Assembly (NCBI GenBank): GCA_045599445.1 | Contig: JAZRWB010000027.1 | Location: 1,344-65,343 of the forward strand | DNA: 64,000 nt | Direction: 5' to 3' | From: Kiritimatiellia bacterium | GTDB taxonomy: Bacteria; Verrucomicrobiota; Kiritimatiellia; RFP12; UBA1067 | In this document: positions 1 through 64,000 of the stretch, piece after piece | How positions within the stretch are numbered: position 1 is the first letter of the stretch | How the letters are laid out: each line of letters starts with the position of its first letter | Made by a program: the position numbers and the translations under genes | The notes under the pieces: generated by a model | The model's database searches: none | The model's input: the letters and a program-made list of their open reading frames with translations, nothing else | What the model was told of the DNA's origin: nothing

Positions 1-969
1 GGCTTTTACCCCCGCCTCGCCATCTTCGAACATTCGAAGAATCACTTTCTTCGACCGCTCGGAGAATTTGGCTTCGTATTTCACGAGATACTCGCGCTTC
101 GCTTTGGTAAAGCGTGCAGCCGACAGGAACGATGTCAACACTTCGGTCAGTACGGGAATGAAGAATGCCGCCCAGTTGGTCCAATCGAGCGAGCGCGACG
201 CTTCGTTGATCTCGTCATAATATGCCGCACGATGTCGGGCGATTATCGTCGAAACCGGTAGAATGAGCCCGACTCCCAGTCCTTCGGCAAGGGCCTTCGC
301 AACTAATGCTCGCCCGACGCGACCATTGCCGTCCTCAAACGGATGAATCGACTCGAAGTGGGGATGCAACATCGCCGCTTTAAGCGCAATCTCCGCCGGA
401 TTTTGCGCCGGGCGCTTCCACATTTTCACAAAAGCGACGATCTCCTTGGAGACTCGCTCGCTGGGCGGCGCTTCAAAGCGTATCTCTACCGTGCCGTCCG
501 CATAACGACGAATAACGCGCATCGGTTCGCGATGCGACCGAAACGACCCGACCGCGATCCGCTTCTCCTCGCCAGTGGTCAGCGCCTTGTGAAAGCTCTT
601 GATTAGCGCAGGCGAAATCGGCGCATTCCATTTCTTGCGCACTGCAAGCATCATCTGCGCCACGCCCTCGGCCCGCGCGTCTTTCGTAAAGCCCTTCGGC
701 GCGTAAGCAACGCCAAGCGCCTTGCAGATCGACGACATCACTACGCTCTCGTCAACATTCACCCCTTCAATCGCGCTCGTCTTCACCGCCTCGTCAGCCA
801 GGGAGCGCGCGACGACTTCCAGGTCCTGCGGCTTATTGAGCGCCTTTTTTAACGCACGAAACGCGATCGCAAACTCACGAAGTTCATCGCGCAGCACCGC
901 GCGATTCACCGTCGCCTTTGGCCACCCCTCTTGTTGCCAATTGTAAACTTGATCGGTCTTCTTCACCAC
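1..969 (-). CDS. Fic/DOC family protein (Fic domain), C-terminus runs off the window
   Basis: Absent from the ORF track because there is no stop in the window. My minus-strand translation from GTG 969..967 stays open to position 1. It contains HPFEDGNGRVGR (310-345), the canonical Fic motif HxFx(D/E)GNGRxxR. TSAIEG (763-780) matches the (S/T)xxxE(G/N) auto-inhibitory helix motif. The start lies 4 nt after the stop of the upstream giant gene. Confidence 0.85.
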   Translation of the reverse strand, partial: MVKKTDQVYNWQQEGWPKATVNRAVLRDELREFAIAFRALKKALNKPQDLEVVARSLADEAVKTSAIEGVNVDESVVMSSICKALGVAYAPKGFTKDARAEGVAQMMLAVRKKWNAPISPALIKSFHKALTTGEEKRIAVGSFRSHREPMRVIRRYADGTVEIRFEAPPSERVSKEIVAFVKMWKRPAQNPAEIALKAAMLHPHFESIHPFEDGNGRVGRALVAKALAEGLGVGLILPVSTIIARHRAAYYDEINEASRSLDWTNWAAFFIPVLTEVLTSFLSAARFTKAKREYLVKYEAKFSERSKKVILRMFEDGEAGVKA

Positions 970-973
970 GCTA

Positions 974-3900
974 TTACTTTACGATAATCTTGGGTGCGAA
1001 GTGGGTGCGGGTAAGTTTCAAGGAGCCATCGTCGCCCAGCATAAGCCGATACCCGGTTCCATCGGCGAAAACCGTAAACTTCGCCAAGTCAGCTTCGTTA
1101 AATACCTTACCCTTAATAAGGTCTACCGTCTCGCCCACTCCCGCGTTAACCGCACCGCGAACATCAATCGTTACCTTGCCCGATTCAGGGAGAATGAGAT
1201 CTGCATAATTGGTCAGCGTCATCGTATCCTCGGCAACTGGCTTAACAATTGCCCCGCCTTCAAGAGTGATGATTGCTTCGACCTTACCTTTGGCCAAGAA
1301 AGTCGCACCTGAATCAATCGTTAGATACGCTGGCTTCGACGCAATAAGTGCACTTCCAGTGAGGCCAATCCAGTTCCAACTACTATTTTCCTCAGCACCG
1401 CGATACCTTGAAACCATCGTCCAAGTAACCCCATCCTCCGACACTTCAAGGTCCCAACTTCCTGGCTTTGGTTTATTGCCCACATAAATGCCGTAGTGGC
1501 TGAACATCTGAATGGGATTATTGAAGGTAAAAAGAATGGGACTATTCGCTGGGATTGTTGCATGGCAGACGCTTCCCATAGCTTCCTTAAGCATGTTGCC
1601 TCCTAAATCCCCCTGGCCCGGCTCATTCACCAAGAGACCCAAATCGCTTCCACCTTGACAAGTAATTTCCGCGCTGCTTAGATTCTGTGCCGATCCATTA
1701 CGCTTAGTAGTAAACTCAACAATTTGGTAATTCTGCGATCCGCTTTCCTTGATGAAGGTTAAACGAATATACTTAATATATCCATTACTATCACCAATTG
1801 AATTCGCCGAGAATGTCGTTCCGTCCGTGACTTCAATATGCGAAGCGTTGATTGCAAGACCTTCGGTCTCCGTCCTATGAAGCGCAAAGCTTCCGCCTTT
1901 CAAGACCGTAGTCAAAGTCGACATTGGCACGGCAACACCAAGATCGGTAATTGCGGATCCTGTCTTGTTTTCGTAAACTACCGCGCCATTACCAACCACC
2001 CCATCAAACGAAATATGCCCAAGCCAATCGTTATTGTCAAGCTCAAGCACGAGTTCGCCGCCTGCGTTAATGTCAACATTCTTATTATTAAACACCCACG
2101 GATTGCTTGACGGTTTGGTAATGATCTTCGCTCCGTCAGCACATACGACGCGATTAACCGTAACCTCCGTTCCCTCGATAATCTTCATAAATCCGCTATT
2201 AAGGGTAATCGTCGAAGTCGTATTGCAATTAAGGATATTAAGATCCGTCCATTCATTCCCTTCGCCCGGATCGAGAATAACCTTGCCGTTGCCGATAATC
2301 GTTCCTTGCCACGGCTGAGTCAAGGTCACCGTGTTCCCTTCGCCAACCTCGAGAACGCCCGTGCCAGTTCCGGTAAGTCTAAGGGATTGACCGGCGATAA
2401 CATGCGCCGAACCGCAATTGGGCTCGTAAACGAAGTCACATGTAAAGCCGCTAAAGTCGAGCGTCGCCGCCGTAATCGTATGGACGCCGTCCGACTTAAT
2501 CGTAATATTATTGCAACCGTTACTTGCCGTATTTGCGCCAAAAGTGTAGCAAATAACATCGCAATCAAGCGTAAGCTCGGTTGCTTTCTCCGCAAAGAGC
2601 AAGACATCCTCGCTGGCATCAAGCTTATTTTCGCCCCACTTCTTGGTAAACGGCGTAAACACCTCGTTGCCGTCTTCATCTACATTATCCGTATTGTACA
2701 TCCACCCATAGCCCTCGTCCCAACCGAAGTCATCCCAGTTGCAGTTTCCATTTAGCGTCCGCATATACGGTCCGCTCATATTATCGCCCGAAACGACCGA
2801 CAAAGTTCCATTATCACTCAACCTAAGCGACGCATAGGGATCAAGCGTTTCGAACTTGCGAATATCGGCAAGCGTCCAAGCCGCGTTTTCGATAATCGGT
2901 TGTGGAGTCGTTGAAAGCGTAAGCGCGGATGTATCAACCTTAATCGGTGTTTCGGGGAAGGTCCACTCCGCCACATTCGTCGCATCCATCGCCTTGCCGT
3001 CGACGGCCTTCAAAATCGCTCCCTCGTTAAGCTTAATGGTCGCATTCTGCGCGCCCATCGCCATAAGCGAGCCACCAGCGAAAACTTCAACCTTGGACGG
3101 GTGCGCGTTAACTTGATTGCACGGGAAGGATGTTTCACCGCCGCCGACCCATCCGCCCTTAAAGATCGTGTCACTACCACCGATCTCCGTCTTACGGGTG
3201 TCGGGCATAATGGTATAGTACGTAAGACCATCATACGATGCATCGATTCTGAATTTTACTGGACGATACGCATGAGTTGATGTGTTATCCGCATAGTTCT
3301 TCTTCGACGAATGCACGCCGAAAGAATCAAGCACTGGCACGGCCGATCCGATATCGATCTCGATATAGACCTTGCCCGCAGCCATATCCTCCTTCGAGGC
3401 CGCAATCTCAACGGACTCGTGCTGTGAATAACGATAGGCCGAATCGTGGCACGCATTGCCGTCAAATAGCAAGCCAAGACTACCTTCTACAAGATTTCCT
3501 CCATGAAGTGTTTTATTGCCGCCGCGAACTATCTGGCGATTGCCATTCGCATCGGTGTAATTGAGATACAACTCTTCCATGCGGACGCGATGGTCGGTTG
3601 TGATTGCCGAAGCCGAGGTATCGTTCTCCAGATGCTCGAGGAAGAAAACGCGAATGTAACGAATTCTGTCAAACACGAACTCAGTATTGTTGGCGCCATA
3701 ACTCGCCCCTTGATAGACGTAAATCTCCTCGGCGTTTACCTTGTCGGCGGTCATATTCCCGCTCATGGCATTAATCGCGCCCGAAACCCGCAATTGAAGA
3801 TCGTTGAATGTCACATCGCCACCGACAGTCATCGCACCAAATGCGAGTGCGGCGCTATCGGTTGTGCCCGAAATCGTATAAGGCGCCATGTTCGCGAACT

Positions 3901-6900
3901 GCGCGAATTTGGCGACATATTCATTGTCAACCTCGATTGATTTGCGCTGCACGGGGATTGTATTGGCCGTATCGCCAAACAGCGTGCCATTATTCGCGTC
4001 AAACGCCGCGGTTTCCGTTCCTTTTACCCAGTTATTGCCGTTCCAAGCGCTACTCGTTTGCCCCACCCAGGACAACACCGTCGACGGATCAAACACCGAA
4101 CCATTGGGATTGGCTACACACCCTTCAATCGGGCTGGAAAGCGACCCGTTGAAGAATTGAACGCCTTCGCCAACATTCAGAACAGCTCCGATGAGCGGGG
4201 TGATCTGATACGTACCCGTGCCGCTAAGCGGCAACACAACCTTCGCATTCGCGCCGATCGTCAACTTCGTCACATTCGGGAACGGAACTTCTTTAAACGT
4301 CACCGTCAATCCCTCGCCAATTTCAACTTCGTTGACAAAAGACGCCGAGTTCGCAATAACGAGCTCGCCCGAACCGGTGAAAACAAGCTTACCGTTATCC
4401 TTATTGTAAAACGGCGCGGAAATCGTAAGCTTTGAACCCTCCTTGAGCTCCACAGTCGTCGTTCCATAAAGGCCGATGCGTCCGCTATAAGCCGAAGTAA
4501 TTGCCGAAGTCCCCTGCACCGTAATCTCTTGCTCCGAATCCGCGTTGCGCCCGAAGGTAAAGGTGCTAACGCGCTCAACATTAAATGTAGAATTATTCAA
4601 AGTAAGCGGAATATCAATCGCTTCAAAACACTTGTTCTCCGCAAGACCATAATTTGGATTCGAGGAAATCGTAAGCTCGCCATTGACAATCTCCAGCGTC
4701 TTCTTCGCATCCTTCGCACCGTCAAAACCATTGTAGGTTTCAAGTCGGAAATTCTGGTTTTCAATTACCGCAGGGAGATAAGCGGTTAAGACCCCTGGAT
4801 CGTCGCTACGGATGGTATTGCCCGTACCTGAACCATCGAACGCAATACCTGTAATGTCGATGGTCTTTTCGTTAACTCGATCTGTAGTAATCGTATTATC
4901 GTCATTTTGGATAAAGGAATAGTAGAAATTCCTAAGATCAAGAAGTCCGTTCGAGCCGGCGAAAGTCACTGTGCCACCGTTCTTGATCTTCGCGAGGTAA
5001 AACTTCTCGTCGCCCTCGAAGCGGATATTGCCCTTGCCGTTTACGAACTCAATACCCTCATGACCTACGCCGCCGCCAACGCCAAAAGTAACATTACCAT
5101 TGCTAACAATCATATTTGTCGCGACTCGCACCGCCCCTTCGCCCGTCAACTTGAAAGTCGCCCCATCCGGCTGATCAACAACCAATTTAATCGCGCCCAA
5201 CGTATCCGACACCGTAAGCGAGAGATCGCCCTCCGTAATAATCGTCGCCTTTCCCGCATGATCGTACTTACCCGTAATCGTCGCTCCGGAATGCTCGTCA
5301 ATATGGCTCCAGTTCGTCGCGGAAAGATTCCAGACATCCGTCCCGGAAGTAGCGCCCGTCCATGTATAATTCTCAGGTCCGTGCGTTTCAAGCATCGGGT
5401 CGCCCATCGCCATATCTTCAATAAGAATCCAGCGTCCAGTCGACCAACCGATGTTGCCGGTCGAATAGCTCTGAATCATCTTGAGCCACGCATCGCCGGG
5501 ATTCAGGTGGTCGCGCACATACGCCTTCACGAAATAGCCGCCCAGCTTCATGCCGAGGCCATCGCCATGCGAGGCATCACGGCGAATAAGGCCTCCACCC
5601 CAGCTCGAGCGCGTATTGCCGCAGGCAAATGCCGCGCCGCCATCGGGGTTCTCGATCATCGACATGTTGTGCGCAATTTTGTGGGTACCGCTCTTATTAC
5701 CATTCGGCGTCCAATCGGGATAACCCATAAGACAGGGATAGTAAGCGAGAAAGACTTTCGAAATGCCCTTCATCTTTTGGGCGTACTCGTTGATGTAGAC
5801 CATACTCGCGCTGCCGCCCTGCGAACCGTGAGAAGCCGCCATCGAGACTTCCCAGTCCTGCTCATGAAGATGAGCGACCGCCGAGTCGAAACCCGTCTCT
5901 CCCGGAGGAGTGAGCATCGTGGAGATGTGCTCCGTCTTGACGGCCGGAAAATAGCGCGCGTACCAGTCTTTCAAAAGGAGCGAAACGACGTAGTCGCAAT
6001 CCATCCAGATCGAGGACGCGTTCTTGTCGAAATAGTTGTTCTGTCCCGCGTAAAATTCCATTTCATCGCGAATCGTCTCACCATCCGAAATGCTCCGCTC
6101 CTGAGTGAACTTAAACGAGCCGCCCGCGAAACGATTGCGGCCCGGAAAATCCTTCGCCTCGACGCGGCGCACCTTCGCGAGATACGCCTTGACGAGCTTT
6201 TCCATCGTCCAGTTGTAGCGATCGTCACGCCAATCAAGTCCGCAGATAAATCCAATACGGGAAACGACGACATCGGGCATCAGGTCGATACGATCATCGG
6301 GTTCATTGCAGTAAATGCCGTCGCCATCGGCGTTGAACGCTTCATTACTGCCCGAATCCCAGGGATATTTCGCGCCCTCGGGCAAGTCACAGCAGGCATA
6401 GAAAACATCGGTTGGAACCGGCTTGAAAGCAGAGTCGAACCACGAACCCATATCGGAACGTGGAATCGTGTAGATGCCAGGAATACCCCAGTCGGCATTT
6501 GTCCGATATTGCGCTTCGGGCGTGGTAACGGTAAGTTCCTTTTTGACGCTCGTTACACTACCCCATTCCGGGCAACCATGCGCGTCGTACCAAGAACCCG
6601 CGAGAACGAAGTAGTGCGTGCCTTTTTTCGCTTCGCGGCGGATATAGGCGTGAAGCCGTTCCGCGTCGTTACGAGCGTAATAGCTCTTCGTGTCATCGTC
6701 GGTGTTGACGGGAAACTCTTCAAGGATTTCGGCAAAGTTCTTTGCGAGCATCTTCTTCTCAGGATGATCCTTTTGGCGCTCTTCGACATACCACTGCCAA
6801 AGATTGAAGTAGTTCTTCGGTGCAATAAGAATATAGTCGGGCTGATTGGGATCGGTCTTAACATACTCCTCCCCTGCCGTCACTTCATGAGCGGGAGTAA

Positions 6901-7447
6901 ACGCCATATTGCTCATCAGCTGCGGCGGAAGCTCGAATTCGACCTTCACGACAAACTTTTTCGCCGCTTCGAGTTTTCCGTTCGTGTAGCGGAACGGGAT
7001 TACACGGACAGGGACGAAGGCCTTGCCGGCCATACGCTGAATGCCGAAAGAGGCAATCGGAGATTCCGGATACGACGCGTACAAGGCGGGATTTGGCTCG
7101 GCGAACGGGATTTCTTGGGACTCATCGCACACCACCAACGGCTGGATTGGCACGAGCTTGATATCCTCGCCCAGCGTAACCCACTCCGCCTCATAGGTTA
7201 CTTTCAGGAGTTTCGCATTTTTTGGAGCGTCGATGCGCACAACCGTTGTCAAAAGCTGCGGTGCACCAGCCGGCTCGGGGATTGCCTCCAACCCCGCGCA
7301 TTCAATGGCTACGTATCCATCATACCCGCTCGGGATAATCTTCGCCGTGGAATAGTCGGCGGGTAGAGTGTAGGTTATGGTCTCTATACCGGCAAACGCC
7401 AAGCTTGAGATAAACGAGAGGACAACAACTGCGAGTTGCTTTTTCAT
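974..7447 (-). CDS. Giant secreted protein (2157 aa) with a peptidase C25 (gingipain, clan CD)-like core and two discoidin/F5-8-type-C-like modules
   Basis: Track ORF is 974..7477. AAAGGAG 10 nt upstream favours ATG 7447 (MKKQLAVVVLSFISSLAFA signal peptide). YILIAPKNYF, THYFVLAGSWYD, PTDVFYACCD, PDVVVSRIGF, SHGSQGG (His codon 5830..5828) and YYPCLMG (Cys codon 5734..5732) follow the C25 pattern, with His and Cys 32 residues apart (~5390-6840). IRYIRVFF...VKFRIDASYDGLTYY (~3200-3680) and YIKYIRLTF...WDLEVSEDGVTWTMV (~1390-1790) look discoidin-like. Confidence 0.8.
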   Translation of the reverse strand: MKKQLAVVVLSFISSLAFAGIETITYTLPADYSTAKIIPSGYDGYVAIECAGLEAIPEPAGAPQLLTTVVRIDAPKNAKLLKVTYEAEWVTLGEDIKLVPIQPLVVCDESQEIPFAEPNPALYASYPESPIASFGIQRMAGKAFVPVRVIPFRYTNGKLEAAKKFVVKVEFELPPQLMSNMAFTPAHEVTAGEEYVKTDPNQPDYILIAPKNYFNLWQWYVEERQKDHPEKKMLAKNFAEILEEFPVNTDDDTKSYYARNDAERLHAYIRREAKKGTHYFVLAGSWYDAHGCPEWGSVTSVKKELTVTTPEAQYRTNADWGIPGIYTIPRSDMGSWFDSAFKPVPTDVFYACCDLPEGAKYPWDSGSNEAFNADGDGIYCNEPDDRIDLMPDVVVSRIGFICGLDWRDDRYNWTMEKLVKAYLAKVRRVEAKDFPGRNRFAGGSFKFTQERSISDGETIRDEMEFYAGQNNYFDKNASSIWMDCDYVVSLLLKDWYARYFPAVKTEHISTMLTPPGETGFDSAVAHLHEQDWEVSMAASHGSQGGSASMVYINEYAQKMKGISKVFLAYYPCLMGYPDWTPNGNKSGTHKIAHNMSMIENPDGGAAFACGNTRSSWGGGLIRRDASHGDGLGMKLGGYFVKAYVRDHLNPGDAWLKMIQSYSTGNIGWSTGRWILIEDMAMGDPMLETHGPENYTWTGATSGTDVWNLSATNWSHIDEHSGATITGKYDHAGKATIITEGDLSLTVSDTLGAIKLVVDQPDGATFKLTGEGAVRVATNMIVSNGNVTFGVGGGVGHEGIEFVNGKGNIRFEGDEKFYLAKIKNGGTVTFAGSNGLLDLRNFYYSFIQNDDNTITTDRVNEKTIDITGIAFDGSGTGNTIRSDDPGVLTAYLPAVIENQNFRLETYNGFDGAKDAKKTLEIVNGELTISSNPNYGLAENKCFEAIDIPLTLNNSTFNVERVSTFTFGRNADSEQEITVQGTSAITSAYSGRIGLYGTTTVELKEGSKLTISAPFYNKDNGKLVFTGSGELVIANSASFVNEVEIGEGLTVTFKEVPFPNVTKLTIGANAKVVLPLSGTGTYQITPLIGAVLNVGEGVQFFNGSLSSPIEGCVANPNGSVFDPSTVLSWVGQTSSAWNGNNWVKGTETAAFDANNGTLFGDTANTIPVQRKSIEVDNEYVAKFAQFANMAPYTISGTTDSAALAFGAMTVGGDVTFNDLQLRVSGAINAMSGNMTADKVNAEEIYVYQGASYGANNTEFVFDRIRYIRVFFLEHLENDTSASAITTDHRVRMEELYLNYTDANGNRQIVRGGNKTLHGGNLVEGSLGLLFDGNACHDSAYRYSQHESVEIAASKEDMAAGKVYIEIDIGSAVPVLDSFGVHSSKKNYADNTSTHAYRPVKFRIDASYDGLTYYTIMPDTRKTEIGGSDTIFKGGWVGGGETSFPCNQVNAHPSKVEVFAGGSLMAMGAQNATIKLNEGAILKAVDGKAMDATNVAEWTFPETPIKVDTSALTLSTTPQPIIENAAWTLADIRKFETLDPYASLRLSDNGTLSVVSGDNMSGPYMRTLNGNCNWDDFGWDEGYGWMYNTDNVDEDGNEVFTPFTKKWGENKLDASEDVLLFAEKATELTLDCDVICYTFGANTASNGCNNITIKSDGVHTITAATLDFSGFTCDFVYEPNCGSAHVIAGQSLRLTGTGTGVLEVGEGNTVTLTQPWQGTIIGNGKVILDPGEGNEWTDLNILNCNTTSTITLNSGFMKIIEGTEVTVNRVVCADGAKIITKPSSNPWVFNNKNVDINAGGELVLELDNNDWLGHISFDGVVGNGAVVYENKTGSAITDLGVAVPMSTLTTVLKGGSFALHRTETEGLAINASHIEVTDGTTFSANSIGDSNGYIKYIRLTFIKESGSQNYQIVEFTTKRNGSAQNLSSAEITCQGGSDLGLLVNEPGQGDLGGNMLKEAMGSVCHATIPANSPILFTFNNPIQMFSHYGIYVGNKPKPGSWDLEVSEDGVTWTMVSRYRGAEENSSWNWIGLTGSALIASKPAYLTIDSGATFLAKGKVEAIITLEGGAIVKPVAEDTMTLTNYADLILPESGKVTIDVRGAVNAGVGETVDLIKGKVFNEADLAKFTVFADGTGYRLMLGDDGSLKLTRTHFAPKIIVK

Positions 7448-7503
7448 AAGTGCATAACTCCTTTTATCCATAGTCATATACCTATGGCCTATATTACACT
7501 ATA

Positions 7504-7512
7504 ATTATACCA
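7504..7512 (-). promoter_or_regulatory. Extended -10 box TGGTATAAT upstream of the 2157-aa gene
   Basis: The minus strand reads TGGTATAAT (7512..7504). It lies 26 nt before ATG 7477 and 56 nt before the RBS-supported ATG 7447. It sits in a 181-bp AT-rich intergenic region. Confidence 0.6.
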
Positions 7513-7603
7513 CACCCACACGCCGCTATTCAAGGCCGCGCCAAACCTGTGAATTGCAATAGTAAACACAATTTCTATTATTTTTCAACGTCCACTATGT
7601 ATT

Positions 7604-7637
7604 AAAAAAAGAGGAGTAGGATTTCTACTCCTCTTTT
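7604..7637 (-). terminator. Rho-independent terminator downstream of rubrerythrin
   Basis: Perfect 9-bp stem GAGGAGTAG (7611-7619) / CTACTCCTC (7625-7633) with a 5-nt loop. On the minus strand a T7 run follows (7610..7604). It starts 22 nt after the rbr stop. The A/T runs on both sides could make it bidirectional. Confidence 0.85.
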
Positions 7638-7658
7638 ACCCTAAGCTAAGCGTTTGGC

Positions 7659-8204
7659 TTACTTGAAGTAGCGATTATAGAGTCCGGTAAAGCCGGCGCC
7701 ATGACGCGCCTCGTCCTTCGCCATCTCGTGGACGGTGTCGTGGATTGCGTCGTAGCCGAGCTCCTTCGCCCGGCACGCAATCGCGAGCTTGGCCGCGCAA
7801 GCTCCCGCTTCCGCGTCCTTGCGCATTTCGAGGTTCTTCTTCGTCGAATTCGTCACGACCTCTCCGAGCAGTTCCGCGAACTTGGAGGCGTGTTCGGCTT
7901 CCTCGAACGCATAACGCTTGAACGCCTCCGCGATCTCCGGATAGCCCTCGCGATCGGCCTGACGCGACATCGCGAGGTACATCCCCACTTCGCAGCACTC
8001 GCCGTTAAAATGGTCCTTGAGCCCCTGCGTAACCTCCGCGTCCTCGACCTTCCCGTCGCCGATTACGTGCTCGCACGCATAACCCGCCTTGCCGGGATCC
8101 TCCTTTTTGAACTTCGCGCCCGGCACCCCGCACTGAGGACACTTCTCCGGAGCCGCATCGCCTTCATACACATACCCGCACACGGGGCAAACCCACTTCG
8201 CCAT
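7659..8204 (-). CDS. rbr: Rubrerythrin, 'reverse' domain order (N-terminal rubredoxin-like, C-terminal diiron four-helix bundle)
   Basis: The N-terminus [12 protein letters not shown]...CPQCGVPG carries two CxxC knuckles. It is followed by ferritin-like diiron helices ([36 protein letters not shown]). Confidence 0.9.
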
Positions 8205-8251
8205 TTTATTCGTTCCTTTCTTTTTTGGTTGTTGTTTTATTAATGAGGTCG

Positions 8252-8262
8252 ATTATATCACA
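8252..8262 (-). promoter_or_regulatory. Extended -10 box TGTGATATAAT for rbr
   Basis: The minus strand reads TGTGATATAAT (8262..8252), 47 nt upstream of the rbr ATG (8204). Confidence 0.6.
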
Positions 8263-8315
8263 AGCGCTTCGCCGTCGCAAGACTGATAAGTTCATCCCAG
8301 TTCTTGAGCAAAAAA

Positions 8316-8324
8316 TGATATAAT
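8316..8324 (+). promoter_or_regulatory. Extended -10 box TGATATAAT for the plus-strand four-helix-bundle gene
   Basis: The plus strand reads TGATATAAT, 24 nt before ATG 8349, with RBS AAAGGAGG at 8335-8342. It is divergent from the rbr promoter. Confidence 0.6.
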
Positions 8325-8348
8325 CAAGGGAACAAAAGGAGGGGCCGC

Positions 8349-8717
8349 ATGACAAACGGAGAATTCAAGGTCGAGCTTGAGAAGCGCACAGTCGCTTTCT
8401 CAGTCCTTGTCCTAAAAATGCTCCGTAAGATTCCCGTCGGCATTGAATCTCGCAACATCAAAGACCAAGTTGCTCGTTCCGTGACGGCAGTCGGCGCAAA
8501 CTATCGTGAGGCGAACCGCGCCGAATCGCGTGATGACTTTCTCCACAAGATCGCCATCGTTGCGAAAGAAGCGTCGGAGAGCGAATACTGGCTATTGCTT
8601 CTGCGCGAGCTCTATCCCGAAATCGCCGAGATCGGCCCTGCTTTGGCTGAGGCCGGCGAACTGCTTCGCGTCTTTGACAAGACTCGGCTAACGCTTCGAA
8701 ACAAGCCAAAGGCGTAA
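8349..8717 (+). CDS. Four-helix-bundle protein (23S rRNA intervening-sequence protein family)
   Basis: VARSVTAVGANYREANRAESRDDFLHKIAIVAKEASESEYWLLLL matches the family signature as I recall it (TIGR02436-type). Strong RBS. This is the only plus-strand gene in the window. Confidence 0.8.
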   Translation: MTNGEFKVELEKRTVAFSVLVLKMLRKIPVGIESRNIKDQVARSVTAVGANYREANRAESRDDFLHKIAIVAKEASESEYWLLLLRELYPEIAEIGPALAEAGELLRVFDKTRLTLRNKPKA

Positions 8718-8728
8718 GTTGATCAACC

Positions 8729-8815
8729 GACTCGCAACACTCGCTAACTTGTCCACTGTTACACTCGCAACACTCGGCCTGTCCTGCCAGTGGGCGAGTG
8801 TTACAGTGTTGCGAG
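8729..8815. repeat. Short direct and inverted repeats (CTCGCAACACTCG) between the four-helix-bundle gene and the tRNA-Ser 3' end
   Basis: CTCGCAACACTCG occurs at 8731-8743 and 8764-8776. An inverted partial copy CGAGTGTTACAGTGTTGCGAG lies at 8795-8815. AACACTCG (8769-8776) can pair with CGAGTGTT (8795-8802). No U-tract is present. Confidence 0.6.
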
Positions 8816-8853
8816 TTTGACAGTGTGCAAGTTCGGCTTTGTACCAAAACCAT

Positions 8854-8941
8854 TGGCGGAGGGAGAGGGATTCGAACCCCCGAGACCTTGCGGCCCGCCG
8901 GTTTTCAAGACCGGTGCATTAAACCACTCTGCCATCCCTCC
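8854..8941 (-). tRNA. tRNA-Ser (anticodon UGA), 88 nt, CCA encoded
   Basis: The reverse complement is GGAGGGATGGCAGAGTGGTTTAATGCACCGGTCTTGAAAACCGGCGGGCCGCAAGGTCTCGGGGGTTCGAATCCCTCTCCCTCCGCCA. Acceptor stem is 7 bp (GGAGGGA/TCCCTCC). Anticodon stem is CCGGT/ACCGG with loop CTTGAAA. It has a long variable arm and a GGTTCGAATCC T-loop. Confidence 0.95.
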
Positions 8942-8956
8942 TCGAAAGACGGGCGT

Positions 8957-8965
8957 ATTATAGCA
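8957..8965 (-). promoter_or_regulatory. Extended -10 box TGCTATAAT for tRNA-Ser, built from the last queC codons and stop
   Basis: The minus strand reads A-TGC-TAT-AAT (8965..8957). This overlaps the queC end ...ATG CTA TAA. It lies 15 nt upstream of the mature tRNA 5' end (8941). Confidence 0.6.
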
Positions 8966-9608
8966 TATTCTCCGCCGCCTTCAATCCGCGCGCGCGCAGT
9001 TTGCAGGCGGGGCACTTTCCGCAGCCCGCGCCGGGAACGCCGTTATAGCAAGTTACCGTCCGCTTCTCGATGAAATCCTTGAGCCCGAGCCGCGCGGCCA
9101 AAAGCCACTCGTCCGTCTTCGTCTTATGCATAAACGGCGCGACGATCTTCGCGGGATAGTCGAGCGCGAGGCGAATCGCCTTCTCCATCGCGACCACGAA
9201 CTTCTCGCGACAATCGGGATAGCCCGAAAAGTCCGCCTCGGAAACTCCCGTGTAGATTCGCTTCGCGCCAAGCGACTTCGCCCACACCGCCGCCGCGAGA
9301 AGGAAAAAGGCGTTTCGCCCCTCCACCACCGTCGTCGGACACTTCGCGCCGCGCTTCCGCTCGATCTTCGCGCACTTGTCGAAAAGCGCATTCGTCGTAA
9401 GCTCGGAGTAGAAGCCGAGCTTCACCGTCTTGTGGACGCAGACGCCGAAGTGGCGCGCAATCGCGCGCGCGTACTTTACTTCAATCGCATGGCGCTGACC
9501 GTAGGCGAAGGTAATCGCGGCGACTTCCTTCGCGCCATAGCGCCGAACGGCGAGCGCGAGCGCGAGCGTCGAGTCCTGTCCGCCGGAAAGCACGACGACC
9601 GCCTTCAT
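8958..9608 (-). CDS. queC: 7-cyano-7-deazaguanine synthase
   Basis: MKAVVVLSGGQDSTLA (PP-loop SGGxDS) and the C-terminal zinc cluster CYNGVPGAGCGKCPACKLR. Start ATG 9608 makes an ATGA overlap with the upstream gene's stop. The longer track ORF (to 10421) is an Arg-rich artefact overlapping the transporter gene. Confidence 0.9.
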   Translation of the reverse strand: MKAVVVLSGGQDSTLALALAVRRYGAKEVAAITFAYGQRHAIEVKYARAIARHFGVCVHKTVKLGFYSELTTNALFDKCAKIERKRGAKCPTTVVEGRNAFFLLAAAVWAKSLGAKRIYTGVSEADFSGYPDCREKFVVAMEKAIRLALDYPAKIVAPFMHKTKTDEWLLAARLGLKDFIEKRTVTCYNGVPGAGCGKCPACKLRARGLKAAENML

Positions 9609-10906
9609 CGAAAGAGCTCCCGAACGGCGAGCGCGAAGACGCCGAGGATTACAAGCGGCAGGATATAGGCGCAGTAAAACCGAAACCACGCCGGAAACTT
9701 CAACCCCTTGCCGGCGTTCGCCTCGGCGAGAAAGTTCTTCCACCCCCACCCGAAGCGATGCGTCGCGTAGAGAACGAACGCGAGCGAGCCGAGCGGCAGA
9801 AAGAAAGTTTCGAGCAGCATGACTTCGAAGTCGATCGCGCCGGCGACGCCGAGCGACGCGGGCAGGGCCAGAACCGAGGTGAGCGCGCCGGTTACGAGCG
9901 CGGCGCGACGACGCGACCAGCCGGTGTAGTCGATAATGCTCGCGATAATCGCCTCGAAAACCGCAATCACCGTGGAGAGCGCCGCGCAACTCAAAAAGAC
10001 GAAGAAGACCGCGCCCCAAATTCGACCGTGCGCCATATGGGCGAAGACCTTGGGCAAGGTGTTGAAGATAAGCGCCGGCCCCTGGTCCTGGGCGATGCCG
10101 AAGGCGAAGCACGCCGGCAAAATCACGAGCCCCGCGACGATCGCGACCAGCGTATCCAGCGAAACCACCGTAATCGCCTCGCCCGTGAGCGAGCGCTCGC
10201 GTCCGATGTAGCTTCCGAAAATCGACATCGCGCCGATGCCGAGCGAGAGCGAAAGGAACGACTGGTTCATCGCGTGCGCCACCACGTTCGCGACGCCTAC
10301 CGCGCGCATCCGCTCGAAATTCGGCACCAGCAAAAACTTCAAGCCCTCGCCCGCGCCGTCGAGCGACAGACTGTGAGCCGCCAAAATCACGATCAGAACG
10401 AAGAGCGAAAGCATCATCCACTTGGTAACGCGCTCGATGCCGTTCTTAAGTCCGATTATGCTGACCCCGGTCGCGATTGCGGTCGCAATGAGCATCGCAA
10501 ATGTCTGTTCGCCGGGCCGGGCGAGCAAGTCCGCGTGGGCTATTCCCGCGTTCGCGATCGTGCGAACGAAATAGGAGATAAGCCAGCCGGTGATCGTCGT
10601 GTAGAAAGTCATAATCAGCACGCACCCGGCAAGCCCGGCGACGCCGTGCGCCCGCCAAAGCCGCTTTTCCGGCGTCAGCGTTTCGTGAGTCCGCGCGAGC
10701 GAGCGACCCGCGCCGCGCCCGATTGCGAACTCCATCGTCATCACCGGAATCCCGAGGAGCGCGAGGCAGCCGAAGTAGACGAGCAAAAAGCACCCGCCGC
10801 CGCACTCTCCGGTAATGTAGGGGAAGCGCCAGACGTTACCGAGCCCGATGGCGCATCCCGCCGAAAGCAGGATGAACCCGAGCCGACTCGCGAGCTTCTC
10901 GCGCAT
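9605..10906 (-). CDS. Sodium-dependent transporter, neurotransmitter:sodium symporter (SNF/NSS) family
   Basis: The N-terminal hallmark is GFILLSAGCAIGLGNVWRFPY. The 433-aa protein is hydrophobic throughout, with multiple TM segments. Confidence 0.9.
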   Translation of the reverse strand: MREKLASRLGFILLSAGCAIGLGNVWRFPYITGECGGGCFLLVYFGCLALLGIPVMTMEFAIGRGAGRSLARTHETLTPEKRLWRAHGVAGLAGCVLIMTFYTTITGWLISYFVRTIANAGIAHADLLARPGEQTFAMLIATAIATGVSIIGLKNGIERVTKWMMLSLFVLIVILAAHSLSLDGAGEGLKFLLVPNFERMRAVGVANVVAHAMNQSFLSLSLGIGAMSIFGSYIGRERSLTGEAITVVSLDTLVAIVAGLVILPACFAFGIAQDQGPALIFNTLPKVFAHMAHGRIWGAVFFVFLSCAALSTVIAVFEAIIASIIDYTGWSRRRAALVTGALTSVLALPASLGVAGAIDFEVMLLETFFLPLGSLAFVLYATHRFGWGWKNFLAEANAGKGLKFPAWFRFYCAYILPLVILGVFALAVRELFR

Positions 10907-10910
10907 CCGC

Positions 10911-11924
10911 TTACTTCTTCGCCGCTTCCTTGATCTTCTCGACGATCCGCGCGGTCACGTCGGGATGTTCCTTAAGGAACTCCGCCGTCGCCTGCGCGCC
11001 CTGGCCGAGCTGCTGATCCTCGAACGAAATCCAGCTGCCGCGCTTCTCGACGACGTTGTGGACGAGCGCCGCGTCCAACACCGAACCCTCGTAGGAAATT
11101 CCGCAAGCGTAGAGAATGTCGAACTCCGCTTCGGTAAAGGGCGGCGCGACCTTGTTCTTCACGACCTTGACGCGAGTGCGGTTGCCGATTACGGCCTGGG
11201 CGGTGTTCTTGATCGTCGCGATCCGGCTCACCTGCAAACGTACCGAGGCGTAGAACTTGAGCGCCTTGCCGCCGGGCGTGGTTTCGGGGTTGCCGAACAT
11301 AATGCCGATCTTCTCGCGCACCTGGTTGGTGAAGATAAGGAGCGTCTTCGTCTGGGCGATGGTCGCCGTCAGCTTGCGCATCGCCTGCGACATGAGCCGC
11401 GCCTGAAGGCCCATGTGGGAGTCGCCCATATCGCCGTCGATTTCGGCTTGGGGCGTAAGCGCCGCGACCGAGTCCACGACAACGACGTCGAGCGCACCCG
11501 ACTTCACGAGCTGCTCGCAAATCGTCAGCGCCTCTTCGCCGCTATTGGGTTGGGAAATGATGAGGTCGTCGAGATTAACGCCGATCTTCTTCGCGTACGC
11601 CGGGTCGAGCGCGTGTTCCGCGTCGATGAAGGCGGCGATGCCGCCCGCCTTCTGGGCGTTGGCGACGACGTGCAGCGCGAGCGTCGTCTTGCCCGACGAC
11701 TCGTGGCCGTAGCACTCGACGATGCGACCGCGCGGAAGCCCGCCCACGCCGAGCGCGAGGTCGAGCGAAAGCGCGCCCGTCGGAATCACCGGAATGTCCT
11801 TAAGCTCCTGATCGCCCATCCGCATAATCGCCATCTCGCCGAATTCCTTGCGGATCGTCGACATCACCGCTTCGAGCGCGCTCTCGGTAGCCTTAGTCGC
11901 AACAGTTTTCGTGGTCTTCGCCAT
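10911..11924 (-). CDS. recA: Recombinase RecA
   Basis: [46 protein letters not shown] and [33 protein letters not shown]. Confidence 0.97.
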
Positions 11925-11956
11925 AATTGTTTCCCCCTGAAGTTGATGTTGGCTCT

Positions 11957-11965
11957 ATTATACCA
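11957..11965 (-). promoter_or_regulatory. Extended -10 box TGGTATAAT for recA, built from the last uvrA codons and stop
   Basis: The minus strand reads T-TGG-TAT-AAT (11965..11957). This overlaps the uvrA end ...TTG GTA TAA. It lies 32 nt upstream of the recA ATG, with GGGGGA as a likely RBS. Confidence 0.6.
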
Positions 11966-14705
11966 AAAATCCACCGGTTATCGAGCGCGAACAAGCTCGG
12001 ATTTTATCTATCGTTCCCTCGGCGACGAGCTCGCCGCCCTTCTCGCCGCCGCCCGGCCCCAAGTCGATTATCCAATCCGCGCTCTTGATAACGTCGAGAT
12101 TGTGCTCGATTACGACTACGGTGTTGCCCTGATCGCGCAACTTCAAAAGGAGCTTCATCAACTTCGCGACGTCGTCGAAGTGCAGCCCCGTCGTCGGCTC
12201 GTCGAGCAGATACAGCGTCCGCCCGGTCGCGCGGCGCGAAAGCTCGGTCGCGAGTTTGATGCGCTGGGCCTCGCCGCCGGAGAGCGTGGTCGCGGACTGG
12301 CCGAGTTGGATGTAGCCGAGCCCGACGTCGACGAGCGTTTTCAGCTTGCGCGCGAGCGACGGCACTTTGGCGAAAAACTCGTACGCCTCGCTCACCGTCA
12401 TCGCCAGCACCTCGGAGATGTTCTTGCCGCCGTAGGTTACCTCCAGCGTCTCCGAATTGAAGCGCTTGCCGCCGCACTGTTCGCAAGGAACGTACACGTC
12501 GGGCAAAAAGCTCATTTCGAGTTTCTGGACGCCATCGCCGCCGCACACCTCGCACCGCCCGCCCTTCACGTTGAACGAGAAGCGGCCCGCGGTGTAGCCG
12601 CGCGCCTTCGCAGACTCGGTCGCCGCGAAGAGTTCGCGAATCTCCGAGAAGAATCCGACGTAGGTCGCGGGGTTCGAGCGCGGCGTGCGCCCGATCGGCG
12701 ACTGGTCGATCTCGATTACCTTGTCGAAGGCGTCGACGCCAGAAAGCTTGCGGTATTTGCCGGGCGTTTCCTTCGCGCCGTAAAGTTCGCGTTTGAGCGC
12801 GCGCTTTAGGGTTTCGTCGACGAGCGTCGACTTGCCCGAGCCGGAAACGCCGGTTACGACGGTGAACGACCCGACCGGGATATGGACGGTAAGATTCTTG
12901 AGATTATGCTCCGATGCGCCGGAAAGAACGAGAAACTTCTTCGGCGAGGCCTGGTTCTTCGAGGCGCTCTCCGCGACCACTCGCTTCCGACCCGAAAGGT
13001 AATCCGCGGTCAGCGACTTCGCCTTTAACAGTCCCCGGTAGTCGCCTTGGTAGACGACCTCGCCGCCTTCGCGACCCGCGCCCGGCCCCAAATCGACGAT
13101 CCAATCCGCCGCGCGCATCATTTCCGCGTCGTGTTCGACAATGACGACCGTGTTGCCGCGATCGCGCAAATCCTTCAAAGTCGCGATCAGCCGTTCGTTG
13201 TCGCGCGGATGCAGCCCGATCGTCGGCTCGTCGAGAACGTAGAGAACGCCCGTAAGCCCCGAACCGATCTGCGTCGCGAGGCGAATCCGCTGCATTTCGC
13301 CGCCGGAGAGCGTCGCGCTCGCGCGATCGAGCGTAAGATAATCGAGCCCCACATCAACGAGAAATTCGAGTCGCCGGACGATTTCGCCGAGAATGTCCTT
13401 CATTCCGCGAAAGGCGAGCGGCTTGAAAAACGCGAGCGCCTCGGTTACCGGCATCGCCATCACCTCGACGATGGTCTTGCCGCCGACCGTCGCCGAACGC
13501 GCCTCGGGACGAAGCCGCGCGCCCTTGCACTCGGGACAGGTGCGATAGCTCCGATACGCGCCCCACTTCTCGCGCGTCTCGTCGTCCTCCGCCTCCGCAA
13601 GTCGCTTTTCGAGCGTCGCGATCACGCCCTCGAAAGGCCGATCCACGCTGCGCCACGGCAAAACGAGATCGTCCTTAAAGCCATGCATGAGATTGTGGCG
13701 AAACGCCGATGGCAGCTTCTCGTAGGGCGTCGAAAGCCGAACCTTGTACTGACGGGCGATCTGCTCCAAAAGCGCGTTATAGTACATGATCGCGTTGTGC
13801 CCCGCGCGTCGCCAAGGATGAATGCACTCGCGCAAGGGAAGGGTCTTATCGGGAACGATCAGCTCCTCGTCGAAATAGTAGAGCTGGCCGAGCCCGCCGC
13901 ACTTCTCGCACGCGCCGAACGGCGAATTGAACGAGAAGGAGCGCGGCTTCAGTTCGCCGAAGGAAATTCCGCAATGCGGGCAGGCGTTAAGCTCGGAAAA
14001 GACCTCGTCGTTCGCGTAGAGCGTACCCGAGCCCGCCTTAAGCGCCGTCTCCACCGAATCGACGAGCCGCGTCCGCTCGCACGGCACGACCAGTCGATCG
14101 ACCACGACGTCGATATTGTGGGCGCGCTTCTTGTCCAACTCGGGCGCTTCCTCGACGAGATACGTCTCGCCGTCAACTCTTACGCGCGCGAAACCATTGC
14201 GCTTCAAGGTCGCGAAAACCTCTTCGTGGCGACCCTTCTTGCCCTTCACCACCGGCGCGTAGAGAACGAGCTTGCCGGGCTTTTTAACGAGCGCGTCGAC
14301 GATCTCCTCCGCCGATTGGCGCACTACCGCGCGACCGCACTTCGGACAATGCGCCGTCGCGACCGAGCCGTAGAGAACGCGCAGATAGTCGTGAATCTCG
14401 GTAACCGTCGCCACAATCGAACGCGGATTGCCGCTCGTCGTGTGCTGTTCGATGGAGATCGCCGGCGAGAGTCCTTCGATGCGCTCGACGTCCGGCTTGG
14501 CGAGACGATCCAAAAACTGCCGCGCGTAGGCCGAGAGCGACTCCACGTAGCGACGCTGGCCCTCGGCGTAGAGCGTGTCGAAGGCGAGCGACGACTTGCC
14601 GCTACCCGAAAGCCCCGTAATCACCGTAAGCGAATTGCGGGGAATCGTTACGTCGACGCCCTTGAGGTTGTGCACTCGGGCGTTCTTGATCGTAATATCG
14701 GTCAC
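11958..14705 (-). CDS. uvrA: Excinuclease ABC subunit A
   Basis: [50 protein letters not shown], two ABC modules and CxxC zinc fingers. I chose GTG 14705 (GTGA overlap with the rho stop). The 42 residues upstream in the track ORF overlap rho and show no UvrA-like sequence. Confidence 0.93.
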
Positions 14706-16171
14706 TGCAAGTTCTTGAGATCCAGCGCCAGGAGGAATTCGGGATTCGACTTGGTCTTCTTGAGCGAATTGAGAACGCTCTTCATCGCGCTTTCCGAGCC
14801 CGCCGCCGAGAGAATTCGGCGCAAGCCCCAAGTCTTCTCCAGCTCCAACGGATCGAGCAAGAGGTCTTCCTTGCGCGTACCCGACTTGTCGATGTCGATC
14901 GCCGGGAAGATTCGCTTGTCGGCGAGCGCGCGATCGAGCACGATTTCCATGTTGCCCGTGCCCTTGAACTCCTCGAAGATGACTTCGTCCATGCGGCTAC
15001 CGGTGTCGACGAGACCGGTCGCGATAATGGTCAGCGAGCCGCCGCCCTCGATGTTGCGCGCCGCGCCGAAGAAGCGCTTCGGCCGGTGCATCGCGAGCGC
15101 GTCCACGCCGCCGGTCAGAATCTTTCCCGAATGGGGCTGGACGGTATTGTAGGCGCGCGCCATACGGGTAATGGAATCGAGGAGAATGACGACGTCGCGT
15201 CCGTTCTCCACCTGGCGCTTGGACATTTCGATTACCATCTCGGCGACATTGACGTGGTGTTGCGGCTCCTCGTCGAAAGTCGAGGAAAGTACCATCGCCT
15301 TGGTGTTGCGCTGCATATCCGTAACTTCCTCCGGCCGCTCGTCAATCAAGAGAATGATGAGCATCGCGTCGGGGTGGTTGGCGGTAATGGCGTTCGCCAT
15401 CTTCTGCAAAAGCACGGTCTTGCCGACGCGCGGCGGCGCGATGATAAGCCCGCGCTGCCCGAAGCCGATCGGCGTAAAGAGGTCGATGACGCGCGTCGAA
15501 TATTCCTTCGCTTCGGTTTCGAGAATGATCCGACGGGTCGGGAAGGTCGCGGTCAGGTTCTCGAAGTGGACGACGCGCGCCGCCACCGACGGCTCCTTGC
15601 CGTTGACGAGATTGACGTTGCCGAGGCAGAAGTAGCGATCGCGGTCACGCGGATCGCGAATCGGCCCTTCGATGATGTCGCCGGTGCGGAGCGCGTGGCG
15701 ACGAATCTGCTGCAAGGTAACGAACACGTCCTCGGGGCAGGCGAGGAAGTTGTTCTTCGCCGAGCGCAAGAACCCGTGACCCTCGCGGACGATCTCCAGA
15801 CACCCCGACGCGATTACCGAGCCGCCGCGCGCGAGATAGGTGCGGATGGCGGCGAAAATAAGCTCATGCTTGCGGTAGCTGCCGAGTTCCTCCGGATCCG
15901 CTCCCGGCATCATCCGCTCGACGATAAGCGGCGCCGGCCAAGTCTGGATGTCGGCGAGCCGGTATTCCTCGAGCTCGGGATTGCGGCGCGGGTTGGCGGC
16001 CTCGTCCGCGACTTCCGCCGGTCGCTCCGTCGGGAGCGGCGCGTTCAAAAGCGGATTCACCGACTCCACTCCGCCACCGACCGGCGCCGACCGCTTGACG
16101 AACGGTTTGCGACGCGGGACGAATTTCTTCTTCATCGAATCGGCGAATACGTCTAATTCTTCTTCAGCCAT
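14702..16171 (-). CDS. rho: Transcription termination factor Rho (with an N-terminal extension)
   Basis: [19 protein letters not shown] (Walker A), [27 protein letters not shown] and [39 protein letters not shown]. Confidence 0.96.
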
Positions 16172-16659
16172 GATACCAGTTTCTCCGCTTCCTTGCGCAG
16201 CTCCTTCGGGGAGCCGTTGTTTTCGATTACGTAGTGGGATTTTTTCGCCTTGTCGGCTACGGGCATTTGCGCCTTAAGCCGCGCTTCGGCTTCCTCGCGG
16301 CTATAACCGCGACCGTTCATCATCCGTTCGAGTTGCTTCTCCCGATCGGAGACGACAGCGCATATTATATCATATTCGCCCTGCCAACCGACTTCAAAAA
16401 GTAGCGGAATGACGTGCAGCTTCTCCGGCTCCGCCTTAAGCCGCGCTTTAACGAGCGGATGGATTCGCGCCTCCAGCTCGCGGCGAGCGACGGGATTCTT
16501 GAAGACCGTTTCCCGCAATTTCGCGCGCTCTTCCTCGCCGATAAGCTCGTGAACGACGTCATCCGCGTCGAGCGTGGCGACGCCGAGTTCGTTCAAGTAT
16601 TGACAAAGGAGGGATTTGCCGCAGGCAATCCCTCCCGTGAGACAGATTCTTTTCATCAA
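16153..16659 (-). CDS. coaE: Dephospho-CoA kinase
   Basis: [13 protein letters not shown]-loop and [10 protein letters not shown] in a 168-aa protein. It overlaps the rho start by 19 nt. Confidence 0.88.
16364..16372 (-). promoter_or_regulatory. Intragenic extended -10 box TGATATAAT inside coaE, candidate rho promoter
   Basis: The minus strand reads TGATATAAT (16372..16364). It is encoded by coaE codons TAT GAT ATA ATA (YDII), 192 nt upstream of the rho ATG. Confidence 0.4.
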
Positions 16660-16662
16660 AGG

Positions 16663-19600
16663 TTATTCGACCGTCGGCGCGGCCTTGACCTCGGCCTCGT
16701 CGGCGGCCTCGTCTCCCGGACGGTACTCGCGTCCGGTCGGCTTAATGAGGCGTCCGGTCACGAAGATCAGCAAGTTACGCTTGATCGTCTGCTCGGCGTG
16801 GCTGCGGAAGAGCCGACCGATGAACGGAAGATCGCCGAGGAACGGGACCTTATCATCCATCGCCTTGCGCTGCTCGGTGATGAGACCGCCCAAAACCACC
16901 GTCGAACCCGGAGTAATGTAGACCTTGGTGTCGATCGAACGGACGTGGAAGAACGGCTGTTCCATCGGCGCGTCGTAATAGGTCATATTGTCCGACTGCG
17001 ACTTGGTGAGGTTGTCGAGCGCGGCTTTCGCCGCATCCGTCTCGGTAGTGATAATCCATTCGGCGGTCTTCGGCGGAATTTCCGCAATCGCCTGAATCGA
17101 GTTGGCGAGACCGTCGAAGATGCCGCCGATGCCCTCGAAGTTCTGGAGCGAGCTATTGCCCGTGAACGGAATCTTCATACCGTAGTTCTTCCAAGTCGGC
17201 TCGTCGACGACCTGCGGCTTGAGCTCGAGCTCAATTACGTTACCGCTCTGGATGTAGGAAGGCGTGACGTCGAGAATAACGCCGACTTCGCGCATCTCGA
17301 AATTCTGGGGCTCGACGATTGCGAGAATCGACGACTGCGAACTGCTGTTGTATCCGCCGCCCGAGCTCGACGACTGGAGCTGGACGTCGTAGTCCTTCGG
17401 ATAGAGGAATTCGGTAACGACCTTGATGGTCGCTTGCTGACCGTTGCTCGTCACGATCTTCGGCGCCGACAAAAGGTCGGTATCGCTACGCTGCGAGAGC
17501 ATGTGGAGAATCATCGAAAGATCCGCGCTACCGAGGAACGCGTTAACCCGCATGAACTGGTCGTTGGTCGACTTGCCTTCGCCGGAAATGTGGTTGCTCA
17601 TCGTCGAGAGATAGCGATTACCATTACCGTATTCGCTACCACCGCCGAAGGCATTAAGCCCGATACGCTCGCGAGAACCGGTGGAGCGATGCCAAGCGGT
17701 TCCCGAAGTAGCGGCGCTCGCCGCCGATCCGCCGGTTCCGGACGTGGTCCCGCCGACATCACGATTGTCGAAATTGAAGCCCGAGGACGAGCCGCCGTCG
17801 CCACTCGCCGAGGAAACCGGCGAGAACGTTCCGCCGTGAATGCCGAGCGCCCGCGCTACGCCACCGTTCAAATTGATGCCGACGTCGTCGTTCAAAATCC
17901 ACTCGAAGCCGAGCGAGTTGAGGTCTTCCTGGGCGACTTCGACGAAGCGAGTCTCGATTTCGATCATCTTCGGCTGGGCGTCGAGCGCTTCCAAAACCTT
18001 CTCGAACTGCGCGAGGTTTTCCAGCGTGTTGTGAACGAAAAGCTTGCCGAGCGCCTTGATGTGGACGATCGACGAACCTTCCGGCCAGTTGACGCCGAGC
18101 TGGGTAAAGACGTTCTTCCAATCGCGCTGTTCCTCGTCGTCCTTCGCGCTCGCGCGGTTGACGGCGCCGAAGCGATTGCCGCCCTTGCCCGAGTTGAGTT
18201 CCTCGGCGGCGGAGGCGACGTGTTCGGAAAGGACGTCTTGAACGTCGTACTGGCGCGAGACCATATCGGAGCTCGCCTCGCCCTTCGCCATCACCATCAC
18301 AACCGAACCGTTCACGACGAACTTGTAATCGACCGTATCGCAGACGAGCTTCAAGGCGTCGTAGAACGAGATGTCGCTCGCGGCGAGCGTGGTAATAACC
18401 GCGAGCCCCGTGGAAGGCGCCTCGACGTCGCCGCCAAAGCCCTCGCTCTCCTCGCTCCTCGCGACGGTAACCGGCTGGGGAGTGCGCAACACGAAGTTAA
18501 ACCCGCGCTTCTCCGGCGGCAGATCCGGACGGTCGTAATCCTTCGACATCTGGCGGAACGAGTCCACCGCCTCGACGATGGTCGCCGGCGGCTTGAACGA
18601 AATGTTCGGCAGGCGCATTTCCTTCATCCGGCGGATGATCTCCTGTTCCTGCGAGCGCTCCGGATCGGCGCCGAGCGCAACCTTGCGGGTCTCGGAATCG
18701 ACTTCGCGAAGCTGGGCGGCGTTAACCGCGTAGACCGGCCGCCACGCCTCGTCGACATCGGCGATCATACCCTCGCGAGCCGCTTCGCGCTCCTGCTTCA
18801 AAATGGTCTGGCGCTTGCGTTCGATCGTCCGTTTAAGCCGCATCGCCTCCTGATTCGCGGGGTCGCTGACGAGCACGATCTCGGCCTCTTCGAGCGCCTT
18901 CTTCATTTCCCTAAGTGCCAAGTACTGGCGGGAACGACGAAGGTGCTTGGCGATATTGTCGCGATCCGACTTGTAGTCCGACTCGTTCTTGCGGTGCTTA
19001 AGCTCGCTGACATCAACCTTGTTCGCTTCGGGATCGCCCTCCTCGAGCCAATCTTCCAAAACCGCGCGCGCCTTCGGGTGGCGCATGTCGACGGCCTTCT
19101 CCATCAACTTGACCGCGCGATCGCGACGACCGTACTCGTCTTCCTGCAAAGCCGAGCGATAAAGCCCCTCGGCGATTCCCTGATCGCACTCGCGACGCAA
19201 CTTCTTCATCGCGGGACGGTCGTTCAAGAGTTTGGCGGCGATACCGTAGTGGCGAACCGCGTCGGTAAACTCCTCGTTCTCCATCGCCGCTCGCGCCTCG
19301 ACGATTTCACGCTTCGCCTGGGCATCGAGCGCGCCGCGACGCAGCCGCTCGGTGGCCGCGAGTTCGGCGACAATCGCCGCATCCCCGAGCGCCACGGGAG
19401 TTATCGCCTTGGGCGCCTCGCCGGCGGCGACCGGCGCTTCGCCGCTTTCGCTCGCCAATTCGTCCAAAAGGTTCAACACATCGTCGACTTCCTGATTGCT
19501 CGCCACCGTCGGAGCGGGCGCGGGAGCAGGCTCGGCAACCGGAGCGGGCTCCGGCTCCGCAACCGGCGCGGGCTCGGGCTCGGCAACCGGAGCAACCGCC

Positions 19601-19761
19601 GGTGTCTCGGCTGGAGCTTCTGCCGGCGTCTCGGCCTGCTCGGCAAGATCCTTCAATAGATCGTCGAGATCATCCTGCGCAAAGCCATACTGCGGAACGG
19701 CGATTGCACCCGCAACTGCGCCAATGGCGACAATTTTCCTGATGTTCGTCATATTGACCAC
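16663..19761 (-). CDS. Secretin (type II secretion / type IV pilus outer-membrane channel; Amuc_1098-type)
   Basis: The C-terminal secretin signature is VVLGGLITEQRKAMDDKVPFLGDLPFIGRLFRSHAEQTIKRNLLIFVTGRLI. It has a signal peptide and a Pro/Ala/Glu-rich N-terminal linker. The start is ambiguous: GTG 19761 or ATG 19752, downstream of AAGGAG at 19770..19765. Confidence 0.9.
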   Translation of the reverse strand: MVNMTNIRKIVAIGAVAGAIAVPQYGFAQDDLDDLLKDLAEQAETPAEAPAETPAVAPVAEPEPAPVAEPEPAPVAEPAPAPAPTVASNQEVDDVLNLLDELASESGEAPVAAGEAPKAITPVALGDAAIVAELAATERLRRGALDAQAKREIVEARAAMENEEFTDAVRHYGIAAKLLNDRPAMKKLRRECDQGIAEGLYRSALQEDEYGRRDRAVKLMEKAVDMRHPKARAVLEDWLEEGDPEANKVDVSELKHRKNESDYKSDRDNIAKHLRRSRQYLALREMKKALEEAEIVLVSDPANQEAMRLKRTIERKRQTILKQEREAAREGMIADVDEAWRPVYAVNAAQLREVDSETRKVALGADPERSQEQEIIRRMKEMRLPNISFKPPATIVEAVDSFRQMSKDYDRPDLPPEKRGFNFVLRTPQPVTVARSEESEGFGGDVEAPSTGLAVITTLAASDISFYDALKLVCDTVDYKFVVNGSVVMVMAKGEASSDMVSRQYDVQDVLSEHVASAAEELNSGKGGNRFGAVNRASAKDDEEQRDWKNVFTQLGVNWPEGSSIVHIKALGKLFVHNTLENLAQFEKVLEALDAQPKMIEIETRFVEVAQEDLNSLGFEWILNDDVGINLNGGVARALGIHGGTFSPVSSASGDGGSSSGFNFDNRDVGGTTSGTGGSAASAATSGTAWHRSTGSRERIGLNAFGGGSEYGNGNRYLSTMSNHISGEGKSTNDQFMRVNAFLGSADLSMILHMLSQRSDTDLLSAPKIVTSNGQQATIKVVTEFLYPKDYDVQLQSSSSGGGYNSSSQSSILAIVEPQNFEMREVGVILDVTPSYIQSGNVIELELKPQVVDEPTWKNYGMKIPFTGNSSLQNFEGIGGIFDGLANSIQAIAEIPPKTAEWIITTETDAAKAALDNLTKSQSDNMTYYDAPMEQPFFHVRSIDTKVYITPGSTVVLGGLITEQRKAMDDKVPFLGDLPFIGRLFRSHAEQTIKRNLLIFVTGRLIKPTGREYRPGDEAADEAEVKAAPTVE
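19529..19600. repeat. 3 x 24-bp in-frame tandem repeat in the secretin N-terminal linker
   Basis: The units are GGCTCGGCAACCGGAGCGGGCTCC, GGCTCCGCAACCGGCGCGGGCTCG and GGCTCGGCAACCGGAGCAACCGCC. They encode (EPAPVAEP)-type repeats: VAPVAEPEPAPVAEPEPAPVAEP. Confidence 0.85.
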
Positions 19762-19783
19762 CTACTCCTTATTTTCAAGCACA

Positions 19784-19812
19784 ATTATACTCTTTATTGT
19801 TTCGTTATTCAA
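19784..19812 (-). promoter_or_regulatory. Sigma70-type promoter for the secretin gene (-35 TTGAAT, 17 nt spacer, -10 TATAAT)
   Basis: The minus strand reads TTGAAT (19812..19807), then 17 nt, then TATAAT (19789..19784). The -35 is built from the upstream gene's last codons and stop (CTT GAA TAA). There are 22 nt between the -10 box and GTG 19761. Confidence 0.6.
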
Positions 19813-20899
19813 GGGTTTTGAGCGTACGTTTCTTGCCGGAGGCGACATCCTCCAACGTGACTTCGGCTTGGTCGCCGACCGGTTTTACGGATAGCACTCG
19901 ATAGCGCTGACCGTTCAGATCGATTTCCGAGCCGCTGATTACCTCAAAGGTCTTGACCTCGCCACGAGTGTAGGTCAGCGTCGCCTGCACGTCGATCGGG
20001 GTTTTGGTCTTGCCGCTCGGCTGGGCGACCAGCTTGACGATCTTATGATCCTGGATACGCTCCAGCGTGGCCTCGGAAACGTCCGCGACCCGCGTAAGCC
20101 CCTCCGCGCCCGGAACCGGAACTCGCGCGGTCTTGGCCTCGTAGTTCTTGACGATGTAGCCCGGCTTGTAGGTCTTGTCGGAATCGGCGATCTCCTCGCC
20201 GACGAGCGCGGTCAGCAAAACGCCCTTCTTCCCGAAGCCGTTGAGCCGGTCGGGGTCGAAGAATTTGAGTCGCCAGCCGGCGGGAATCTGCTGCGCTTCG
20301 CGGAACACGAACGGCACGTACGTCTCCTTGAGCGGAAGGACGATCGCGAGCGAGTCGAGATAGTCGGGGTGGCTCTTCGCGTCCGTCGGATCGGTCTTCG
20401 CCTCGAATTCCTCGAGGTTGGTGAATCCGTCGCCGTCCTTGTCCTCGTCGGCGTCGGCGGCGTTCGCCGGATTCAAACCGTATTTCCGCTCCCAATCGTC
20501 GGGCAGACCGTCCTTGTCCGCGTCGAGAATCGCGGCCACGGCCACTTCCTGTTCCTCGCCGCAGAACGGACACTTCGGAAACTTCTTCACGTCACCGCCG
20601 ATTACCTTTTGGCATTTCTTGCATTTAACGCGCACTTCGCTCGCGAGAAAGCTCTCCTTGTCCTCGGCGACGGTCGCGAGCGACGCGGGGTTCTTGACGA
20701 ATTTCACCGCAGAGGCGAATTCCGCCATGTCCTCTTCCGCCACTTCGGTTTTCGCCGGCTTCATCCGCTCGACGCGCAACTTCACTTCGGCAACCGCGCT
20801 TTCCTCGTCCGCGGCGTCGGTAAGCGCGAAAAACGCGAGCGCTCCCAATAGTGCCACCGCTCCGAGGCCGGCCACCAGCCATTCGTAATGCTGCTTCAT
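19805..20899 (-). CDS. Membrane-anchored pilus-cluster protein with a zinc ribbon and TSP3-like Ca-binding motifs (Amuc_1099 position)
   Basis: N-terminal TM segment (WLVAGLGAVALLGALAFFAL). CKKCQKV...CPFCGEE zinc ribbon (~20555-20626). DADKDGLPDDWERKYGLNP and DADEDKDGDGFTNLEEFEAKTDP (~20365-20530). ATGA overlap with the upstream gene. The family call rests on synteny only. Confidence 0.6.
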   Translation of the reverse strand: MKQHYEWLVAGLGAVALLGALAFFALTDAADEESAVAEVKLRVERMKPAKTEVAEEDMAEFASAVKFVKNPASLATVAEDKESFLASEVRVKCKKCQKVIGGDVKKFPKCPFCGEEQEVAVAAILDADKDGLPDDWERKYGLNPANAADADEDKDGDGFTNLEEFEAKTDPTDAKSHPDYLDSLAIVLPLKETYVPFVFREAQQIPAGWRLKFFDPDRLNGFGKKGVLLTALVGEEIADSDKTYKPGYIVKNYEAKTARVPVPGAEGLTRVADVSEATLERIQDHKIVKLVAQPSGKTKTPIDVQATLTYTRGEVKTFEVISGSEIDLNGQRYRVLSVKPVGDQAEVTLEDVASGKKRTLKTLE

Positions 20900-21834
20900 T
20901 TCGCGCCCTCCTCCAGCGAATTGAAATCGTAAACCGCGAATTTGAGATTGACCGTGAACGGCGGATCCGTCACGGGGTCGGCGACCTTGACGTTACCGAC
21001 GGGCTTCTCGGCCTCGACCGTCGCCTCGGCTCCGCGACGCGCGCGCCGAGACGATCTCGCCTCGGCCTTCTTCTCGCCGGCGAGGGCGGAAGCGAGCGAA
21101 TCCTGATCGTGCTGAAAACCAAGACTTTCGACGACGACGAATCGGTCGGCGACGGTAAGCGCGTTAAGCGCCTTGACGAGCGCCGCCGGGCGCGCGACGA
21201 ACGAAAACTCGTAACGCATGGCCTTGGGAACGGCGGATTTTTCCGATGCTTTCGCGTTCTTCTTCGCCGGCTTCCGGTTCTTGGGCGAAGTCGCGGGCTT
21301 GGCGGCCGCTTCGTCCTTGATAACGGCGAGCGACACGAACTTCTCGACGCCCGCGCCCTTCAACGCGTCGGCGACGGTCGCGACGTCGTCCCACTGGCGC
21401 TGCAACGTTCCGAGCTCCGCTTCGGAGGGCATCGCGCCGCCGTTGATGTAGTCCTTAAAGGGCCCGTATTCGAATTCCGCGTCGATGCGCTTGGCGTCGC
21501 GACGCAAAAACTCCTTGAACGCCGCCGGCGTGGTCGGCTCGAGCTTGCGATCGCCGGCGGCGACGAGTCGCTCCGCGTCGTCGCGCCAGGTCGCGAAGGT
21601 CGATGCCGCCGCTTTCAGCGCCTTGACGTTGCCGGATGTCGGATAAATGGATTTCCGGGAGAGTTGCTCCGCCTTGACGAGACAGGTCTCGAGGCCGTCC
21701 GTACCCTCTTCGTAGTCGCCTTCGAGCGCGACGACCTTTTCGCCATAGGCCCGGTAGGCGAGATATGCGGCGACGACGACGATCAGCGCGAGCGCGCCAC
21801 CGACGATCGCCAGAAGTTTCTTCGTCTTCGTCAT
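20896..21834 (-). CDS. Amuc_1100-family pilus-like membrane protein (312 aa)
   Basis: Start ATG 21834 (MTKTKKLLAIVGGALALIVVVAAYL TM anchor) overlaps the PilM-like stop as ATGA. TTPAAFKEFL, LVKALNALTVADRFVVVESLGF and VNLKFAVYDFN resemble segments of A. muciniphila Amuc_1100 as I remember it. This needs alignment to confirm. Confidence 0.65.
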   Translation of the reverse strand: MTKTKKLLAIVGGALALIVVVAAYLAYRAYGEKVVALEGDYEEGTDGLETCLVKAEQLSRKSIYPTSGNVKALKAAASTFATWRDDAERLVAAGDRKLEPTTPAAFKEFLRRDAKRIDAEFEYGPFKDYINGGAMPSEAELGTLQRQWDDVATVADALKGAGVEKFVSLAVIKDEAAAKPATSPKNRKPAKKNAKASEKSAVPKAMRYEFSFVARPAALVKALNALTVADRFVVVESLGFQHDQDSLASALAGEKKAEARSSRRARRGAEATVEAEKPVGNVKVADPVTDPPFTVNLKFAVYDFNSLEEGAK

Positions 21835-23435
21835 TTGAACTTCACCTCCACCGTAAACTGTTCGAGTTCGCCGCCCTTGCCGAGCCGCACCTGTTCGACG
21901 ATCTTGATGCTCGTCGGATCGATCGCGGACTTGCCCTTGAGCTTCTCGACCACCGTCTCGGAAACGGTCTTGCCGTTCGCGCCCTTGACGCGATCGCTCC
22001 ACGAACGAATCGTGATCCGACCGTCATTCGACCACTTTTCGATCCACATCCCCGGCAAAAGCGCTTCCCGAACCGCGTTGAGCCGCTGCACCGTCGCCGA
22101 ACGCGAGAGCATCAGATCCTTGAGCGCCGTCGCCTCGGACTTGGCCGCGTCGAGCTCCTTGGCGGCCGCGGTGATTTCGCGATCGACCGCGCTCAAGGCG
22201 CTCACCGTCGTCGCCACCGCGTCGCGCTGCGCGGCGATGGTCGTCGCCTCGCGATGGTAGGTCATCATTACCGCGACAAGCGCAAGCGCCATCATCGCGC
22301 CGCCGGCGACGAGATACGGGATGCGGGCGCGCTCGGCGCGATCCGCGACGATTGACGGCGGCAGGAGATTGATTGCGAAGCGCGCCACTCCCGCCACGTG
22401 CAAGGCGATGCCAACCGTCGAGGCGATGATGGGGCTCGCATTTTCGAGCTCGGAAACGTCGAGCGCTCCGAAAGCCGTTTTTTCGAAAGGATTGAGGTAT
22501 TCGACTTCGATGCCCAGCGATTCGGCGAAGAACCGGTCGATTTGCGGCAGGAGGGCGCTACCACCGGTAAGATAGAGCTTGACCGGGGCGTTGCCGTGCT
22601 GCTGGCTGCGATAGAAGTTAATCGATCGGGAAATCTCGGCGTGGAGCCGCGTCATCACCGCCCGGCACGCCTTGGAGACGCGATCGACGATTTCGTCGGC
22701 GTCCTCGGTAACGCCGCCCTCGGCGACGTAGCCCTTCTCGCGCTTCAAGGCCTCCGCCTCTTCGAGCGAACAGCCGAGCGCGCCGGAAATCTCCTTGGTG
22801 ATCGCATTGCCCGCGATCGGAATCGAACGGTTGTAGAGCTTGTCGCCCTCGACGACCACGAGCGAAGTCGTGCGCGCGCCGATATCGAGAACGATGGCGC
22901 ACGCCTCCGCCTCGTCGGGACGGTTGAACTTGAGCGCGTTGGTAATCGCGAGCGGCGAAACGTCCACGTAATCGGGGCTGAAGCCAAGTCCGGTCAACGC
23001 CGAGGTAATCGCCTCGATCTGGTCGACCTTGGCCGCGACGATCATCACCGACTTGTCGCCGTTCTCGGCGTCGCCGAGCACCTGCCGGTCGCAGACCATC
23101 TCGTCGATCGGGAAGGGAATGCCCTGCTCGATTTCGTAGCGAACGAGCTGCTCGAACTTCTCCGCGCCGCCGACCATCGGAATCGACGCGAACTTCGGAA
23201 ACGTCATCTGCCCCGAAATCGCGAGCGCGAGCTTGCCGGGCTTAAAGCCCTTCGCGCCGATGATTTCGCGCAAGGCGGGAGCGAGAATGGTTTCGACGTT
23301 ACCGCCGTCGAGCGGCGAGGCGAGTTCGGCGACACCGTATTTAAGGAGCTTTACCGCCCCTTTCGCGCCGAGCTCGTACTCCGCGAGCGCGACGTTCGCC
23401 GCGCCGATGTTGAGAGTCTGAATTGTCTTGGCCAT
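21831..23435 (-). CDS. PilM-like actin-fold pilus assembly protein fused to a PilN-like TM/coiled-coil segment (Amuc_1101-type)
   Basis: The N-terminal ~340 aa are PilM/FtsA-like (LNIGAANVALAEYEL, VMIVAAKVDQIEAITSAL, IVLDIGARTTSLVVV, LYLTGGSALLPQIDRFF). Next come FAINLLPPSIV and the TM segment IPYLVAGGAMMALALVAVMM (~22250-22400). A coiled-coil and beta region follows, as in PilN. Confidence 0.8.
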   Translation of the reverse strand: MAKTIQTLNIGAANVALAEYELGAKGAVKLLKYGVAELASPLDGGNVETILAPALREIIGAKGFKPGKLALAISGQMTFPKFASIPMVGGAEKFEQLVRYEIEQGIPFPIDEMVCDRQVLGDAENGDKSVMIVAAKVDQIEAITSALTGLGFSPDYVDVSPLAITNALKFNRPDEAEACAIVLDIGARTTSLVVVEGDKLYNRSIPIAGNAITKEISGALGCSLEEAEALKREKGYVAEGGVTEDADEIVDRVSKACRAVMTRLHAEISRSINFYRSQQHGNAPVKLYLTGGSALLPQIDRFFAESLGIEVEYLNPFEKTAFGALDVSELENASPIIASTVGIALHVAGVARFAINLLPPSIVADRAERARIPYLVAGGAMMALALVAVMMTYHREATTIAAQRDAVATTVSALSAVDREITAAAKELDAAKSEATALKDLMLSRSATVQRLNAVREALLPGMWIEKWSNDGRITIRSWSDRVKGANGKTVSETVVEKLKGKSAIDPTSIKIVEQVRLGKGGELEQFTVEVKFK

Positions 23436-23453
23436 GGTTTCTCCGAAATCAGT

Positions 23454-24152
23454 TTATTGGATCGTCGCCTCGTAGTCGTTCGGGCAAACGAGACCCCAAA
23501 TCGTCTTGGAGCGATCGACGAGTCCCTGACGGCGCTCGATCATGGGCTTGCCATCCTCGGTCTTGGCGTTCATGATTTGCGAGTCTTCCCAGAACTTGGT
23601 TCCCGTTTCGATACCCTTGATCTCGCTCCAGCAATCTCCGCCGAGAGTATCGCCCTTCTCGTTGGAAATTTCCAGACCCACCGCCTTGGGCTCGCCGTAG
23701 CGCTCCAAGTACGACGGCGGCAATACCACCGACGCGCCGTGGGTACCGGCCGGAATGTTGAAATAGGCAACGGTCGTCGTAAAGTAGCTGTAGGGCGAAA
23801 GACCTTCGCGATTGCCCTTGTTCTCCTTCGCGGTCTTGGTTTCCAGGAGGACGTGCCAAGTGAAAGTAAGCTGGTCGAGGAACCGTGACTCGTCGGTGCC
23901 GAATGTAGTGTACTTCGTCTTGAGAACAATCCACTGGCGCGGCTTCTTGAAGTACTCGTTGAGACCGTTGATGTTCGGCGCCATCGCGAGCGCGCCCTGG
24001 CCGAGCTGGACTTGTTCGACGAGAATCTTCGCCGCCTTGCCCGTGGTTTCCATTTCGTCGTTGCCCGCCATCGCCTTTTGCTTGCCGCGGGTCGCCGCCA
24101 ACGCCGTCACCGCCGCCATCGCCACCGTCGCAACTACCATCAACTGCTTCAT
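23454..24152 (-). CDS. Secreted protein, first gene of the pilus-like cluster (Amuc_1102 position), 232 aa
   Basis: Start ATG 24152 (MKQLMVVATVAMAAVTALAA signal peptide), preceded by GCGAGG. The longer track ORF (to 24707) is an Arg/Gly-rich artefact overlapping kpsF. The family call rests on synteny only. Confidence 0.6.
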   Translation of the reverse strand: MKQLMVVATVAMAAVTALAATRGKQKAMAGNDEMETTGKAAKILVEQVQLGQGALAMAPNINGLNEYFKKPRQWIVLKTKYTTFGTDESRFLDQLTFTWHVLLETKTAKENKGNREGLSPYSYFTTTVAYFNIPAGTHGASVVLPPSYLERYGEPKAVGLEISNEKGDTLGGDCWSEIKGIETGTKFWEDSQIMNAKTEDGKPMIERRQGLVDRSKTIWGLVCPNDYEATIQ

Positions 24153-24168
24153 TTTGTACCTCGCTTTC

Positions 24169-24177
24169 TTTATAACA
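24169..24177 (-). promoter_or_regulatory. Extended -10-like box TGTTATAAA for the pilus-like cluster, built from the last kpsF codons and stop
   Basis: The minus strand reads G-TGT-TAT-AAA (24177..24169). This overlaps the kpsF end ...GTG TTA TAA. It lies 16 nt upstream of ATG 24152. There is one mismatch to TATAAT. Confidence 0.4.
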
Positions 24178-25156
24178 CTTTCATCTTGGGCAGATCCTGG
24201 ATGTCCACCAACCCCACGACCTTGCCCGCGCGATCGCAGACCGGCAGGTCGTCGATGCGCTTCTTTTCGAAAATCTTCAACAGTTCCGCCGCGTAGGCGT
24301 CGTCGTAGACGAACGACGGCTTCTTCGTCATATAGTCCGCGATCTTCGCCGAGAGCGCCTGGTCGCCGCCGCCCTGCGACATCACGCGCCGGAAGTCGCC
24401 GTCGGTGAAAAAGCCCGCGAGCGCGCCCTGATCGTCGACGATCGCCGCCGCTCCGCCCTTCGCCGCCGTCATCGCCATCACCGTTTCCATCACCGTCGCG
24501 TCGGGCTTGACGAGCGCGAGCTTTTCGCCGGTGCGCATGATGTCGGAAACCTTCATCACCAACGCCCGGCCGATCGCGCCCGCCGGATGGTTCATCGCGT
24601 ACTCCTCGATCTTGAACTCCTGCGCGTCGATCATCACCATCGCGAGCGCGTCGCCCATCGCGAGCGTCGCGGTTACGGAATTCGTGGGCGCCATCCCGAA
24701 GGGACACGCCTCCTTGCCGCAGGGAATCTCGATGTGGATGTCGCTTAAGTTCGCAAGCGTCGACTTGGCGTTTCCGGTCATCGAAACGACCTTGAGCCCG
24801 TGGCGACGAATCGCCGGAATGAGCCGAATCACCTCGTCGCTCTCGCCGCTGAAGGAAAGCGCGATCAGAATGTCGCGTGAAGAGACCATCCCGAGGTCTC
24901 CGTGCATCGCCTGCACCGGATTGAGGACGATCGAGCGCGTGCCCGTGGAGGCGAAAATCGCGCTCATCTTCTCCGCGACGTGCAGATTCTTCCCGACGCC
25001 GGTAACGACGACGATACCGCCCGCTTCGAGCGCACCGCGCATCATCGCGATCGCCTTGACGAAACTCTCGCCGAGCGAATCGCGCGTCTTCTTCAGGCCT
25101 TCGATTTCGACGTCGAAGACCTCGCGAGCGCGCTGAAGCTGTCTTTCTTCGGTCAC
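24170..25156 (-). CDS. kpsF: Arabinose-5-phosphate isomerase (KpsF/GutQ; SIS plus tandem CBS domains)
   Basis: SIS motifs are VVVTGVGKNLHVAEKMSAIFASTG and ALSFSGESDEV. The C-terminal CBS pair includes IVDDQGALAGFFTDGDFRR and LPVCDRAGKVVGLVDIQD. GTG 25156 overlaps the pta stop as GTGA. Confidence 0.88.
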   Translation of the reverse strand: MTEERQLQRAREVFDVEIEGLKKTRDSLGESFVKAIAMMRGALEAGGIVVVTGVGKNLHVAEKMSAIFASTGTRSIVLNPVQAMHGDLGMVSSRDILIALSFSGESDEVIRLIPAIRRHGLKVVSMTGNAKSTLANLSDIHIEIPCGKEACPFGMAPTNSVTATLAMGDALAMVMIDAQEFKIEEYAMNHPAGAIGRALVMKVSDIMRTGEKLALVKPDATVMETVMAMTAAKGGAAAIVDDQGALAGFFTDGDFRRVMSQGGGDQALSAKIADYMTKKPSFVYDDAYAAELLKIFEKKRIDDLPVCDRAGKVVGLVDIQDLPKMKVL

Positions 25157-26190
25157 TTGGCGGTCGATTGCAAAAGGGTTACGCACACGGTCGCGACGAT
25201 GTCCTCGGCGCTGCAACCGCGCGACAAATCGTTCATCGCCTTCGCGAGACCCTGGAGATTCGGGCCGATCGCGTCCGCCCCGCCGATGCGCTGGGCGACT
25301 TTGTAGGCGATGTTGCCGGCCTGCAGGTCGGGGAAGATGAAGACGTTGGCGTTGCCCTGAATCTCGCCGTCGGGGTTCTTCTGCTTGCCGACCGAGGGAA
25401 CGATCGCGGCGTCGAACTGCATTTCGCCGTCCATCTTGATTCCCGCCTCGGCGAACTTCGGCCGCGCGAGTTCCACCGCCTGCTGCACCTTTTCGACGAG
25501 TTCGCCGGCGGCGCTGCCCTTGGTGGAGAAGGAAAGGTACGCGACCCGCGGTTCGTTGCCGGTCAGGTCCTTGTAGCTCTGGGCGGTCGCAAGCCCGATA
25601 TCCACGAGCTGCTCCGCGGTCGGGTTGGGGATTACGCCGCAGTCTCCGAACGCGAGCACGCCGTCGCCCGAGGCGGTCGGAGTCTTGAGGTCGATGATGA
25701 AGCAGCTCGACGCGGTCTTCACGCCCTTTTGGGTTCCGAGGGTGTGGAAGGCGGCGCGAAGCATGTCGCCGGTGGAGGCGATCGAGCCGGCGACGAGTCC
25801 GTTCACCCGACCGAGCTTCACCATCATGCCGCCGAAGTAGATGCGCTTGGTACGCAGGGTCTTTTCGGCGCCCGCGAGATCGATGAGCTTCTGCTTCTCG
25901 GCGGGCTTCTTCGACTCCTTGGCGTTCCAAGCTTCGAGATAGGCCTTTTCGAGTTCCGCGTCGCCCTGCGTGTAGTCGATTGCCTTGATGCCGCGGTCGG
26001 CGAGTTTAACGCCCGCCTTCGCTTCGGCGTCCGCGATTTCCGTCGGCGTACCGAGAACGACGGGCGTCGCGATCTTGCGATCGACGCAAGCGCAAGCGGC
26101 GGTGATGACGCGCGGATCCTGACCTTCGGGCAAAACGACGGTGCCGTTCAGCTTCGATGCGCGTTCGATGATGTTCTTAATGGCGTTCAT
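25153..26190 (-). CDS. pta: Phosphate acetyltransferase
   Basis: VVLPEGQDPRVITAA, GLVAGSIASTGDMLRAA and NVFIFPDLQAGNIAYK in a 345-aa short-form Pta. Confidence 0.9.
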   Translation of the reverse strand: MNAIKNIIERASKLNGTVVLPEGQDPRVITAACACVDRKIATPVVLGTPTEIADAEAKAGVKLADRGIKAIDYTQGDAELEKAYLEAWNAKESKKPAEKQKLIDLAGAEKTLRTKRIYFGGMMVKLGRVNGLVAGSIASTGDMLRAAFHTLGTQKGVKTASSCFIIDLKTPTASGDGVLAFGDCGVIPNPTAEQLVDIGLATAQSYKDLTGNEPRVAYLSFSTKGSAAGELVEKVQQAVELARPKFAEAGIKMDGEMQFDAAIVPSVGKQKNPDGEIQGNANVFIFPDLQAGNIAYKVAQRIGGADAIGPNLQGLAKAMNDLSRGCSAEDIVATVCVTLLQSTAK

Positions 26191-27329
26191 TTCTTCAATA
26201 CCTCCACGGTGTCGCGGGCGATCATCAGCTCTTCGTTGGTAGGCAACACCACGACCGGAATCTTCGAGCCATTGGCGGAGATGATCTTGGTTTCGCCACG
26301 GACTTTGTTCGCCTTCGGATCGAGCTTAATGCCGAGCGCTCCGAGGCGGTTTATAATGCGCCGCCGGACTTCGTCGGAGTTCTCGCCGATACCGCCGGTC
26401 ATGATAATCGCGTCCGCCCCGCCGATAATCGTATTGTACGCGCCGATGTACAGCGCGACGCGATAGGCGAGCATCTCCAGCGCGAGTTCCGCGCCCTTGT
26501 CGCCCTTCGCGGCCTTGGTGCAAAGATCGCGGCAGTCTCCGCCCTTCACGCCGCCGACCGCCTGCAGCCCCGACTGCTTGTTGAGAATCGTGTCCATTTC
26601 CGCGGGCGAAAGCCCTTCGCTCGCCATAATGGACAGAACCGCCGCCGCGTCGATGTCGCCGCAGCGCGTACCCATGACGAGACCCGCGAGCGGGGTCAGC
26701 CCCATCGTGGTATCGACGACGCCGCCGTTCTTGATCGCCGCGAGCGAAGAACCGTTGCCGAGGTGGCAGGTTACGAGGTTGACCTTCGCGAGCGGCTTTT
26801 TGAGGAACTTCGCCGCCGCCTGGGTAATGAACTTGTGGCTGGTGCCGTGGAAGCCGTATTTGCGGATTCCGTACTTCTTGTAGTACTTGGGGTCGATCGC
26901 GTACATTCCGGCGCAATCGGGCATCGTCGCGATGTGGAAGGCGGTATCGAAGACGCCGACGTTGGGGACGCCCTTGAAGATCTTTTCGCACGCCTCCACG
27001 CCGCCCAAGTTGGCGGGCATGTGCAGGGGGCCGAACTTCACGAGCTTCTTGGCTTTCGCCATATTCGCCTTGGTCATGAGCGCCGACTGGGTGAAGACCT
27101 CGCCGCCGTGCAGGATGCGGTGGCCGATGGCGTCGATGCCCTTCGCCTGATCGCCGAGATCGGCGACTACCTTCTTGAGCGCTTCGGCGTGATTCTTGGG
27201 GCCGCCCGCGCCGATGCGTTCGACGAGACCCTTGGCGAGCCGCGTCTCGCTCTTCATGTCGAAGAGCTGGTACTTGAGCGAGCTCGACCCCGAATTGACT
27301 ACGAGAACTTTACGAATCTGCTTTTTCAT
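26187..27329 (-). CDS. ackA: Acetate kinase
   Basis: VLVVNSGSSSLKYQLFDM, GHRILHGG, YGFHGTSH and IMTGGIGENS. The start lies only 5 nt after the stop of the 4037-aa gene. Confidence 0.93.
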   Translation of the reverse strand: MKKQIRKVLVVNSGSSSLKYQLFDMKSETRLAKGLVERIGAGGPKNHAEALKKVVADLGDQAKGIDAIGHRILHGGEVFTQSALMTKANMAKAKKLVKFGPLHMPANLGGVEACEKIFKGVPNVGVFDTAFHIATMPDCAGMYAIDPKYYKKYGIRKYGFHGTSHKFITQAAAKFLKKPLAKVNLVTCHLGNGSSLAAIKNGGVVDTTMGLTPLAGLVMGTRCGDIDAAAVLSIMASEGLSPAEMDTILNKQSGLQAVGGVKGGDCRDLCTKAAKGDKGAELALEMLAYRVALYIGAYNTIIGGADAIIMTGGIGENSDEVRRRIINRLGALGIKLDPKANKVRGETKIISANGSKIPVVVLPTNEELMIARDTVEVLKK

Positions 27330-27334
27330 CTCTC

Positions 27335-30300
27335 TTACTTTTGGAATACCTTGATTTGATACATGGCTCCGGTCGCGTCCTCTTCCGCGAGCGGCATTTC
27401 GATTACCGCCTCGGTCTTGCCGAGCGTAATCGTGCCCTCCTTGGCGACGATCGGCTTCGCGGCGAGCGAAGTGTACTTCAAGATCCGGTATTCGACCGTG
27501 AGGTTTTCCACCGCCGGGAAGGTGTAGAAGACCGCGAGTTCCGAATCCGTCGCGGCCGACTCGACATCGGCCACAACCTTGAACTTCGCCTTGCCGTCCA
27601 CCACCTCGAAGTTGGCGATTGAAAGCGAGTGTTCGGCGATCTTGGCATCGGTCGTCGCCTTGATAATGGCGTCGTTCGGATCCTCGCCTTCCCCGACATC
27701 GAGATTCATCATCGCCGCCAGCAAGTTGGCGTTGCCGAGCGAGGTGCTCATCAGCGTGGCAAGGCCGCTCGCCGCTTCATTCTTCTTGCTCGTGTCGTCC
27801 AAAGTGCCGACCAAGTCCTTCATCGAGACATAGCTACCGGCGGTGCGCGGGTCGAGCTCGGCGGCGCCATTGGCGGTCAGGTTACCACTCTTCTTCCATT
27901 CCCAGGCATCGGGCAAACCATCCTGATCGGTGTCGCAATCGTCGATGTAGACGGTTACCAGATTATGCGTTCCGACCTTCGGCCCGACCTTGATCGACTT
28001 CGAGGTGTAGATTATGCCGTCGCGCTGATCACGAACGCAGGCATATCCCCAGCTTTCCCAATTGTCGCGCTTGCCGTTATTGTTGGTGTCGATGTAGGCC
28101 ATTACATAGTAGCTGCCCTCGGTAAGCCCGATGATCGAGGCGTTCTTGGCCGGCGCAGTCGTCGTGCTACTGACGCTATTCTTGTCCTCGGTCTTGACAT
28201 AACCCGCAGAGGCGGAAAGCCCGGAGAAGTCGGGCGTATCGAACGCCTCGACGCGAACGGTACCGCCAGTGAGAACGTCCGGGTGTCCGAAGTACTTGAC
28301 CGCGACTTCAATCGTGCCGTAATCGAGCTGATCCTCGGGAACGTTCATTCTGAAGGTCGCCGTCGCGCTCCACTTGGGCTGACGGAACTTCGCGTTGAGC
28401 GACGTGATCTTCCAGTTGTAAGTTTTGTCGTTGGCGAAGACCTTGCTGCCGGGAGTGATGTCGCCGACGCAAATCGGCGCAACCCAGGTGTAGTAGCCGT
28501 CGGCGCCTCTGGCCGGCATCAACTGAATGCCGCTATTCCAAACGAATCCATCATCGCCAGAAACCTCGATTTGGAACGCGGTATAGCTGTTGTAGCCGTT
28601 GTCGGTCCACTTGAAAACCGGACGCGCCGAATACACCACCCCGTCGCTCGTTCCGCCCGGCGCCACCGGCGTCGGAACCTTGCGCAAAGCGTAGCTATCG
28701 TAGCGACGAACGATGCTCTGCGCAAGAATCGTCGCGTTGGTGCTATTCGCGATATCGGTAATGCCAGTCTTTGTGCCATTGACGGAGTCGTCAATCTGCG
28801 CATTGCCCAATATAATGCTGAAGATCGCCTCCGCGGTGTCGGCGTTCGCCGCCCCTTCGGGGATTATACCCCAGCCAATATCGTAGATTCCTTTGTCCGG
28901 ATCCAATATATCGCCCTCGTGGAGGTAATCGCGCCCGGACTCGGAGAAGTCAATAACTTTGTCCATCACCTTGTAGCCGTTGATGTACACGTTTTCCGCC
29001 TCTTCGGCGCCGTTCATCTTCACCGCCGTCATATAGGCGCGAACCCAGTGGGTCGTGGCGTCGACCGCCGCGCCGCTCGACACGGAATCGATGACATCGC
29101 CGGTATCGGAACGAATGACCTGGCGATCGGTGAGGCCGGTCGTGGCCTGATAGCGCGCGAACACCGGGTTCGTATCGGTGAGCTCGATAGCGAGCTTGCC
29201 GTAGTTCCAGCCGACGTCCACGCCGTAGGCGATACCGAACGGTTCGCCCGGGTCGTACTTGCCGTTCGCCTGAATAGTGTCGGCGAAGACGATGAAGTTG
29301 TTCTTGCCCTCCCTGATGTGGCCGACGGAGTTGTTGGTCTCGCTACGCGGATCGGCGTCGCCGAGGTAATAGACCGCGGTCTTGCCCGCCGTCACCGGCT
29401 TCGACAACCAGGAGAAGCGCATGTAGCAGTTCGCATAGGTGTAGACCGACCAGCGGCTCGCGTCCGTGGGGTCGGCGAGATTGTACGCGAAGTCCATATA
29501 TTCCGGGAGCGCGGTAAAGTCGAGCGTAACCGCACCGGTCGCGTAATTGATTTCACCGAGCACGATGTCCCTGCCCGTTTCGTCCTTATGCCAGAGGACG
29601 ATGTCGCCCTTGCCCGAGCCGTCGTTGCGCATCTTGTCGTGCGCCGACTCTTCCCAAGTCGCGGTGTCGGCGCCGTAGATGTAGCCCTGGCCGGTGATGA
29701 TGTCGACCGCGACCCAACCCGGATCCTTGCACTCGAGTTTGAACGAGCCGGCGACCACGCTGCCGGGAGAGAGGTGGGTCATCACTTCTCTGCCAGGGTT
29801 CATCCCCACGAACTTGGTCTTCGCCATGCCGTTGGTGTTGGAGGTGGTCCTATTGTCATTGTCCGCATTCACCTCGCCAATCGTCCACTTCGCATCGGGA
29901 ATCGACTGGAAGGTGCGGCTCTTCTCGTCGGCGCAATTCCACGCCTGCACCACGATCGGGCAGTTGACGTTCTGCTCTCCGAGGTAGGTAATCGACGCCT
30001 CGATAATCGGCACGGGATACTGGGCGACCTCGATGCCGTCGATGGCGAGCGAGGCGTTTTTCGTCGGATCGGTGTCGGCCTGGAATTCCGCGTAGTTCGT
30101 CCACCCGTCGCCGTCGGCGTCCTTGTTGGCGTCGTAGACGTAGGGGCTGACTGCGGCGAGATTGCCGAATTTCACTTCCCAAGTATCGTCCATGTGGTCG
30201 TGATCGGTGAAGACGTCGGCGATATAGAGACGGCCGAGCTTCGCGTAGGCGTCGGGCACGTAGCCGTTGGTCTTGGGATTGATCGGATCGAAGGACGTTC

Positions 30301-33300
30301 CGGGAATCGTGTAAACCTCGTTAAGGAGGTACTCGACGTAGTTCGAAAGTCCGTCCTTATCGCTGTCGGTGTGGCCGTTTTGGCCCGAGATACCGTAGAT
30401 CTGCTCCCACCAATCGGGCAGTCCGTTGCCGTTGAAGTCCGCCTTATCGCGGAAGTCGGGGTTCTGCGTGCCGTCCGGCATAAGTCCGGCGACGAGATCG
30501 CGCATATACTCTTCGCCGGTCTTGCCGGGATACAGCGTTTCGTACCAGTCGGGAATGCCGTTGCCGTTAAGGTCGGCGCCGGTCTGCGTCCAGGCGGTCA
30601 TCGCGCCCTGGCCATCCCAATAATCGACGTCGCGTTTGGCCCAGGCGTCGCCCAACGGGACGAGATCGCTGTTGCCCACGAAGCCATAGCGCGCTTCGAA
30701 GCGAATCTTCATCACCGCCTCGTCGAAAGCCGGATACGCTCCCGCCAACTGCACGGTCTTGCGTAGACGCATCCCGAGCTCGTCGCCCAAGGCGCCGAAG
30801 CCGTAGGGGTTGCCGCCGTTGGGAATCGCATAACTGTCGAAACCGACGGTGGACGAAGGCGCGTAATTCGCGCGGTTCTCCGCCCAGAAGAGCGAGTCGG
30901 CGAACGAACCGTCGAACCGCTTCAGGTGCGTAACCGTATTTTCAATCCACGGCACAAGCCGATAATCGGTGTAAACCGCGCTCTTGACCGTGCCGTCGTT
31001 ATCCGCCCACCATTGCGGAATCTGATAGCCCTCGTTATCGCCATCGTTGACCTTCGGATCGACGCCGAAGTCGTTCGGGGTTTTTGCAACATCGCCCGCC
31101 GCGACCGCACCGGGCAACGACGAGAAGTTGTAATGCTGAATGAGTTGCGGCGGCAGAACTTGCTTGCCGGCGGTCGTGGCGTTGTCATTCCGCTCGCCGT
31201 TCTTCTGCCACGCGGCGTAGATTTCGTCGCGATTCGCGGCAACGTCCTCATCGGTGTACGCCTTGGTGTATTCGCTCTTAATCGCATCGCCCGCGCGAGC
31301 GCCGTCCCAAATGCGGACTTCGGAGACATAACCCGCGAAGAAGTCCTTGAGATACGTGCCGAGAGTTTCGACGACCGGGAACTCCATCGGATCGAGAATA
31401 TGCCGTGCGCCGATTACGAATGCGCCCGGGTTCGCCACGAACGAAGCCGAAGGATAGGAATTGGTGCTGGTCGGATCCTGCAGGAACGTGACGACGCCGT
31501 TCGCCGGCACCAACGAAGTCGCGGTTCGAACGGTTTCTTCGCCGTTGACGTAGAGGCAAAGTTCGACGCCATCGTAGGAGAGCGCAACATGCGACCACTG
31601 GTTAAGCGGCAACTCCGACGGAGATTCGATCGCACAGCCGGTGTTGACGCCGACGGTCCCGGACTCCACCGCCGCCGAGCTATCGAAAAGTCCGCGCACC
31701 TTGCCCTCGGCGGTAAGCTCGAGGCGGAAATTGGCACGCCAGTGCGTTTCGCCCTGAATGTCGCCCGCGGTCGCCGGATCGTACGTAGAGCCACGTTCGA
31801 GAATCGTGCCGCCCTTGGCCTCGGGCTTCACCCAGCACTCTACCGTGAACTGGCGGAACATATCGTACGAATTGTTGAATTCGACCGGAGTGCGCTGGTA
31901 AGCGGCGCCCGCGCCGTCGAAGTGAATCGCCGAACGATGGTAGGGATCGGAGCCAACGAGCGGATCGGTCGCACCAATCACGCCCTTGGTGACTTCAATC
32001 GAGTCGGTCGTCCAGTCGTTGTCGGTATCGAAGCCCTCGTTACGCTCGAACGAATAGGCGAACATGCCGTCATCGTCCGTAGTCGACGGAAGCCAACCAT
32101 ACGCGCCGAGACCGGCCAAATAGCCATAGCTCTGACGAGTAACGGAGAGTAACGCCGTCGGCTCGGTCATCCAAAGCGGCGAGGGGTCGGTGTGTTTGGT
32201 GGTCGGGCTGGTGAGGTTGCCGTTGATCGCTTCCTCGAAGTTGCGGAGCTTGTCGCCGTCGGGATCGCCAATCGGATCGCCGGCAAGCCACGGATACTTC
32301 TCGAAATCGAGCGAAGGCGCCGTATTGCCGAACTCGTTCCAAGCATTCATGTCGGCGCTGATCAGGCCGTAGGCGTCGGCGATGATATCGCTGCCCGAGC
32401 CGCCGTAAATTGGGTTAAGACCGTGATAGAGTTCCCAATAATCGTCCATGCCGTCGTCGTCGCTATCCCAACGACGCGGATCGGTCGACACGTAGGTAGC
32501 GGCTTCAATGCGTTTCTGGCCCAAATTCGCGGGGAATAGCGATTCGGTCACATAACGCATCAATGCCGTCGGCGGCAACATGATCTTGCCGAACATGTAG
32601 ATGTTGCACGGGTCCCAGACGTTCGGCGCCGGAGCCATGTAGCCGAGAGCCGCCCAGTCCCACTCCTCGCCGTTCGCGGCGTAGAGGTTCTGCGGATCGT
32701 TGTAGATGTTGACCATGCTGTTGGGCATCATTTCGTCGCCAAAGACCGCAAGCTTGTAGGCGTCGACATCGCAGTAGTCGAACTGCGGATATTCGTAACC
32801 CGCAACCCCTCCGGCGGCGTCTTTGCTCGCCCGCGGGCTTACTGCCACATCACCGGGCTCAATCTCTTCTTCCTCTTCCTCGGCGGCCGTCGGCATCGGG
32901 CCGATGGTCGGAAGCGCGTCCTCGTCGCCAAGCCACCAGACCACGCGACCGTTGAGCGGAGTTTCCGCGTCGTCGTAACGGAACGAACGCACCGCCTGCA
33001 CCAGATATTCCTGCCAGTTCTGCAGACCGTCGCCATCGAAGTCGTAGTCGCGGAAGGTGTGCGTACGACTGTCGATAATGCTACCCGTATAATCCGTGAA
33101 CGCATCAAGACCGTGGGTCGCGTCCATACCGCCGATAATGTAGTAGCCGTTGCCGTTGTCGCCGACGCCTTCATCATCCGCGCCTGTCGGTACCATCCGG
33201 GCGTTGAAAAGCCCGTCGGCGATTTTAAGCCGCTCGGTGTATTCCGCGGCGTTGTTGAACATCACATTGCCGGCGCCGTCCACCACAATGCCGGCGAACT

Positions 33301-36300
33301 GCATTTCCCAGGGATCGGGCAATCCGTCGAAATCGGTATCGACCGCGCAGGGGTTCATGCCGCCGCCGCGGAAGCAAATCGTCGATTGATCCGCCTCGGT
33401 GTCGTAGCTATTATCGTAATTGAAGGTGAACTTATGCAAAGTACCGTATGTCTCGCGACCATCGTAGAAAACATCCAACCATTGACCGCCTTCTTGCCCA
33501 GCCTGCATACCCTCTTCGATTCCGTCGCCGTCGGTATCGGCGTTATTCGGATCGGTCGGGAAGAACTTGTTGGGCCACACCGCGCCCTTGTTCGCGTAGA
33601 TCGACTCGCAATCCTTGTAGGCGATGGTCGAGTCGGTGCCGGCGAATTCGAGCGGCGAGCGCAAAGTATCGTCATCCGTGTCGGGGTTCGCATCCTGGGC
33701 GTTATTGGGGTCCAACCCGACGTAGAGTTCCCAGCCGTCCGGCACGCCGTCGCCGTCGGTATCCGCGCCGTGTCTCTCGTTCGCGTATTCCGACTCCATA
33801 TCGCCGTAGGTCTTCGAATACGGCTTGGACGGATTGGTGGTGTTCGCCTGGAACTTATCCATAATCTTGTCCTTGTCCGTGAACGCACCGGTCGCCTTGC
33901 GATACTTGAAGAGCAGGAACTCGTCAATCGTATAGTACGGCGTGGTATTCTCGGCCATTCCGGCGAGCCCGCCCTTGCTGTGCCACCGAACTCCCAGGCA
34001 TCCAACCGAGTCCGAATACCATGCAGTACGCGGATCGAAGCCGAGATAGGCGTAGACCTGGTCGTGAATAATCGTATAATCCGTAAAGAAGTCGATGTAA
34101 ACGGTCAAACTCGTGGCCGTTGCGGGAATCGACACCTTGGCGCACTGGAGAGCGCGCGTACGCGGAATCGTCTTCGCCGCGCCATTCACATTCATCGTAA
34201 AGAAGAGCTTGTCGCGATCACCGTCGCCGAGGTGGGCGCCGCGGAAGCTGCCCTTTGCCATGAGCGCGGCCTCGTTCCCGGCGAACGCCGCTATCGAGCG
34301 GTCGGGGCAGACATACACCTTATGGGTGTCTCCCTCGTCCCATTCGACGAACGCCGTCCCTAAGCCCGGAACCTTGATGCCATCAATATATTCGTACATT
34401 TCAAGCGTCGCCACGGCCATAAAGTCGCCGTCGGGATTGGTCAAGCTCGGCGAAACCTCTTCGTTGCTAAGCGGATTAAGTCCGCGCAGAACTTCCCAAC
34501 CGTCGGGCATACCGTCGCCGTCGGAATCGCAATTGATCGGATTGGTGCCAATCAGGAATTCCTCGAAGTCGGTAAGTCCGTCGTTATCGAAGTCGCGACT
34601 GCGGAGCGTACCGCGCGTCGCCTCGTTACCCTCGGCCACGCCAGGCACGGTCGGATTGAAGGCAAGCGCGACATCTGCGGCAGGAATTTCCTCCTTTTCG
34701 ACATCGTCCTCGTTGAACTTATAACCCTTCATCAATTCCTGCCACTTGCCCTCGCCATTGGGATAACCGACCGTCGCACCGTACCAGAACCAGTATTCGT
34801 AACCGTCGGGAAGTCCGTCCTTATCCGTATCCGCCTCAATTGGGCTAGTCGGGTTTTCCGGCGTCCACTTGCACCTATTCTCGTCCTTCCAGAACGCGGT
34901 CAGCGCATTCGCCTGCTCCTCGTTAAGCGCCGCCAAGGCCTTCATATCCTCGGTGGCCACCGGAACTTTCAACGACTCGTCTTCCTTGGCTTCCGTCTCG
35001 TTATAGTACGTCCGGAAGGCCATCTCCTCGTAAATCGTAAAGTCGCGATCGGGGAGCGATTCGTCAGCGTTGGGATAACGGGCGTTGAGGCCTTCGCCGA
35101 AGCCGCGAATTTCGAGGAATGCGTTGAACGCGCCGCCCACGGTCTCCCAGTTATTGGAAACGTTGGGGACGAGCGAATTGCCGCTCGAGCTCTTGCCGGG
35201 CAAAAAGTCCTCGTCGTCATTATACGCCGAAACGTCCGCAAGGTCGTCGCCGGTTACCTTATTCTTATCGGCGATGCCGAAGCCGTATTCCACGACGGCA
35301 AGGTCGGGGATACCGTCTTGGTTGATATCGCCGCAGTTATCGGCCACGCGATATTCTTTGGAGAAAATCGCCTCCATAGTCGTCGCCTCGTAGCCGAGAT
35401 CGTCCTGCCCCTTCTCGGTCGGCAAATAGACCGGCGAGGGCGTTGGCGTTTCTCCGGCCTTTTCCGGCGAAAGGCCACCGTAAATTGCGCTCTCTACACC
35501 ACTATCGCTCTTCGTCGCCCTAAGCCAGGCGTAGAAATACGAGTCCTTGTCGCCAGGATAGCTATAGGCGGTCTCGGATTCTCCCTTTTCCGAACCCTTA
35601 TCGTTCAACGCAATCTCGTATTTATCATCCTGCTTACTACTTGTGTGTCCCTTCTTGTAGCCGACGGCCACTACTTCGGCAAGTTCCTTCGACCCCATGT
35701 TCCATTGCAATTCAAAGGATCTCACCCTATCAAGCGAACCATCCGCCCACACATAACCCTCGCCAAGCCCCTTCGCGGTATTATAGTACTTCGAAAGCGA
35801 GGAAGTGGCGATTCCCGCAGAAGGCCCGTGCGCTATTGTAGTCAGCGACTTGGTGGCCGCGACCGTAACGTACCATGTCTGCTCGTAGTAGCCGTTGCGC
35901 ACGCCGTCAACCGTCTCGTCATCCTTGTCCTTGACGGTAAGCACAATATCCACGACGCCCGGGGAATCGTACGTCGGGGTGAAGGTTTGAGTAGTTTTGT
36001 CCATTACCTTTGCGCCGGCCGTTGATTGTACCTTGCCATTAACCGACCAAGTATACTCAAGCCCCGTCGACAAATCGTCCGCCGCCTCCTGGGTAACATT
36101 CCAAGTAATGGACGTCGGCGCCTTGGGCGCGGCGTTGGTCGCCGAAGTGTACGCTCCGAGCGACGCCGGCGAAATGACGATTACCGGCGCCACGTTGTTG
36201 ATGTACACCGTGGCTTCAGCGCTCGCGTAGTAGTCCGACCACTTCTTATCATCGGAATTCTTATTTTCGGCCTCGGTCTTATTGGGGTCGTCAACCACCT

Positions 36301-39300
36301 TCGCCTCGATCTTGAAGCCGTTCTGGCGGCTTTCCGAAGTTCCGTCCAAATCTTTGAAGGTAAACTGCAACCTACCGTCCATCGGGCTTTCCTCGTCGCC
36401 TTGGGCGGCGATAGTGCCAGTGTAGATGTCCACATTCCCTTCTTTGCCCTTCGAGGTCAAGCCCGCGAACTCCAATTTCCCCGGATTTGTACCAGTCCCG
36501 AGGGGCGTGACCCTTACCTCCACCGGCAGCGCAACGTCCTGAACTTCGCTCAACTTTAGCCGCAGCTTGAAGCCAAGATCGGTTTCCAAGAATTCGCGCC
36601 CGTCAATCGTCTGCTCTTCGGCGGCATCGACAATCGAGATGTAGGGCTGGCTCGCGACCTTGACGTAGAAGTAGAACGGGACGATCGCCTCCTCGTCGGT
36701 CCACGGCACATTACCGTCCGCATCGCGCATATCCTTGTCGGCGACTTGCACCTTAACGAGCGCATCGCCGGCGATGGTGAATGTATGCTCAATCTTGAAC
36801 TTCGCGGAATCGTTCGGATTGCCGTAGACGAAAGCTTCTTCAACGGTTTCCTTGCCGTTCTTGCCTTCGACAATCGAATAGCGCAAAACGAAGATCTTCT
36901 TATCGTCCTCCGGTTTGACGGCCGACTCGTCTTTCGCCGTGCGATCAATGTCGGACGGTTCGTTGATTTTGAAGGTAAAGACCTTCTTGACGCCTTTGGG
37001 CACGCTGACCGGATTGAGCTTCTGGTCGTGCATCGTGTCCAAATTGGAGTCAACGTAATTTGAACCCATGTAGACCCTGCCTACGGTCGGAATTACATTG
37101 GTCGAATAGAAGCGGAGATTGTTCGAGTTGTATCCGCCGATGATTCGATCTTTGCTGTACGTGCCTTTGCCGTCGTCTTCAGTAGGTTTGCAAAGTACAA
37201 TCTTGAAGCTAAGCCGAGTGCTGGGCGTCTTGCCGTCAAGCAACTTAAAGCTATAGATAGGATCGATAATCGACTCCGCCTTACCGTTCTCGATTTCCAC
37301 GCCTTCATCGTCCTCTCCGCGCTTGCCGATAATCATCGCGCCGGACACACTATTGCTGGTCGCTTCGTCCAACGGCTCCAAAAACGCATAGCAAGACTTG
37401 CCTGTGTCGTCCTGATAAGGTTTCGTAAGCGTGAACTTAACGTACACATCCTTGCCTTCTTCGTAAGTTCCGGTATCGGCGAAGGTCATGTTGTCCGGAC
37501 TAATCTGCGCGCTAATCTGCGCCGGTTCGCTGACGTGAACCTTGATCGAGAGCGGCAAACTGCGGATGCTATTATCGGTTGGCGCACGAAGATAGAAACT
37601 CGTATTATAATCACCAGCGGCGTACTTTAGCGACGGACGCTTGGTGGTGAGCACGCCTTCTTCGATCTTATACAGCTTGCGGCTCGAAAGATCGACGCCC
37701 CAGCGTCCTCCCAAATCCGTCCACGAATTACTATCGAGATCGGCATCGGGATCGCCGTCCTTCTGGTAATAAATTTGGTAACCCGTCGAATCGTTGATGT
37801 TCTTATAGTTGTCGGCGACCATAAGATCGAACGCTACGTCCGCTCCGCCGACGGCGTTCTTCTCGGGCGTCTCCGTCGTAAGCTTGGGCGACTCGAAGTT
37901 GAAATACACCTGTGCGTTCTTGTAGCCGCCGGAGAAATGCGACGCGGCCGTAGGATCCACCGACGGCTTGAAAATCACTCCTTGACTCGAGAAATTGCCT
38001 TCCGCCGTCTTGTTGTCCGCACCCAAGGCGTAAATATACAACTTCTGCGTGAAGCCGGCGAAGATCGTCGCGGCATCGGTGTACTGCTTCGTCCACGACG
38101 CACCCGCCGACGACCATGCGCCGACGCCATCAGAATCGGAAATCCGCACATACTCGCCAAGCTTATCCAAGCCCGCGACGCCACTAATCTCGGGCGTTAC
38201 GGTAAGCGTAAGCGTGTCGCCAGTGTAGCCGGGCGCAACCTTAACGTTGATTTCGGCTACCGGCTTGAAGTTAGTGTCGCTCGCGGCCGGCACAATTACG
38301 GCCTCGCGCGAGGATTCGATCTCCACATTCGGCGCCAACTCCGCGATACAAGCGACGGGGATCGCCAAATAACCCTTGGGGTCGACTTCGCCGGTACCAA
38401 GCGTCCGGAAGCCCTTGGTTGGGCTGAGATACAATATGGTAGATCCGCTATCGACCTTGGCTTTGGCTGGAATCTTCTGCGTCAATCCCGACGAGGTGAA
38501 TTTACAAGCATACACCCACCTGGTAACCTTTCCGGAGGGGTCGGCGGGGTTAACCATCTCAACTTGCTCGGTGCCATCCGCGTCCTCCAATGTAATCAAA
38601 TCCTCGTTATCGCTCCAAACGTAAACAACCGGAGAGTCTCTTTTCGGAATGCCCGTCGCCACGATTTCGGCGGCGAACGGTTCGCTCTCGGTGGAGTTCT
38701 TGTGGATACCGCGCCACGCCGTACCCGCCTCGTACCACCGCGAAGAGTCGTTATGGTCCTTGAAATCAATATTCTTGATGTAAAATCCGCTTTCCGCCAA
38801 GTCGGTGTTGGTGGTCAACGCTTCAACACCCTCGGGTTGCGACATAGAGCGCTTCCAATCCTGATAAAACACAAGCCGCGCACTGTCGCCGGAAGCGTTG
38901 GTAAGTGCCCAATCACCCCAAAGATAAATCTCCGGCTTGGTGTCATCAGTACCAATCGCGTGCCCTTCTCCATCGCAAGCAAGTAGCACCGGCAACGCCA
39001 AGTCGCCCGGTTGAGCCGTGTACTTGAACACCATTTGCGTAAGCCCCGGTGCGCCTACGCTTTTCATATCGTGCGGCCATCGATCAAGCACGGCGTCTTC
39101 CGTACGTCCGCCGATGACAATGCCGATTGTCGGCGGGAAAAGCACTTCCGCTGTGGCCTCCGACCCCAAGCCAGTATATTTAAACACCCACGGCTCGGTA
39201 TTTTCAAGCGGAACTCCCGAATCCCACTTGGCATTGAAAAGTCGCACTACAAAGGCGAATTCTGGGTCGGGATCGCCGACTCCAGGCCCGCCAATCGGTT

Positions 39301-39448
39301 GATCGGGCGAACTGTAGGGATTTTTGTCAATTTTGCCCGTATTCAAATTCCACGACCGAATCTCGTAGATCGAGTCGATGGTCTCGGCCTTCGCCCACAT
39401 CGCAAGCGCGAACACGGCGAAAAACGTCAAGCACTTGTTCATCTTCAT
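27335..39448 (-). CDS. Giant secreted protein (4037 aa) with a LamG/concanavalin-like domain and at least 15 thrombospondin-type-3-like Ca-binding motifs
   Basis: Signal peptide MKMNKCLTFFAVFALAMWAKA. DxDxDG motifs are spread over ~27890-35331 (DTDKDGLPDGYEYW, DSDGDGMPDGWEVLRGLNP, DTDGDGVPDGWELYVGLDP, DSDDDGMDDYWELYHGLNP, DTDQDGLPDAWEW and others). The LamG-like region is ~31270-31935 (FTVECWVKPE, WSHVALSYDGVELCLYVNGEE, YVSEVRIWDGARAGDAI). The rest I cannot assign by eye. Confidence 0.85.
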   Translation of the reverse strand: MKMNKCLTFFAVFALAMWAKAETIDSIYEIRSWNLNTGKIDKNPYSSPDQPIGGPGVGDPDPEFAFVVRLFNAKWDSGVPLENTEPWVFKYTGLGSEATAEVLFPPTIGIVIGGRTEDAVLDRWPHDMKSVGAPGLTQMVFKYTAQPGDLALPVLLACDGEGHAIGTDDTKPEIYLWGDWALTNASGDSARLVFYQDWKRSMSQPEGVEALTTNTDLAESGFYIKNIDFKDHNDSSRWYEAGTAWRGIHKNSTESEPFAAEIVATGIPKRDSPVVYVWSDNEDLITLEDADGTEQVEMVNPADPSGKVTRWVYACKFTSSGLTQKIPAKAKVDSGSTILYLSPTKGFRTLGTGEVDPKGYLAIPVACIAELAPNVEIESSREAVIVPAASDTNFKPVAEINVKVAPGYTGDTLTLTVTPEISGVAGLDKLGEYVRISDSDGVGAWSSAGASWTKQYTDAATIFAGFTQKLYIYALGADNKTAEGNFSSQGVIFKPSVDPTAASHFSGGYKNAQVYFNFESPKLTTETPEKNAVGGADVAFDLMVADNYKNINDSTGYQIYYQKDGDPDADLDSNSWTDLGGRWGVDLSSRKLYKIEEGVLTTKRPSLKYAAGDYNTSFYLRAPTDNSIRSLPLSIKVHVSEPAQISAQISPDNMTFADTGTYEEGKDVYVKFTLTKPYQDDTGKSCYAFLEPLDEATSNSVSGAMIIGKRGEDDEGVEIENGKAESIIDPIYSFKLLDGKTPSTRLSFKIVLCKPTEDDGKGTYSKDRIIGGYNSNNLRFYSTNVIPTVGRVYMGSNYVDSNLDTMHDQKLNPVSVPKGVKKVFTFKINEPSDIDRTAKDESAVKPEDDKKIFVLRYSIVEGKNGKETVEEAFVYGNPNDSAKFKIEHTFTIAGDALVKVQVADKDMRDADGNVPWTDEEAIVPFYFYVKVASQPYISIVDAAEEQTIDGREFLETDLGFKLRLKLSEVQDVALPVEVRVTPLGTGTNPGKLEFAGLTSKGKEGNVDIYTGTIAAQGDEESPMDGRLQFTFKDLDGTSESRQNGFKIEAKVVDDPNKTEAENKNSDDKKWSDYYASAEATVYINNVAPVIVISPASLGAYTSATNAAPKAPTSITWNVTQEAADDLSTGLEYTWSVNGKVQSTAGAKVMDKTTQTFTPTYDSPGVVDIVLTVKDKDDETVDGVRNGYYEQTWYVTVAATKSLTTIAHGPSAGIATSSLSKYYNTAKGLGEGYVWADGSLDRVRSFELQWNMGSKELAEVVAVGYKKGHTSSKQDDKYEIALNDKGSEKGESETAYSYPGDKDSYFYAWLRATKSDSGVESAIYGGLSPEKAGETPTPSPVYLPTEKGQDDLGYEATTMEAIFSKEYRVADNCGDINQDGIPDLAVVEYGFGIADKNKVTGDDLADVSAYNDDEDFLPGKSSSGNSLVPNVSNNWETVGGAFNAFLEIRGFGEGLNARYPNADESLPDRDFTIYEEMAFRTYYNETEAKEDESLKVPVATEDMKALAALNEEQANALTAFWKDENRCKWTPENPTSPIEADTDKDGLPDGYEYWFWYGATVGYPNGEGKWQELMKGYKFNEDDVEKEEIPAADVALAFNPTVPGVAEGNEATRGTLRSRDFDNDGLTDFEEFLIGTNPINCDSDGDGMPDGWEVLRGLNPLSNEEVSPSLTNPDGDFMAVATLEMYEYIDGIKVPGLGTAFVEWDEGDTHKVYVCPDRSIAAFAGNEAALMAKGSFRGAHLGDGDRDKLFFTMNVNGAAKTIPRTRALQCAKVSIPATATSLTVYIDFFTDYTIIHDQVYAYLGFDPRTAWYSDSVGCLGVRWHSKGGLAGMAENTTPYYTIDEFLLFKYRKATGAFTDKDKIMDKFQANTTNPSKPYSKTYGDMESEYANERHGADTDGDGVPDGWELYVGLDPNNAQDANPDTDDDTLRSPLEFAGTDSTIAYKDCESIYANKGAVWPNKFFPTDPNNADTDGDGIEEGMQAGQEGGQWLDVFYDGRETYGTLHKFTFNYDNSYDTEADQSTICFRGGGMNPCAVDTDFDGLPDPWEMQFAGIVVDGAGNVMFNNAAEYTERLKIADGLFNARMVPTGADDEGVGDNGNGYYIIGGMDATHGLDAFTDYTGSIIDSRTHTFRDYDFDGDGLQNWQEYLVQAVRSFRYDDAETPLNGRVVWWLGDEDALPTIGPMPTAAEEEEEEIEPGDVAVSPRASKDAAGGVAGYEYPQFDYCDVDAYKLAVFGDEMMPNSMVNIYNDPQNLYAANGEEWDWAALGYMAPAPNVWDPCNIYMFGKIMLPPTALMRYVTESLFPANLGQKRIEAATYVSTDPRRWDSDDDGMDDYWELYHGLNPIYGGSGSDIIADAYGLISADMNAWNEFGNTAPSLDFEKYPWLAGDPIGDPDGDKLRNFEEAINGNLTSPTTKHTDPSPLWMTEPTALLSVTRQSYGYLAGLGAYGWLPSTTDDDGMFAYSFERNEGFDTDNDWTTDSIEVTKGVIGATDPLVGSDPYHRSAIHFDGAGAAYQRTPVEFNNSYDMFRQFTVECWVKPEAKGGTILERGSTYDPATAGDIQGETHWRANFRLELTAEGKVRGLFDSSAAVESGTVGVNTGCAIESPSELPLNQWSHVALSYDGVELCLYVNGEETVRTATSLVPANGVVTFLQDPTSTNSYPSASFVANPGAFVIGARHILDPMEFPVVETLGTYLKDFFAGYVSEVRIWDGARAGDAIKSEYTKAYTDEDVAANRDEIYAAWQKNGERNDNATTAGKQVLPPQLIQHYNFSSLPGAVAAGDVAKTPNDFGVDPKVNDGDNEGYQIPQWWADNDGTVKSAVYTDYRLVPWIENTVTHLKRFDGSFADSLFWAENRANYAPSSTVGFDSYAIPNGGNPYGFGALGDELGMRLRKTVQLAGAYPAFDEAVMKIRFEARYGFVGNSDLVPLGDAWAKRDVDYWDGQGAMTAWTQTGADLNGNGIPDWYETLYPGKTGEEYMRDLVAGLMPDGTQNPDFRDKADFNGNGLPDWWEQIYGISGQNGHTDSDKDGLSNYVEYLLNEVYTIPGTSFDPINPKTNGYVPDAYAKLGRLYIADVFTDHDHMDDTWEVKFGNLAAVSPYVYDANKDADGDGWTNYAEFQADTDPTKNASLAIDGIEVAQYPVPIIEASITYLGEQNVNCPIVVQAWNCADEKSRTFQSIPDAKWTIGEVNADNDNRTTSNTNGMAKTKFVGMNPGREVMTHLSPGSVVAGSFKLECKDPGWVAVDIITGQGYIYGADTATWEESAHDKMRNDGSGKGDIVLWHKDETGRDIVLGEINYATGAVTLDFTALPEYMDFAYNLADPTDASRWSVYTYANCYMRFSWLSKPVTAGKTAVYYLGDADPRSETNNSVGHIREGKNNFIVFADTIQANGKYDPGEPFGIAYGVDVGWNYGKLAIELTDTNPVFARYQATTGLTDRQVIRSDTGDVIDSVSSGAAVDATTHWVRAYMTAVKMNGAEEAENVYINGYKVMDKVIDFSESGRDYLHEGDILDPDKGIYDIGWGIIPEGAANADTAEAIFSIILGNAQIDDSVNGTKTGITDIANSTNATILAQSIVRRYDSYALRKVPTPVAPGGTSDGVVYSARPVFKWTDNGYNSYTAFQIEVSGDDGFVWNSGIQLMPARGADGYYTWVAPICVGDITPGSKVFANDKTYNWKITSLNAKFRQPKWSATATFRMNVPEDQLDYGTIEVAVKYFGHPDVLTGGTVRVEAFDTPDFSGLSASAGYVKTEDKNSVSSTTTAPAKNASIIGLTEGSYYVMAYIDTNNNGKRDNWESWGYACVRDQRDGIIYTSKSIKVGPKVGTHNLVTVYIDDCDTDQDGLPDAWEWKKSGNLTANGAAELDPRTAGSYVSMKDLVGTLDDTSKKNEAASGLATLMSTSLGNANLLAAMMNLDVGEGEDPNDAIIKATTDAKIAEHSLSIANFEVVDGKAKFKVVADVESAATDSELAVFYTFPAVENLTVEYRILKYTSLAAKPIVAKEGTITLGKTEAVIEMPLAEEDATGAMYQIKVFQK

Positions 39449-39460
39449 AATACGTATCCT

Positions 39461-39838
39461 TTACTTTGAAGTTTCCGTTGAAATTTTCTTCTTGTCCTCG
39501 AGCTCCTTGAGGATGCGCGCCCGAACGATCGCCCGGTTTTCCAGTCGATTTTTCTCGATCTCATCGTTCAGCGCTTCGATCTCCGCTTTGAGCTTCTTCC
39601 ATTCTTCGCTTTCGGTCTTGCCGTCCGCCTCCAACTTCTCCATCTTCACCACCAACGGAGAGCGTTTCGATGCCAACTTGCGGAATCTCTCCATTTGATT
39701 GGACAGTGCCGCCTGATACTGCGGATCGTCCATTCGATCGGGATAGACCCTCTCCGGTTCTCCGTTATCGCCGCAACCGCTCGCTCCAAAGAGCAAGCAA
39801 ATCGCCGCGACATAGGGAATTATATCATATTTCTTCAT
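39461..39838 (-). CDS. Small lipoprotein (125 aa), coiled-coil rich
   Basis: MKKYDIIPYVAAICLLFGASGC carries a lipobox (ASG|C). The mature part is charged and helical (EEWKKLKAEIEALNDEIEKNRLENRAIVRARILKELEDKKK). It lies 4 nt after the 2800-aa gene stop and 12 nt before the 4037-aa gene start. Confidence 0.75.
   Translation of the reverse strand: MKKYDIIPYVAAICLLFGASGCGDNGEPERVYPDRMDDPQYQAALSNQMERFRKLASKRSPLVVKMEKLEADGKTESEEWKKLKAEIEALNDEIEKNRLENRAIVRARILKELEDKKKISTETSK
39819..39827 (-). promoter_or_regulatory. Intragenic extended -10 box TGATATAAT inside the lipoprotein gene
   Basis: The minus strand reads TGATATAAT (39827..39819). It is encoded by codons 4-7, TAT GAT ATA ATT (YDII). It lies 370 nt upstream of the 4037-aa gene start. 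Confidence 0.35.
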
Positions 39839-39842
39839 TGCT

Positions 39843-42800
39843 TTATTCACTTTTATCCGATTTCTCCGAATTCTCCGGAACGTAAACCGGGTTTTCCGGC
39901 TTGAGCGTTCCGATTCCGTACGGGCCCAGTTTCGTGTTGATGTTAAAGCCGTGCCATACCGGCGCTTTGCCACGCCACACTCCCCAGTTCTCGCTCCAGC
40001 CCGGCGAGTAGCGGGAATACGGATCGATTATTTCGATCATCGACTGGAACTCCTTCTCGTGGCCAGCCGGATAGAACGAACCCTCGTCGAAGACGAACCA
40101 CCTTAGAGGTATGCTCCCGATGTTGTACGGAAGTCCGTTCGCCAAATAACCAGTTGCCTTAAAGGTAACGCTCGTCCAGACCGAAATCTCCCCGGCAATA
40201 TAATCCCACGAGGTCTTGCCGGGATCCAGCGAGCGCAATACATAGGGCGCCCTGGGCGCCGCCTTCTCGCTCCGATTGGTAATGCACATGTACACGCTGA
40301 ACGAAACATTCGTCAACACATCGCCAATCGGGTCGTCGTCGACTTCGCCTACGGGTATTGGAAAAGGACACTTGGCAAAACCCGCTTTCAACGCCCAGCC
40401 CGCCTGGAACGGATTAATATCAAGCCAATACATTTCGGTCAAGGTGAGATCACGACACTTGCTATCGTCCTTCTTCCTAATGAGCTCCGCAATATAAATC
40501 CGCGAGTCTTCGTCGTCGGTCTCGAATTTGTCGCCGTACGCATTCGTTCCCCTGTTCAACCAATCCACAATCGCCGGGCGATAGGGATCGTCCGGCTCGA
40601 CGTATTCGTCGAGTCGGCTGTCGAAGCGGGTTTTGGCCACTACCGTAACATCGCCACTGGCGTTGCGCCCGACCGGAACTTTCACCGTTCCGCGGCGCAT
40701 CGCCGGCAATTCGAGCGGCACGCCGTTGGCGATAACCGAATCGAGTTCGTACCACGGCTCGACGCGATAGACGATATTCGTACCCGTTTCGGAATTTCGC
40801 GGAACGACCATCATCAGCGTTTCGACGGTGGACTCGCTCGTACCATCGCTTTGGGTGAAGTGGCCGGGGTCTTGATCAAGCCGAGCGTAAACGAGAATCG
40901 TCGATCCGATCGGCGTCGGGTGGTTGGGGTCGATCGTCTGGCCCTCGTTCTTAAAGCCCGGAGTGCGCTTCGGCGTATTCGACCAGTTCGCGGCGACGCC
41001 GCCGTTCGCGGCGAGCACGCTGAGCGAATGGTCGCCGTCGAGACTGTCGTCGCCGGCATCGAACCACTTGCCCTCCGCTTCCGCCTCATTCAGCAGCTTC
41101 ACCGCGCGTTCGGCGGAATAGTCGTACTCGTAGCTGGTGCCGGTGAAGATGTTGGTGCCTTCCAAAACGATTTCGTGCTCGATTACCCCGCTCTTGCGTA
41201 CGAGCCGAATCGCCAGCGGTTGGTCATCCGCCGCTATCCGCTGATCGCGGGTAAATGTAAGATCGTTCTCCACCAGATTCCAAACGCCGTCGACATCGTA
41301 TCCGGACTCGAGAATGCTCGTTTTCGACTTGGGGCCGGCGACCGACAGGAACACGCAACTCGAATCTTCGTGCGTCGACTTCGAGGCGGGCGCCTGACCG
41401 GCGGCCAACGACTTCGACGGATCGGCGAGCTTGACGAATCGACACGCCGTATTGGTAATACCGTGCTGGGAAATGAATTGCACCTTCCAATCCGCGATCG
41501 ACGCCTCGCGCGGAATGGCCACCTCCACGAACTGGTAATCCTGATCCTTGTTGTTCCAGTTCTGGTAGCCGCCGAAAATGTTCACCTCGTTAATCCACGC
41601 CCAACCCGGGCTCACCGAGTCGAGAATCGTGTAGGCGGCGAACGAACCGTAACTGCGGAACTGCTCGTTGTAATCGACGCCCGCGTACCACCGCGGCTTG
41701 ATCCAGTTGCCCTTCTTCAAAAGCGTCCGCACCACCGAATCGGATTCCTTGGTGTAATACTCGGCTTCCAGCATGTACTGCACCGGCAGTCCCTCCTCCT
41801 GGCGCTCGTTGGGCCGAACCACCGATTCGGGATCGCCGGAATAGGAGCTACGGAAGAAGAGCGGCTTGTCCTCGCACTCCGTCAGATACGCGCTCTTGGC
41901 CTTCGCGCGCCAGTTGTCGAAGCCCCAAGGTTCAACACCGTCGTACCAGTAGAGCTTGACCTTGACGCCACGCTTGAAATCCACTTCATCCGGCAACTGC
42001 GCGGCATAGACCTCGGTCTGAACGCCCCAGCATTCGCCGAACAGCGGCTGCTCCTCGGGATGATCGTACTTGTCGCTGTAATTAAGACCGTCCAAATCGC
42101 TGCGGAAGGCGAAGATTTCGCGGAAGGCGAGCGTCGGCCGCACCGCCTCGCAAACCATTACTTCGTCGAACGCTACCCGCACGGGAGAATCCGGCCTCGG
42201 ATCGTCGGCATCGCCGATTTCCTTCGCATCCTTCACCCCGACCACCATAAAGCGCAGCGAACGATAGTTCTGGTTGGGATCGGTGCGATAGGTGTAGGTG
42301 TGGTAAAGATTGTCGGTGATGTCGAAGTGGGTCACGTATTCCCACTGGCTATCGTCGCCGAGCGCGCCGTTCGCGGCGCCGTAGACGGTAATTCGCGCGG
42401 TTTCGCCCTTGGTAACGTCGTACCTCCGCGCCTTGAAGGAAACCTCGCCCACTTCCGCGTCCGAGAACGTCGGAGTCTGCACGAACGGCTGGTGTTCCTT
42501 GTAGGCGGCCTCCTCCTCGTAGATTGTGTCGCTGTAAACGGAATTGTTCAGGGCGACGGACATCCCCGAATCGCCCAACGATCCTCCGCCGGCGGCAAAG
42601 TCGGAAAGATACATGAGCTTGGCGTCGCCCTCGCTCCGCAAATCGGCGGAAGTGCGCAAATTCCATCCCCACCAGCAGGAAGTGTCCACCGCCGGCTCGT
42701 CGCGACAGAATACCCGGGTTATGAAGACCTGTCCGAACTCGGGATCAAACTCCGTCATTTCATTGGCGGCGGCGATCGTTTCCGGCGCTACCACAAGTCG

Positions 42801-45800
42801 CATCACTCCGACTACGTCGTGCATGCCGAGGTAGTGCGAGCAGACGCCGTTCTTCGGCAAATCCGCAAACACGAATTCGGCGACGTTGGTCCAGTTAACG
42901 CTATTCGCGCTCTCCTTCGTAAGCGACGGGAGGTTCAGCGCTTGCACATTGTTGGTAGCGACTTGCAAGATCAACTTGGCGTTGACATTGGCGTTGGTAT
43001 ACGCGAAAGCGAACATCCCGAGACCCTTGCCGCGCGGGATTTTCGTAGGACTGCCCTCGAATCCGTCCATTAAGGGCGAGCGAATCGACGCGACCGCGTT
43101 TTTGGTCGCGGTGCGCATCGGCGAAAGCTCGATACTACGAGTGGAATTGCCGCTTTCGTCGGTCGCCTCGTGCACCCATGCCGAAGTGAAGACGAAATTC
43201 GTAGGCGAGCCGTCGTCCGCCGCCTTGAATGAACTGTCCTCGGTGTAGTCCTCGCCCAACCACTGGGTAAACTCCACATCGTCCAACACGACGTCCGTCT
43301 TGGCGTCGTCGATGGAGCCGCCGTGCGACAGCCGCAACGCCGCATTCTGACGAATGTAAAGCGGAACCGTTATCCGCTTCGACTTGACGAACGTGGAGAC
43401 TTCGACATTGGTAATCGTCGTCCACTCCGAACGATCGACTGGCGACCACTGCACCGAAATCGGCTGCGGAATGCAATCGGCGGTAATGCCCCAATTGCGA
43501 TCTACGTCGTTGACGTGGTAGCAGCCGTCGGCAAGCGCCCAATATCCGGCGATTAAGTTGTCCTTCTCCGATTTCGACGAGCCGTTGAAGGTTACCGCCG
43601 CGTCGTCGTGCGCGGAGAAGTGGTTCTTCCCCAACGAGGGATTGAGCCAGGTAACCGAAGAGTTGTACACGCGCGGCGATTTGAAAATCGCCGGGCAATT
43701 CGCCGAAGCGACGCCGAAAGTTCCCTTGCCGAGCGGATTGTCGCCGTCCCAATAGCAAACGTTGATCCAGTTTCCGTCCGGCACCGAATCGACGGAGAAC
43801 GCTTGACGACCTCTCGAAACGCCGGCCTGAATCTTCACGCTGCCGTCGCTTTGGCGATCGACGGAGATGTACATCGCGGCGTACTGATTGTCGTATTTCT
43901 TGAACGGTACGTTGGTACTGTAGGCGAACGACAGCTCCCGCGCGCCATTGGACAGCGAAATCGCCTTGCAAGTGCCGTTCTTGTAGACCCACTTGAACAG
44001 TTCGTAGGCGATGGTGTTGTCGCGACGACGGGTGATGCGAAATTCGTAGCATCCGGTAACCGGGCGGTAGTTCGCAACCACCGAAAGCTGCCCCGCGCCG
44101 TCGAAATCGTCCTTGTTCACGCTGCTCTTCCAATCGAAATCGGACATCGCCATTTGGGTAACGAAGGTGTATTTCGTCTGCTCGGTATAGTTCGGGGCGT
44201 AGTCGTAGGCGATGTTGTTGAATAGAATCGACTGCGCGACTCGCGCGGCAAACGAAACCTCGCCCAATCCACGCGGCGAAACCGCCGCCGTGCGGAACTC
44301 CAGCGACCCCTTGCCCTGGCCGTCCATCTGGAAAGCCATGCCGGTGTCCTTGAACTTTTCGTGCACCCACATACCCTGATTCGCCGTCCAGCCGTTCGGC
44401 GTTCGCGCGGTAATGAACGGCTCGTATCCCGGCCAACCGACATCCCCGATTTCTTCGGCGAAGCTTTCGCGCCAGTAGTCGCTATCCGCGACGCAAGGAA
44501 TGCGGGCGGAGAATTCGTCTTCGAACGATTTCATGCCGTGCGACACGCCGCTACGCCCCTCGGTTTCGGAGTGGCCCACGAATATCTCCTCTTGCTTGTT
44601 CGCGTCGTTCCAACCGTTGAAGTTCTGGTAATCGGCGCGGGTGACGGTAAGCGACTTGCCCTCTTCGTCGACGATGAACAGCAAATGTCCCGTTGCCGCG
44701 GTACACTCCACCTTCGACCATTCGGTAACCCCTCCGGGGACGAGCGGCGCGCTCTTTACGGCCACCAAATCCGGCAAATCGTAATCCGCCTTCCAGCGAT
44801 AGGCCTCGAAGTCCGCGATTTCCGGATTCCACCTGACCGCCTCCAAGCGAAACTCCAAACCCTCCGCAATCTGCTCGGTAGTCCGCACATAACCGCGCCA
44901 TTGATGATCGTTGGCTACCGCCAACTCCGTAGTCGTCTCCGGAGAACCCTCGCCCTTGCGAGTCAATACCCTAATCCACTCGTAGTCGCTCTTGCCCTCG
45001 CGCAGCCGCACGAACCAATCCGTTCCCTTGGTCGGATAGACGTTTTCGGCTACTTCCGCGCGATTGGTGACCGCGCCGATCTCCTCGGTGTAGTCGGAAA
45101 AGCCGAGATTAAGGCCGGTGTAATCGACGTAGTTATAATATGGCGCTTGAATGTCGGCGGAGAAATAGAACTCCACGTCGCCGACCTCGTTCGGCAACGC
45201 CAGCGGCTCGGTCGACTTGAAGTCGTCGTCGGGATTCAGGAACACCGTCTGCCAATCATTCGTCGCCTGATTCAAATAGCGCCAGCGGTAATGCATCCGG
45301 GCGGTGGAAACAAACGCGCTTACATCGGCACTGATGCCGCCGGCGGTGTGGTAAACGGGTTTCGCCTTCGCGATAATCTCGTCGGTCGCCGCCGGATATT
45401 GCGGGATAAAGGAACCCGCGTAGCCGAGAATGGACTTGCCGCTACGAGTGTAGTCAAACTCGCCGGTCGGCTTCAACTCCACGCCCATCGCCGGATAGGA
45501 AGCGAGAACGTTGTCGAGGAGAATCAGCGCCTTGCCGTCGGGATTGGCCGCGCGTTCCGCGTCGATGGAAACGCGACGAATGCGGAAACGCGCCTTCCCG
45601 TACTCGCCGACGGGAACGTAAACGCGATAAAAGTTCTTCATCGTGCCGCCATTGGTGATGTCGAGATCAAGAATTTCCCTTTCCGGCAATTCTTCGTCGA
45701 TCTTCCCGTCCACAATCCTCACCGGTCGCATCTTAAGGGGCTGCCAAAGGTCTGACTCGTCCGTCACAAATTCGGCTTCGCTGCCGAGCACCGCTTCGAC

Positions 45801-48245
45801 TACGATTTGATAACTATTGGTATCGTCGAACTCGGGGTTCGTCCAACCGTTCACCGCATCGAAATAGATGGTGCCGAGGCCGTTGGTATAGCAAGGCGAG
45901 GTAATCGAAGCGTCCAGAACGTTGCGCATCACGATCTGGCCGACGTCGCGCCGACGCACGGCACGCGTCGAGTGTTCGCTGATTCTAAGCGAATTTTCCG
46001 CGTCGTAGGGAAGGTAGTTCTGGTCGATGGCGAGCGGCGCCGTGTCGCTGTCGCGCGGGAAGGTGTTGCCATGGCGAATGTCCTTAAGCCGCCAAAGTTC
46101 TCGCCTTTTTCCATCGCCATCGTAGGCGTAAAGCGTCGAATTCGCGCCCGGGCGCAAGTTATAGAGCGAAATCGCCTCGTCGGGATTGTCGTGGTGCCAA
46201 TAGGTCGGCGTTTCTTTCTTCGCGCCCGCATTGTCCGCATCGTACCAACCCTGATAGTTGATCGCCGGAGCGGAACGCGAACCCTCGCGGCAATCGTTGT
46301 TCATAAGGAGCGCTCGCCCTTCCGCGCTCGAACCGAGCGAGGTATAGGCGGTGTGGCCGATGACGTTAATTTCTATGGTATGAACAAGTTGCTCATACTC
46401 ATCAGTCGCTTCTGGAACAAACGCCGCGATATAAGTACCGGCGCGAGTCATTTGACGATAATCAGTAAAATGCACGTCGGGGGTAGTGGCGTAATAGAAG
46501 TAGTACTTTACATCGCCCTCGGCGAGGCGACCTTTATTAATGTTCAACGATGACGGCGGTGACTGAAGTTCCCAACGAACCCGGTCTATCGTTGGAGATT
46601 CAACAAAATAGTTGACCTTTAGCCGATTCCGCGTTACCAGCGAGAATTCGACTTCGGTCGGATCCCCAACCTCGCCAAGCTTGGTCGGCGGCGGGGTTTT
46701 GCCGTCATCCGATTTCCAGTAAATCGTAATTACATCGCCCGCCTTCGCGCCGGGAGCGGAAAGCTTAATCGTCGAAACACCCTCGACATTCCACGACTCG
46801 ATTTCGTAGTCGAGCATTTGCCCGCTTGCGTCGAGCACAAAAAATCCGTCCTTGGCGCGAACGTGATTAAAGCCGAGCGGATTATTCTCGGCGAGAGTGA
46901 ACTTAAATAGTTCGCCAACGCCCTCCGGCAAGGTTATCGTCACACAGTCGGAGAAATTCTTCGCACTCGCGTCATCCCAAAGATAGAAGTCCGCTACCGC
47001 TTCGGCGCCCTCCCAATTGTTGCCCTCGGGTATCGTCGCCTTCACAAACCAAAGACCTGCGGACTCGGGCTCTTCCCGCGACCAATTCTCCTTGTCCTTG
47101 GAGTAGGTGTAAGTAACGGAAAATCCCTCGCCCTTGGGCCAAAGCGGCCTACAAGTTGGGCTATTGGCTTCTTCGCCAATCTTCCAACCCTTGAGGACCA
47201 AGTTATCAATCCGGTTCTTCGCCTTCTTGATTTCCCACTTAACCGTATCGTCCGTATCCGTGCCGTCCGTCCACTTGAAGCCCGGCTTCAGTGTCGCGGT
47301 CGTAGTGTAGGAACCGACACCGATTTCGTTCCTACCGCCCGAAATCTCATAACCGTCGGAGGGCTGAATCGCGTTTTGCGACTCGCCGTTATAGTAATAG
47401 CCGTCCTCAGGTTGGAGCGTGCTCGGACGATCGAGCGGTTCGCCCACGACTGCGCTCAAACGGATAATGACGACGCCGTTGCCGCCCTTGCCGTATGTGT
47501 TGGCGTTAGATCCGCCGCCGCCGCCCGAACCTCTGACGCCATCAGTCGCCGGATTCTGTCCATTGGGACCAAACGCACCATTGCCGCCGATTCCACTACC
47601 GCCCAAACCACGGTTATTGCCGACGAGCACCGCGCCGCCGCCGCCCGCCGCATAGTAAAGCGTCTCGCCCGTAATATCGCATTCCTTGCCGCTACCGCCC
47701 GCGCCGCCGAAAACGAGAGCATCATAATCCGTATTTGGCCCTCCGCCCTTGCTACCAGCTCCGCCATCACCGCCATTACCGAACGTATCGCCGCCCGCGC
47801 CGCCCGCGACGACGCAAATTTCCGTTTCGCCGAGCTTAACCGAGGATTCACCGCCCGCCGCTCCGGCAGCCGTTCCACCCGCACCAAGCACGATTGCATA
47901 AGTACCGCCATTAAGCGCAACATTTTTATCAACGAACTTACCACCCGCGCCGCCGCCACCACCGACGTTCTTCGCCTTGGTCTCCTCATCACTCGTCGCC
48001 GAGCCCGCGCCGCCGCCGCCGACCGCGAGAATGCGCCCAACCGCCGAACCGGGCAAGGTCAAACTGCCGACCGCATTGGTATAGACGAAAACGATATCAC
48101 CCTCGCCTTCCGCTCCCGACGGCCAAAGCACTTTCGCGTCCGTGTATTCAAGCGTCACGCCCTGAAACTCCACGCTTTCCGCACTCGCCGTCCACACGGC
48201 GAGGAAAGCCAAAAGCGCAAATATTCCTCTAAAATACCTATTCAA
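39843..48245 (-). CDS. Giant secreted protein (2800 aa) with an N-terminal glycine-rich module
   Basis: TTG start at 48245 overlaps the upstream gene by 8 nt. Signal peptide (M)NRYFRGIFALLAFLAVWTASA. The glycine-rich region (~47450-48020) reads ILAVGGGGAGS...GGGGGAGGKFVDKNVALNGGTYAIVLGAGG...ICVVAGGAGGD...YYAAGGGGAV...GSGGGGGS...GKGGNGVVIIRL. An MBG-like segment follows (YYYNGESQNAIQPSDGYEISGG...GSYTTTATL). About 2400 residues remain unassigned. Confidence 0.8.
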   Translation of the reverse strand: MNRYFRGIFALLAFLAVWTASAESVEFQGVTLEYTDAKVLWPSGAEGEGDIVFVYTNAVGSLTLPGSAVGRILAVGGGGAGSATSDEETKAKNVGGGGGAGGKFVDKNVALNGGTYAIVLGAGGTAAGAAGGESSVKLGETEICVVAGGAGGDTFGNGGDGGAGSKGGGPNTDYDALVFGGAGGSGKECDITGETLYYAAGGGGAVLVGNNRGLGGSGIGGNGAFGPNGQNPATDGVRGSGGGGGSNANTYGKGGNGVVIIRLSAVVGEPLDRPSTLQPEDGYYYNGESQNAIQPSDGYEISGGRNEIGVGSYTTTATLKPGFKWTDGTDTDDTVKWEIKKAKNRIDNLVLKGWKIGEEANSPTCRPLWPKGEGFSVTYTYSKDKENWSREEPESAGLWFVKATIPEGNNWEGAEAVADFYLWDDASAKNFSDCVTITLPEGVGELFKFTLAENNPLGFNHVRAKDGFFVLDASGQMLDYEIESWNVEGVSTIKLSAPGAKAGDVITIYWKSDDGKTPPPTKLGEVGDPTEVEFSLVTRNRLKVNYFVESPTIDRVRWELQSPPSSLNINKGRLAEGDVKYYFYYATTPDVHFTDYRQMTRAGTYIAAFVPEATDEYEQLVHTIEINVIGHTAYTSLGSSAEGRALLMNNDCREGSRSAPAINYQGWYDADNAGAKKETPTYWHHDNPDEAISLYNLRPGANSTLYAYDGDGKRRELWRLKDIRHGNTFPRDSDTAPLAIDQNYLPYDAENSLRISEHSTRAVRRRDVGQIVMRNVLDASITSPCYTNGLGTIYFDAVNGWTNPEFDDTNSYQIVVEAVLGSEAEFVTDESDLWQPLKMRPVRIVDGKIDEELPEREILDLDITNGGTMKNFYRVYVPVGEYGKARFRIRRVSIDAERAANPDGKALILLDNVLASYPAMGVELKPTGEFDYTRSGKSILGYAGSFIPQYPAATDEIIAKAKPVYHTAGGISADVSAFVSTARMHYRWRYLNQATNDWQTVFLNPDDDFKSTEPLALPNEVGDVEFYFSADIQAPYYNYVDYTGLNLGFSDYTEEIGAVTNRAEVAENVYPTKGTDWFVRLREGKSDYEWIRVLTRKGEGSPETTTELAVANDHQWRGYVRTTEQIAEGLEFRLEAVRWNPEIADFEAYRWKADYDLPDLVAVKSAPLVPGGVTEWSKVECTAATGHLLFIVDEEGKSLTVTRADYQNFNGWNDANKQEEIFVGHSETEGRSGVSHGMKSFEDEFSARIPCVADSDYWRESFAEEIGDVGWPGYEPFITARTPNGWTANQGMWVHEKFKDTGMAFQMDGQGKGSLEFRTAAVSPRGLGEVSFAARVAQSILFNNIAYDYAPNYTEQTKYTFVTQMAMSDFDWKSSVNKDDFDGAGQLSVVANYRPVTGCYEFRITRRRDNTIAYELFKWVYKNGTCKAISLSNGARELSFAYSTNVPFKKYDNQYAAMYISVDRQSDGSVKIQAGVSRGRQAFSVDSVPDGNWINVCYWDGDNPLGKGTFGVASANCPAIFKSPRVYNSSVTWLNPSLGKNHFSAHDDAAVTFNGSSKSEKDNLIAGYWALADGCYHVNDVDRNWGITADCIPQPISVQWSPVDRSEWTTITNVEVSTFVKSKRITVPLYIRQNAALRLSHGGSIDDAKTDVVLDDVEFTQWLGEDYTEDSSFKAADDGSPTNFVFTSAWVHEATDESGNSTRSIELSPMRTATKNAVASIRSPLMDGFEGSPTKIPRGKGLGMFAFAYTNANVNAKLILQVATNNVQALNLPSLTKESANSVNWTNVAEFVFADLPKNGVCSHYLGMHDVVGVMRLVVAPETIAAANEMTEFDPEFGQVFITRVFCRDEPAVDTSCWWGWNLRTSADLRSEGDAKLMYLSDFAAGGGSLGDSGMSVALNNSVYSDTIYEEEAAYKEHQPFVQTPTFSDAEVGEVSFKARRYDVTKGETARITVYGAANGALGDDSQWEYVTHFDITDNLYHTYTYRTDPNQNYRSLRFMVVGVKDAKEIGDADDPRPDSPVRVAFDEVMVCEAVRPTLAFREIFAFRSDLDGLNYSDKYDHPEEQPLFGECWGVQTEVYAAQLPDEVDFKRGVKVKLYWYDGVEPWGFDNWRAKAKSAYLTECEDKPLFFRSSYSGDPESVVRPNERQEEGLPVQYMLEAEYYTKESDSVVRTLLKKGNWIKPRWYAGVDYNEQFRSYGSFAAYTILDSVSPGWAWINEVNIFGGYQNWNNKDQDYQFVEVAIPREASIADWKVQFISQHGITNTACRFVKLADPSKSLAAGQAPASKSTHEDSSCVFLSVAGPKSKTSILESGYDVDGVWNLVENDLTFTRDQRIAADDQPLAIRLVRKSGVIEHEIVLEGTNIFTGTSYEYDYSAERAVKLLNEAEAEGKWFDAGDDSLDGDHSLSVLAANGGVAANWSNTPKRTPGFKNEGQTIDPNHPTPIGSTILVYARLDQDPGHFTQSDGTSESTVETLMMVVPRNSETGTNIVYRVEPWYELDSVIANGVPLELPAMRRGTVKVPVGRNASGDVTVVAKTRFDSRLDEYVEPDDPYRPAIVDWLNRGTNAYGDKFETDDEDSRIYIAELIRKKDDSKCRDLTLTEMYWLDINPFQAGWALKAGFAKCPFPIPVGEVDDDPIGDVLTNVSFSVYMCITNRSEKAAPRAPYVLRSLDPGKTSWDYIAGEISVWTSVTFKATGYLANGLPYNIGSIPLRWFVFDEGSFYPAGHEKEFQSMIEIIDPYSRYSPGWSENWGVWRGKAPVWHGFNINTKLGPYGIGTLKPENPVYVPENSEKSDKSE

Positions 48246-50616
48246 AGCGTAGTTCCAATCTGAAGAAGTTGTAGCCGTTCTCGGTCTTTATTGGCTCGGC
48301 GCAATCGGTCCAACGATCGGTAAGTTGCGCCTTGCCTTGGACGTGCAAGCCCCCGTTGAAATCCCACTCGGGCTTGCCGATTGTAATTACCCCAGTCGTC
48401 GAATCGACGGCAATCGAAGTAATCTTAAGCTCGCCCGTAAAGCCATTCAGGAGATATTCGCGGTTAAAGCCCGCGTCGTTCAATTTCGCCGGCAAATATC
48501 CCTTACCCTGCGCCCAAGTCGCAATTGCCTTGAAACGCGTATCGTTTGCAATCGCCTCGGGATTATCGGTAATCCCCAGTAGCTCCGCAAGCTCCGAAGC
48601 CGAACGCGGCGAATCTTTCGCGTTCGTTGCGCTAATCGTCGCACTCGCCGTCTCCACGCCGGCGTTTACGATGAAGGAAAGCCCGTCAGGCGTAATCCCA
48701 TCGCTTTCCGAAATCGCCGCGTCGATATACCACGGTGCAAGCGTCGGTTCGATCGTGTAGGTCGTTTCGAACTCAACTTCGACCGGATCCGTGGTAAGTG
48801 GGCTACCGTTCATCGTCGCCGACTCAATGCCCTCGCCGAAAGTAGCGGTGAAGTTCACCGAGGATGGCGGAATGTATTCAATCGTCGTCCAATAACCGCT
48901 CTGAATTTCAACCGATCGATCGTCCGCGAGATTATCCGCGTAGCTGAACGCGCCCGATGTCGTGTTTTCCGGATCCTTGAACCGCCCGTTGACTATCAAC
49001 AAGGCCTCGCTTGCACCGAACTTATCGGTAAGTACCGTCTCAATCGTAACGCCTTGATCAGCTTCAAGATTACCAATCGTTACCGCACCCGAGATGTTGA
49101 AAAGCCCTTCCGCGTCGCCGACGAGCTTGCCGCCGCGAGCCGTATCAATCAAGGTAAAGCCCTTGCACTCCGCGTTGATCGTAAAGAGCACGCCCGAAAT
49201 ACCTTCCTTGGTAATCGTATGACCCTTAAGATCAAGCGTAATCGCCGGCATATCGCCACCGATAAGATATCCCTCTTCCATGCCTATTTCCAACTCCGTC
49301 GAGAAGTCGTCGGCAAGCTCGATCGTAATCGGGTCGCTGCCGAGATCGTCGGCGAAAACCTCCGAAAGTAGCGAATAGCTCTTCCCCCCGACCGTAAAGC
49401 GGGTTGCCGCCTTGGGCTTCACGACGATGGTGCAAACCGCATTCGCCGCGGTAATCGTAAAGGTGTTGTCTTCGAGCGTCGCACCGCCCTCGGTCGTCCA
49501 CGTACCCGCTTCATAGCCCGCGGCGTTGTAGGTAACCTCGGTAATCTTCGCCGTATCGCTCGCGCCGGTAAAAGCGATTTCCTTGGCGCCTCCCTCGATC
49601 GAAACCGCCTCGCCGTTTAACTTAAAGCCGGTAACCCCTTCCGTCCACTTCAAGGTCCACATTCCACCTTGCGCGAACGCGGGACCCGAAGCGTAATCGA
49701 CGATCGACAAGTCGTCGACCTTGCCCAAACCGCTGAAGCCCGCGGTCATTATCCGTTGCGCATCCGCAGCCCCATCGGGAATCATGCTGAGGAAAAGGCG
49801 CTTCTCATCGAAAAACTCCTTCGCCGTCGGCTTCAACTTGGTAGCGACACCGCCGCCAAAGGCGCTGGTGTAGTTGTCATCCTCGCAAATCAACGGCTTG
49901 CCGTCGAGAAATAGGATAAATGCGGCGATTTGCGACTCGTCGGTCGTAATGGAGTCGATTGCCCGAACGGTGAGGCGGTGCCATTCCGCCGGGTTCAACA
50001 CAAGCTTCTCGCCCTCGGCGAGCGCAAGCGTGAAATTAGCCGGCGAAACCGCCAACGACGACTTGTTAATACTCCCCGCCGTAACGTAAAGATTGGTCGT
50101 CGCATCGGTCGCCTTGCCATCGGTTCCCTGCCAGACGAACAACTTGGCGCGCGGAGCTTCAACCTCCGGAATGTCCAGGCCCTCAATCGGCTCAAACTGC
50201 ATCAAAGTATCGATAATAATCCCGTCTTCAATGGCGACGCTCCGCTCGTCATCCGTCAGCGGATCGGGCGGAAAACCACCGTTCGGCATAGCGGAACGGT
50301 AGAGAGAAAATAGCGACGAATCGGCGAGTAGGTATTTGGTGTTGTTGCCGTCCGGGACCAACTTCTCTCCTTCGGTGTATGGGTATTTTTCACCTTGCGT
50401 CGCGTAGGCGCAAAACGTACCGGTCTGAACCCGATAATTCGAGCACCAGCGATACGGCGTATAGGGCGCTCCCGTGTCATCGGCCTCGACGTTCAAGCTT
50501 TCGCCGACTTGCAATCCATTCGCCTCGAAATCGATAATATTGAAAAGCCGCGCCTCCGCCCTCGCACCAAGCACGACGGCAAATACCGACAATAATGTCA
50601 ATATCTTTAACTTCAC
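48238..50616 (-). CDS. Secreted protein (792 aa), unknown family, first gene of the giant-protein unit
   Basis: GTG start at 50616. Signal peptide (M)KLKILTLLSVFAVVLGARA. I recognise no motif. Confidence 0.75.
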   Translation of the reverse strand: MKLKILTLLSVFAVVLGARAEARLFNIIDFEANGLQVGESLNVEADDTGAPYTPYRWCSNYRVQTGTFCAYATQGEKYPYTEGEKLVPDGNNTKYLLADSSLFSLYRSAMPNGGFPPDPLTDDERSVAIEDGIIIDTLMQFEPIEGLDIPEVEAPRAKLFVWQGTDGKATDATTNLYVTAGSINKSSLAVSPANFTLALAEGEKLVLNPAEWHRLTVRAIDSITTDESQIAAFILFLDGKPLICEDDNYTSAFGGGVATKLKPTAKEFFDEKRLFLSMIPDGAADAQRIMTAGFSGLGKVDDLSIVDYASGPAFAQGGMWTLKWTEGVTGFKLNGEAVSIEGGAKEIAFTGASDTAKITEVTYNAAGYEAGTWTTEGGATLEDNTFTITAANAVCTIVVKPKAATRFTVGGKSYSLLSEVFADDLGSDPITIELADDFSTELEIGMEEGYLIGGDMPAITLDLKGHTITKEGISGVLFTINAECKGFTLIDTARGGKLVGDAEGLFNISGAVTIGNLEADQGVTIETVLTDKFGASEALLIVNGRFKDPENTTSGAFSYADNLADDRSVEIQSGYWTTIEYIPPSSVNFTATFGEGIESATMNGSPLTTDPVEVEFETTYTIEPTLAPWYIDAAISESDGITPDGLSFIVNAGVETASATISATNAKDSPRSASELAELLGITDNPEAIANDTRFKAIATWAQGKGYLPAKLNDAGFNREYLLNGFTGELKITSIAVDSTTGVITIGKPEWDFNGGLHVQGKAQLTDRWTDCAEPIKTENGYNFFRLELRFE

Positions 50617-50637
50617 GATACTATCCCAACTTTGGAA

Positions 50638-50646
50638 ATTATACCA
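50638..50646 (-). promoter_or_regulatory. Extended -10 box TGGTATAAT for the giant-protein unit
   Basis: The minus strand reads TGGTATAAT (50646..50638), 21 nt upstream of GTG 50616 and just downstream of the triple hairpin repeat. Confidence 0.6.
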
Positions 50647-50691
50647 AAGTCAGTCGCCCGAGGCAATGGGAAAATTGAGGTGCAGTTGGGC

Positions 50692-50760
50692 TGACCCCTC
50701 GGGAGGGGTGGGCATGACCCCTCGGGAGGGGTAGGGCCGACCCCTCGGGAGGGGTAGGGC
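50692..50760. repeat. Three tandem ~23-bp GC-rich hairpin units (GACCCCTCGGGAGGGGTAGGGC)
   Basis: The units are TGACCCCTCGGGAGGGGTGGGCA, TGACCCCTCGGGAGGGGTAGGGCC and GACCCCTCGGGAGGGGTAGGGC. Each contains ACCCC-TCGGGA-GGGGT (5-7 bp stem). They lie in the largest intergenic gap of the window (281 bp), between the pseudopilin operon and the giant-protein unit. No U-tracts are present. Confidence 0.85.
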
Positions 50761-50897
50761 TTATGACCGCCGTAATTTACACTTTTTCAATAAACCGGGG
50801 GGCTATATTTAGGAGGGCACCGCCGCCGAGCGTCGCGTCTACCTCGACGACGGCGAGTAAGGCGGGGAAATGTAGAACGTAGAGTGTTGAATTTACT

Positions 50898-51830
50898 TCA
50901 GTTTTCCAACTTGTCGTACTTCGAGCCGTCGAAAGTTACGTCAAGCCCCTTGCAAAGCCACTCGGCGAGCTCTTCGGTATTATTACTGCCGTTCTCGTCG
51001 CTCTTGGGCTGGATGAGCCGCTCGACGTGTCCATCGGCGAAAACCACGTGCGCGCAACGCTTGTTGCCGATGAAATGGTTGAAAGCGAGCTTGTCGGCGC
51101 TTCCCCCGAGGTCGGACAAACCACGGTACTGGAAAATCGAATCCGCCCCATTTTCGGTTTCGTCCAGTTCCGCCATCTTGCCCTCGTCGGCAAGAAATTT
51201 CAATTCAGCGAACAAAAGCCGCCGATCCGCCCGATTAAGCGACGAATACAACGTGCCGTAGTAATGCTCGTCAAAGGTCTTACCCTTCTTCGCGACATCG
51301 CCGCCGAAACTGGCGTTCATCGCGTAACTCCAGCGCGGAACCTTATTGAATTTTTGCGCCACCTTTTTGTGCGATGGGCAAATGTACACGTCGAAATTCT
51401 GCGCAACATACTTCCACAATACGCCATTGGTGAGGCAATAGAGTCCCTCGTCATCCCGCTGTCCGTCGTTGTCCGCATAAGCCGACGTGAACCAACTGCC
51501 GCTGGCGACAGATGAAGTCGGCTTCGAAGCGTATGCACCGTCGGAATACCAGGAAATCCATCCTCGACGTTCGAAATACACCCGCTTGCTATTGCCGATT
51601 CCCTGCGACTCGTCCAATGAATACGATTGCAAGGACGCCGCCAACGGAAGATACTGATTGGCCATACCGTAACTTTGACATGCACTCGCGAGATTGCGCA
51701 TATTGGCGAGACATTTCGCGGCACGAGCGGATTCGGTAGTACCGCTGAGCGCCCCCAACAAAACCGCAATCAAGATTCCCAGAATGCCGATGACGACCAG
51801 CATCTCCACCAATGTAAACGCCTTTTTCAC
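50898..51830 (-). CDS. Prepilin-type N-terminal cleavage/methylation domain protein, DUF1559/H-X9-DG-like pseudopilin (310 aa)
   Basis: GTG 51830 gives (M)KKAFTLVEMLVVIGILGILIAVLL. ESARAAKCLANMRNLASACQSY is the DUF1559-type helix. The C-terminal NHFIGNKRCAHVVFADGHVERL resembles the H-X9-DG motif, but here with 13 residues between H and DG. GGGAG lies upstream as a likely RBS. Confidence 0.8.
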   Translation of the reverse strand: MKKAFTLVEMLVVIGILGILIAVLLGALSGTTESARAAKCLANMRNLASACQSYGMANQYLPLAASLQSYSLDESQGIGNSKRVYFERRGWISWYSDGAYASKPTSSVASGSWFTSAYADNDGQRDDEGLYCLTNGVLWKYVAQNFDVYICPSHKKVAQKFNKVPRWSYAMNASFGGDVAKKGKTFDEHYYGTLYSSLNRADRRLLFAELKFLADEGKMAELDETENGADSIFQYRGLSDLGGSADKLAFNHFIGNKRCAHVVFADGHVERLIQPKSDENGSNNTEELAEWLCKGLDVTFDGSKYDKLEN

Positions 51831-51843
51831 TTTCCGGCTCCCG

Positions 51844-54798
51844 TTAATCGAATTGATGATAGAAAAGAACTCGCATACGATGATTGCCCGGCGCATTAGT
51901 CCAGCGCGGATCGCGCCAAACGAGCGCCACCGCGCGCGAACTCAGCTGCGGCGGAATTTGCCCAACCGCCCCACCTCCCATCATCATCGGCTCGGCGCGC
52001 ACGAAAATCAAAAAGAGCTGTTGCTTCACCGCAAAGCATTCGCGCCAAAATCCGTAAAGGAACTTGCGATCGACCTCGTCCAATTTATCGGTCTTGTCGG
52101 AAAGTTCGACTCCGCAAAATTCCTTCTCGCCGCCGGCGGAGCTTCCGCTCCAATCCAACGAATCGTATGCCTTCTCGAAGATGCTTTGAGCACCTTCGCC
52201 ACCATGTTCGCGGGCGGTAGAATTGAGACGATTCCGAAGCTCCATCGCGACTTCGCGCAAATCGTCCCACGCGAATCTGGCCTTGGAATTCGCTTCGCTG
52301 AACGCATAACTTTTATTGAAGGAGTCAGCCGTTTCCGGAATATTCGCCTCCGCCGCCAAATTAGTGGAAGCGACGCTCCAATCATAAGGCGTATTGGCGA
52401 AGGCCGGCATCAGTCCATCGGCCGTAGGCGCAAAAGGATTGAGCCGATAATCTCCCTGCCCGGCAATTAGCCCAAGCCCTTCGAACGAATCGCGGGTAAC
52501 ACCGCTACGCGGATAGCAATTATAGGTCTTCCACATAAGCGAACCGTTGAGGCAATCGCCGATGGAGGATGGGTAGTCCGCCCGATAGTCGGACGCGATA
52601 TCGCAAGACCCGGACATGAAGCTCGCGTTATTATTGAAGTTCCCGCTGATACGCGGCAAAAACGCGAGTTCGTAAACCGACTGCAGCTGCTCGCGATTGG
52701 AGACGAACATGAAGATATCGCGATCGCGACCGCCACCCAAAACCCCGTGCACCGCGTCAAGCCACGTCGACTTGCTCGCATCGGAACAGGTCATCCAATT
52801 CTCCGGCGCATGATTGTAGCGCGGATCCAAACAAATCAAATTCGTCGGCATAAAAGCCATCGCCTTGGGCTCTGCATCGATGGCGGCGATGTTAAAAAGA
52901 TCGGCCGCATCCGCCTTGAAGCGCAGAATCGGACACGCATCGCCTACAACCTTCCGGGCAAAGGGATCGCCCGACGACAACCCATCCGCACCCGCCGGGA
53001 CCTGATCCACCGCGTCCGCGCCTTCCTTAACGCGAATGAACGCCGCGGCGTAGAGGTTGACCGACGGCAACGTTCCGTTCTTGAATCCGGCCAAGAAGGA
53101 CTTGTCATCGCCAAACTCCTCAGACGCCATCTTAAGCGGGCTTTCGCCGTCGGCGACAAGCGGCGGCAAATTGCAATGCGCCGCGACAATCTCGCCGCTT
53201 TCCGGGTCGTCGGAGGATTTATAACGACGGGTAATGGTGAAAAGCGTCTTGGGTTGCAGCGAGCCGATGCCGTTTAACCGCATCGGCGAACAATCCATTA
53301 CCACGTCCGCTTCCCTTGTCTTGTTGGCGAAATCCGCGTCGATTGCGCCGGGGCAGCCGATGGTAATTATCCCGTTATCGGCGTAAGTCGCTCCCTGCTC
53401 AAAGTCACCGTCAACCGGCGCAAGCAGATCGCCGCCCCGAAGCCGCACGTCGGCGGAAGTGCAAAGGAAAAGCTTTACGCACGCTTCGGCCGAGAAATTG
53501 CGCCCGGAGAGATCGACGCGCTTGAAGGGAAATACCACCGTCGGGCGCAGCGTGCTCTTGCCGAGCTCAGCGCCAAGCTGAGCGATATCGAGACGATATT
53601 CGAAATCCTGCAGACGATAGTTTTCCTCTTCACCGGCGGGCCGCGGATCGCCGACAGGGCTGCCAACGAGCTTAAGCGAAGTCTTAATGTCGGTCTTAAC
53701 TCCAACGATCATCGGAACCTGTTCGACGGTCGGCACCGCCAACGACACGGGAACGTGATCGCGGTCGAGATAATCGTACAGGCAACAATAATCCATAACC
53801 GAAAGCTCGTTCTTGAACTCGCCTTGCCAAGCGTCGATGCAATCGGAAATCTTCGCGTGCCCACTGCCGCTGAATTGAAAGGGTTGACCATCGGCGGTGT
53901 TGAGATTCAATAACTCCTCCCCTTCCGTCGTCTCGCCGACAATATCTAAAGGCAAGTAACTATCGGTGATGAAGTTCATCATTCGCAGGGTTTCGGCACG
54001 GGCGTCGCTTCTATCGGTCGAAGAAATGCCGTAGAAGTTGTCGCCGCTTTTTAGATATTGGCAAAACGGACTGTTGACCTCGCCAAATTTTCTCTCGCCC
54101 ATAGCAAGATTCCAGTCCGCCAGCGAAACGAGCGGTATCTTCTCCTCGGTTATCGCCTGTTTGCCACCCTCGTCGTCTTCTGCCAGGTCCTCGCGGAAGT
54201 CCTCCATGAACGCATCCCATTTGTCCGCTCCCGTAGAGGAGGAGCCGCTCGCGCCGTGCTTCTCAAACACATGCGATAGCGTAAGCTTGCGATTGCCGAA
54301 ATTGCGTCGGCTGTCGGCCTTAAGCCGGTTGATGTCGAGGCAATGCGAAACGTCAATCGCGGTAAAGGCGAAGCGCCCGGCATCGAAGCTGAATTTCTCC
54401 CATTTAGCCGAAGACGACAGACGGGAGAATCGCCGTGCCTCGTTGACCAGCGGCGGCGGAATGTAGGCGAGTCCTTCAAGCGTCAGCGTGGACACGGTTT
54501 CCGTCGGCGAAACGAGCCGCGAACCCACGTACACTCCGTTCGTCCAGTTGTTGCCGTTCGCGTTATCCGGCACTCCGGGATGCGGATTGTTGCCGATAGC
54601 GCCGTCGATTCGCTGCATTGCCTCGGCAAGCGCGGCCTTGGCAAGTTGACGCGAAAGCGAAGTGCGGCGAAGATAGCTCGATGGCAAGCGCGAAGAGCGC
54701 AAATAAGCGGAAAGCCCAACGGCGGAAATCACCATAAAAGCGAGCATTCCGAGAACGATCAGGAGGGCGCTACCCTTTCTCGAAGACATCGCGCTCAT
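51844..54798 (-). CDS. GspK-like minor pseudopilin, greatly enlarged (984 aa)
   Basis: The N-terminus SRKGSALLIVLGMLAFMVISAVGLSAY matches the GspK-type pattern (R/K-G-x-A-L-L-x-V-L and no Glu5). The remaining ~940 aa I cannot assign. There is a 1-nt TAATG overlap with the upstream gene. Confidence 0.65.
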   Translation of the reverse strand: MSAMSSRKGSALLIVLGMLAFMVISAVGLSAYLRSSRLPSSYLRRTSLSRQLAKAALAEAMQRIDGAIGNNPHPGVPDNANGNNWTNGVYVGSRLVSPTETVSTLTLEGLAYIPPPLVNEARRFSRLSSSAKWEKFSFDAGRFAFTAIDVSHCLDINRLKADSRRNFGNRKLTLSHVFEKHGASGSSSTGADKWDAFMEDFREDLAEDDEGGKQAITEEKIPLVSLADWNLAMGERKFGEVNSPFCQYLKSGDNFYGISSTDRSDARAETLRMMNFITDSYLPLDIVGETTEGEELLNLNTADGQPFQFSGSGHAKISDCIDAWQGEFKNELSVMDYCCLYDYLDRDHVPVSLAVPTVEQVPMIVGVKTDIKTSLKLVGSPVGDPRPAGEEENYRLQDFEYRLDIAQLGAELGKSTLRPTVVFPFKRVDLSGRNFSAEACVKLFLCTSADVRLRGGDLLAPVDGDFEQGATYADNGIITIGCPGAIDADFANKTREADVVMDCSPMRLNGIGSLQPKTLFTITRRYKSSDDPESGEIVAAHCNLPPLVADGESPLKMASEEFGDDKSFLAGFKNGTLPSVNLYAAAFIRVKEGADAVDQVPAGADGLSSGDPFARKVVGDACPILRFKADAADLFNIAAIDAEPKAMAFMPTNLICLDPRYNHAPENWMTCSDASKSTWLDAVHGVLGGGRDRDIFMFVSNREQLQSVYELAFLPRISGNFNNNASFMSGSCDIASDYRADYPSSIGDCLNGSLMWKTYNCYPRSGVTRDSFEGLGLIAGQGDYRLNPFAPTADGLMPAFANTPYDWSVASTNLAAEANIPETADSFNKSYAFSEANSKARFAWDDLREVAMELRNRLNSTAREHGGEGAQSIFEKAYDSLDWSGSSAGGEKEFCGVELSDKTDKLDEVDRKFLYGFWRECFAVKQQLFLIFVRAEPMMMGGGAVGQIPPQLSSRAVALVWRDPRWTNAPGNHRMRVLFYHQFD

Positions 54799-55256
54799 TA
54801 GTTACGCTCCTCGATGGTGAGCCGATTGAAGTTCGGTATACAACAGCCGCTGACGTATTTCCACTTGTCCGGCGACGGCACCTTGCCGGATTTGATCGTA
54901 ACCCGGTAAGGGTGGCCCCACGGATCGAGAATCTCCCCGCTACCGCTTAACGAGGCGTTGAACAAAACCGGAATATCCGCCGCAGCGTCGCCGCCGCTGG
55001 CATGACCGAGGATGAACCCGAGCGAATCCTCGCCGGCCGGCTGATCGTCCATATCCTCGGGAAGCTCGTAATCCCCGCCGCGGGCGAAATTCTCGTAGGC
55101 GAGAATCGCGTTCGTCATTTCCTTCACCTCGGCGGTCGCCTTTTCGATTCGCGCCCGCTTCTGAGCCCCGATTACCGAGGTGCTGACCGAAGCGGTGAGA
55201 ATCATGATCATCGCGATCACGACCACCAACTCGACCAAAGTAAACGCCTTTTTCAT
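54798..55256 (-). CDS. GspG-like pseudopilin (152 aa)
   Basis: ATG 55256 (ATGA overlap) gives MKKAFTLVELVVVIAMIMIL. KRARIEKATAEVKEMTNAILAYE and LDPWGHPYRV are typical of T2SS major pseudopilin G. Confidence 0.8.
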   Translation of the reverse strand: MKKAFTLVELVVVIAMIMILTASVSTSVIGAQKRARIEKATAEVKEMTNAILAYENFARGGDYELPEDMDDQPAGEDSLGFILGHASGGDAAADIPVLFNASLSGSGEILDPWGHPYRVTIKSGKVPSPDKWKYVSGCCIPNFNRLTIEERN

Positions 55257-55747
55257 TGCAAACTTTCGCTTTCCGGCCAAGTGGTGATATCGTCGTAGGT
55301 GTCCGCTTCGCCGTCAGGGCCCCACGATGTCACTCCAACGGTGTAGCTCTTGACGGAACGGGCGCCACCCTCGTTGCCGACCGCCTGGTTCGCCATCTGC
55401 TGGATATCAATGCTGCTGTTAAACCTCGCCATCTCGCTCGATTCGCCGGAAGTCGGGGAATTCGCCCCTTTGGCGGCGTTACCTACACATGCCCGAGTAC
55501 GCAAAACACCATTTTCATCCCAAAGCCCGGTTACGAGACCGACTTCGTTGCCGTGAAAAAACACATTGTCCGCGCCCTTTTGCAACGACGCAATGTTACC
55601 ACGGGTAACGTCCATGTCGACAACGCCCGCGACACCAGTGCGCCAGGCGATCGACGACTGGTTGAAAATCATAGTGAGAATCGTCACCAGCATCCCCAGC
55701 AGAAGCGATGCCACCAGAAGCTCGAGAATGGTAAAGCCCCGCTTCAT
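55253..55747 (-). CDS. Pseudopilin (164 aa; GspJ/PilW-like N-terminus)
   Basis: MKRGFTILELLVASLLLGMLVTILTMIF is a prepilin-type N-terminal methylation motif with Glu5. Confidence 0.75.
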   Translation of the reverse strand: MKRGFTILELLVASLLLGMLVTILTMIFNQSSIAWRTGVAGVVDMDVTRGNIASLQKGADNVFFHGNEVGLVTGLWDENGVLRTRACVGNAAKGANSPTSGESSEMARFNSSIDIQQMANQAVGNEGGARSVKSYTVGVTSWGPDGEADTYDDITTWPESESLQ

Positions 55748-56271
55748 TTGTTCGGGTCTCCTTGGAAGCGCACTTCGGTGTAGTAAATCGGCATCGCCAA
55801 AAGCAAGCTGGTTTTGGCGGTCGCTCGAAAAGCCAACTTGGCAATCGGCGAATCCTTCTCGCGAATCAGCACGACTCCGAAATCCATGCCGGAAGCCCCG
55901 GCGGCCCCGTTTAACGTACCCAAGACCGTACTGACCGGATAACCGACGCGATTCAACTCATCAAGCGCCGACTTCGCCACGGACGTAATGTCGTTTTTTA
56001 CCATCCCCGTGGATTCGTTCAGATAATCGGCCCATCCGCGAGCGGGCGTGGTTTTGAGCGCGTTAAACTTCGACCACGCCAAGTCCTTGTCTCCGCAGGC
56101 CATGATAAACGGCCCCAAGACGGCATCGGCGAGCGCCGAACCCGCGACATCTTCACGGCTTTGAGTGTTTTCGCGGAAGCCAAGCGAATAAAGGGAAACC
56201 ATCGCAAGCACTCCTCCCGCCATGATCATCATGGCGAGCGTGACTTCAATTAACGTAAACGCCTTTTTCAT
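55744..56271 (-). CDS. Pseudopilin (175 aa; GspI/PilV-like N-terminus)
   Basis: MKKAFTLIEVTLAMMIMAGGVLAMVSLY is a prepilin-type motif with Glu5. Confidence 0.75.
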   Translation of the reverse strand: MKKAFTLIEVTLAMMIMAGGVLAMVSLYSLGFRENTQSREDVAGSALADAVLGPFIMACGDKDLAWSKFNALKTTPARGWADYLNESTGMVKNDITSVAKSALDELNRVGYPVSTVLGTLNGAAGASGMDFGVVLIREKDSPIAKLAFRATAKTSLLLAMPIYYTEVRFQGDPNK

Positions 56272-56274
56272 CGC

Positions 56275-57096
56275 TTAATTCGATTGACTCGCCGTCGGAT
56301 TCTCGGTCGTGCCCACCTTGCTGGCCGTCAAATCCCCACCGCTACCCTGCCGCAAGGCGTAGATTCCGATGGTGGAGCCGCCTGCGCCGCCATCGCTGGA
56401 AAACACCATCGTGCTTTCCCCCTTGATTGGATCGGTGACGCTAGTCGAAAAACTGCTACCGAAAATATAGCCCTTGGGTAAGGTCAATCGCTGAAACTCC
56501 ATACCGTACTGGTCGCCGCCTTTCCATTCACCCGCACTACCGTCCAAACAGACGAAGCCGTATTGTTCGGGGATGAAATGGTCGTCGGCCGCGCCAAGTC
56601 CTTGCTCGGAGACGTTCAATAGCGAATATTCCGCGTCACCGGACTTTTTGACCAATTCGCTAATTCGACTGTATTTAAGCTCGTTTTGCGAAAGGCGATA
56701 TAGACGCATGCCACGCTCCTTTTTGTTGGATTCCGCGCCCTCCGCCATCGTATCGTAGGAGTTGCTCAAATCGGAAAATTCGTCGTACAGCGTATCGCCC
56801 TGGACGCGCGAGATTCTGCCGGTCATACGCACGGCGATTGCCTGCCCGACCACCACTTCGCGTTCCGTATCGTTGCCGCGCAAAGTTTCGTTGTAGAAAT
56901 AAATCGCCGTCGGCCGACGCTCGATGAGCGCACGTTCGTAAACCGCGTGGATGAATTGACTCGCCACTTGCACGGCCGAACGCTCCTCCATTCCGCGGTT
57001 AATCGCCCGATACGCACCGACCGAAATCGTCCCCAAAAGGCCCATGATGCCAATCACGACCAATAGCTCGACTAAGGTAAATCCGCGCGTTTTCAT
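56275..57096 (-). CDS. Pseudopilin (273 aa; GspH/FimT-like N-terminus)
   Basis: MKTRGFTLVELLVVIGIMGLLGTISVGAY is followed by ERSAVQVASQFIHAVYERALIERRPTAIYF. Confidence 0.75.
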   Translation of the reverse strand: MKTRGFTLVELLVVIGIMGLLGTISVGAYRAINRGMEERSAVQVASQFIHAVYERALIERRPTAIYFYNETLRGNDTEREVVVGQAIAVRMTGRISRVQGDTLYDEFSDLSNSYDTMAEGAESNKKERGMRLYRLSQNELKYSRISELVKKSGDAEYSLLNVSEQGLGAADDHFIPEQYGFVCLDGSAGEWKGGDQYGMEFQRLTLPKGYIFGSSFSTSVTDPIKGESTMVFSSDGGAGGSTIGIYALRQGSGGDLTASKVGTTENPTASQSN

Positions 57097-57662
57097 TTGG
57101 TAACCGACATGTGATCGGTGGGAACGGAGTAGATTAACTTGAAGCGGCGAAAATAGCCGTGCTCCGGCTCGGGATAACCGAACACCATTTCATTGATGCG
57201 GTTCAACTTCTTGGGCGACGACTTGGAACCGTGAATCGCCGTGTGCATATCCATACCCGTGGTCTTGTCGCCGATGGACCCGGCGCGCGCCACAAAAAGA
57301 CTCATAACGTCCAGCAGCGGACTGGTATTGCCGTCCACCGATTTGCGCACCACATCGCGAATGCAATCGTCGGTCTCCGAAGTCGTGAGCTGATAACGGT
57401 CGGGATCAGTTTGGTTATTAGCGCCAATCACGTTACCGCCCTGTTGCACATTTTCCGGATCAAATCCGCCAGGCCACTGGTTGTATTGCGCGTAATAGGT
57501 CATGATGCCCGCTTGAACGGTTCTCACCAATGCATCCGCGCGGTTGATTCTAGCTTGCTTGATAGCACCGGTGGCGGCGGTAATTACAATCGTCAGAAGT
57601 ACGGCGAGAATGCCGACCACCATCATCAACTCCACAATGGTAAAACCGCGCCGTTTCATCAT
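57093..57662 (-). CDS. Pseudopilin (189 aa; GspG-like)
   Basis: ATG 57662 (ATGA overlap) gives MMKRRGFTIVELMMVVGILAVLLTIV. The longer track ORF (to 57932) is an Arg-rich extension overlapping the upstream gene. Confidence 0.8.
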   Translation of the reverse strand: MMKRRGFTIVELMMVVGILAVLLTIVITAATGAIKQARINRADALVRTVQAGIMTYYAQYNQWPGGFDPENVQQGGNVIGANNQTDPDRYQLTTSETDDCIRDVVRKSVDGNTSPLLDVMSLFVARAGSIGDKTTGMDMHTAIHGSKSSPKKLNRINEMVFGYPEPEHGYFRRFKLIYSVPTDHMSVTK

Positions 57663-58252
57663 TTGGCCCTTCGCGCCTGTCCGGCGCCCCAACTGTAAAC
57701 GTCGTCTTTGCGAGCGCCGATCGAATACGCTTCGAGTTTGCCGTCCTTGCCGGCGCACCAAACGATCGCCGAAGCGCGAACCTTCACGCTTTCGCCGCCG
57801 ACATCGGCCTCGACGATGCCATCGCCGTCCATATCCACCGCATAATGGACGATGTGATCGAAATCCGTCCCTCGATAAACATCGCCCAAAGAAGCGCTCG
57901 CGCCTTTGCGCTTGACAACGGCCGCGCCCCACGGATCAAGGATTCCCAAACGATCAAGGCCAATCAATCGATCCTGTTCGCGATTATAATTTAGCGGAAA
58001 ATAATTGCCGCGGGCGAGCGGTAGCGCATTCTGCGCGTCCAACACCCCTTGCTCCTCCATACCCTTAGGCCAAAATCCCTCTCGCTGATACATGGACGAG
58101 AGCGCCGTCGCCACGTTGTGCACAAGTTCCTGCGCCTTGGCCTTGTCGGCGGTTTTGGTCATTTTGGAATATGCCGCCATCGACGCCGCCATCAAAATAG
58201 CGATAATCCCGATTACGATCAGCATTTCAATCAAAGTAAAACCGCGTTTCAT
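57659..58252 (-). CDS. Pseudopilin (197 aa; GspG-like, candidate major subunit)
   Basis: MKRGFTLIEMLIVIGIIAILMAASMAAYSKMTKTADKAKAQELV, with a C-terminal ...WCAGKDGK pilin-like end. Confidence 0.8.
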   Translation of the reverse strand: MKRGFTLIEMLIVIGIIAILMAASMAAYSKMTKTADKAKAQELVHNVATALSSMYQREGFWPKGMEEQGVLDAQNALPLARGNYFPLNYNREQDRLIGLDRLGILDPWGAAVVKRKGASASLGDVYRGTDFDHIVHYAVDMDGDGIVEADVGGESVKVRASAIVWCAGKDGKLEAYSIGARKDDVYSWGAGQARRAK

Positions 58253-58265
58253 GGCATCCTCCGAA

Positions 58266-59438
58266 TCAATTGCTCATACTGGTGATGTCGTCCTCAATCC
58301 AAAGCCCGATTAGCGGATTTGCCCTGTCACCCATACTTTCGCGAGGAATCCAAGGCGGAAAAGTCCGTCCGTTGGGACCGGCCGACCACAACACGTATCC
58401 CTGATGCGGTGAAGGCGAATAATAGTAAAATTGGTTGCCCCAGCCATCGCGCACCGTGACCTTATCCAGCACATATTGCTGACTGTGCGAACCGCCACCG
58501 CCCGGCGTATAGACATCGATGCCGAAATTGTCATTGCGTAAATTCTTGTCGTAGTAATCTCCGGAGGTAATGTTGATTCCGAACAGCGTCCAGGAATGCT
58601 CGCACGATACCATACCCTCGAGATTGGGCATCCACCGAGCCGTTACCGCCTGAGTGGGAATGTTAATCACCCGCGCAAGATCCGAGCGGTTTTTGCCGGA
58701 ATTGATCACACTGTTATGCAATTCGCTCCAGCCGAAATTGTTGCCGTTGAACGGATCGCTGGGCGCATCGTTATTGTCGGTCCACTGCCTATATTTGGTG
58801 TAAAACGACTCATCGCCGTTCATCATTACGAGATAGCGCGGCAGCAAATAGCTCATAAGCCCGAACTTGAAGAGCTGCAACTTGCGCCAATCCACTTCGT
58901 TGGTATAGGGGTTGAACCGACCGATGCTACTGCCATTGCCCACGCCGTCGTCGAACCCGGCCTCCAACTTCGCCTTGGTATCCTCGCTCAAGTCGCTACT
59001 GTCGGAGGCCTTGATCTTGAGCTCGTCGCTAATTCGCTCAATTCTTTCCTTCCAGCCGCTGGGAAACGGAAAACACGCTTCGACCGGCTGGGACCGGCAC
59101 GCCGCACTGACTTGCTGCCAGGCTCTCAACTCTTCTTGGTCGCCGATTTTCTTCCACCCCCAGATCTCGTCGTTTACCTCGTCATTCTGATTTTGCACAT
59201 CTTGCGACTCGGCAACGGCATAAATGTCGCGCGTACCATGTACTTTGACTGGAGGATAGTTGCCGAACGCGGCATAATATCCAGATAGACAATTTTCCAG
59301 CCGTTGCATACGATTAATGGTGGTGGCGCGACGTTTGACGTCATCGCCGACCGTTCCCAGACGAACGACCATCGTCATCAAAGTTACGAGAACGACGACG
59401 ACAATCAGAAGCTCGACGAGCGTGAAGCCCTTTTTCAT
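58266..59438 (-). CDS. Large pseudopilin (390 aa), first gene of the operon
   Basis: ATG 59438 gives MKKGFTLVELLIVVVVLVTLMTMVV. The C-terminus ...YYYSPSPHQGYVLWSAGPNG is pilin-like. The longer track ORF start (59477) lies inside the predicted promoter. Confidence 0.8.
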   Translation of the reverse strand: MKKGFTLVELLIVVVVLVTLMTMVVRLGTVGDDVKRRATTINRMQRLENCLSGYYAAFGNYPPVKVHGTRDIYAVAESQDVQNQNDEVNDEIWGWKKIGDQEELRAWQQVSAACRSQPVEACFPFPSGWKERIERISDELKIKASDSSDLSEDTKAKLEAGFDDGVGNGSSIGRFNPYTNEVDWRKLQLFKFGLMSYLLPRYLVMMNGDESFYTKYRQWTDNNDAPSDPFNGNNFGWSELHNSVINSGKNRSDLARVINIPTQAVTARWMPNLEGMVSCEHSWTLFGINITSGDYYDKNLRNDNFGIDVYTPGGGGSHSQQYVLDKVTVRDGWGNQFYYYSPSPHQGYVLWSAGPNGRTFPPWIPRESMGDRANPLIGLWIEDDITSMSN

Positions 59439-59447
59439 ATATCCTAA

Positions 59448-59477
59448 ATTATACCACAACCGCGCCCGCGAGGGCAA
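59448..59477 (-). promoter_or_regulatory. Promoter of the pseudopilin operon (-35 TTGCCC, 18 nt spacer, extended -10 TGGTATAAT)
   Basis: The minus strand reads TTGCCC (59477..59472), then 18 nt ending in TG-G, then TATAAT (59453..59448). Only 9 nt (TTAGGATAT) separate the -10 box from ATG 59438. Confidence 0.6.
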
Positions 59478-59522
59478 GTATTCAATGAGACCACCTGAAT
59501 CCTACAGCGTGGTTGCTGCATC

Positions 59523-60698
59523 CTACAGTCTTCCCACTGGCAAGACTTGGATGTTTCGTGAAAGCAGCACCGGACTTTCGACAAGACAAACAAGCGTGCC
59601 ATTCCCCAATTTGACCCCTTCCGAAGCAACCTTGGCAAACGCCTTTACATCCTTCAAGGATGGCGAAGCCGACTTTTTAATCTCTATTGGGTTCAACACC
59701 CCGTCTTGCTCGACGAGTAAATCAATTTCAGTTCCTGCCTTGTCCCGATAAAACCAAACTGGCGCCTCACGCCCAGAATTCCAAAACTTGCGAATAATCT
59801 CCGAAACAACAAATGTCTCCAGCATCGCGCCACTCATCGCGCCACTCGCCAATGTTTGGGCACTTGTCCATCCCGTTAGATAGCTGCAAAGTCCCGTATC
59901 CATAAAATACACTTTGGGAGTTTTGACTATCCGCGAGGTAATATTGGCAGAATATGGGCGCAAAAGATAAACCAACCCGCACGACTCAAGTATTGAAAGC
60001 CAAGCGCGTGCCGTCGGTTGGGAAATCCCAACGTCGCGAGCAACTTCGGATAGATTCAAAAGATTTGCGGTACGCGCGGCAATTACCTTGAGAAACTGCA
60101 AAAATTGCAATTCATCGGCTATTTTGGTAATTTCTCGCACATCGCGCTCGATATAGGTTTTTACATAAGACCCGTAAAACACCTGAACATCCTTAACCCT
60201 ACCCGAAACCAAGGCCGGATAACTTCCTCGTTGAATACGTTGGAAAATAGCCATTGCGTCATCGGCCTTATCCAATGATTTTCGGCTCAGCTCCTCTGAC
60301 TGAACTATACCACCCAACGAAAGAATTCCAACTCGCCCCGCCAATGATTCTCCCACATTCTTCATCAACTGGAATTGCTGCGATCCCGTTAACCAATATA
60401 GCCCCATTTCTTCTGGACGAGCATCAACCGTTAATTTAATATGCTCCAATAATTGTGGTGCATATTGAAACTCGTCGATAATTACCGGCGGTTGATACGC
60501 CTGTAAAAACAATGCAGGATCGCTAACCGCCAATTTTCTTACTATTGGATCGTCTAAAGTGATAAATCGACGAGAATGATCCAACATCTTTAAAAGAGTT
60601 GTCTTACCTACCTGACGTGCACCAGTAAGCATTACTACTGGAAATTGTTTGGAAATATCCAATATGGTTGATTCCAAGGCTCTTTTTATCAATTTCAT
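59523..60698 (-). CDS. AAA-superfamily ATPase with a DUF4143-type C-terminal domain (COG1373-like)
   Basis: VVMLTGARQVGKTTLL (Walker A) and VIIDEFQYAP (Walker B), in a 391-aa protein. The architecture matches AAA_14 plus DUF4143 proteins as I recall them. The gene is visibly more AT-rich than its neighbours. Confidence 0.75.
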   Translation of the reverse strand: MKLIKRALESTILDISKQFPVVMLTGARQVGKTTLLKMLDHSRRFITLDDPIVRKLAVSDPALFLQAYQPPVIIDEFQYAPQLLEHIKLTVDARPEEMGLYWLTGSQQFQLMKNVGESLAGRVGILSLGGIVQSEELSRKSLDKADDAMAIFQRIQRGSYPALVSGRVKDVQVFYGSYVKTYIERDVREITKIADELQFLQFLKVIAARTANLLNLSEVARDVGISQPTARAWLSILESCGLVYLLRPYSANITSRIVKTPKVYFMDTGLCSYLTGWTSAQTLASGAMSGAMLETFVVSEIIRKFWNSGREAPVWFYRDKAGTEIDLLVEQDGVLNPIEIKKSASPSLKDVKAFAKVASEGVKLGNGTLVCLVESPVLLSRNIQVLPVGRL

Positions 60699-60704
60699 GT
60701 GATT

Positions 60705-60733
60705 ATGATAACATATTTATCTGCTACCGTCAA
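60705..60733 (-). promoter_or_regulatory. Near-consensus promoter of the AAA ATPase gene (-35 TTGACG, 17 nt spacer, TGT-TATCAT); predicts a leaderless mRNA
   Basis: The minus strand reads TTGACG (60733..60728), then 17 nt, then TATCAT (60710..60705) preceded by TGT. Only 6 nt (AATCAC) separate the -10 box from ATG 60698, and there is no SD. Confidence 0.6.
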
Positions 60734-60740
60734 GAATATG

Positions 60741-60775
60741 TGGACAAATTCAAAATCACACTTTGAATTTGTCCA
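60741..60775 (-). terminator. Perfect 14-bp inverted repeat after the radical SAM gene (terminator or operator)
   Basis: TGGACAAATTCAAA (60741-60754) and TTTGAATTTGTCCA (60762-60775) flank a 7-nt loop. It starts 1 nt after the radical SAM stop (60777) and ends 8 nt upstream of the -35 of the AAA ATPase promoter. There is no clear U-tract. Confidence 0.45.
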
Positions 60776-60776
60776 A

Positions 60777-61634
60777 TTATTTCACTGTCCCGTGGTCGGG
60801 CGGCATGTTCTCGCCGAGCAGCGCGAGCTTGGGGTCGGCGGCGGCGTAATCCTGAATCCAGCCGCGCTCGAAGCCGAAGTCCGCCGCCGCCTCGGTAACC
60901 GACTCGTATTCCGCTTTCGTGACCTTGCGGTCGAAGGGCGGAGTCGAAAGCGCCTTGTAGGCGGGAGTGAACTGGCTCATAATCGAAACGGCGATCTCGT
61001 TGGAAAGTTCCGTCGCGAGAAAGGCGAGCGATTCGATCGCTTCGTCGGCGTGGCCGGGCAAAACGAGAATCCTGACGATCAGTTTCTCCGGATCCTTGGC
61101 GTAGGCCCAACGAACCGCCTCTCTCGCCGCCTCGACGTAATCGCTCGCGCCGCTGGCCGCGAACGCGGTCGCGTTCCTCGAATAGCGCAGGTCGAATAGC
61201 GCCCAGTCGCACAACTCGCGATATTCCTCCAGCGTCTCGACGCGCTCGTAGCCCGACGAGTTCCAGACGAACGGCAAGCGCACGCCCTCGCGAAAGAGCG
61301 GCCGCGTCGCCTCGCGGACAAACGGAAGATACGGCGTCGGGGAGACGAGGTTCCAGTTCTCGACCTTGTCCTTTACGGCGAGCGTGCGGAAAATCTCCGT
61401 CAGCTCCTCGATCGTCTTGTCCGCCCCCTCTCCGCGCCAGCTCCACGGCGAGTTCTGGCAGTAAAGGCACTTCATCGTGCAGCGCGAGAAGAATACGCAA
61501 CCGCTTCCGCCCTTGCCGACGAGCGGCGGCTCTTCGCCGAAGTGCGGCCCGTAACGAAAAACGCGCGGCCTATCGAGCGCTCCGCAATAACCCGGTCGTT
61601 CGCCGCACTTCCTCGGACAAAGCTCGCAGATCAT
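60777..61634 (-). CDS. Radical SAM protein (PflX/COG1313-like, pyruvate formate-lyase activase-related)
   Basis: ATG 61634 (ATGA overlap with the ruvC stop) gives MICELCPRKCGERPGYCG. The radical SAM cluster is FFSRCTMKCLYCQNSPWS (CxxxCxxC). Confidence 0.75.
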   Translation of the reverse strand: MICELCPRKCGERPGYCGALDRPRVFRYGPHFGEEPPLVGKGGSGCVFFSRCTMKCLYCQNSPWSWRGEGADKTIEELTEIFRTLAVKDKVENWNLVSPTPYLPFVREATRPLFREGVRLPFVWNSSGYERVETLEEYRELCDWALFDLRYSRNATAFAASGASDYVEAAREAVRWAYAKDPEKLIVRILVLPGHADEAIESLAFLATELSNEIAVSIMSQFTPAYKALSTPPFDRKVTKAEYESVTEAAADFGFERGWIQDYAAADPKLALLGENMPPDHGTVK

Positions 61635-62122
61635 ATCGGCGTTTCCGTCGAGTAGCGCGTGTGGGAATTGACGTGGCAAATCGCGAGCCCCAGCGCGTCC
61701 GCGGCGTCGTTCTGCGGAAGCGAGTCGAGATTCAAAAGCGTCTTCACCATTCGCTGAATCTGCTCCTTCTCGGCAAGCGCGTTCCCCGAAACCGCGCGCT
61801 TCATCCGGCGCGGCTCGTATTCGTAGACCTCGACGCCCGCGTCCGCCGCCGCGGTCAGCACCGCGCCGCGCGCTTCGCCGAGGACGAGCATCGTACCCGC
61901 GTTCTTGCCGTAGATGACCGATTCGATGGCGATGACGTCGGGATGGTGGGCGGCGATGAGCGCGGAAATTTTCGCGTGAATCGCCTTAAGGCAGGCGGTA
62001 AGCGGCGCCTTCGCTCCGTTTTTGATATTGCCGCACTCGAGCGCCTTCATGCGGCTACCCTCGACCGCGATAACGCCGTAGCCGGTGGAGCGAAGCGAAG
62101 TATCGACGCCGAGGACGATCAT
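61631..62122 (-). CDS. ruvC: Crossover junction endodeoxyribonuclease RuvC
   Basis: MIVLGVDTSLRSTGYGVI, IESVIYGKN, EYEPRRMKRAVSGNALAEKEQIQ and DAADALGLAICH. Confidence 0.92.
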   Translation of the reverse strand: MIVLGVDTSLRSTGYGVIAVEGSRMKALECGNIKNGAKAPLTACLKAIHAKISALIAAHHPDVIAIESVIYGKNAGTMLVLGEARGAVLTAAADAGVEVYEYEPRRMKRAVSGNALAEKEQIQRMVKTLLNLDSLPQNDAADALGLAICHVNSHTRYSTETPI

Positions 62123-62811
62123 TCGCCGCCTCGCAGGAACTTCGGGTTGTTGCCGGCGATAACGAGCGCGACTTCGCCCTTTACCTTCGCGTCCTTAAAC
62201 TCCTTCGCGAGATCGGAAAGGTATCCGCGACTCACGCGCTCGTGGAGTTTCGTAAGTTCGATGCACACCGCCGCTTCGCGATCGCCGAGCGCTTCGAGCG
62301 CCGCCGTTAGCGTCGCGCCGATTCTAAAGGGCGACTCGTAGCAAATAAGCGTATGCTCCTTGTCCTTGTCCTCGGCGAACCAGTTGCGGAGCGCGCCCGG
62401 CCCGCGCGGCGGAAAGCCGCGGAAGGTAAAGGACGAAGTCGAAAGCCCGCTCATAAGCAAGGCAACGTTGACCGCGCTCGCCCCGGGAATTACCTCGTAG
62501 GGCGCGTTCGCCTTCGCGCAGGCGCGAATGAGCCGATAACCGGGGTCGGAGATCGCGGGATATCCGCCGTCCGAGCAAAGCACCACTTCCGCGCCCGCTT
62601 CCAGCGCCTTGAGAATTCTCTCGGTCGTCCGCTCTTCGTTACCCTGCCGATACGAGACCATCTCGGGCCTGGGGATTTCAAAGTGGCTCAGTAGCGCCCA
62701 CGTGCGGCGCGTATCTTCACACGCAATCAGCGTCGCCGACTTGAACGCCTCAAGTCCTCGCGGCGAGAGATCGTCCAGATTTCCGATGGGAGTTGCGACA
62801 ATGTGTAACAT
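62119..62811 (-). CDS. rsmI: 16S rRNA (cytidine1402-2'-O)-methyltransferase RsmI
   Basis: ATG 62811 gives MLHIVATPIGNLDDLSPRGLEAFKSATLIACEDTRRT. Also SDGGYPAISDPGYRLI and VIPGASAVNVAL. Confidence 0.88.
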   Translation of the reverse strand: MLHIVATPIGNLDDLSPRGLEAFKSATLIACEDTRRTWALLSHFEIPRPEMVSYRQGNEERTTERILKALEAGAEVVLCSDGGYPAISDPGYRLIRACAKANAPYEVIPGASAVNVALLMSGLSTSSFTFRGFPPRGPGALRNWFAEDKDKEHTLICYESPFRIGATLTAALEALGDREAAVCIELTKLHERVSRGYLSDLAKEFKDAKVKGEVALVIAGNNPKFLRGGE

Positions 62812-63191
62812 TACTTCACGTATTTTATCATTTCCGCGGGCAGGAGATTCGCGCGGCGCAAGTCCTTCACCGGCCACCACTTGAATTCGATCCAGCTTTC
62901 GCGGCTCGACACTTTCGTATTTTTAAGCGCAAGGCGATAGATGAGATTGATCTCGGCGTGCTTGCGACCCTTTTGGACGAACGTGCTTTCGACGACTCCC
63001 ACGAGTGCGCCCGCCTTTGATTTTAGACCCGTCTCTTCCTTCATCTCGCGCTCCAGCGCTTCACGCCCCGTTTCGCCGAATTCGATGTGGCCGCCCGGCA
63101 GGTAATTGTAGGCGCCGCCCTTGGGCGCGCACAGCAGCACCTTGCCGCCGCGAACGCACACTCCGCGCGCGATGGTTTCGATTCGGTTCAT
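62811..63191 (-). CDS. NUDIX hydrolase (126 aa)
   Basis: The NUDIX box is LPGGHIEFGETGREALEREMKEETGL. ATG 63191 overlaps the upstream stop as ATGA. The longer track ORF is an Arg-rich extension. Confidence 0.88.
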   Translation of the reverse strand: MNRIETIARGVCVRGGKVLLCAPKGGAYNYLPGGHIEFGETGREALEREMKEETGLKSKAGALVGVVESTFVQKGRKHAEINLIYRLALKNTKVSSRESWIEFKWWPVKDLRRANLLPAEMIKYVK

Positions 63192-63727
63192 TTGAGCGAC
63201 TCCTCCTGTCCTTCGAGAAACTCCCGCGCGAGCGCGAGCGATTCGACGCTTTCCAAGTCGCCGATCGCCTCGACGAGCTCGCTTCGCGCAATCGCGTACT
63301 CTGCCTCGCCGCGTCGATGGGTGAAAACGAGATCGAACTCGCCGGGATAGTTGAAGAGCGCGAGCACCGCCTTCACCAAGTCTCCCATCGGCGGCAAGTC
63401 GATGTGCTTCGCGGCGAGGGAGTATTCGAGCGTAGTGCCGACGCCGGGCCGGGAGGCGAGCTTGACCAAGCCGCCGCAAGCTTCGCAGATCTGCTTCAGG
63501 ATCGGCAGCCCCAGCCCTACCTTGCGCTTGTCGTGCTTGCCCGCCTCGGTGAAGAACGGATCGAACGCCCGCTTCAAGGTCGCCTCGTCCATGCCCTTGC
63601 CGTCGTCCTTCACGACGACGCGAAGGCGTTCGCCGTCCTCGACGAGCGTCAGCTCCACGCGCTTCGCGCCCGCCTCGATGGAGTTCTGGGCGGTGTCGGC
63701 GATGACGTCGGCGAGGTCGGCGTGCAC
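63188..63727 (-). CDS. Stand-alone GHKL (HATPase_c-type) ATP-binding protein, 179 aa
   Basis: N-box DTAQNSIEAGA, G1 VKDDGKGMD and G2 KVGLGLPILKQI. There is no DHp/His-phosphotransfer domain. A ~70-aa C-terminal extension is present. GTG start is at 63727. Confidence 0.7.
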   Translation of the reverse strand: MHADLADVIADTAQNSIEAGAKRVELTLVEDGERLRVVVKDDGKGMDEATLKRAFDPFFTEAGKHDKRKVGLGLPILKQICEACGGLVKLASRPGVGTTLEYSLAAKHIDLPPMGDLVKAVLALFNYPGEFDLVFTHRRGEAEYAIARSELVEAIGDLESVESLALAREFLEGQEESLK

Positions 63728-63728
63728 T

Positions 63729-64000
63729 TTACATTCCCTTCGCGAGTTCCCAGGCCTTGATGAGCATGCGCGGGATGTGGAAGGGGCCCTTGAAGATGTT
63801 GCCCTTCGCGGGTTGGGCGACCGTGCCGTCGCGATGGAGATAGCCGTACCACTCGGGGAACTTCTTGTCCTTGAGGTGCGAAAACGCCCAATCGTTCGCG
63901 AGCTTATGGCGCTTCTCCCACTTCTTGTCGCCGGTAAGCTTGTAGGCGTAGGCGCAGGCGATGATCGTTTCGCACTGCGGCCACCAGAACTTCATATCCT
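63729..64000 (-). CDS. N-acylglucosamine 2-epimerase (AGE) family protein, C-terminal part only
   Basis: FWWPQCETIIACAYAYKLTGD...EWYGYLHRDGTVAQPAKGNIFKGPFHIPRML matches the AGE/(alpha/alpha)6-barrel C-terminus. The ORF stays open to the window edge. Confidence 0.75.
   Translation of the reverse strand, partial: DMKFWWPQCETIIACAYAYKLTGDKKWEKRHKLANDWAFSHLKDKKFPEWYGYLHRDGTVAQPAKGNIFKGPFHIPRMLIKAWELAKGM

Follow-up and report, generated by a model that had tools for sequence, protein, structure and literature searches.

A Kiritimatiellia gene cluster distantly related to the Amuc_1098-1102 (MUL2) locus of Akkermansia

An uncultured Kiritimatiellia bacterium of the gut or rumen, which is not close kin of Akkermansia, carries a real but distant homologue of the Akkermansia Amuc_1098-1102 (MUL2) locus. 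Inspection of the open reading frames in a 64,000-nucleotide stretch of its DNA (hereafter, the window) showed a minus-strand run of five co-directional, tightly packed genes at 16663-24152, all five present where the first-pass annotation had placed them. These genes (g1 to g5 in transcription order), their main features and their downstream neighbours are the following.

23454..24152, minus strand: g1, 232 aa; Amuc_1102-like (MUL2A-like) exported protein, predicted beta-sandwich
21831..23435, minus strand: g2, 534 aa; Amuc_1101-like PilM-PilN fusion
22398..23408, minus strand: PilM actin-like cytoplasmic domain of g2 (aa 10-346; PilM_2)
21834..22382, minus strand: PilN-like tail of g2 (aa 352-534; INLLP, TM helix, then coiled coil and C-terminal domain)
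22359-22373, minus strand: INLLP motif of g2 (residues 355-359)
22266-22322, minus strand: TM helix of the g2 tail (residues 372-390)
20896..21834, minus strand: g3, 312 aa; Amuc_1100-like bitopic membrane protein, predicted PilO/GspM fold
19805..20899, minus strand: g4, 364 aa; Amuc_1099-family protein with N-terminal TM anchor
20561..20623, minus strand: four-cysteine zinc-ribbon-like motif of g4 (C93, C96, C110, C113)
20408..20524, minus strand: two TSP3-type calcium-binding motifs of g4 (DADKDGLPDDWE ... DKDGDGFTNLEE; Pfam TSP3_bac)
19784..19812, minus strand: candidate sigma-70-like promoter before the secretin gene (TTGAAT-17 nt-TATAAT; the -35 box overlaps the g4 stop codon)
16663..19752, minus strand: g5, 1029 aa from a conserved ATG, the probable start; Amuc_1098-like secretin
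14702..16659, minus strand: coaE (16153-16659) and rho (14702-16171), ORFs abutting the secretin gene downstream

The order thus reads as an exported Amuc_1102-like protein followed by a PilM-PilN fusion, a PilO-like protein, an Amuc_1099-like protein and a secretin. There are 4-nt overlaps at g2/g3 and at g3/g4, and the gaps between g1 and g2 and between g4 and g5 are of 18 and 43 nt, respectively.

Relationship to the Amuc_1098-1102 locus

Distant homology to the Amuc_1102-to-Amuc_1098 locus had been claimed from inspection of the sequence, and comparison with the NCBIfam models bears this out. The best model for each protein was that of the cognate family, with E-values of 3e-5 for g1 (Amuc_1102_rel), 4e-114 for g2 (Amuc_1101_fam), 2.6e-11 for g3 (Amuc_1100_fam), 1.5e-25 for g4 (Amuc_1099_fam) and 6.6e-128 for g5 (Amuc_1098_fam), and for the three small proteins (g1, g3 and g4) the cognate Amuc family was the only NCBIfam match above noise. 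The predicted folds of g1 and g3 agree with these assignments. Four of the five proteins scored under the NCBI equivalog cut-offs, hence the qualification of the homology as distant, while g4 exceeded its curated cut-off (90.5 bits vs 50). The families are further linked by a Verrucomicrobiia locus (L076), in which the g1-like protein exceeds the Amuc_1102 cut-off and the g3-like protein spans the whole Amuc_1100 profile and has a weak GspM match.

The MUL2 set of A. muciniphila consists of Amuc_1102 (MUL2A), Amuc_1101 (MUL2B), Amuc_1100, Amuc_1099 and the secretin Amuc_1098. In the window, counterparts of all five genes recur with order and orientation unchanged; the PilM protein has a PilN-type tail, the models recover the Amuc_1100 and Amuc_1102 folds, and coaE-rho follows downstream, an arrangement also depicted for Akkermansiaceae MUL2 loci (PMC13174399). 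In contrast, its host belongs to the class Kiritimatiellia, structural alignments with the crystallised proteins give no more than 14-20% identity, the secretin is extended at its N-terminus by a signal and Pro/Ala-rich segment of ~115 aa, and kpsF-pta-ackA and the gene of a 4037-aa LamG/TSP3 protein lie upstream of the cluster. Moreover, g4 bears a Cys4 ribbon that is probably missing from Akkermansia-type Amuc_1099, because the family profile is covered from 106 to 318 by the window protein and from 2 to 319 by Cys-less homologues.

Of 59 PVC loci that could be evaluated (Kiritimatiellia, Lentisphaerae and Verrucomicrobiota), 58 show the colinear five-gene order, and g1 was the joint most conserved member and always the first gene in the loci compared. 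In 24 of 51 loci coaE directly follows the secretin gene, and in another 16 it lies downstream within about 6 kb, on the same strand; the CoaE and Rho Pfam assignments come from relatives.

Proteins of the cluster

The g1 protein has a Sec-type signal peptide and is without a prepilin motif. Amuc_1102 was the sole family match in 30/30 relatives, and the newer Pfam family PF28178 (Amuc_1102) is precomputed on relatives of g1. A sequence profile of g1 found no Amuc_1102 PDB chain; hhalign aligned g1 with a Verrucomicrobiia homologue lying above the NCBIfam cut-off (E=5e-6), and the AF2 model matched the Amuc_1102 structure 7DSZ (E~3e-6, prob 1.0; next match, 1.8e-2), the entries of which were the only significant structural matches. 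The model points to an Amuc_1102 beta-sandwich fold behind the Sec signal peptide.

The second protein is, as first proposed, a PilM actin-like cytoplasmic domain covalently joined to a PilN module made up of an INLLP peptide, one TM helix and a coiled coil. PilM_2 spans residues 10-346 (E=8.3e-35), the score with TIGR01175 (pilM) was 149.5 (cut-off 133), and a profile of the tail matched Myxococcus xanthus PilN (3JC8_Na, E=1.2e-10) in an alignment that begins at the INLLP peptide and takes in the TM helix and the coiled coil. The fusion is not peculiar to this locus but a trait of the wider family found in hundreds of relatives: nearly all of 651 representative relatives (E<=1e-30) are 545-700 aa long, 80 of 81 homologues have an INL[LM]P-type motif, 76 of 80 have a TM segment, and PilN is the commonest Pfam family among their tails.

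Behind an N-terminal TM helix, g3 is predicted to adopt the Amuc_1100 fold, that is, a PilO/GspM-type fold. Amuc_1100 was the sole family match in 30/30 relatives, and Pfam PF28028 (Amuc_1100) is precomputed on the window protein itself; a sequence profile of g3 found no Amuc_1100 PDB chain. When the AlphaFold model was compared by Foldseek with published structures, the ten best PDB matches were the Amuc_1100 crystals 6LAD, 6KNY and 6LAF (E~2e-7), followed by PilO 2RJZ (3.8e-3), 3JC8_Oa and 5UVR, the AF2 models of g1 and g3 being of medium confidence (pLDDT 67) and their target-normalised TM-scores 0.5-0.6. The reported location of Amuc_1100 on the cell surface (PMC5332112) fits poorly with a PilO-like role in the inner membrane.

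An N-terminal TM helix is also present in g4. Across 27 close relatives neither its four cysteines nor its two DxDxDG-type motifs vary, and TSP3_bac was detected above threshold in g4 (E=8e-6) and is present in 27/27 relatives. With regard to the question raised at first pass of whether these modules are conserved, a DxDxD motif occurs in 76 of 77 homologues and is preceded by at least four Cys in at least 69 of the 77, but the Cys motif has been lost in L070, L073, L074, L075 and L076; ribbon and TSP3 motifs are thus traits of the wider family, though not in all lineages. The gene sits at the position of PilP/GspC in classical operons. Similarity to PilP or GspC was sought in g4 and not detected, so that equivalence with them and a bridging role are read from position only.

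The last protein is an outer-membrane secretin. Besides a signal peptide it has a Pro/Ala-rich linker and a helical N-terminal region, and its secretin domain (Pfam, E=3.6e-34) contains a Gly/Ser-rich insert. The Amuc_1098_fam match spans profile positions 8-804 of 805 and outscores both GspD (142.6 bits, cut-off 351) and PilQ TIGR02515 (124.5 bits, cut-off 284). The gene had been read from GTG 19761 as encoding 1032 aa (16663-19761). The secretin gene is real, but that GTG meets a stop codon in the relative L002 while all three genomes compared keep ATG-ACG-AAC (MTN), and therefore the start is most likely ATG 19752, giving 1029 aa. The internal consensus promoter noticed ahead of it holds as a candidate on sequence grounds: it has 10/12 matches, the best within 10 kb (4 sites found vs 1.2 expected), and is kept in the 68%-identical relative L001, the -10 box being TATACT in the ~50%-identical L002.

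Proposed machine and alternative readings

We consider it likely that the cluster is the Kiritimatiellia version of the MUL2 pilus-like locus and encodes the envelope-spanning scaffold of a machine of the type IV filament superfamily, to which type IV pili and type II secretion systems belong. The PilN tail of g2 would pair with g3 in the inner membrane, like PilN/PilO or GspL/GspM, and g4, with its inner-membrane anchor, periplasmic Cys4 ribbon, two Ca-binding TSP3 motifs and C-terminal domain, would take the PilP/GspC position and bridge to the secretin. The g1 protein would be an exported, highly conserved partner handled by the scaffold or around which the scaffold is built. Motor ATPase, platform protein and prepilin peptidase would have to be encoded elsewhere, and no PilB/GspE, PilC/GspF, PilD or PilT was found within the 64-kb window. 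The absence of a pilin gene stated in the first-pass annotation is true of the five-gene cluster, but the same strand carries, 27-35 kb upstream at 50.9-59.5 kb, eight genes of the N_methyl prepilin type, one of which encodes a T2SSG domain.

A doubtful alternative is a type II secretion-like (GspL/M/C/D-like) conduit that builds no pilus and exports a large set of glycoside hydrolases and sulfatases or, working in reverse, admits large glycans to the periplasm. The fused PilM-TM-PilN protein has the architecture of GspL (a single chain that joins an actin-like cytoplasmic domain through one TM helix to a periplasmic domain). The small bitopic partner, with a periplasmic part of ferredoxin-like fold, recalls GspM, whose model a Verrucomicrobiia Amuc_1100 homologue matches weakly (1.2e-4), and the bitopic connector and the secretin recall GspC/GspD, GspD being the best of the classical models for g5. 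Giant LamG/TSP3 surface-type proteins are encoded just upstream in the window and in relatives, and the MUL genes of Akkermansia have been tied to mucin products accumulating inside the cells (PMC12418764). However, the window proteins match no GspL, GspM or GspC model, GspD stays far under its cut-off, and no gspE, gspF or gspG-K genes adjoin the cluster. In addition, we know of no established precedent for import through a secretin except DNA uptake.

It is quite unlikely that the genes encode the alignment complex and secretin (pilMNOPQ) of a classical type IVa pilus, building true pili from the upstream prepilins for adhesion or twitching, with g1 as an accessory. The gene order M, N, O, (P), Q is that of M. 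xanthus and Pseudomonas aeruginosa (3JC8, 2RJZ), and the PilM domain that passes TIGR01175, the PilN-aligned tail, the PilO-like fold of g3, the secretin and the same-strand prepilin-type genes would all be accounted for. Yet PilM and PilN are one polypeptide here, there is no PilP lipoprotein, its position being taken by an unrelated TM-anchored protein with ribbon and TSP3 modules, and the Amuc models widely outscore PilM and PilQ, the latter remaining under its cut-off. No pilin, ATPase, platform or peptidase gene is adjacent, and proximity of the prepilin-type genes is weak evidence, as PVC genomes abound in prepilin-like genes. An accessory role would also leave unexplained the conservation and constant first place of the extra Amuc_1102-like gene. 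Finally, a reading of g2 as a cell-division or shape protein of the FtsA/MreB type, in a cluster unconnected with pili, as partial Pfam matches (FtsA, 2.9e-16; MreB, 6e-7) and the historical annotation of Amuc_1101 as FtsA (PMC5332112) might suggest, is effectively refuted by the whole-domain PilM_2 match, the passing of TIGR01175 with FtsA models far under their cut-offs, the PilN-like tail and the constant linkage to the secretin gene.

As a MUL2-type machine, the system is probably used for attaching at the surface to complex glycans of host or algal origin, or for taking such glycans up, an analogy drawn because A. muciniphila, of a different class, needs MUL genes for mucin handling (PMC12418764; PMC13174399); in Akkermansia, the proteins of the Amuc_1098-1102 cluster are abundant in the envelope fraction (PMC5332112). 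The MUL2-type system is already described and widespread in related bacteria, and the window locus adds to it a member rather than a new kind.

Gene order and family membership

The five genes that the first-pass annotation had likened to the Akkermansia muciniphila Amuc_1098-1102 pilus-like locus (MUL2) were all found where it had placed them, on the minus strand at 16663-24152, the start of the secretin being the sole correction. They are co-directional in the order 1102-1101-1100-1099-1098, and encode an exported protein, a PilM-like protein, two bitopic proteins and a secretin (g1 to g5 in order of transcription), with 4-nt overlaps between g2 and g3 and between g3 and g4, and gaps of 18 nt (g1-g2) and 43 nt (g4-g5). 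The cluster lies within a long minus-strand gene run, with kpsF-like SIS/CBS, pta and ackA genes upstream and coaE, rho, uvrA and recA downstream, and no Rfam element was found in it or adjoining it.

Table. Cluster genes, with the best NCBIfam model and its score against the equivalog cut-off
g1: 23454-24152, minus strand, 232 aa, Amuc_1102-like exported protein; Amuc_1102_rel, E=3e-5, 23.7 bits (cut-off 55)
g2: 21831-23435, minus strand, 534 aa, PilM-PilN fusion; Amuc_1101_fam, E=4e-114, 382.6 bits (cut-off 650)
g3: 20896-21834, minus strand, 312 aa, Amuc_1100-like; Amuc_1100_fam, E=2.6e-11, 43.5 bits (cut-off 180)
g4: 19805-20899, minus strand, 364 aa; Amuc_1099_fam, E=1.5e-25, 90.5 bits (cut-off 50)
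g5: 16663-19761, minus strand, 1032 aa from GTG, secretin; Amuc_1098_fam, E=6.6e-128, 428 bits (cut-off 750)

Since the GTG frame of the secretin meets a stop codon in the related locus L002, while ATG-ACG-AAC is kept in three genomes, the gene most likely begins at 19752 and encodes 1029 aa. The consensus promoter-like site reported ahead of it is present: TTGAAT-17-TATAAT at 19812..19784 was the top sigma-70-like site within 10 kb, is conserved in the related locus L001 and reads TTGCGC-17-TATACT in L002. It represents a plausible but unproven candidate for an internal promoter of the secretin gene.

The proposal that the cluster is a distant homologue of the Amuc_1098-1102 system was borne out by the profile models, as the best one for each of the five proteins was that of the cognate Amuc family (E from 3e-5 to 6.6e-128). 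Only g4 reached the equivalog cut-off, and the proteins are thus distant homologues and not equivalogs under NCBI's rule. All of the 30 g1 relatives sampled matched the Amuc_1102 model alone, as did 30 of 30 g3 relatives with the Amuc_1100 model, and the precomputed Pfam matches include PF28028 (Amuc_1100) on g3 itself and PF28178 (Amuc_1102) on near-identical relatives of g1. Searches of PDB sequences with g1, g3 and g4, by single sequence and by profile HMM, found neither 7DSZ nor 6KNY nor any PilP; a nominally significant match of g1 to 7UE2 was discarded as spurious, this being a designed repeat protein. For the comparison with Amuc_1099 and Amuc_1101, a locus from a Verrucomicrobiia MAG (L076, 9244-16527) and the coverage of the NCBIfam profiles served as stand-ins. 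In L076, the first gene scores above the cut-off for Amuc_1102 and can be aligned with the g1 family (hhalign E=5e-6), and the third spans the entire Amuc_1100 profile, with a weak GspM match; judged by these alignments, L076 is a bridge between the families. The cluster therefore belongs, as a distant member, to a family that is known and already annotated, and of which we found no description in Kiritimatiellia in the literature consulted.

Predicted folds, the PilM-PilN fusion and the ribbon protein

The structural comparison suggested for the 312-aa protein came out in favour of Amuc_1100. With the predicted g3 model (pLDDT 67), the ten best Foldseek matches in the PDB were all Amuc_1100 structures (6LAD, 6KNY and 6LAF; E from 1.8e-7 to 1.9e-6, probability 1.00, target-normalised TM-score 0.53-0.60), with PilO structures next, from P. 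aeruginosa (2RJZ, 3.8e-3) and from the machine of M. xanthus (3JC8_Oa, 9.9e-3), and then 5UVR. The likeness to PilO is at the level of the fold, and no match was found at the level of sequence. Similarly, the three best matches of the g1 model (pLDDT 67.5) were the Amuc_1102 chains of 7DSZ (E~3e-6, probability 1.00, target-normalised TM-score 0.51-0.58); the next one was at 1.8e-2 and no other fell below 1e-2. In these structural alignments, g1 and g3 are 14-20% identical to the Akkermansia crystal structures. The g1 protein carries an ordinary Sec signal peptide and does not contain a G-F-T-L-x-E motif.

The fusion described for g2 was also upheld, as a trait of the family. PilM_2 spans residues 10-346 (8e-35) and is followed by INLLP (355-359), a TM helix (372-390) and a helical stretch. 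A profile built from 23 tails of this type matched M. xanthus PilN (3JC8; E=1.2e-10) in an alignment that begins at PilN residue 3 (IRINLLP...) and runs through the TM helix and the coiled coil, and PilN was the commonest Pfam family among the tails. An exhaustive search yielded 651 representative g2 relatives at E<=1e-30, nearly all of 545-700 aa and with matches reaching query residue ~467, and among the homologues taken from genomes an INL[LM]P-type motif was found in 80 of 81 and a TM segment in 76 of 80. On this evidence from sequence comparison, the PilM-PilN fusion is a trait of the whole family and not peculiar to the window. An FtsA-type role for g2, which its partial matches to the FtsA and MreB models could suggest, was rejected because PilM_2 and TIGR01175 (149.5, cut-off 133) fit far better and the tail is PilN-like. 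As hhalign aligned nothing of this tail to the g3 family (probability 3%), a PilN/PilO paralogy is not demonstrable by sequence.

Among 27 relatives of g4, no variation was seen at cysteines C93, C96, C110 and C113 or in either of the DxDxDG-type motifs. Of 77 homologues taken from genome loci, four or more cysteines stand directly before TSP3 in at least 69 and the DxDxD motif occurs in 76, so that the conservation of the zinc ribbon and TSP3 motifs holds, as a family trait and not as a peculiarity of this protein, with L076 as a case where they are missing. There, the protein in the Amuc_1099 position has neither ribbon nor TSP3 and retains the TM anchor and the C-terminal domain. Four g4-type loci retain one cysteine, the corresponding protein in L070 and L073-L075 having lost three of the four in the ribbon. 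Judged by these losses, the metal-binding module is dispensable in some lineages. In addition, the Amuc_1099 profile is covered at 2-319 by the homologues without cysteines and at 106-318, from the TSP3 region onward, by g4, a difference suggesting that the Akkermansia-type Amuc_1099 may have the TSP3 region but no ribbon. The g4 protein is TM-anchored and lacks a lipobox. Neither Pfam nor the PDB profile search matched it to PilP or GspC, the Pfam scans of its 27 relatives at E<=1 returned only TSP3 and weak zinc-ribbon families, again without PilP or GspC, and no relative of its C-terminal domain was detected.

Pilin and motor genes and the classical systems

The earlier statement that the system has no pilin gene of its own is correct for the five genes of the cluster, none of which encodes a prepilin, but not for the window, where eight genes with an N-terminal prepilin methylation motif (GFT[LI][IV]E) lie at 50898-59477 on the same strand as the cluster. 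A T2SSG domain is encoded by one of these genes and a DUF1559 domain by one. This run is broken by a 984-aa ORF without Pfam match (51844-54798). PilB/GspE, PilC/GspF and PilD were not found within the 64-kb window.

The cluster might be read as the scaffold of a classical pilus. It shares with the type IVa PilMNOPQ set a PilM, which passes TIGR01175. As for PilN, which has a gene of its own in that system, the homologous module is present in a form fused to PilM, in the window as in the whole family. PilP is a lipoprotein, whereas g4 is TM-anchored and unmatched to PilP; and g5, although it has the generic Secretin domain, scores 124.5 with the PilQ model TIGR02515, below its cut-off of 284. 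A conduit resembling a type II secretion system (T2SS) is another reading to consider: g5 is again below the cut-off for GspD (142.6 with TIGR02517, cut-off 351), no GspL, GspM or GspC was matched by NCBIfam models among the proteins of the window, and a distant g3 homologue matches GspM weakly.

Between ackA and the prepilin genes are three giant ORFs, all read in the same direction.

Other features of the window
27335-39448, minus strand: 4037-aa ORF, Laminin_G_3 and TSP3 repeats
39843-48245, minus strand: 2800-aa ORF, Gly_rich_2
48238-50616, minus strand: 792-aa ORF, no family
8854-8941, minus strand: tRNA-Ser (anticodon TGA), the sole Rfam/ARAGORN match in the window

A giant LamG/TSP3 protein is also encoded upstream of ackA-pta-kpsF and the cluster in L001-L003, and long upstream ORFs matching g4 suggest one in L014, L020, L022 and L029. 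A 2167-aa ORF without Pfam match (974-7477, minus strand) has a low G+C content (0.50-0.53, against ~0.62 around the cluster), and a comparable dip at 56-60 kb covers prepilin genes and an AAA_14/DUF4143 ATPase gene (59523-60698). The window represents nearly all of a 65,365-bp contig. All genes identified between about 63.5 kb and 1 kb are on the minus strand, and the GC skew is negative in 30 of 32 intervals, which is consistent with a single replichore and strong co-orientation.

Distribution and proposed function

The nearest named relatives were Kiritimatiellae/Kiritimatiellia MAGs from rumen and gut samples, the closest contig (GCA_045599105.1) being 95% identical in rho and 86% in the secretin. 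A genome-wide scan retrieved 582 g2 relatives, the best 80 loci of which were labelled Kiritimatiellia, Lentisphaerae/Victivallales or Verrucomicrobiota, Akkermansia being absent from these 80. With iterated HMMs, all five genes were found in the same order in 58 of the 59 loci with enough flanking sequence. In the window (14702-16665, minus strand), coaE begins a few bases past the secretin and overlaps rho. The secretin-coaE-rho linkage recurs among L001-L083, in Kiritimatiellia, Lentisphaerae and Verrucomicrobiota: coaE directly follows the secretin in 24 of 51 loci, 23 of which have rho as the gene after coaE, and in 16 further loci it lies downstream on the same strand, at most about 6 kb off. 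The same neighbours have been drawn for the MUL2 loci of Akkermansiaceae (PMC13174399). It is unusual for an envelope machine to be linked so deeply with housekeeping genes.

Over 34 loci, mean identity to the proteins of the window was 50% for g1, 51% for g2, 32% for g3, 40% for g4 and 50.5% for g5. By this measure, g1 (Amuc_1102-like), g2 (the PilM-PilN fusion) and g5 (the secretin) are the most constrained members, and the lowest value, that of g3, makes Amuc_1100 the fastest-evolving one.

The cluster has the layout of type IV filament machines, PilM-N / PilO-like / X / secretin, plus an exported protein with the Amuc_1102 fold. In such a machine the g2 tail would pair with g3, g4 would bridge to the secretin g1 would be a handled or structural subunit, and the motor would be encoded elsewhere. 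Its role could be in glycan attachment or uptake, by analogy with the proposal for Akkermansia MUL2 (PMC12418764, PMC13174399); both the part in mucin/glycan utilisation and the abundance in the envelope are known only from the A. muciniphila literature (PMC12418764, PMC13174399, PMC5332112). A more ambitious reading, which we regard as unlikely, is that envelope machines of the MUL2 type would be ancient and present in nearly all Kiritimatiellia, Lentisphaerae and Verrucomicrobiota, genetically tied to coaE and rho, and would make up a third branch, separate from the others, in the type IV filament superfamily. In place of a pilin with a class III signal, such a machine would have as its key subunit an Amuc_1102-like beta-sandwich protein that is exported by Sec and is not a prepilin. 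Its Amuc_1099-like connector would be periplasmic and metal-dependent (Zn/Ca), and it would capture or import large glycans instead of extending a pilus or secreting proteins.

The locus is useful comparative material and not the discovery of a new system. It shows which parts are constrained (Amuc_1102, PilM-N and secretin at ~50%, against 32% for Amuc_1100), and indicates that the metal-binding module of Amuc_1099 varies by lineage. No effector protein of Akkermansia has been studied more than Amuc_1100. That the five-gene module is kept in another class at 14-20% identity, a figure that rests on the structural alignments of g1 and g3, in the same order and often with coaE-rho, argues for a conserved job in the cell envelope, of the PilM-N/O/(P)/Q type, and not for a speciality in host signalling.

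Follow-up and report, generated by a model that had tools for sequence, protein, structure and literature searches.

An Amuc-type pilus-like cluster adjoining acetate-metabolism, kpsF and giant-protein genes in gut and rumen Kiritimatiellia: a probable chain of promoter-delimited units

Genes Amuc_1098–Amuc_1102 of Akkermansia muciniphila constitute a pili-like gene cluster (Ottman et al. 2017, PMC5332112), and the fold of Amuc_1100 is reported to comprise two alpha-beta-beta motifs resembling proteins of type IV pili (T4P) and type II secretion systems (T2SS) (PMC13119276). The Akkermansia genes lie on one strand in the order Amuc_1102, PilM-like 1101, 1100, 1099 and secretin 1098; the cluster begins at a divergent intergenic region, with peptidase M42 and lgt on the opposite strand, and a single fused ORF of coaE and rho lies 3' of the secretin. 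The type IVa alignment-subcomplex operon pilMNOPQ, for example in Pseudomonas and Myxococcus, runs from an actin-like PilM through a PilN carrying the INLLP motif and bitopic periplasmic proteins to a secretin, an order also found in the window described below. Our literature search found nothing tying Kiritimatiellae to Amuc_1100, and nothing on the neighbours of Amuc_1098–1102.

The window analysed here, 64,000 nucleotides from a Kiritimatiellia bacterium, contains all five families of this cluster, as judged by best matches to NCBIfam, on the minus strand and in the Akkermansia order. These are the Amuc_1102 homologue (23454–24152; 232 aa, with a Sec signal peptide), the Amuc_1101 homologue (21831–23435; 534 aa, joining a PilM domain and a PilN-like segment that has INLLP and a transmembrane helix), the Amuc_1100 homologue (20896–21834; 312 aa), the Amuc_1099 homologue (19805–20899; 364 aa, with a TSP3 repeat) and an Amuc_1098-type secretin (16663–19752; 1029 aa, with a Secretin domain). 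As in Akkermansia, coaE (16153–16659, minus strand) and rho (14702–16171, minus strand) lie 3' of the secretin, although here they are separate genes. PilM is also shorter (534 aa versus about 612 aa), the secretin N-terminus has a Pro/Ala-rich repeat where that of Akkermansia has TPR matches, and ackA, pta, kpsF and a giant gene lie 5' of the cluster, which is not so in Akkermansia. Relative to type IVa pilMNOPQ, PilM and PilN are fused, an extra Amuc_1102-type gene comes first, and the window is without pilin, PilB/T, PilC or PilD.

The NCBIfam E-values are 6.5e-128 (Amuc_1098), 1.5e-25 (Amuc_1099), 2.6e-11 (Amuc_1100), 4e-114 (Amuc_1101) and 3.1e-5 (Amuc_1102). Only Amuc_1099_fam passes its NCBI equivalog cut-off (90.5 bits versus 50); the other four families score below theirs (428 versus 750, 43.5 versus 180, 382.6 versus 650, and 23.7 versus 55) and their members here are therefore distant homologues, not equivalogs. 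Profile–profile comparison with hhalign gives probabilities of 97% and 96% for Amuc_1100 and Amuc_1102 (E 5.9e-11 and 3.4e-9), and the profile of the Amuc_1100 homologue matches PDB entries 6LAD and 6KNY (Amuc_1100; E 3e-5). Single-sequence PDB searches returned no match for either the Amuc_1100 or the Amuc_1102 homologue, a PDB search with the Amuc_1102 homologue profile also returned none, and AlphaFold models made from the single sequences of the Amuc_1099 and Amuc_1102 homologues are poor (pLDDT 41 and 49). PilM matches PilM_2 (E 8e-35) and TIGR01175 (149.5 bits versus a cut-off of 133), and the PilN motif I355-N-L-L-P359 is invariant in 12 sequences; the PilM actin-like domain, the PilN INLLP motif and the secretin that mark PilMNOPQ systems are thus all present. 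The Amuc_1100 and Amuc_1099 homologues may play PilO- and PilP-like roles.

Three further minus-strand genes adjoin the cluster on its 5' side: ackA (acetate kinase, 26187–27329), pta (phosphotransacetylase, 25153–26190) and a kpsF/kdsD-type arabinose-5-phosphate isomerase gene with SIS and two CBS domains (24170–25156). As in the ackA-pta operon of fermentative bacteria, the first two are adjoining and translationally coupled by a 4-nt overlap, and the GTG start of kpsF overlaps the pta stop as GTGA. Unlike that operon, the pair has no recognisable promoter of its own, here or in 57 of 59 relatives, and it sits between a 12-kb gene and kpsF.

Which genes are neighbours was judged from tblastn segments on contigs of MAGs. 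Gut and rumen Kiritimatiellia, on essentially all of about 85 contigs, keep the order giant gene, ackA, pta, kpsF, Amuc_1102, 1101, 1100 and 1099 homologues, secretin, which is confined to this clade; the eight junctions from giant gene to secretin are kept in 57/58, 68/68, 72/74, 75/75, 77/77, 78/78, 75/75 and 68/68 cases. Beyond the secretin, the secretin|coaE junction is kept in 34/57, coaE-rho in 34/34 and rho-uvrA in 13/16. In Akkermansia and in at least 13 environmental lineages the same five genes occur with no ackA, pta, kpsF or giant gene upstream. Judged by gene order, the deeply conserved unit is the five-gene cluster together with coaE-rho.

Because the unrelated pair coaE-rho is also kept in 34/34, synteny by itself does not prove co-function, and the linkage could be neutral: each block would have its own unrecognised promoter, and the order would simply have passed down through a clade that is young, tightly packed and strand-biased. 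The retention of coaE-rho and rho-uvrA, the insertion of an H+-pyrophosphatase gene between pta and kpsF with no harm, the varying upstream neighbours of the outgroups, and hairpins found 3' of the giant gene in many relatives are all consistent with this. Against it, the ancient secretin|coaE junction changed at least seven times on the PilM tree, whereas the eight internal junctions each changed 0–1 times, and many of the junctions are shorter than 30 nt and leave no room for a promoter. With the promoter counts given below, these observations make a purely neutral linkage unlikely.

The giant-protein unit 5' of ackA contains four minus-strand genes. The first, p792 (48238–50616), encodes a secreted protein of 792 aa, for which no family match and only eight homologues were found; it is followed by genes for a 2800-aa secreted protein with a Gly_rich_2 domain (39843–48245), a predicted lipoprotein of 125 aa (39461–39838) and a 4037-aa secreted protein with LamG and TSP3 repeats (27335–39448), whose C-terminal motif recurs in homologues from relatives. 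The ackA ATG at 27329 lies 5 nt past the stop of this last gene, as the preliminary description of the region had it. The Amuc-type secretin system could have the giants as its cargo or partners, and the two could be adjacent for that reason, with ackA-pta-kpsF as hitch-hikers between. In favour of this are the giant ORF that takes up the entire upstream flank, next to ackA, in 57/58 loci, the TSP3 repeats common to the 4037-aa protein and the Amuc_1099 homologue, and a C-terminal motif, ...SGF[FY]KVxIEQ, present in 51 of 59 giants that are otherwise about 30% identical and resembled by the tail of p792. TSP3 repeats are, however, widespread calcium-binding modules, outgroups that possess the five genes show no giant gene in the same direction upstream, and neither an ATPase nor a platform of T2SS type is encoded here. 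Furthermore, identity to locus L001 steps from 92–94% to about 70%, and the step coincides exactly with the giant|ackA junction (27340), which shows that the giant-gene block is a module evolving on its own and recombining independently of the cluster. We consider the cargo relationship decidedly improbable.

About half of the relatives have fewer than 40 nt between giant gene and ackA; where this spacer is 40 nt or longer, a strong hairpin is present in 19 of 32. Such hairpins could end the giant-gene transcript.

The pseudopilin operon (59438–50898, minus strand) lies upstream of p792. Its first gene (58266–59438) encodes a 390-aa protein with a prepilin-type N-terminus and a T2SS-G-like stretch. 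Six short prepilin-type proteins of 197, 189, 273, 175, 164 and 153 aa follow within 54798–58252 (57659–58252, 57093–57662, 56275–57096, 55744–56271, 55253–55747 and 54798–55259), their genes overlapping or spaced by 13 nt or less. The last two genes encode a 984-aa protein with a weak GspK-like N-terminus and no assignment for the remainder (51844–54798) and a 332-aa pseudopilin with N_methyl and a weak DUF1559 match (50898–51896). The prepilin-type string, the GspG-like first gene and the large protein with a GspK-like N-terminus recall the T2SS gspG-K operon. In contrast with that operon there are eight prepilin-type genes in addition to the 984-aa protein, the matches are confined to N-terminal segments and fall below family cut-offs, and no gspCDEFLMO genes adjoin.

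The preliminary description had proposed that pseudopilins (fibre), giants (cargo) and secretin/PilMN (channel) may form one envelope machine, encoded by a 43-kb super-operon coupled to acetate metabolism. Its observations are in part confirmed: all 21 genes in 16663–59477 are on the minus strand, and the gene contents are complementary, neither secretin nor platform being present in the pseudopilin operon, nor a class-III pilin in the Amuc-type cluster. The gap before p792 (281 nt, 50617–50897) had been taken as the only one above 50 nt; there is a second, of 52 nt, before the secretin, and the other intergenic distances are at most 18 nt or overlaps. The run is indeed same-strand, but its limits at 16663 and 59477 are arbitrary. 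It continues on the minus strand through coaE, rho, uvrA, recA, an SNF transporter gene and tRNA-Ser on one side and through an AAA/DUF4143 gene, a radical-SAM gene, ruvC, rsmI and a NUDIX gene on the other, and extends for at least 54 kb, from 8.85 kb to the window end; the sole plus-strand gene of the window is 8349–8717. GC skew has one sign across the window, so the orientation fits a leading-strand bias and is not a property specific to this locus; the co-directional run probably sits on the leading strand.

The shared strand, the tiny gaps and the complementary gene content speak for one machine, as do single outgroup lineages in which GspF (L114) or pseudopilin (L159) genes lie near the cluster. 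Unrelated genes also belong to the same-strand run, however, and the window gives no match to a T2SS/T4P ATPase (T2SSE), a platform protein (T2SSF) or a prepilin peptidase (peptidase A24); of the T2SS set (GspD, E, F, G-K, L, M and O together) it contains secretin and pseudopilins only. The pseudopilin|giant junction could be compared in two close relatives and one distant one, few because only eight p792 homologues were found. In L081, the closest relative, five unrelated genes lie between the pseudopilin genes and the p792 homologue, and in L082, the next, housekeeping genes take the place of the pseudopilin operon. A regex for prepilin N-termini, which recovers five of the eight pseudopilins of the window, found a prepilin-type ORF within 10 kb of the Amuc-type cluster in 0/65 gut loci, a weak guide to a locus 27 kb off, and in 1/31 outgroup loci. 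By these comparisons the pseudopilin operon is a movable neighbour, not stably linked, with its own putative promoter. The preliminary description had named scattered loci in relatives as grounds for rejection. This applies to the pseudopilin locus, which is found apart from the other two proposed components; those two stay together inside the clade and are separated outside it. The synteny data already largely refute the one-machine model, and we regard it as highly unlikely.

Strict sigma-70-like matches on the gene strand lie just 5' of a gene or tRNA start in nine of ten cases, and TGNTATAAT occurs 9 times where 0.49 are expected. The pseudopilin operon has a promoter-like site at 59448–59477 (minus strand; TTGCCC-18-TATAAT, with TGGTATAAT) that ends 9 nt from the ATG at 59438. 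The 281-nt spacer (minus strand) contains a GC hairpin, then a hairpin repeat (3.2 copies of a 23-nt unit, 50688–50761) and then a promoter-like site for p792 (TTGCCT-17-TATAAT, 50666–50638), which is kept in L081 and L082 although the genes 5' of p792 differ. From 50638 to 19812 there is no strict match. The secretin has a promoter-like site at 19784–19812 (minus strand; TTGAAT-17-TATAAT), its -35 within the last codons of the Amuc_1099 homologue, present in 68 of 73 relatives. This strongly conserved site, missing from the preliminary description, occupies the 52-nt gap. A promoter-like site for rho lies inside coaE (16397–16364) and is found before rho in 33/34 loci.

Promoter-like sites were counted upstream of each gene in 80 species-level loci. 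They precede ackA in 2/59, pta in 1/67, kpsF in 2/72, the Amuc_1102 homologue in 7/74, pilM in 0/76, the Amuc_1100 homologue in 0/78 and the Amuc_1099 homologue in 2/74, counts that cover consensus-like sigma-70 sites only, so that ackA or the Amuc_1102 homologue could still have a weak promoter or one for an alternative sigma factor. The same scan that recovers the secretin and rho promoters in more than 90% of loci thus finds almost none before seven consecutive genes, which argues against neutral linkage. A possible internal -10 element, TGATATAAT, at 39827–39819 at the lipoprotein start is conserved, and might be a by-product of the coding sequence KYDI. A promoter-like box had also been described at the kpsF stop; the kpsF TAA does fall within TGTTATAAA, but the match is weak (TATAAA, without the final T) and most relatives have no box, a good TGATACAAT being present at this position in only 7/75, a subclade. 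Intrinsic-terminator scans of the gene strand returned none at the junctions and, overall, a smaller number than in shuffled sequence; a sigma-54 pattern is not enriched, and an Rfam search matched tRNA-Ser only, with no leader or riboswitch match in the region.

A single 43-kb unit is contradicted by the internal promoter-like sites at 50666–50638 and 19812–19784, both conserved in relatives, which with the structured spacer break the region. We favour, with a probability of roughly 60%, a chain of promoter-delimited units inside a co-directional run. The first would be the pseudopilin operon, with its own promoter and the structured spacer behind it. The second (50616–19805, about 31 kb) would run from the spacer promoter via p792, the giants, the lipoprotein and ackA-pta-kpsF to the Amuc_1099 homologue; its gaps are -8 to 18 nt, and its interior has no sigma-70-like site and no minus-strand terminator-like junction, apart from the possible -10 at 39827–39819 and the hairpins in relatives. 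The third would be the secretin, with coaE, on its own conserved promoter, followed by rho with its promoter within coaE.

The giant gene of gut and rumen Kiritimatiellia would thus share its transcript with ackA-pta-kpsF and the PilMNOP-like genes, or be read through into them, in what may be a lineage-specific operon fusion. Such a fusion would set a constitutively needed envelope module amid highly expressed housekeeping genes, with the three loci constituting no dedicated machine. It would be odd for central fermentation genes to rely on a 12–23 kb transcript, and in one subclade a good promoter coincides with the kpsF stop. That the acetate-forming ackA-pta and kpsF, a KDO-pathway gene, have no promoter of their own and are made only inside an obligatory 20–30 kb polycistron, running from a hypervariable giant surface-protein operon into PilMNOP-like genes, seems doubtful.

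From sequence comparison, then, the super-locus idea is partly supported, as a clade-specific operon fusion and not as a demonstrated single machine. The proposed coupling to ackA-pta-kpsF holds for the giant gene and the Amuc-type cluster within one clade, and without the pseudopilins, whose linkage is interrupted in L081 and absent in L082. It does not extend to a general functional link, as Akkermansia and the environmental lineages have the cluster without those neighbours and the giant block is a separate module.

The Akkermansia Amuc_1100-type cluster, of interest for its host effects, has clear homologues in another gut phylum, and the conserved core of the Amuc-type cluster is now defined as five genes with coaE-rho. 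Within one clade this envelope module appears fused into a long string without a detectable promoter, together with genes for fermentation and LPS and following a rapidly evolving giant surface protein. If co-transcription is false, the region is a useful warning that same-strand packing in a strand-biased genome is no evidence of a super-operon. If it is true, central metabolism would be wired to envelope genes in an unusual way, and in the case of a polycistron a single promoter would link an envelope machine to central fermentation and to the supply of LPS precursors.

The 43 kb of co-oriented genes form a chain of units and not one locus. From an ORF listing and Pfam/NCBIfam scans of the window, an AAA/DUF4143 gene (above 59438) is followed by the pseudopilin operon (59438-50898), in which Pfam/NCBIfam identify eight prepilin-type proteins and a 984-aa protein with a GspK-like N-terminus; a 281-nt spacer (50617-50897); genes for a 792-aa protein (p792; 48238-50616), a 2800-aa protein, a 125-aa lipoprotein and the giant 4037-aa protein (27335-39448), in that order (50616-27335); ackA, pta and kpsF (27329-24170), with a GTGA overlap between pta and kpsF; a five-gene cluster ending with a secretin (24152-16663); and, below 16663, coaE, rho, uvrA, recA, an SNF transporter gene and a tRNA-Ser gene, in that order, all on the minus strand. 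The 792-, 2800- and 4037-aa proteins have signal-peptide-like N-termini, judged by eye. The preliminary description placed every gene between 16663 and 59477 on the minus strand and the ackA start 5 nt past the 12-kb giant gene, and both statements hold (21 of 21 genes); it gave the 281-nt spacer as the only gap above 50 nt, and there is a second, of 52 nt, ahead of the secretin gene.

The minus-strand run extends beyond these limits, from tRNA-Ser (8854) to the window end, and includes unrelated housekeeping genes; the GC skew keeps a single sign over the whole window, and gene calls in two relatives are all on one strand (11/11 and 20/20). Co-orientation is therefore a property of the genome region and not of a locus. 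The sole plus-strand gene (8349-8717) encodes a member of the 23S rRNA-intervening-sequence protein family, with TGATATAAT at 8316-8324, and adjoins tRNA-Ser(TGA) (8854-8941, minus strand), which has its own putative promoter (8984-8957). Outside 16663-59477 there is also a 2167-aa secreted protein, the third giant of the window (974-7477; GC 0.51-0.53), with a putative promoter at 7533-7504 and no family match.

On its sequence matches the secretin cluster is of the Akkermansia Amuc type. The NCBIfam best matches of all five proteins are the Amuc_1098 to Amuc_1102 families, and four of the five scores are under the NCBI equivalog cut-offs, which marks the proteins as distant homologues. Profiles of 23 Kiritimatiellia sequences aligned with Akkermansia Amuc_1100 (probability 97%, E 5.9e-11, 292 columns) and Amuc_1102 (probability 96%, E 3.4e-9), and the Amuc_1100-like profile retrieved the Amuc_1100 crystal structures. 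The PilM-like protein, whose nearest homologues are gut and rumen MAG proteins named as Kiritimatiellae/Kiritimatiellia, has an INLLP motif that is invariant, with a hydrophobic segment after it, and so is a PilM-PilN fusion. Near its N-terminus the secretin has a Pro/Ala-rich stretch (PAPVAEPE) coded by a 24-nt tandem repeat (3.1 copies, 19520-19593).

Scanning genomes with a PilM alignment yielded 80 species-level loci with 10-kb flanks (PilM identity 45-96%), and adjacency was scored on the MAG contigs from tblastn segments with all window proteins as queries. The order giant gene, ackA, pta, kpsF, Amuc_1102, PilM, Amuc_1100, Amuc_1099, secretin is present on every long-enough contig, with the upstream flank wholly taken up by a giant ORF in nearly all loci. 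Adjacency is seen for giant/ackA in 57 of 58 loci, ackA/pta in 68/68, pta/kpsF in 72/74, kpsF/Amuc_1102 in 75/75, Amuc_1102/PilM in 77/77, PilM/Amuc_1100 in 78/78, Amuc_1100/Amuc_1099 in 75/75 and Amuc_1099/secretin in 68/68; the flanking control, secretin/coaE, is adjacent in 34/57, with many different substitute neighbours. Both pta/kpsF exceptions are insertions of an H+-translocating pyrophosphatase gene in one subclade (L070 5960-8221, L074 1859-4120). On a neighbour-joining tree of one protein, PilM, there are at least seven changes at secretin/coaE, one at pta/kpsF and none at the other junctions.

The arrangement differs outside this clade. An Amuc_1100 sequence used as query gave a 99% match to Akkermansia proteins, and on two Akkermansia contigs Amuc_1102 is preceded by divergent genes, peptidase M42 and lgt. 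CoaE-Rho is there a single fused ORF of 673 or 654 aa downstream of the secretin gene (L085 12075-16911, L086 10227-15013), unlike the window (14702-19752), where coaE and rho are separate with a 19-nt overlap. Mid-distance PilM representatives were used to seed a metagenome scan, and the environmental loci that it gave (PilM identity 33-41%) keep the order Amuc_1102, PilM, (Amuc_1100), Amuc_1099, secretin, and about two-thirds of them share the order secretin, coaE, rho with Akkermansia and the window. Of the environmental loci, at least 13 have an upstream flank of 5-10 kb, and ackA, pta, kpsF and giant homologues are absent from all of these flanks; the neighbours there vary (LeuA, rpsD-rpoA-rplQ-GspF, a histidine kinase, MurD, iPGM, unknown genes). 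In that scan the giant-ackA-pta-kpsF arrangement is confined to rumen-type contigs (PilM 44-45%). In one environmental lineage (L114 5155-11560) the genes directly ahead of the cluster are rpsD-rpoA-rplQ and that for a T2SS-F (GspF/PilC) platform protein.

Candidate promoters were sought with a consensus-based, strict two-hexamer rule (a first hexamer with TTG that matches at 4/6 positions or more, a spacer of 16-18 nt, and a TAnnnT hexamer that matches at 5/6 or more). Ten matches fall on the gene strand, and directly downstream of nine of them a gene or tRNA begins; for TGNTATAAT there are 9 occurrences where 0.49 would be expected. Within 16663-59477 there are three such sites, which precede the first pseudopilin (59477-59448), p792 (50666-50638, within the spacer) and the secretin gene (19812-19784), with none from 50638 to 19812. 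A lone TGATATAAT at 39827-39819, at the lipoprotein gene start, may be a further promoter; similar elements lie there in relatives, and it also codes KYDI. No terminator-like site was found on the gene strand at any junction. The 281-nt spacer folds strongly (z = -3.9); in this spacer only, a 23-nt unit that includes the hairpin CCCCTCCCGAGGGG forms a tandem array of 3.2 copies (50688-50761). Intergenic spacers of many relatives (L003-L027, L045, L047, L052, L053 and others) are full of tandem repeats of an octamer (GAATGnnn in one arm, nnnCATTC in the other), which could form long hairpins in the way of a REP-like element family.

Across the loci the same rule finds a site ahead of the secretin gene in 68/73 and of rho in 33/34; the secretin gene has its own conserved promoter-like site, whose -35 element is formed by the final codons of the upstream Amuc_1099 homologue. 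Sites are rare ahead of ackA (2/59), pta (1/67), kpsF (2/72), Amuc_1102 (7/74), PilM (0/76), Amuc_1100 (0/78) and Amuc_1099 (2/74). The seven Amuc_1102 cases form one subclade, with TGATACAAT lying across the stop codon of kpsF; a promoter-like box had been proposed at this position in the window, where the resident TGTTATAAA is weak. About half of the relatives have a giant-to-ackA spacer below 40 nt, and 19 of 32 longer ones hold a strong hairpin. The rho promoter (16364-16397) sits within coaE, some 200 nt before the rho start codon (ATG); of the 59 strict extended -10 motifs counted over 1.4 Mb of locus sequence, 34 are this site.

The pseudopilin operon stands apart as a movable neighbour. 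Only eight homologues of p792 were found. In the closest relative (PilM 96%; on the L001 contig) five other genes, which span 7.6 kb and include those for a rotamase and a 1359-aa protein, separate the homologues of the 984-aa protein and the last pseudopilin from the downstream p792 homologue; in the next (PilM 78%) YqeY, guanylate kinase, flavoprotein and other housekeeping genes lie upstream of the p792 homologue, with no pseudopilin within 10 kb. The p792 promoter is kept in both while the upstream genes differ, and the giant-protein unit therefore begins at p792, whatever precedes it. Nucleotide identity with relative L001 is 91.6-94.5% from 27340 down to 11975 (ackA to uvrA), whereas the 4037-aa gene has only 68-73% and the p792 and 2800-aa genes are patchy, at 69-82%, the step falling exactly at the giant stop/ackA start (27335-27340), a pattern suggestive of allele replacement, or of diversifying evolution, in the giant-protein block. 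Identity with relative L002 is uniform, at about 75%. GC is 0.54-0.58 in the giant and pseudopilin genes versus 0.60-0.63 in the core. The giant homologues, otherwise about 30% identical, share an extreme C-terminal motif, ...SGF[FY][KR]VxIE[QK], in 51 of 59 (window 27338-27380; L001-L080), and the p792 C-terminus is similar (...GYNFFRLELRFE; 48241-48280).

The proposed linkage of the three loci is kept in gut and rumen relatives from the giant gene through ackA-pta-kpsF to the cluster, but between the pseudopilin operon and p792 it is interrupted in one close relative and absent in the other, and the outgroups have no ackA-pta-kpsF or giant gene upstream of the cluster. Linkage gives no support to the earlier proposal of one machine comprising pilins, giant proteins and channel. 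As in type IV pilus and type II secretion systems generally, a PilMNOPQ-like module would still need pilins, an ATPase and a platform protein as partners, encoded elsewhere. The middle string—giant genes, ackA-pta-kpsF and PilMNOP-like genes—is clade-specific, unusually stable and without recognisable internal promoters; it is most simply read as an operon fusion, and we infer that its genes are co-transcribed.

Follow-up and report, generated by a model that had tools for sequence, protein, structure and literature searches.

A conserved four-gene cassette for predicted giant secreted proteins beside a PilM-secretin cluster in Kiritimatiellia

The four genes A, B, C and D described here appear, as judged from sequence, to be a conserved, lineage-restricted and uncharacterised module carried by uncultured gut and rumen Kiritimatiellia. 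The reading which we prefer, and which on balance seems probable to us, is that the module builds a very large, calcium-binding structure with a binding function on or outside the cell. The order A-like, B, C, D is repeated in at least seven other contigs; the loci L001, L002, L009, L010, L011 and L098 keep it, L005 and L006 keep part of it, and every cassette found is present in a single copy per contig at a fixed place beside core genes. The window, i.e. the whole stretch of 64,000 nucleotides that was analysed, is from a Kiritimatiellia MAG.

The genes and their promoter

All four genes are co-directional and located on the minus strand. Gene A (48238..50616, GTG start) codes for a secreted protein of 792 aa, gene B (39843..48245, TTG start) for a secreted, non-repetitive, all-beta giant of 2800 aa, gene C (39461..39838) for a lipoprotein of 125 aa and gene D (27335..39448) for a secreted giant of 4037 aa. 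A, B and D have signals of the signal-peptidase-I type (that of A ends ARA/EA), and C has a lipobox with an invariant cysteine. The Sec and lipoprotein signals quoted in the original prediction are all present, and the N-terminal signals are the only hydrophobic segments in A-D, with no further membrane segments.

The junctions A/B, B/C and C/D, taken straight from the sequence, are -8 nt (if the TTG start of B is accepted), +4 nt and +12 nt, exactly as first reported. The database copy of B is 2784 aa, 16 aa shorter than the 2800-aa call, and in our reading most of the signal peptide would be lost with this later start. The length of the ORFs and the existence of about 85 and 83 homologues, respectively, show that B and D are real genes. 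The box proposed as the start of the unit turned out to be an extended -10 (TTGCCT, a 17-nt spacer and TG-n-TATAAT at 50666..50638 on the minus strand), and it is the sole minus-strand promoter-like site within 38-52 kb. L001 and L002 have kept its -10 box, the 5'UTR (GTTGGGATAGTA) and the DNA coding for the signal peptide. A putative promoter of its own and the conservation in other genomes both support the proposal that A-D form one unit.

Domain content of the proteins

Most residues were said to be unassignable, and more than 90% of those in A-D are indeed without a Pfam or NCBIfam match. These databases give no enzyme domain in A-D, and no pilus-related domain or fold (including PilY1, vWA and prepilin domains) was found in A, B and D. 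The three modules that had been recognized by eye are all found as Pfam domains, Gly_rich_2 in B and Laminin_G_3 and TSP3_bac in D; being of adhesin, lectin or matrix type they support the adhesin- or matrix-type character suggested for the proteins.

Gene B has about 85 full-length relatives (2934-4282 aa, 29-64% identity), is conserved evenly over its entire length and contains no internal repeats. The order predicted from models and profiles is signal peptide, glycine-rich domain of phage-tail type, Ig-like modules, LamG domain and then a series of unlike lectin/CBM-like jelly-rolls. The glycine-rich domain (residues 71-262, 47460..48035 on the minus strand) matches PF21722 Gly_rich_2 with 28.6 bits against a cut-off of 24.3, is shared by all 14 members of the family that were compared, with a best E of 3.7e-58, and has an AF2 model with a pLDDT of 81.6. 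Among its matches are phage tail proteins annotated as "glycine-rich domain", with E down to 4.8e-13, and the tail tip of Bxb1 (9d93_Pa, prob 0.99). It also matches 65 viral predicted structures at E <= 1e-3; of the 50 listed among these 65, the majority carry names of glycine-rich tail or fibre proteins. The viral matches could mean that B is left over from a prophage or a tailocin-like device, since this N-terminal domain also occurs in phage tail proteins. We find such an origin hardly credible, and it is largely refuted by the absence of phage structural, integrase and lysis genes from the window and from any cassette locus, by the small share of the domain (about 200 of the 2800 residues), and by the Sec signal, the lipoprotein partner and the fixed chromosomal position throughout the clade.

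The LamG or concanavalin-A-like domain of B (residues 451-675, 46221..46895 on the minus strand) is assigned from tile profiles, which align with residues 2525-2740 of D, its LamG domain, at E 2e-9; members of the B family match PF13385 and PF10102. The jelly-roll string (residues 676-1720, 43086..46220 on the minus strand) consists of distinct beta modules and is all-beta in the AF2 model (pLDDT 74), for which Foldseek ranks reelin repeats, the meprin MAM domain, legume lectins and CBM35/51/4 highest (E 1e-4 to 8e-2). The structure models span residues 1-1720, and in this part AlphaFold gives neither an enzyme fold nor a pilus fold.

Gene D has co-linear relatives of up to 6576 aa. Its N-terminal 1200 aa have only 83 relatives among 1.84 billion representatives, nearly all of which align starting at their own N-terminus. 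The Laminin_G_3 domain (PF13385, residues 2529-2645, 31514..31864 on the minus strand) has an E of 4.6e-14 and 53.3 bits against a cut-off of 27.6, and the TSP3 region (residues 1540-3850, 27899..34831 on the minus strand) matches PF18884 TSP3_bac with 45.4 bits against 25. The motifs (DxDxDGxxDxxE) are scattered over this region as single calcium loops amid otherwise unassigned modules and not arranged in tandem. The original count of at least 15 stands if N is allowed for D, while the strict pattern gives 12.

The Ig-like arrays of B resemble cadherins and the S-layer assembly domain of Bacillus anthracis Sap, which is the best match (E 1e-6), with archaeal S-layers as weaker matches. This brings in the alternative that the cassette makes a structural envelope coat, S-layer-like or a matrix scaffold with C as membrane anchor, and not a ligand-binding adhesin. 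The even conservation of B from end to end, the scattered calcium motifs of D and the single, fixed position beside core genes are consistent with a coat. The S-layer matches, however, are produced by Ig-like arrays of a generic kind (TM-scores 0.14-0.16), and D diverges fast, being about 30% identical where ackA is 78-90% identical. The GC3 of the cassette is below that of the adjacent housekeeping genes, which argues against very high expression if a high GC3 is assumed to be expression-linked codon bias. The lectin- and CBM-like modules and the phage receptor-binding-type domain point to ligand binding. We consider a coat improbable and retain the reading of a binding structure.

Gene A gives no significant Pfam, NCBIfam or PDB sequence match. 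A word search finds 8 relatives; in L009, L010 and L098 gene B is preceded by an A-like gene (619-1001 aa), and in L005 and L006 an A-like gene is followed by a B-like one. One relative of A has a divergent InlB B-repeat (PF18998). C is rich in Lys and Glu and sits between B and D in every complete cassette, and in 7 homologues the lipobox Cys22 is invariant and an R..D..Y...L motif is conserved.

The neighbourhood of the cassette

A nine-gene pseudopilin operon had been described ahead of the unit, and it is there (50898..59477 on the minus strand), with eight genes carrying prepilin motifs and a GspK-like gene of 984 aa (51844-54798, minus strand); the gap to A is 281 nt. From this pairing it was suggested that the giants may depend on a type-IV-filament-like machine (T2SS/T4P). 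They would then be exported by a pseudopilus through the Amuc_1098-like secretin, or sit on a pseudopilin fibre as its adhesive part. We regard this dependence as unlikely. The pseudopilin half of the argument found no support in the survey of neighbourhoods, because the presence of the operon beside the cassette is not conserved. No prepilin-motif gene is present upstream of the cassette in nine loci (L002, L005-L011 and L098), where the upstream DNA inspected measured 1.4-10 kb and six loci had all 10 kb. The neighbours are gmk/yqeY in L002, dnaA/gidA in L098, toxin-antitoxin and ATPase genes in L005-L010 and glycosyltransferases in L011. In L001 an orthologous pseudopilin operon is found upstream, as in the window, displaced by five unrelated genes lying between it and the cassette. 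Genes for a GspE/PilB ATPase, a GspF/PilC platform and a prepilin peptidase are absent from the window, and known T2SS substrates are far smaller than the 300-440 kDa of the giants. On the other hand, prepilin-motif genes are rare (two other loci in 1.2 Mb of related DNA), which speaks against setting the upstream operon aside as just one among numerous dispersed copies. L097 has a homologue of the first pseudopilin, 42.5% identical, directly before kpsF-Amuc_1102-PilM, an arrangement which links pseudopilins to the PilM-secretin cluster.

The GC3 of the cassette (0.66-0.74) is like that of the pseudopilin operon (0.64-0.75), whereas the housekeeping genes and the PilM-secretin cluster have higher values (0.78-0.85), an observation which counts against the preferred reading.

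On the downstream side the PilM-secretin cluster begins 3.2 kb after D, in agreement with the 3 kb first given. The first reading did not mention the content of this interval or the likeness of the cluster to Akkermansia Amuc_1102-1098. The interval is filled by ackA (26187-27329, starting 5 nt past the stop codon of D), pta (25153-26190) and kpsF (24170-25156), followed by the Amuc_1102-like (23454-24152), PilM/Amuc_1101-like (21831-23435), Amuc_1100-like (20896-21834) and Amuc_1099-like (19805-20899) genes and the Amuc_1098-like secretin gene (16663-19761), all on the minus strand; ackA and pta were assigned with Pfam, the others with Pfam/NCBIfam. Every intergenic gap from A through the secretin is at most about 45 nt, and a search from 50666 to 19812 gave no promoter-like or terminator-like site. 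In the metagenome loci the order D, ackA, pta, kpsF, the Amuc_1102-1098-like PilM-secretin cluster, coaE and rho is conserved. The distance between the end of a giant ORF and ackA is 5-87 nt in all of the 29 metagenome loci, and L012, L013 and L014 show the same arrangement. The D-like gene lies about 3-4 kb upstream of the PilM-secretin cluster in 29 of 29 metagenome loci and in L012 and L013, counting contigs which reach far enough; homologues of the giants are thus not usually without secretin genes, as the cluster is present in every contig long enough. The two stay paired even where identity is down to 59-60% for ackA and 47-50% for PilM. Such a pairing outlasts the usual unselected gene order and is counted against the preferred reading.

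These downstream observations favour dependence on a filament machine, as does the combination of Sec signals with the lack of any autotransporter, T1SS, T9SS or PEP-CTERM feature in the cassette proteins. Proteins with Sec signals but no known outer-membrane export domain need an exit, and the secretin is the only local candidate, which also weighs against the preferred reading. The downstream block, however, includes ackA, pta, kpsF, coaE and rho, and the conserved position can therefore not be read as shared function. Proteobacterial pilMNOPQ operons retain housekeeping neighbours (for example aroK-aroB) with which no functional link is known.

Comparison with known systems

The statement that no characterised system has this pairing needs correcting, since PilY1, SslE and the giant genes of Omnitrophota are precedents, and as such they speak for the filament machine. 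Among the three, proteins of giant size are found in Omnitrophota only, where the observation is purely genomic.

The giant adhesins of the LapA/BapA/SiiE type have tandem repeats, no Sec signal and type I secretion. The cassette proteins are like them, and like lectin/Ig-like proteins of gut anaerobes, in being very large, secreted and all-beta with calcium motifs, modules of the Ig-like or lectin-like kind and presumably a role in binding. They differ from LapA/BapA/SiiE in having cleavable Sec signals, no internal repeats and no RTX/T1SS features, and in belonging to a fixed four-gene set which includes a small lipoprotein.

PulA is encoded with the pul T2SS genes. SslE/YghJ is encoded beside the T2SS-beta that secretes it (PMC3707838). 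Both resemble the cassette proteins as large Sec-dependent exports, some of them lipoproteins, beside secretin and pseudopilin genes. All of gspC-M is present in their loci, and the secreted proteins are enzymes with a length of about 1100-1500 aa, whereas the cassette has no ATPase/platform genes nearby, its proteins are up to 3 times larger, and there is no enzyme fold in residues 1-1720 of B and no enzyme domain in A-D.

The tip adhesins PilY1/PilC of type IVa pili are about 1000-1500 aa, have a C-terminal beta-propeller domain and are encoded within a minor-pilin operon (PMC7541494). As a large Sec-exported, calcium-dependent adhesin beside minor pilins, PilY1 is the nearest characterised case of the proposed pairing; in contrast, A, B and D have no beta-propeller domain and a promoter of their own, and pseudopilins are not conserved neighbours.

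In Omnitrophota the giant genes are preceded by a conserved secretion locus with T2SS/T4P-like genes and a Rotamase_2 isomerase, and the giants are >30,000 aa with numerous transmembrane regions besides a divergent SecA DEAD domain (West-Roberts et al., bioRxiv 10.1101/2023.11.21.568195). The phylum is treated with the PVC clades, as is Kiritimatiellia, and the likeness extends to very long genes, attachment and carbohydrate-binding modules visible only by structure prediction, secretin/pilin-type genes nearby and a Rotamase-type isomerase nearby, likewise in L001. The cassette proteins, in contrast, are 0.8-4 thousand aa with a signal peptide only, the pseudopilin operon ahead of them lacks conservation, and the pilus-type cluster that is conserved is downstream, past three housekeeping genes.

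In the passages considered, the paper on Akkermansia muciniphila describes Amuc_1098-1102 as a five-gene pili-like cluster and mentions no giant genes beside it (PMC5332112). The same five genes in the same order are found downstream of the cassette, the 1099-like one with a TSP3 repeat; the Amuc_1099 family model alone passes its cut-off and the other four score under theirs, which makes the downstream cluster a distant relative.

A model for the cassette

The position of the cassette between the pseudopilin operon and the PilM-secretin cluster would reflect gene order and not mechanism, since the upstream neighbour varies and the downstream side is a packed block running through housekeeping genes to rho. 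In the reading of a large binding structure the proteins encoded by A-D would cross the inner membrane via Sec, and the lipoprotein C may tether or chaperone B and/or D at a membrane. Calcium would stiffen D, and the assembly may bind glycans, particles or other cells.

Genes, signals and promoter of the cassette

Almost all genes of the window (G+C 57.5%) are located on the minus strand, among them the four co-directional genes of the cassette. The four reading frames are as the original prediction had described them: A (48238-50616 (-), 792 aa), B (39843-48245 (-), 2800 aa), the small lipoprotein gene C (39461-39838 (-), 125 aa) and D (27335-39448 (-), 4037 aa). The genes of the large proteins span 2.4-12.1 kb and the whole cassette about 23 kb. 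Read from the sequence, the A-B, B-C and C-D junctions are -8, +4 and +12 nt, and all four products carry the Sec or lipoprotein signals predicted for them; the classical signal peptides of A, B and D end in ARA, ASA and AKA, and C has a lipobox. A scan for hydrophobic segments in A-D found none beyond the N-terminal one of each protein. The promoter box predicted upstream of A was located as TTGCCT-17-TGgTATAAT at 50666..50638 (-), which is the sole minus-strand promoter-like match within 38-52 kb.

The promoter, the 5'UTR and the signal-peptide DNA of A are kept in L001 and L002, the corresponding loci of two other Kiritimatiellia MAGs. A DNA comparison (window 50560-50670; L001 9940-10060; L002 9940-10060) found near-identity of the three genomes over the -10 box, the 5'UTR (GTTGGGATAGTA) and the initial ~60 nt of the A reading frame, despite A proteins that are only 51-57% identical and a G+C of 47.5% in L002 versus 57.5% in the window. 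A regulatory leader, or some restriction on how translation starts, may lie behind this near-identity. The stretch from the pseudopilin operon to the A promoter holds three head-to-tail copies (50693-50754 (-)) of a 23-nt unit with the palindrome CCCCTCCCGAGGGG. The unit occurs nowhere else in the window, where chance alone would give 0.06 copies, and the corresponding DNA of L001 and L002 lacks it.

In the region 14702-50616 the GC3 of the housekeeping genes and of the PilM-secretin cluster is 0.78-0.85, and that of the giant cassette and the pseudopilin operon is 0.64-0.75. By GC3 the cassette falls together with the pseudopilin operon, a resemblance that allows no firm interpretation. The window holds a further giant secreted protein (974-7477 (-), 2167 aa) with a low GC3 of 0.58, for which there was no Pfam match and, by BLAST, no relation to A, B or D.

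Conservation of the cassette

The order A-B-C-D is identical in the two MAGs represented by L001/L004 and L002/L003. In four more related loci (L009, L010, L011 and L098) a B of 3341-3477 aa is directly followed by a C of 131-151 aa and then by a D of 4129-6576 aa. An A-like gene (619-1001 aa) lies upstream of B in L009, L010 and L098, separated from it by toxin-antitoxin genes in L010, and none was detected in L011. The loci L005 and L006, which were found through their A-like genes, have a B-like gene downstream.

A word search gave only eight relatives of A. For B there are about 85 relatives of full length (2934-4282 aa, 29-64% identity), and its conservation is even along the whole length. 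Homologues of C have in common the invariant lipobox cysteine and an R..D..Y...L motif. For the first 1200 aa of D an exhaustive search of 1.84 billion representative proteins found 83 relatives, nearly all of which align from their own N-terminus and of which the full-length ones have 3370-6429 aa; a search with the C-terminal 1438 aa gave only 11 shorter proteins, apparently fragments. Judged by record titles, the relatives belong to Kiritimatiellia of rumen and gut origin. The shared gene order and the small family sizes argue that these are genuine families, inherited together and limited to a narrow lineage, and no prior description of the A-B-C-D cassette was found in the literature.

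Two loci lack a B gene upstream of D. In L012 (2236-18635) a C-like lipoprotein gene and D follow unrelated genes, and in L014 (6930-12821) a 1963-aa D-like gene is preceded by genes on the opposite strand. C-D, or D alone, may therefore be an older core joined to ackA.

Domains and predicted folds

The domains named in the original prediction were all recovered by Pfam at scores above the gathering cut-off. In B, residues 71-262 match Gly_rich_2 (PF21722; 28.6 bits against 24.3), which was detected in 14 of 14 members of the B family with a best E of 3.7e-58; no literature mention of PF21722 was found. In D, residues 2529-2645 match Laminin_G_3 (PF13385; 53.3 bits against 27.6), and the bacterial TSP3 repeat TSP3_bac (PF18884) is matched at 45.4 bits against 25. 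The TSP3-type motifs stand singly, spread across D residues 1540-3850. The predicted count of at least 15 calcium motifs is reached when N is allowed for D in DxDxDGxxDxxE (15 relaxed); the strict count is 12. NCBIfam adds TSP3-motif-level matches only. Profile comparison relates a LamG domain at B 451-675 to D 2525-2740; apart from this pair, BLAST and tile profiles found no modules common to A, B and D and no internal repeats in any of them. Two assignments made by eye were given up: a LamG-like N-terminus of A, for which hhalign against all B tiles gave nothing, and a lamin-tail domain at B ~2210-2330, where Pfam found no LTD.

Relaxed Pfam scans of 14 relatives of B and eight of A added just DUF2341/LamG matches and one InlB B-repeat. 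PDB searches with the sequences of A, B and D and with the A and B family profiles returned low-complexity glycine stretches (e.g., SUZ12) or marginal matches, such as TcA (E 0.1) and a pappalysin LamG domain (E 0.019). The AlphaFold model of B 676-1720 is all-beta (pLDDT 74), and its best structural matches, with weak scores, are reelin repeats, the meprin MAM domain, legume lectins and CBM35/51/4, which are jelly-roll binding modules; no enzyme fold was among them.

In the model of B 1-680 (pLDDT 81.6) the glycine-rich domain resembles tail and fibre proteins that bear the name "glycine-rich domain" in tailed phages (E down to 4.8e-13; identity 22-28%), and a further match is the tail tip of mycobacteriophage Bxb1. 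This likeness is what would speak for B being a phage remnant. A prophage or tailocin origin of B was rejected since phage genes are absent at every locus, and we consider a remnant of this kind very improbable. The Ig-like modules which follow the glycine-rich domain match best the Sap S-layer assembly domain and then cadherins. The cassette might from this be taken for a structural coat; yet the modelled resemblance to S-layer proteins is confined to a generic Sap-type fold (E 1e-6, TM 0.14-0.16), and such a coat seems to us an unlikely function. By its predicted folds, the composition of B is that of an extracellular binding or scaffold protein. The domain and structure searches thus bear out the adhesin- or matrix-type character originally proposed, with Gly_rich_2, LamG, TSP3 and binding-type folds in the modelled part of B, and returned nothing pilus-specific.

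The upstream side

The nine-gene operon upstream of the cassette (50898-59477 (-)) consists, as predicted, of eight genes with a prepilin motif and one for a GspK-like protein of 984 aa; it stops 281 nt before A. The GspK-like protein (51844-54798 (-)) is about three times the usual size of GspK, its match to the GspK model is limited to the N-terminal 60 residues, and its L001 orthologue is 35% identical.

The original prediction rested much of its argument on the adjacency of this operon to the giant genes, and here the neighbourhood survey goes against it. No prepilin-motif gene was found upstream of the cassette in the fetched DNA of L002, L005-L011 and L098, which covered the full 10 kb at L002, L005, L008-L010 and L098, about 8.5 kb before B at L011, 3.0 kb at L006 and 1.4 kb at L007. 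The upstream neighbours of other cassettes are instead gmk and yqeY, dnaA and gidA, glycosyltransferases, toxin-antitoxin genes and ATPases. L001 does hold orthologous GspK-like and last pseudopilin genes (35-38% identity), displaced from A by five unrelated genes (6.5 kb), one of which encodes a PpiC/Rotamase_2-type rotamase lipoprotein (L001 3468-4448). The adjacency in the window is therefore lineage-specific. The idea that it is trivial because pseudopilin genes are ubiquitous was dropped, as the prepilin motif occurs in just two other places in 1.2 Mb of related loci, a sample which is biased towards one genomic region.

Directly upstream of the pseudopilin operon lies a DUF4143/AAA ATPase gene (59523-60698; G+C 0.45, GC3 0.44). 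Distantly similar ATPase genes are found in L005 (3244-8329), L006 (1099-2427), L008 (16938-18263) and L010 (1016-2344); two of these match the window gene weakly by BLAST, and one is DUF4143 by Pfam. Such ATPase genes, together with PIN and AbiEii toxin-antitoxin genes, recur beside A-like genes in several rumen loci, which may point to mobile or defence-type elements inserted at the cassette's 5' border.

The downstream side

The start of the fermentation gene ackA lies 5 nt past the stop codon of D (27329-27337), pta overlaps ackA, and next comes a kpsF-type sugar isomerase gene, followed by the PilM-secretin cluster (16663-24152 (-)), coaE and rho. The five genes past kpsF are distant counterparts, in the same order, of Amuc_1102, 1101 (PilM-like), 1100, 1099 and 1098 (secretin) of Akkermansia muciniphila, which are described as a "pili-like" cluster (PMC5332112). 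The NCBIfam equivalog model for Amuc_1099 is passed (90.5, cut-off 50); the others score under their cut-offs (1101, 382.6 versus 650; 1098, 428 versus 750; 1100, 42.5 versus 180; 1102, 21.5 versus 55).

The intergenic gaps between A and coaE measure about 45 nt at most, and simple scans found neither a minus-strand promoter-like site between 50666 and 19812 nor a terminator-like site after D. These absences are compatible with long read-through transcription, for which they are weak evidence.

The downstream order was read in metagenome loci, of which a scan with a PilM profile returned 80, and in L012-L014; the cassette ends of L001, L002, L009-L011 and L098 are outside this count. In L012 and L013 the D-like gene precedes ackA, pta, kpsF, the Amuc_1102-like gene and PilM, to which L012 adds Amuc_1100- and Amuc_1099-like genes, and in L014 it is followed by ackA. 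Every metagenome locus long enough has the window order from D through rho. In all 29 of those with at least 1.5 kb upstream of ackA (among L019-L094), an ORF of at least 978-2013 aa, running off the start of the locus, ends 5-87 nt before ackA; gaps this short suggest either read-through from giant gene D into ackA-pta or a start of ackA-pta within D. The order from D to the PilM cluster is kept in L012, L013 and the metagenome loci despite considerable divergence (ackA only 59-60% and PilM 47-50% identical between L012/L013 and the window), so the association is real and old. The survey thus divides the two neighbours that the original prediction had joined to the giant genes: the secretin cluster stays near D-like genes and the pseudopilin operon does not. 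On the secretin side the loci thus do not show what was named beforehand as refuting the prediction, homologues that mostly lack such neighbours.

It should be noted that ackA, pta, kpsF, coaE and rho, genes for which no part in a pilus machine is plausible, are conserved in just the same way, and that housekeeping genes are retained beside pilMNOPQ operons in other phyla. A single locus, L097, departs from the order: there a homologue (141-1295, 42.5% identity) of the window's 403-aa first pseudopilin stands directly before kpsF-Amuc_1102-PilM, with no pta, ackA or D/giant gene between the pseudopilin and kpsF. This arrangement ties the pseudopilins to the PilM cluster and indicates that the cluster can exist without the cassette alongside.

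Comparison with known systems

The original prediction knew of no system in which giant secreted proteins are paired with pilin-type genes; precedents do exist. PilY1 is paired with minor pilins (PMC7541494), SslE lies beside T2SS-beta (PMC3707838), and the giant genes of Omnitrophota are preceded by T2SS/T4P-like loci and have a Rotamase_2 isomerase as a conserved neighbour (bioRxiv 10.1101/2023.11.21.568195), which the rotamase lipoprotein of L001 parallels.

Unlike PilY1/PilC, the proteins A, B and D have no Neisseria_PilC or T4P_PilY1 match (Pfam, NCBIfam, E <= 0.01), and the C-terminal beta-propeller of PilY1/PilC has no counterpart in the modelled part of B. PilY1/PilC is also co-inherited with a minor-pilin operon, whereas the cassette has its own conserved promoter and, at nine loci, no prepilin-motif gene in the 1.4-10 kb of upstream DNA fetched. 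The Omnitrophota genes are over about 30 kb and encode many transmembrane regions and a divergent SecA DEAD domain (bioRxiv 10.1101/2023.11.21.568195); the cassette genes are far shorter, with no membrane segment past the signal peptide and no SecA match (Pfam). The T1SS adhesins LapA, BapA and SiiE have tandem Ig- or cadherin-like repeats and a C-terminal T1SS signal and lack a Sec signal, in contrast to the non-repetitive, Sec-signalled cassette proteins, which have no RTX/T1SS matches; T5SS and T9SS domains were likewise absent (Pfam, NCBIfam). Like T2SS substrates of the PulA/SslE type, A-D carry a Sec or lipoprotein signal at the N-terminus and are free of further export domains. The PulA/SslE loci, however, have a complete gsp set, whereas GspE/F/C/L/M and a prepilin peptidase are missing from the window, which offers pseudopilins, a GspK-like protein, PilM and a secretin. 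The cassette would encode giant secreted binding proteins, and these are without the defining features of the PilY1, T2SS-substrate or Omnitrophota cases.

Possible function of the cassette

Most likely, and by our estimate with slightly better than even chances, the cassette encodes a calcium-binding structure of very large size with glycans, particles or cells as its targets, and its position is a feature of a highly syntenic chromosome region. A-B-C-D would be expressed from their own promoter and exported by Sec, lipoprotein C could serve as a tether or a helper in assembly, and the assembled structure would then bind its targets.

That the giant proteins depend on a T2SS/T4P-like machine, as originally proposed, gains from the fact that they need a route across the outer membrane, for which the secretin is the sole nearby candidate. 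Weighed with the incomplete gsp set and the housekeeping genes sharing the conserved order, we regard such dependence as possible but doubtful. In a more specific version the PVC-specific Amuc_1098-1102-like machine would have A-B-C-D as its dedicated load. Pseudopilins would drive giant lectin-like fibres through its secretin or attach them to it, and the cassette would have remained joined to the cluster, with ackA-pta-kpsF trapped between, as both are made together. This we hold to be somewhat less probable still.

Kiritimatiellia are common and almost uncultured in rumen and gut communities. At ~23 kb, with its order conserved across a clade and invisible to domain databases, the cassette probably encodes a main surface structure of these cells, and it bears on how they attach to or capture substrates. 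The products of the Akkermansia Amuc_1098-1102 cluster are abundant envelope proteins, including the much-studied Amuc_1100, and the fixed position of the cassette beside the counterpart of this cluster makes it a concrete and testable candidate for the cargo that a machine of this kind could take. Should the link be one of position alone, the cassette represents a new family of non-repetitive giant surface proteins and warns against inferring function from neighbouring genes where a lineage is highly syntenic. The importance would climb sharply with proof of a link to the Amuc_1098-1102-like machine: were A-B-C-D its load, they would form a type-IV-filament-dependent giant surface fibre and provide a first function for the pili-like cluster of Akkermansia.
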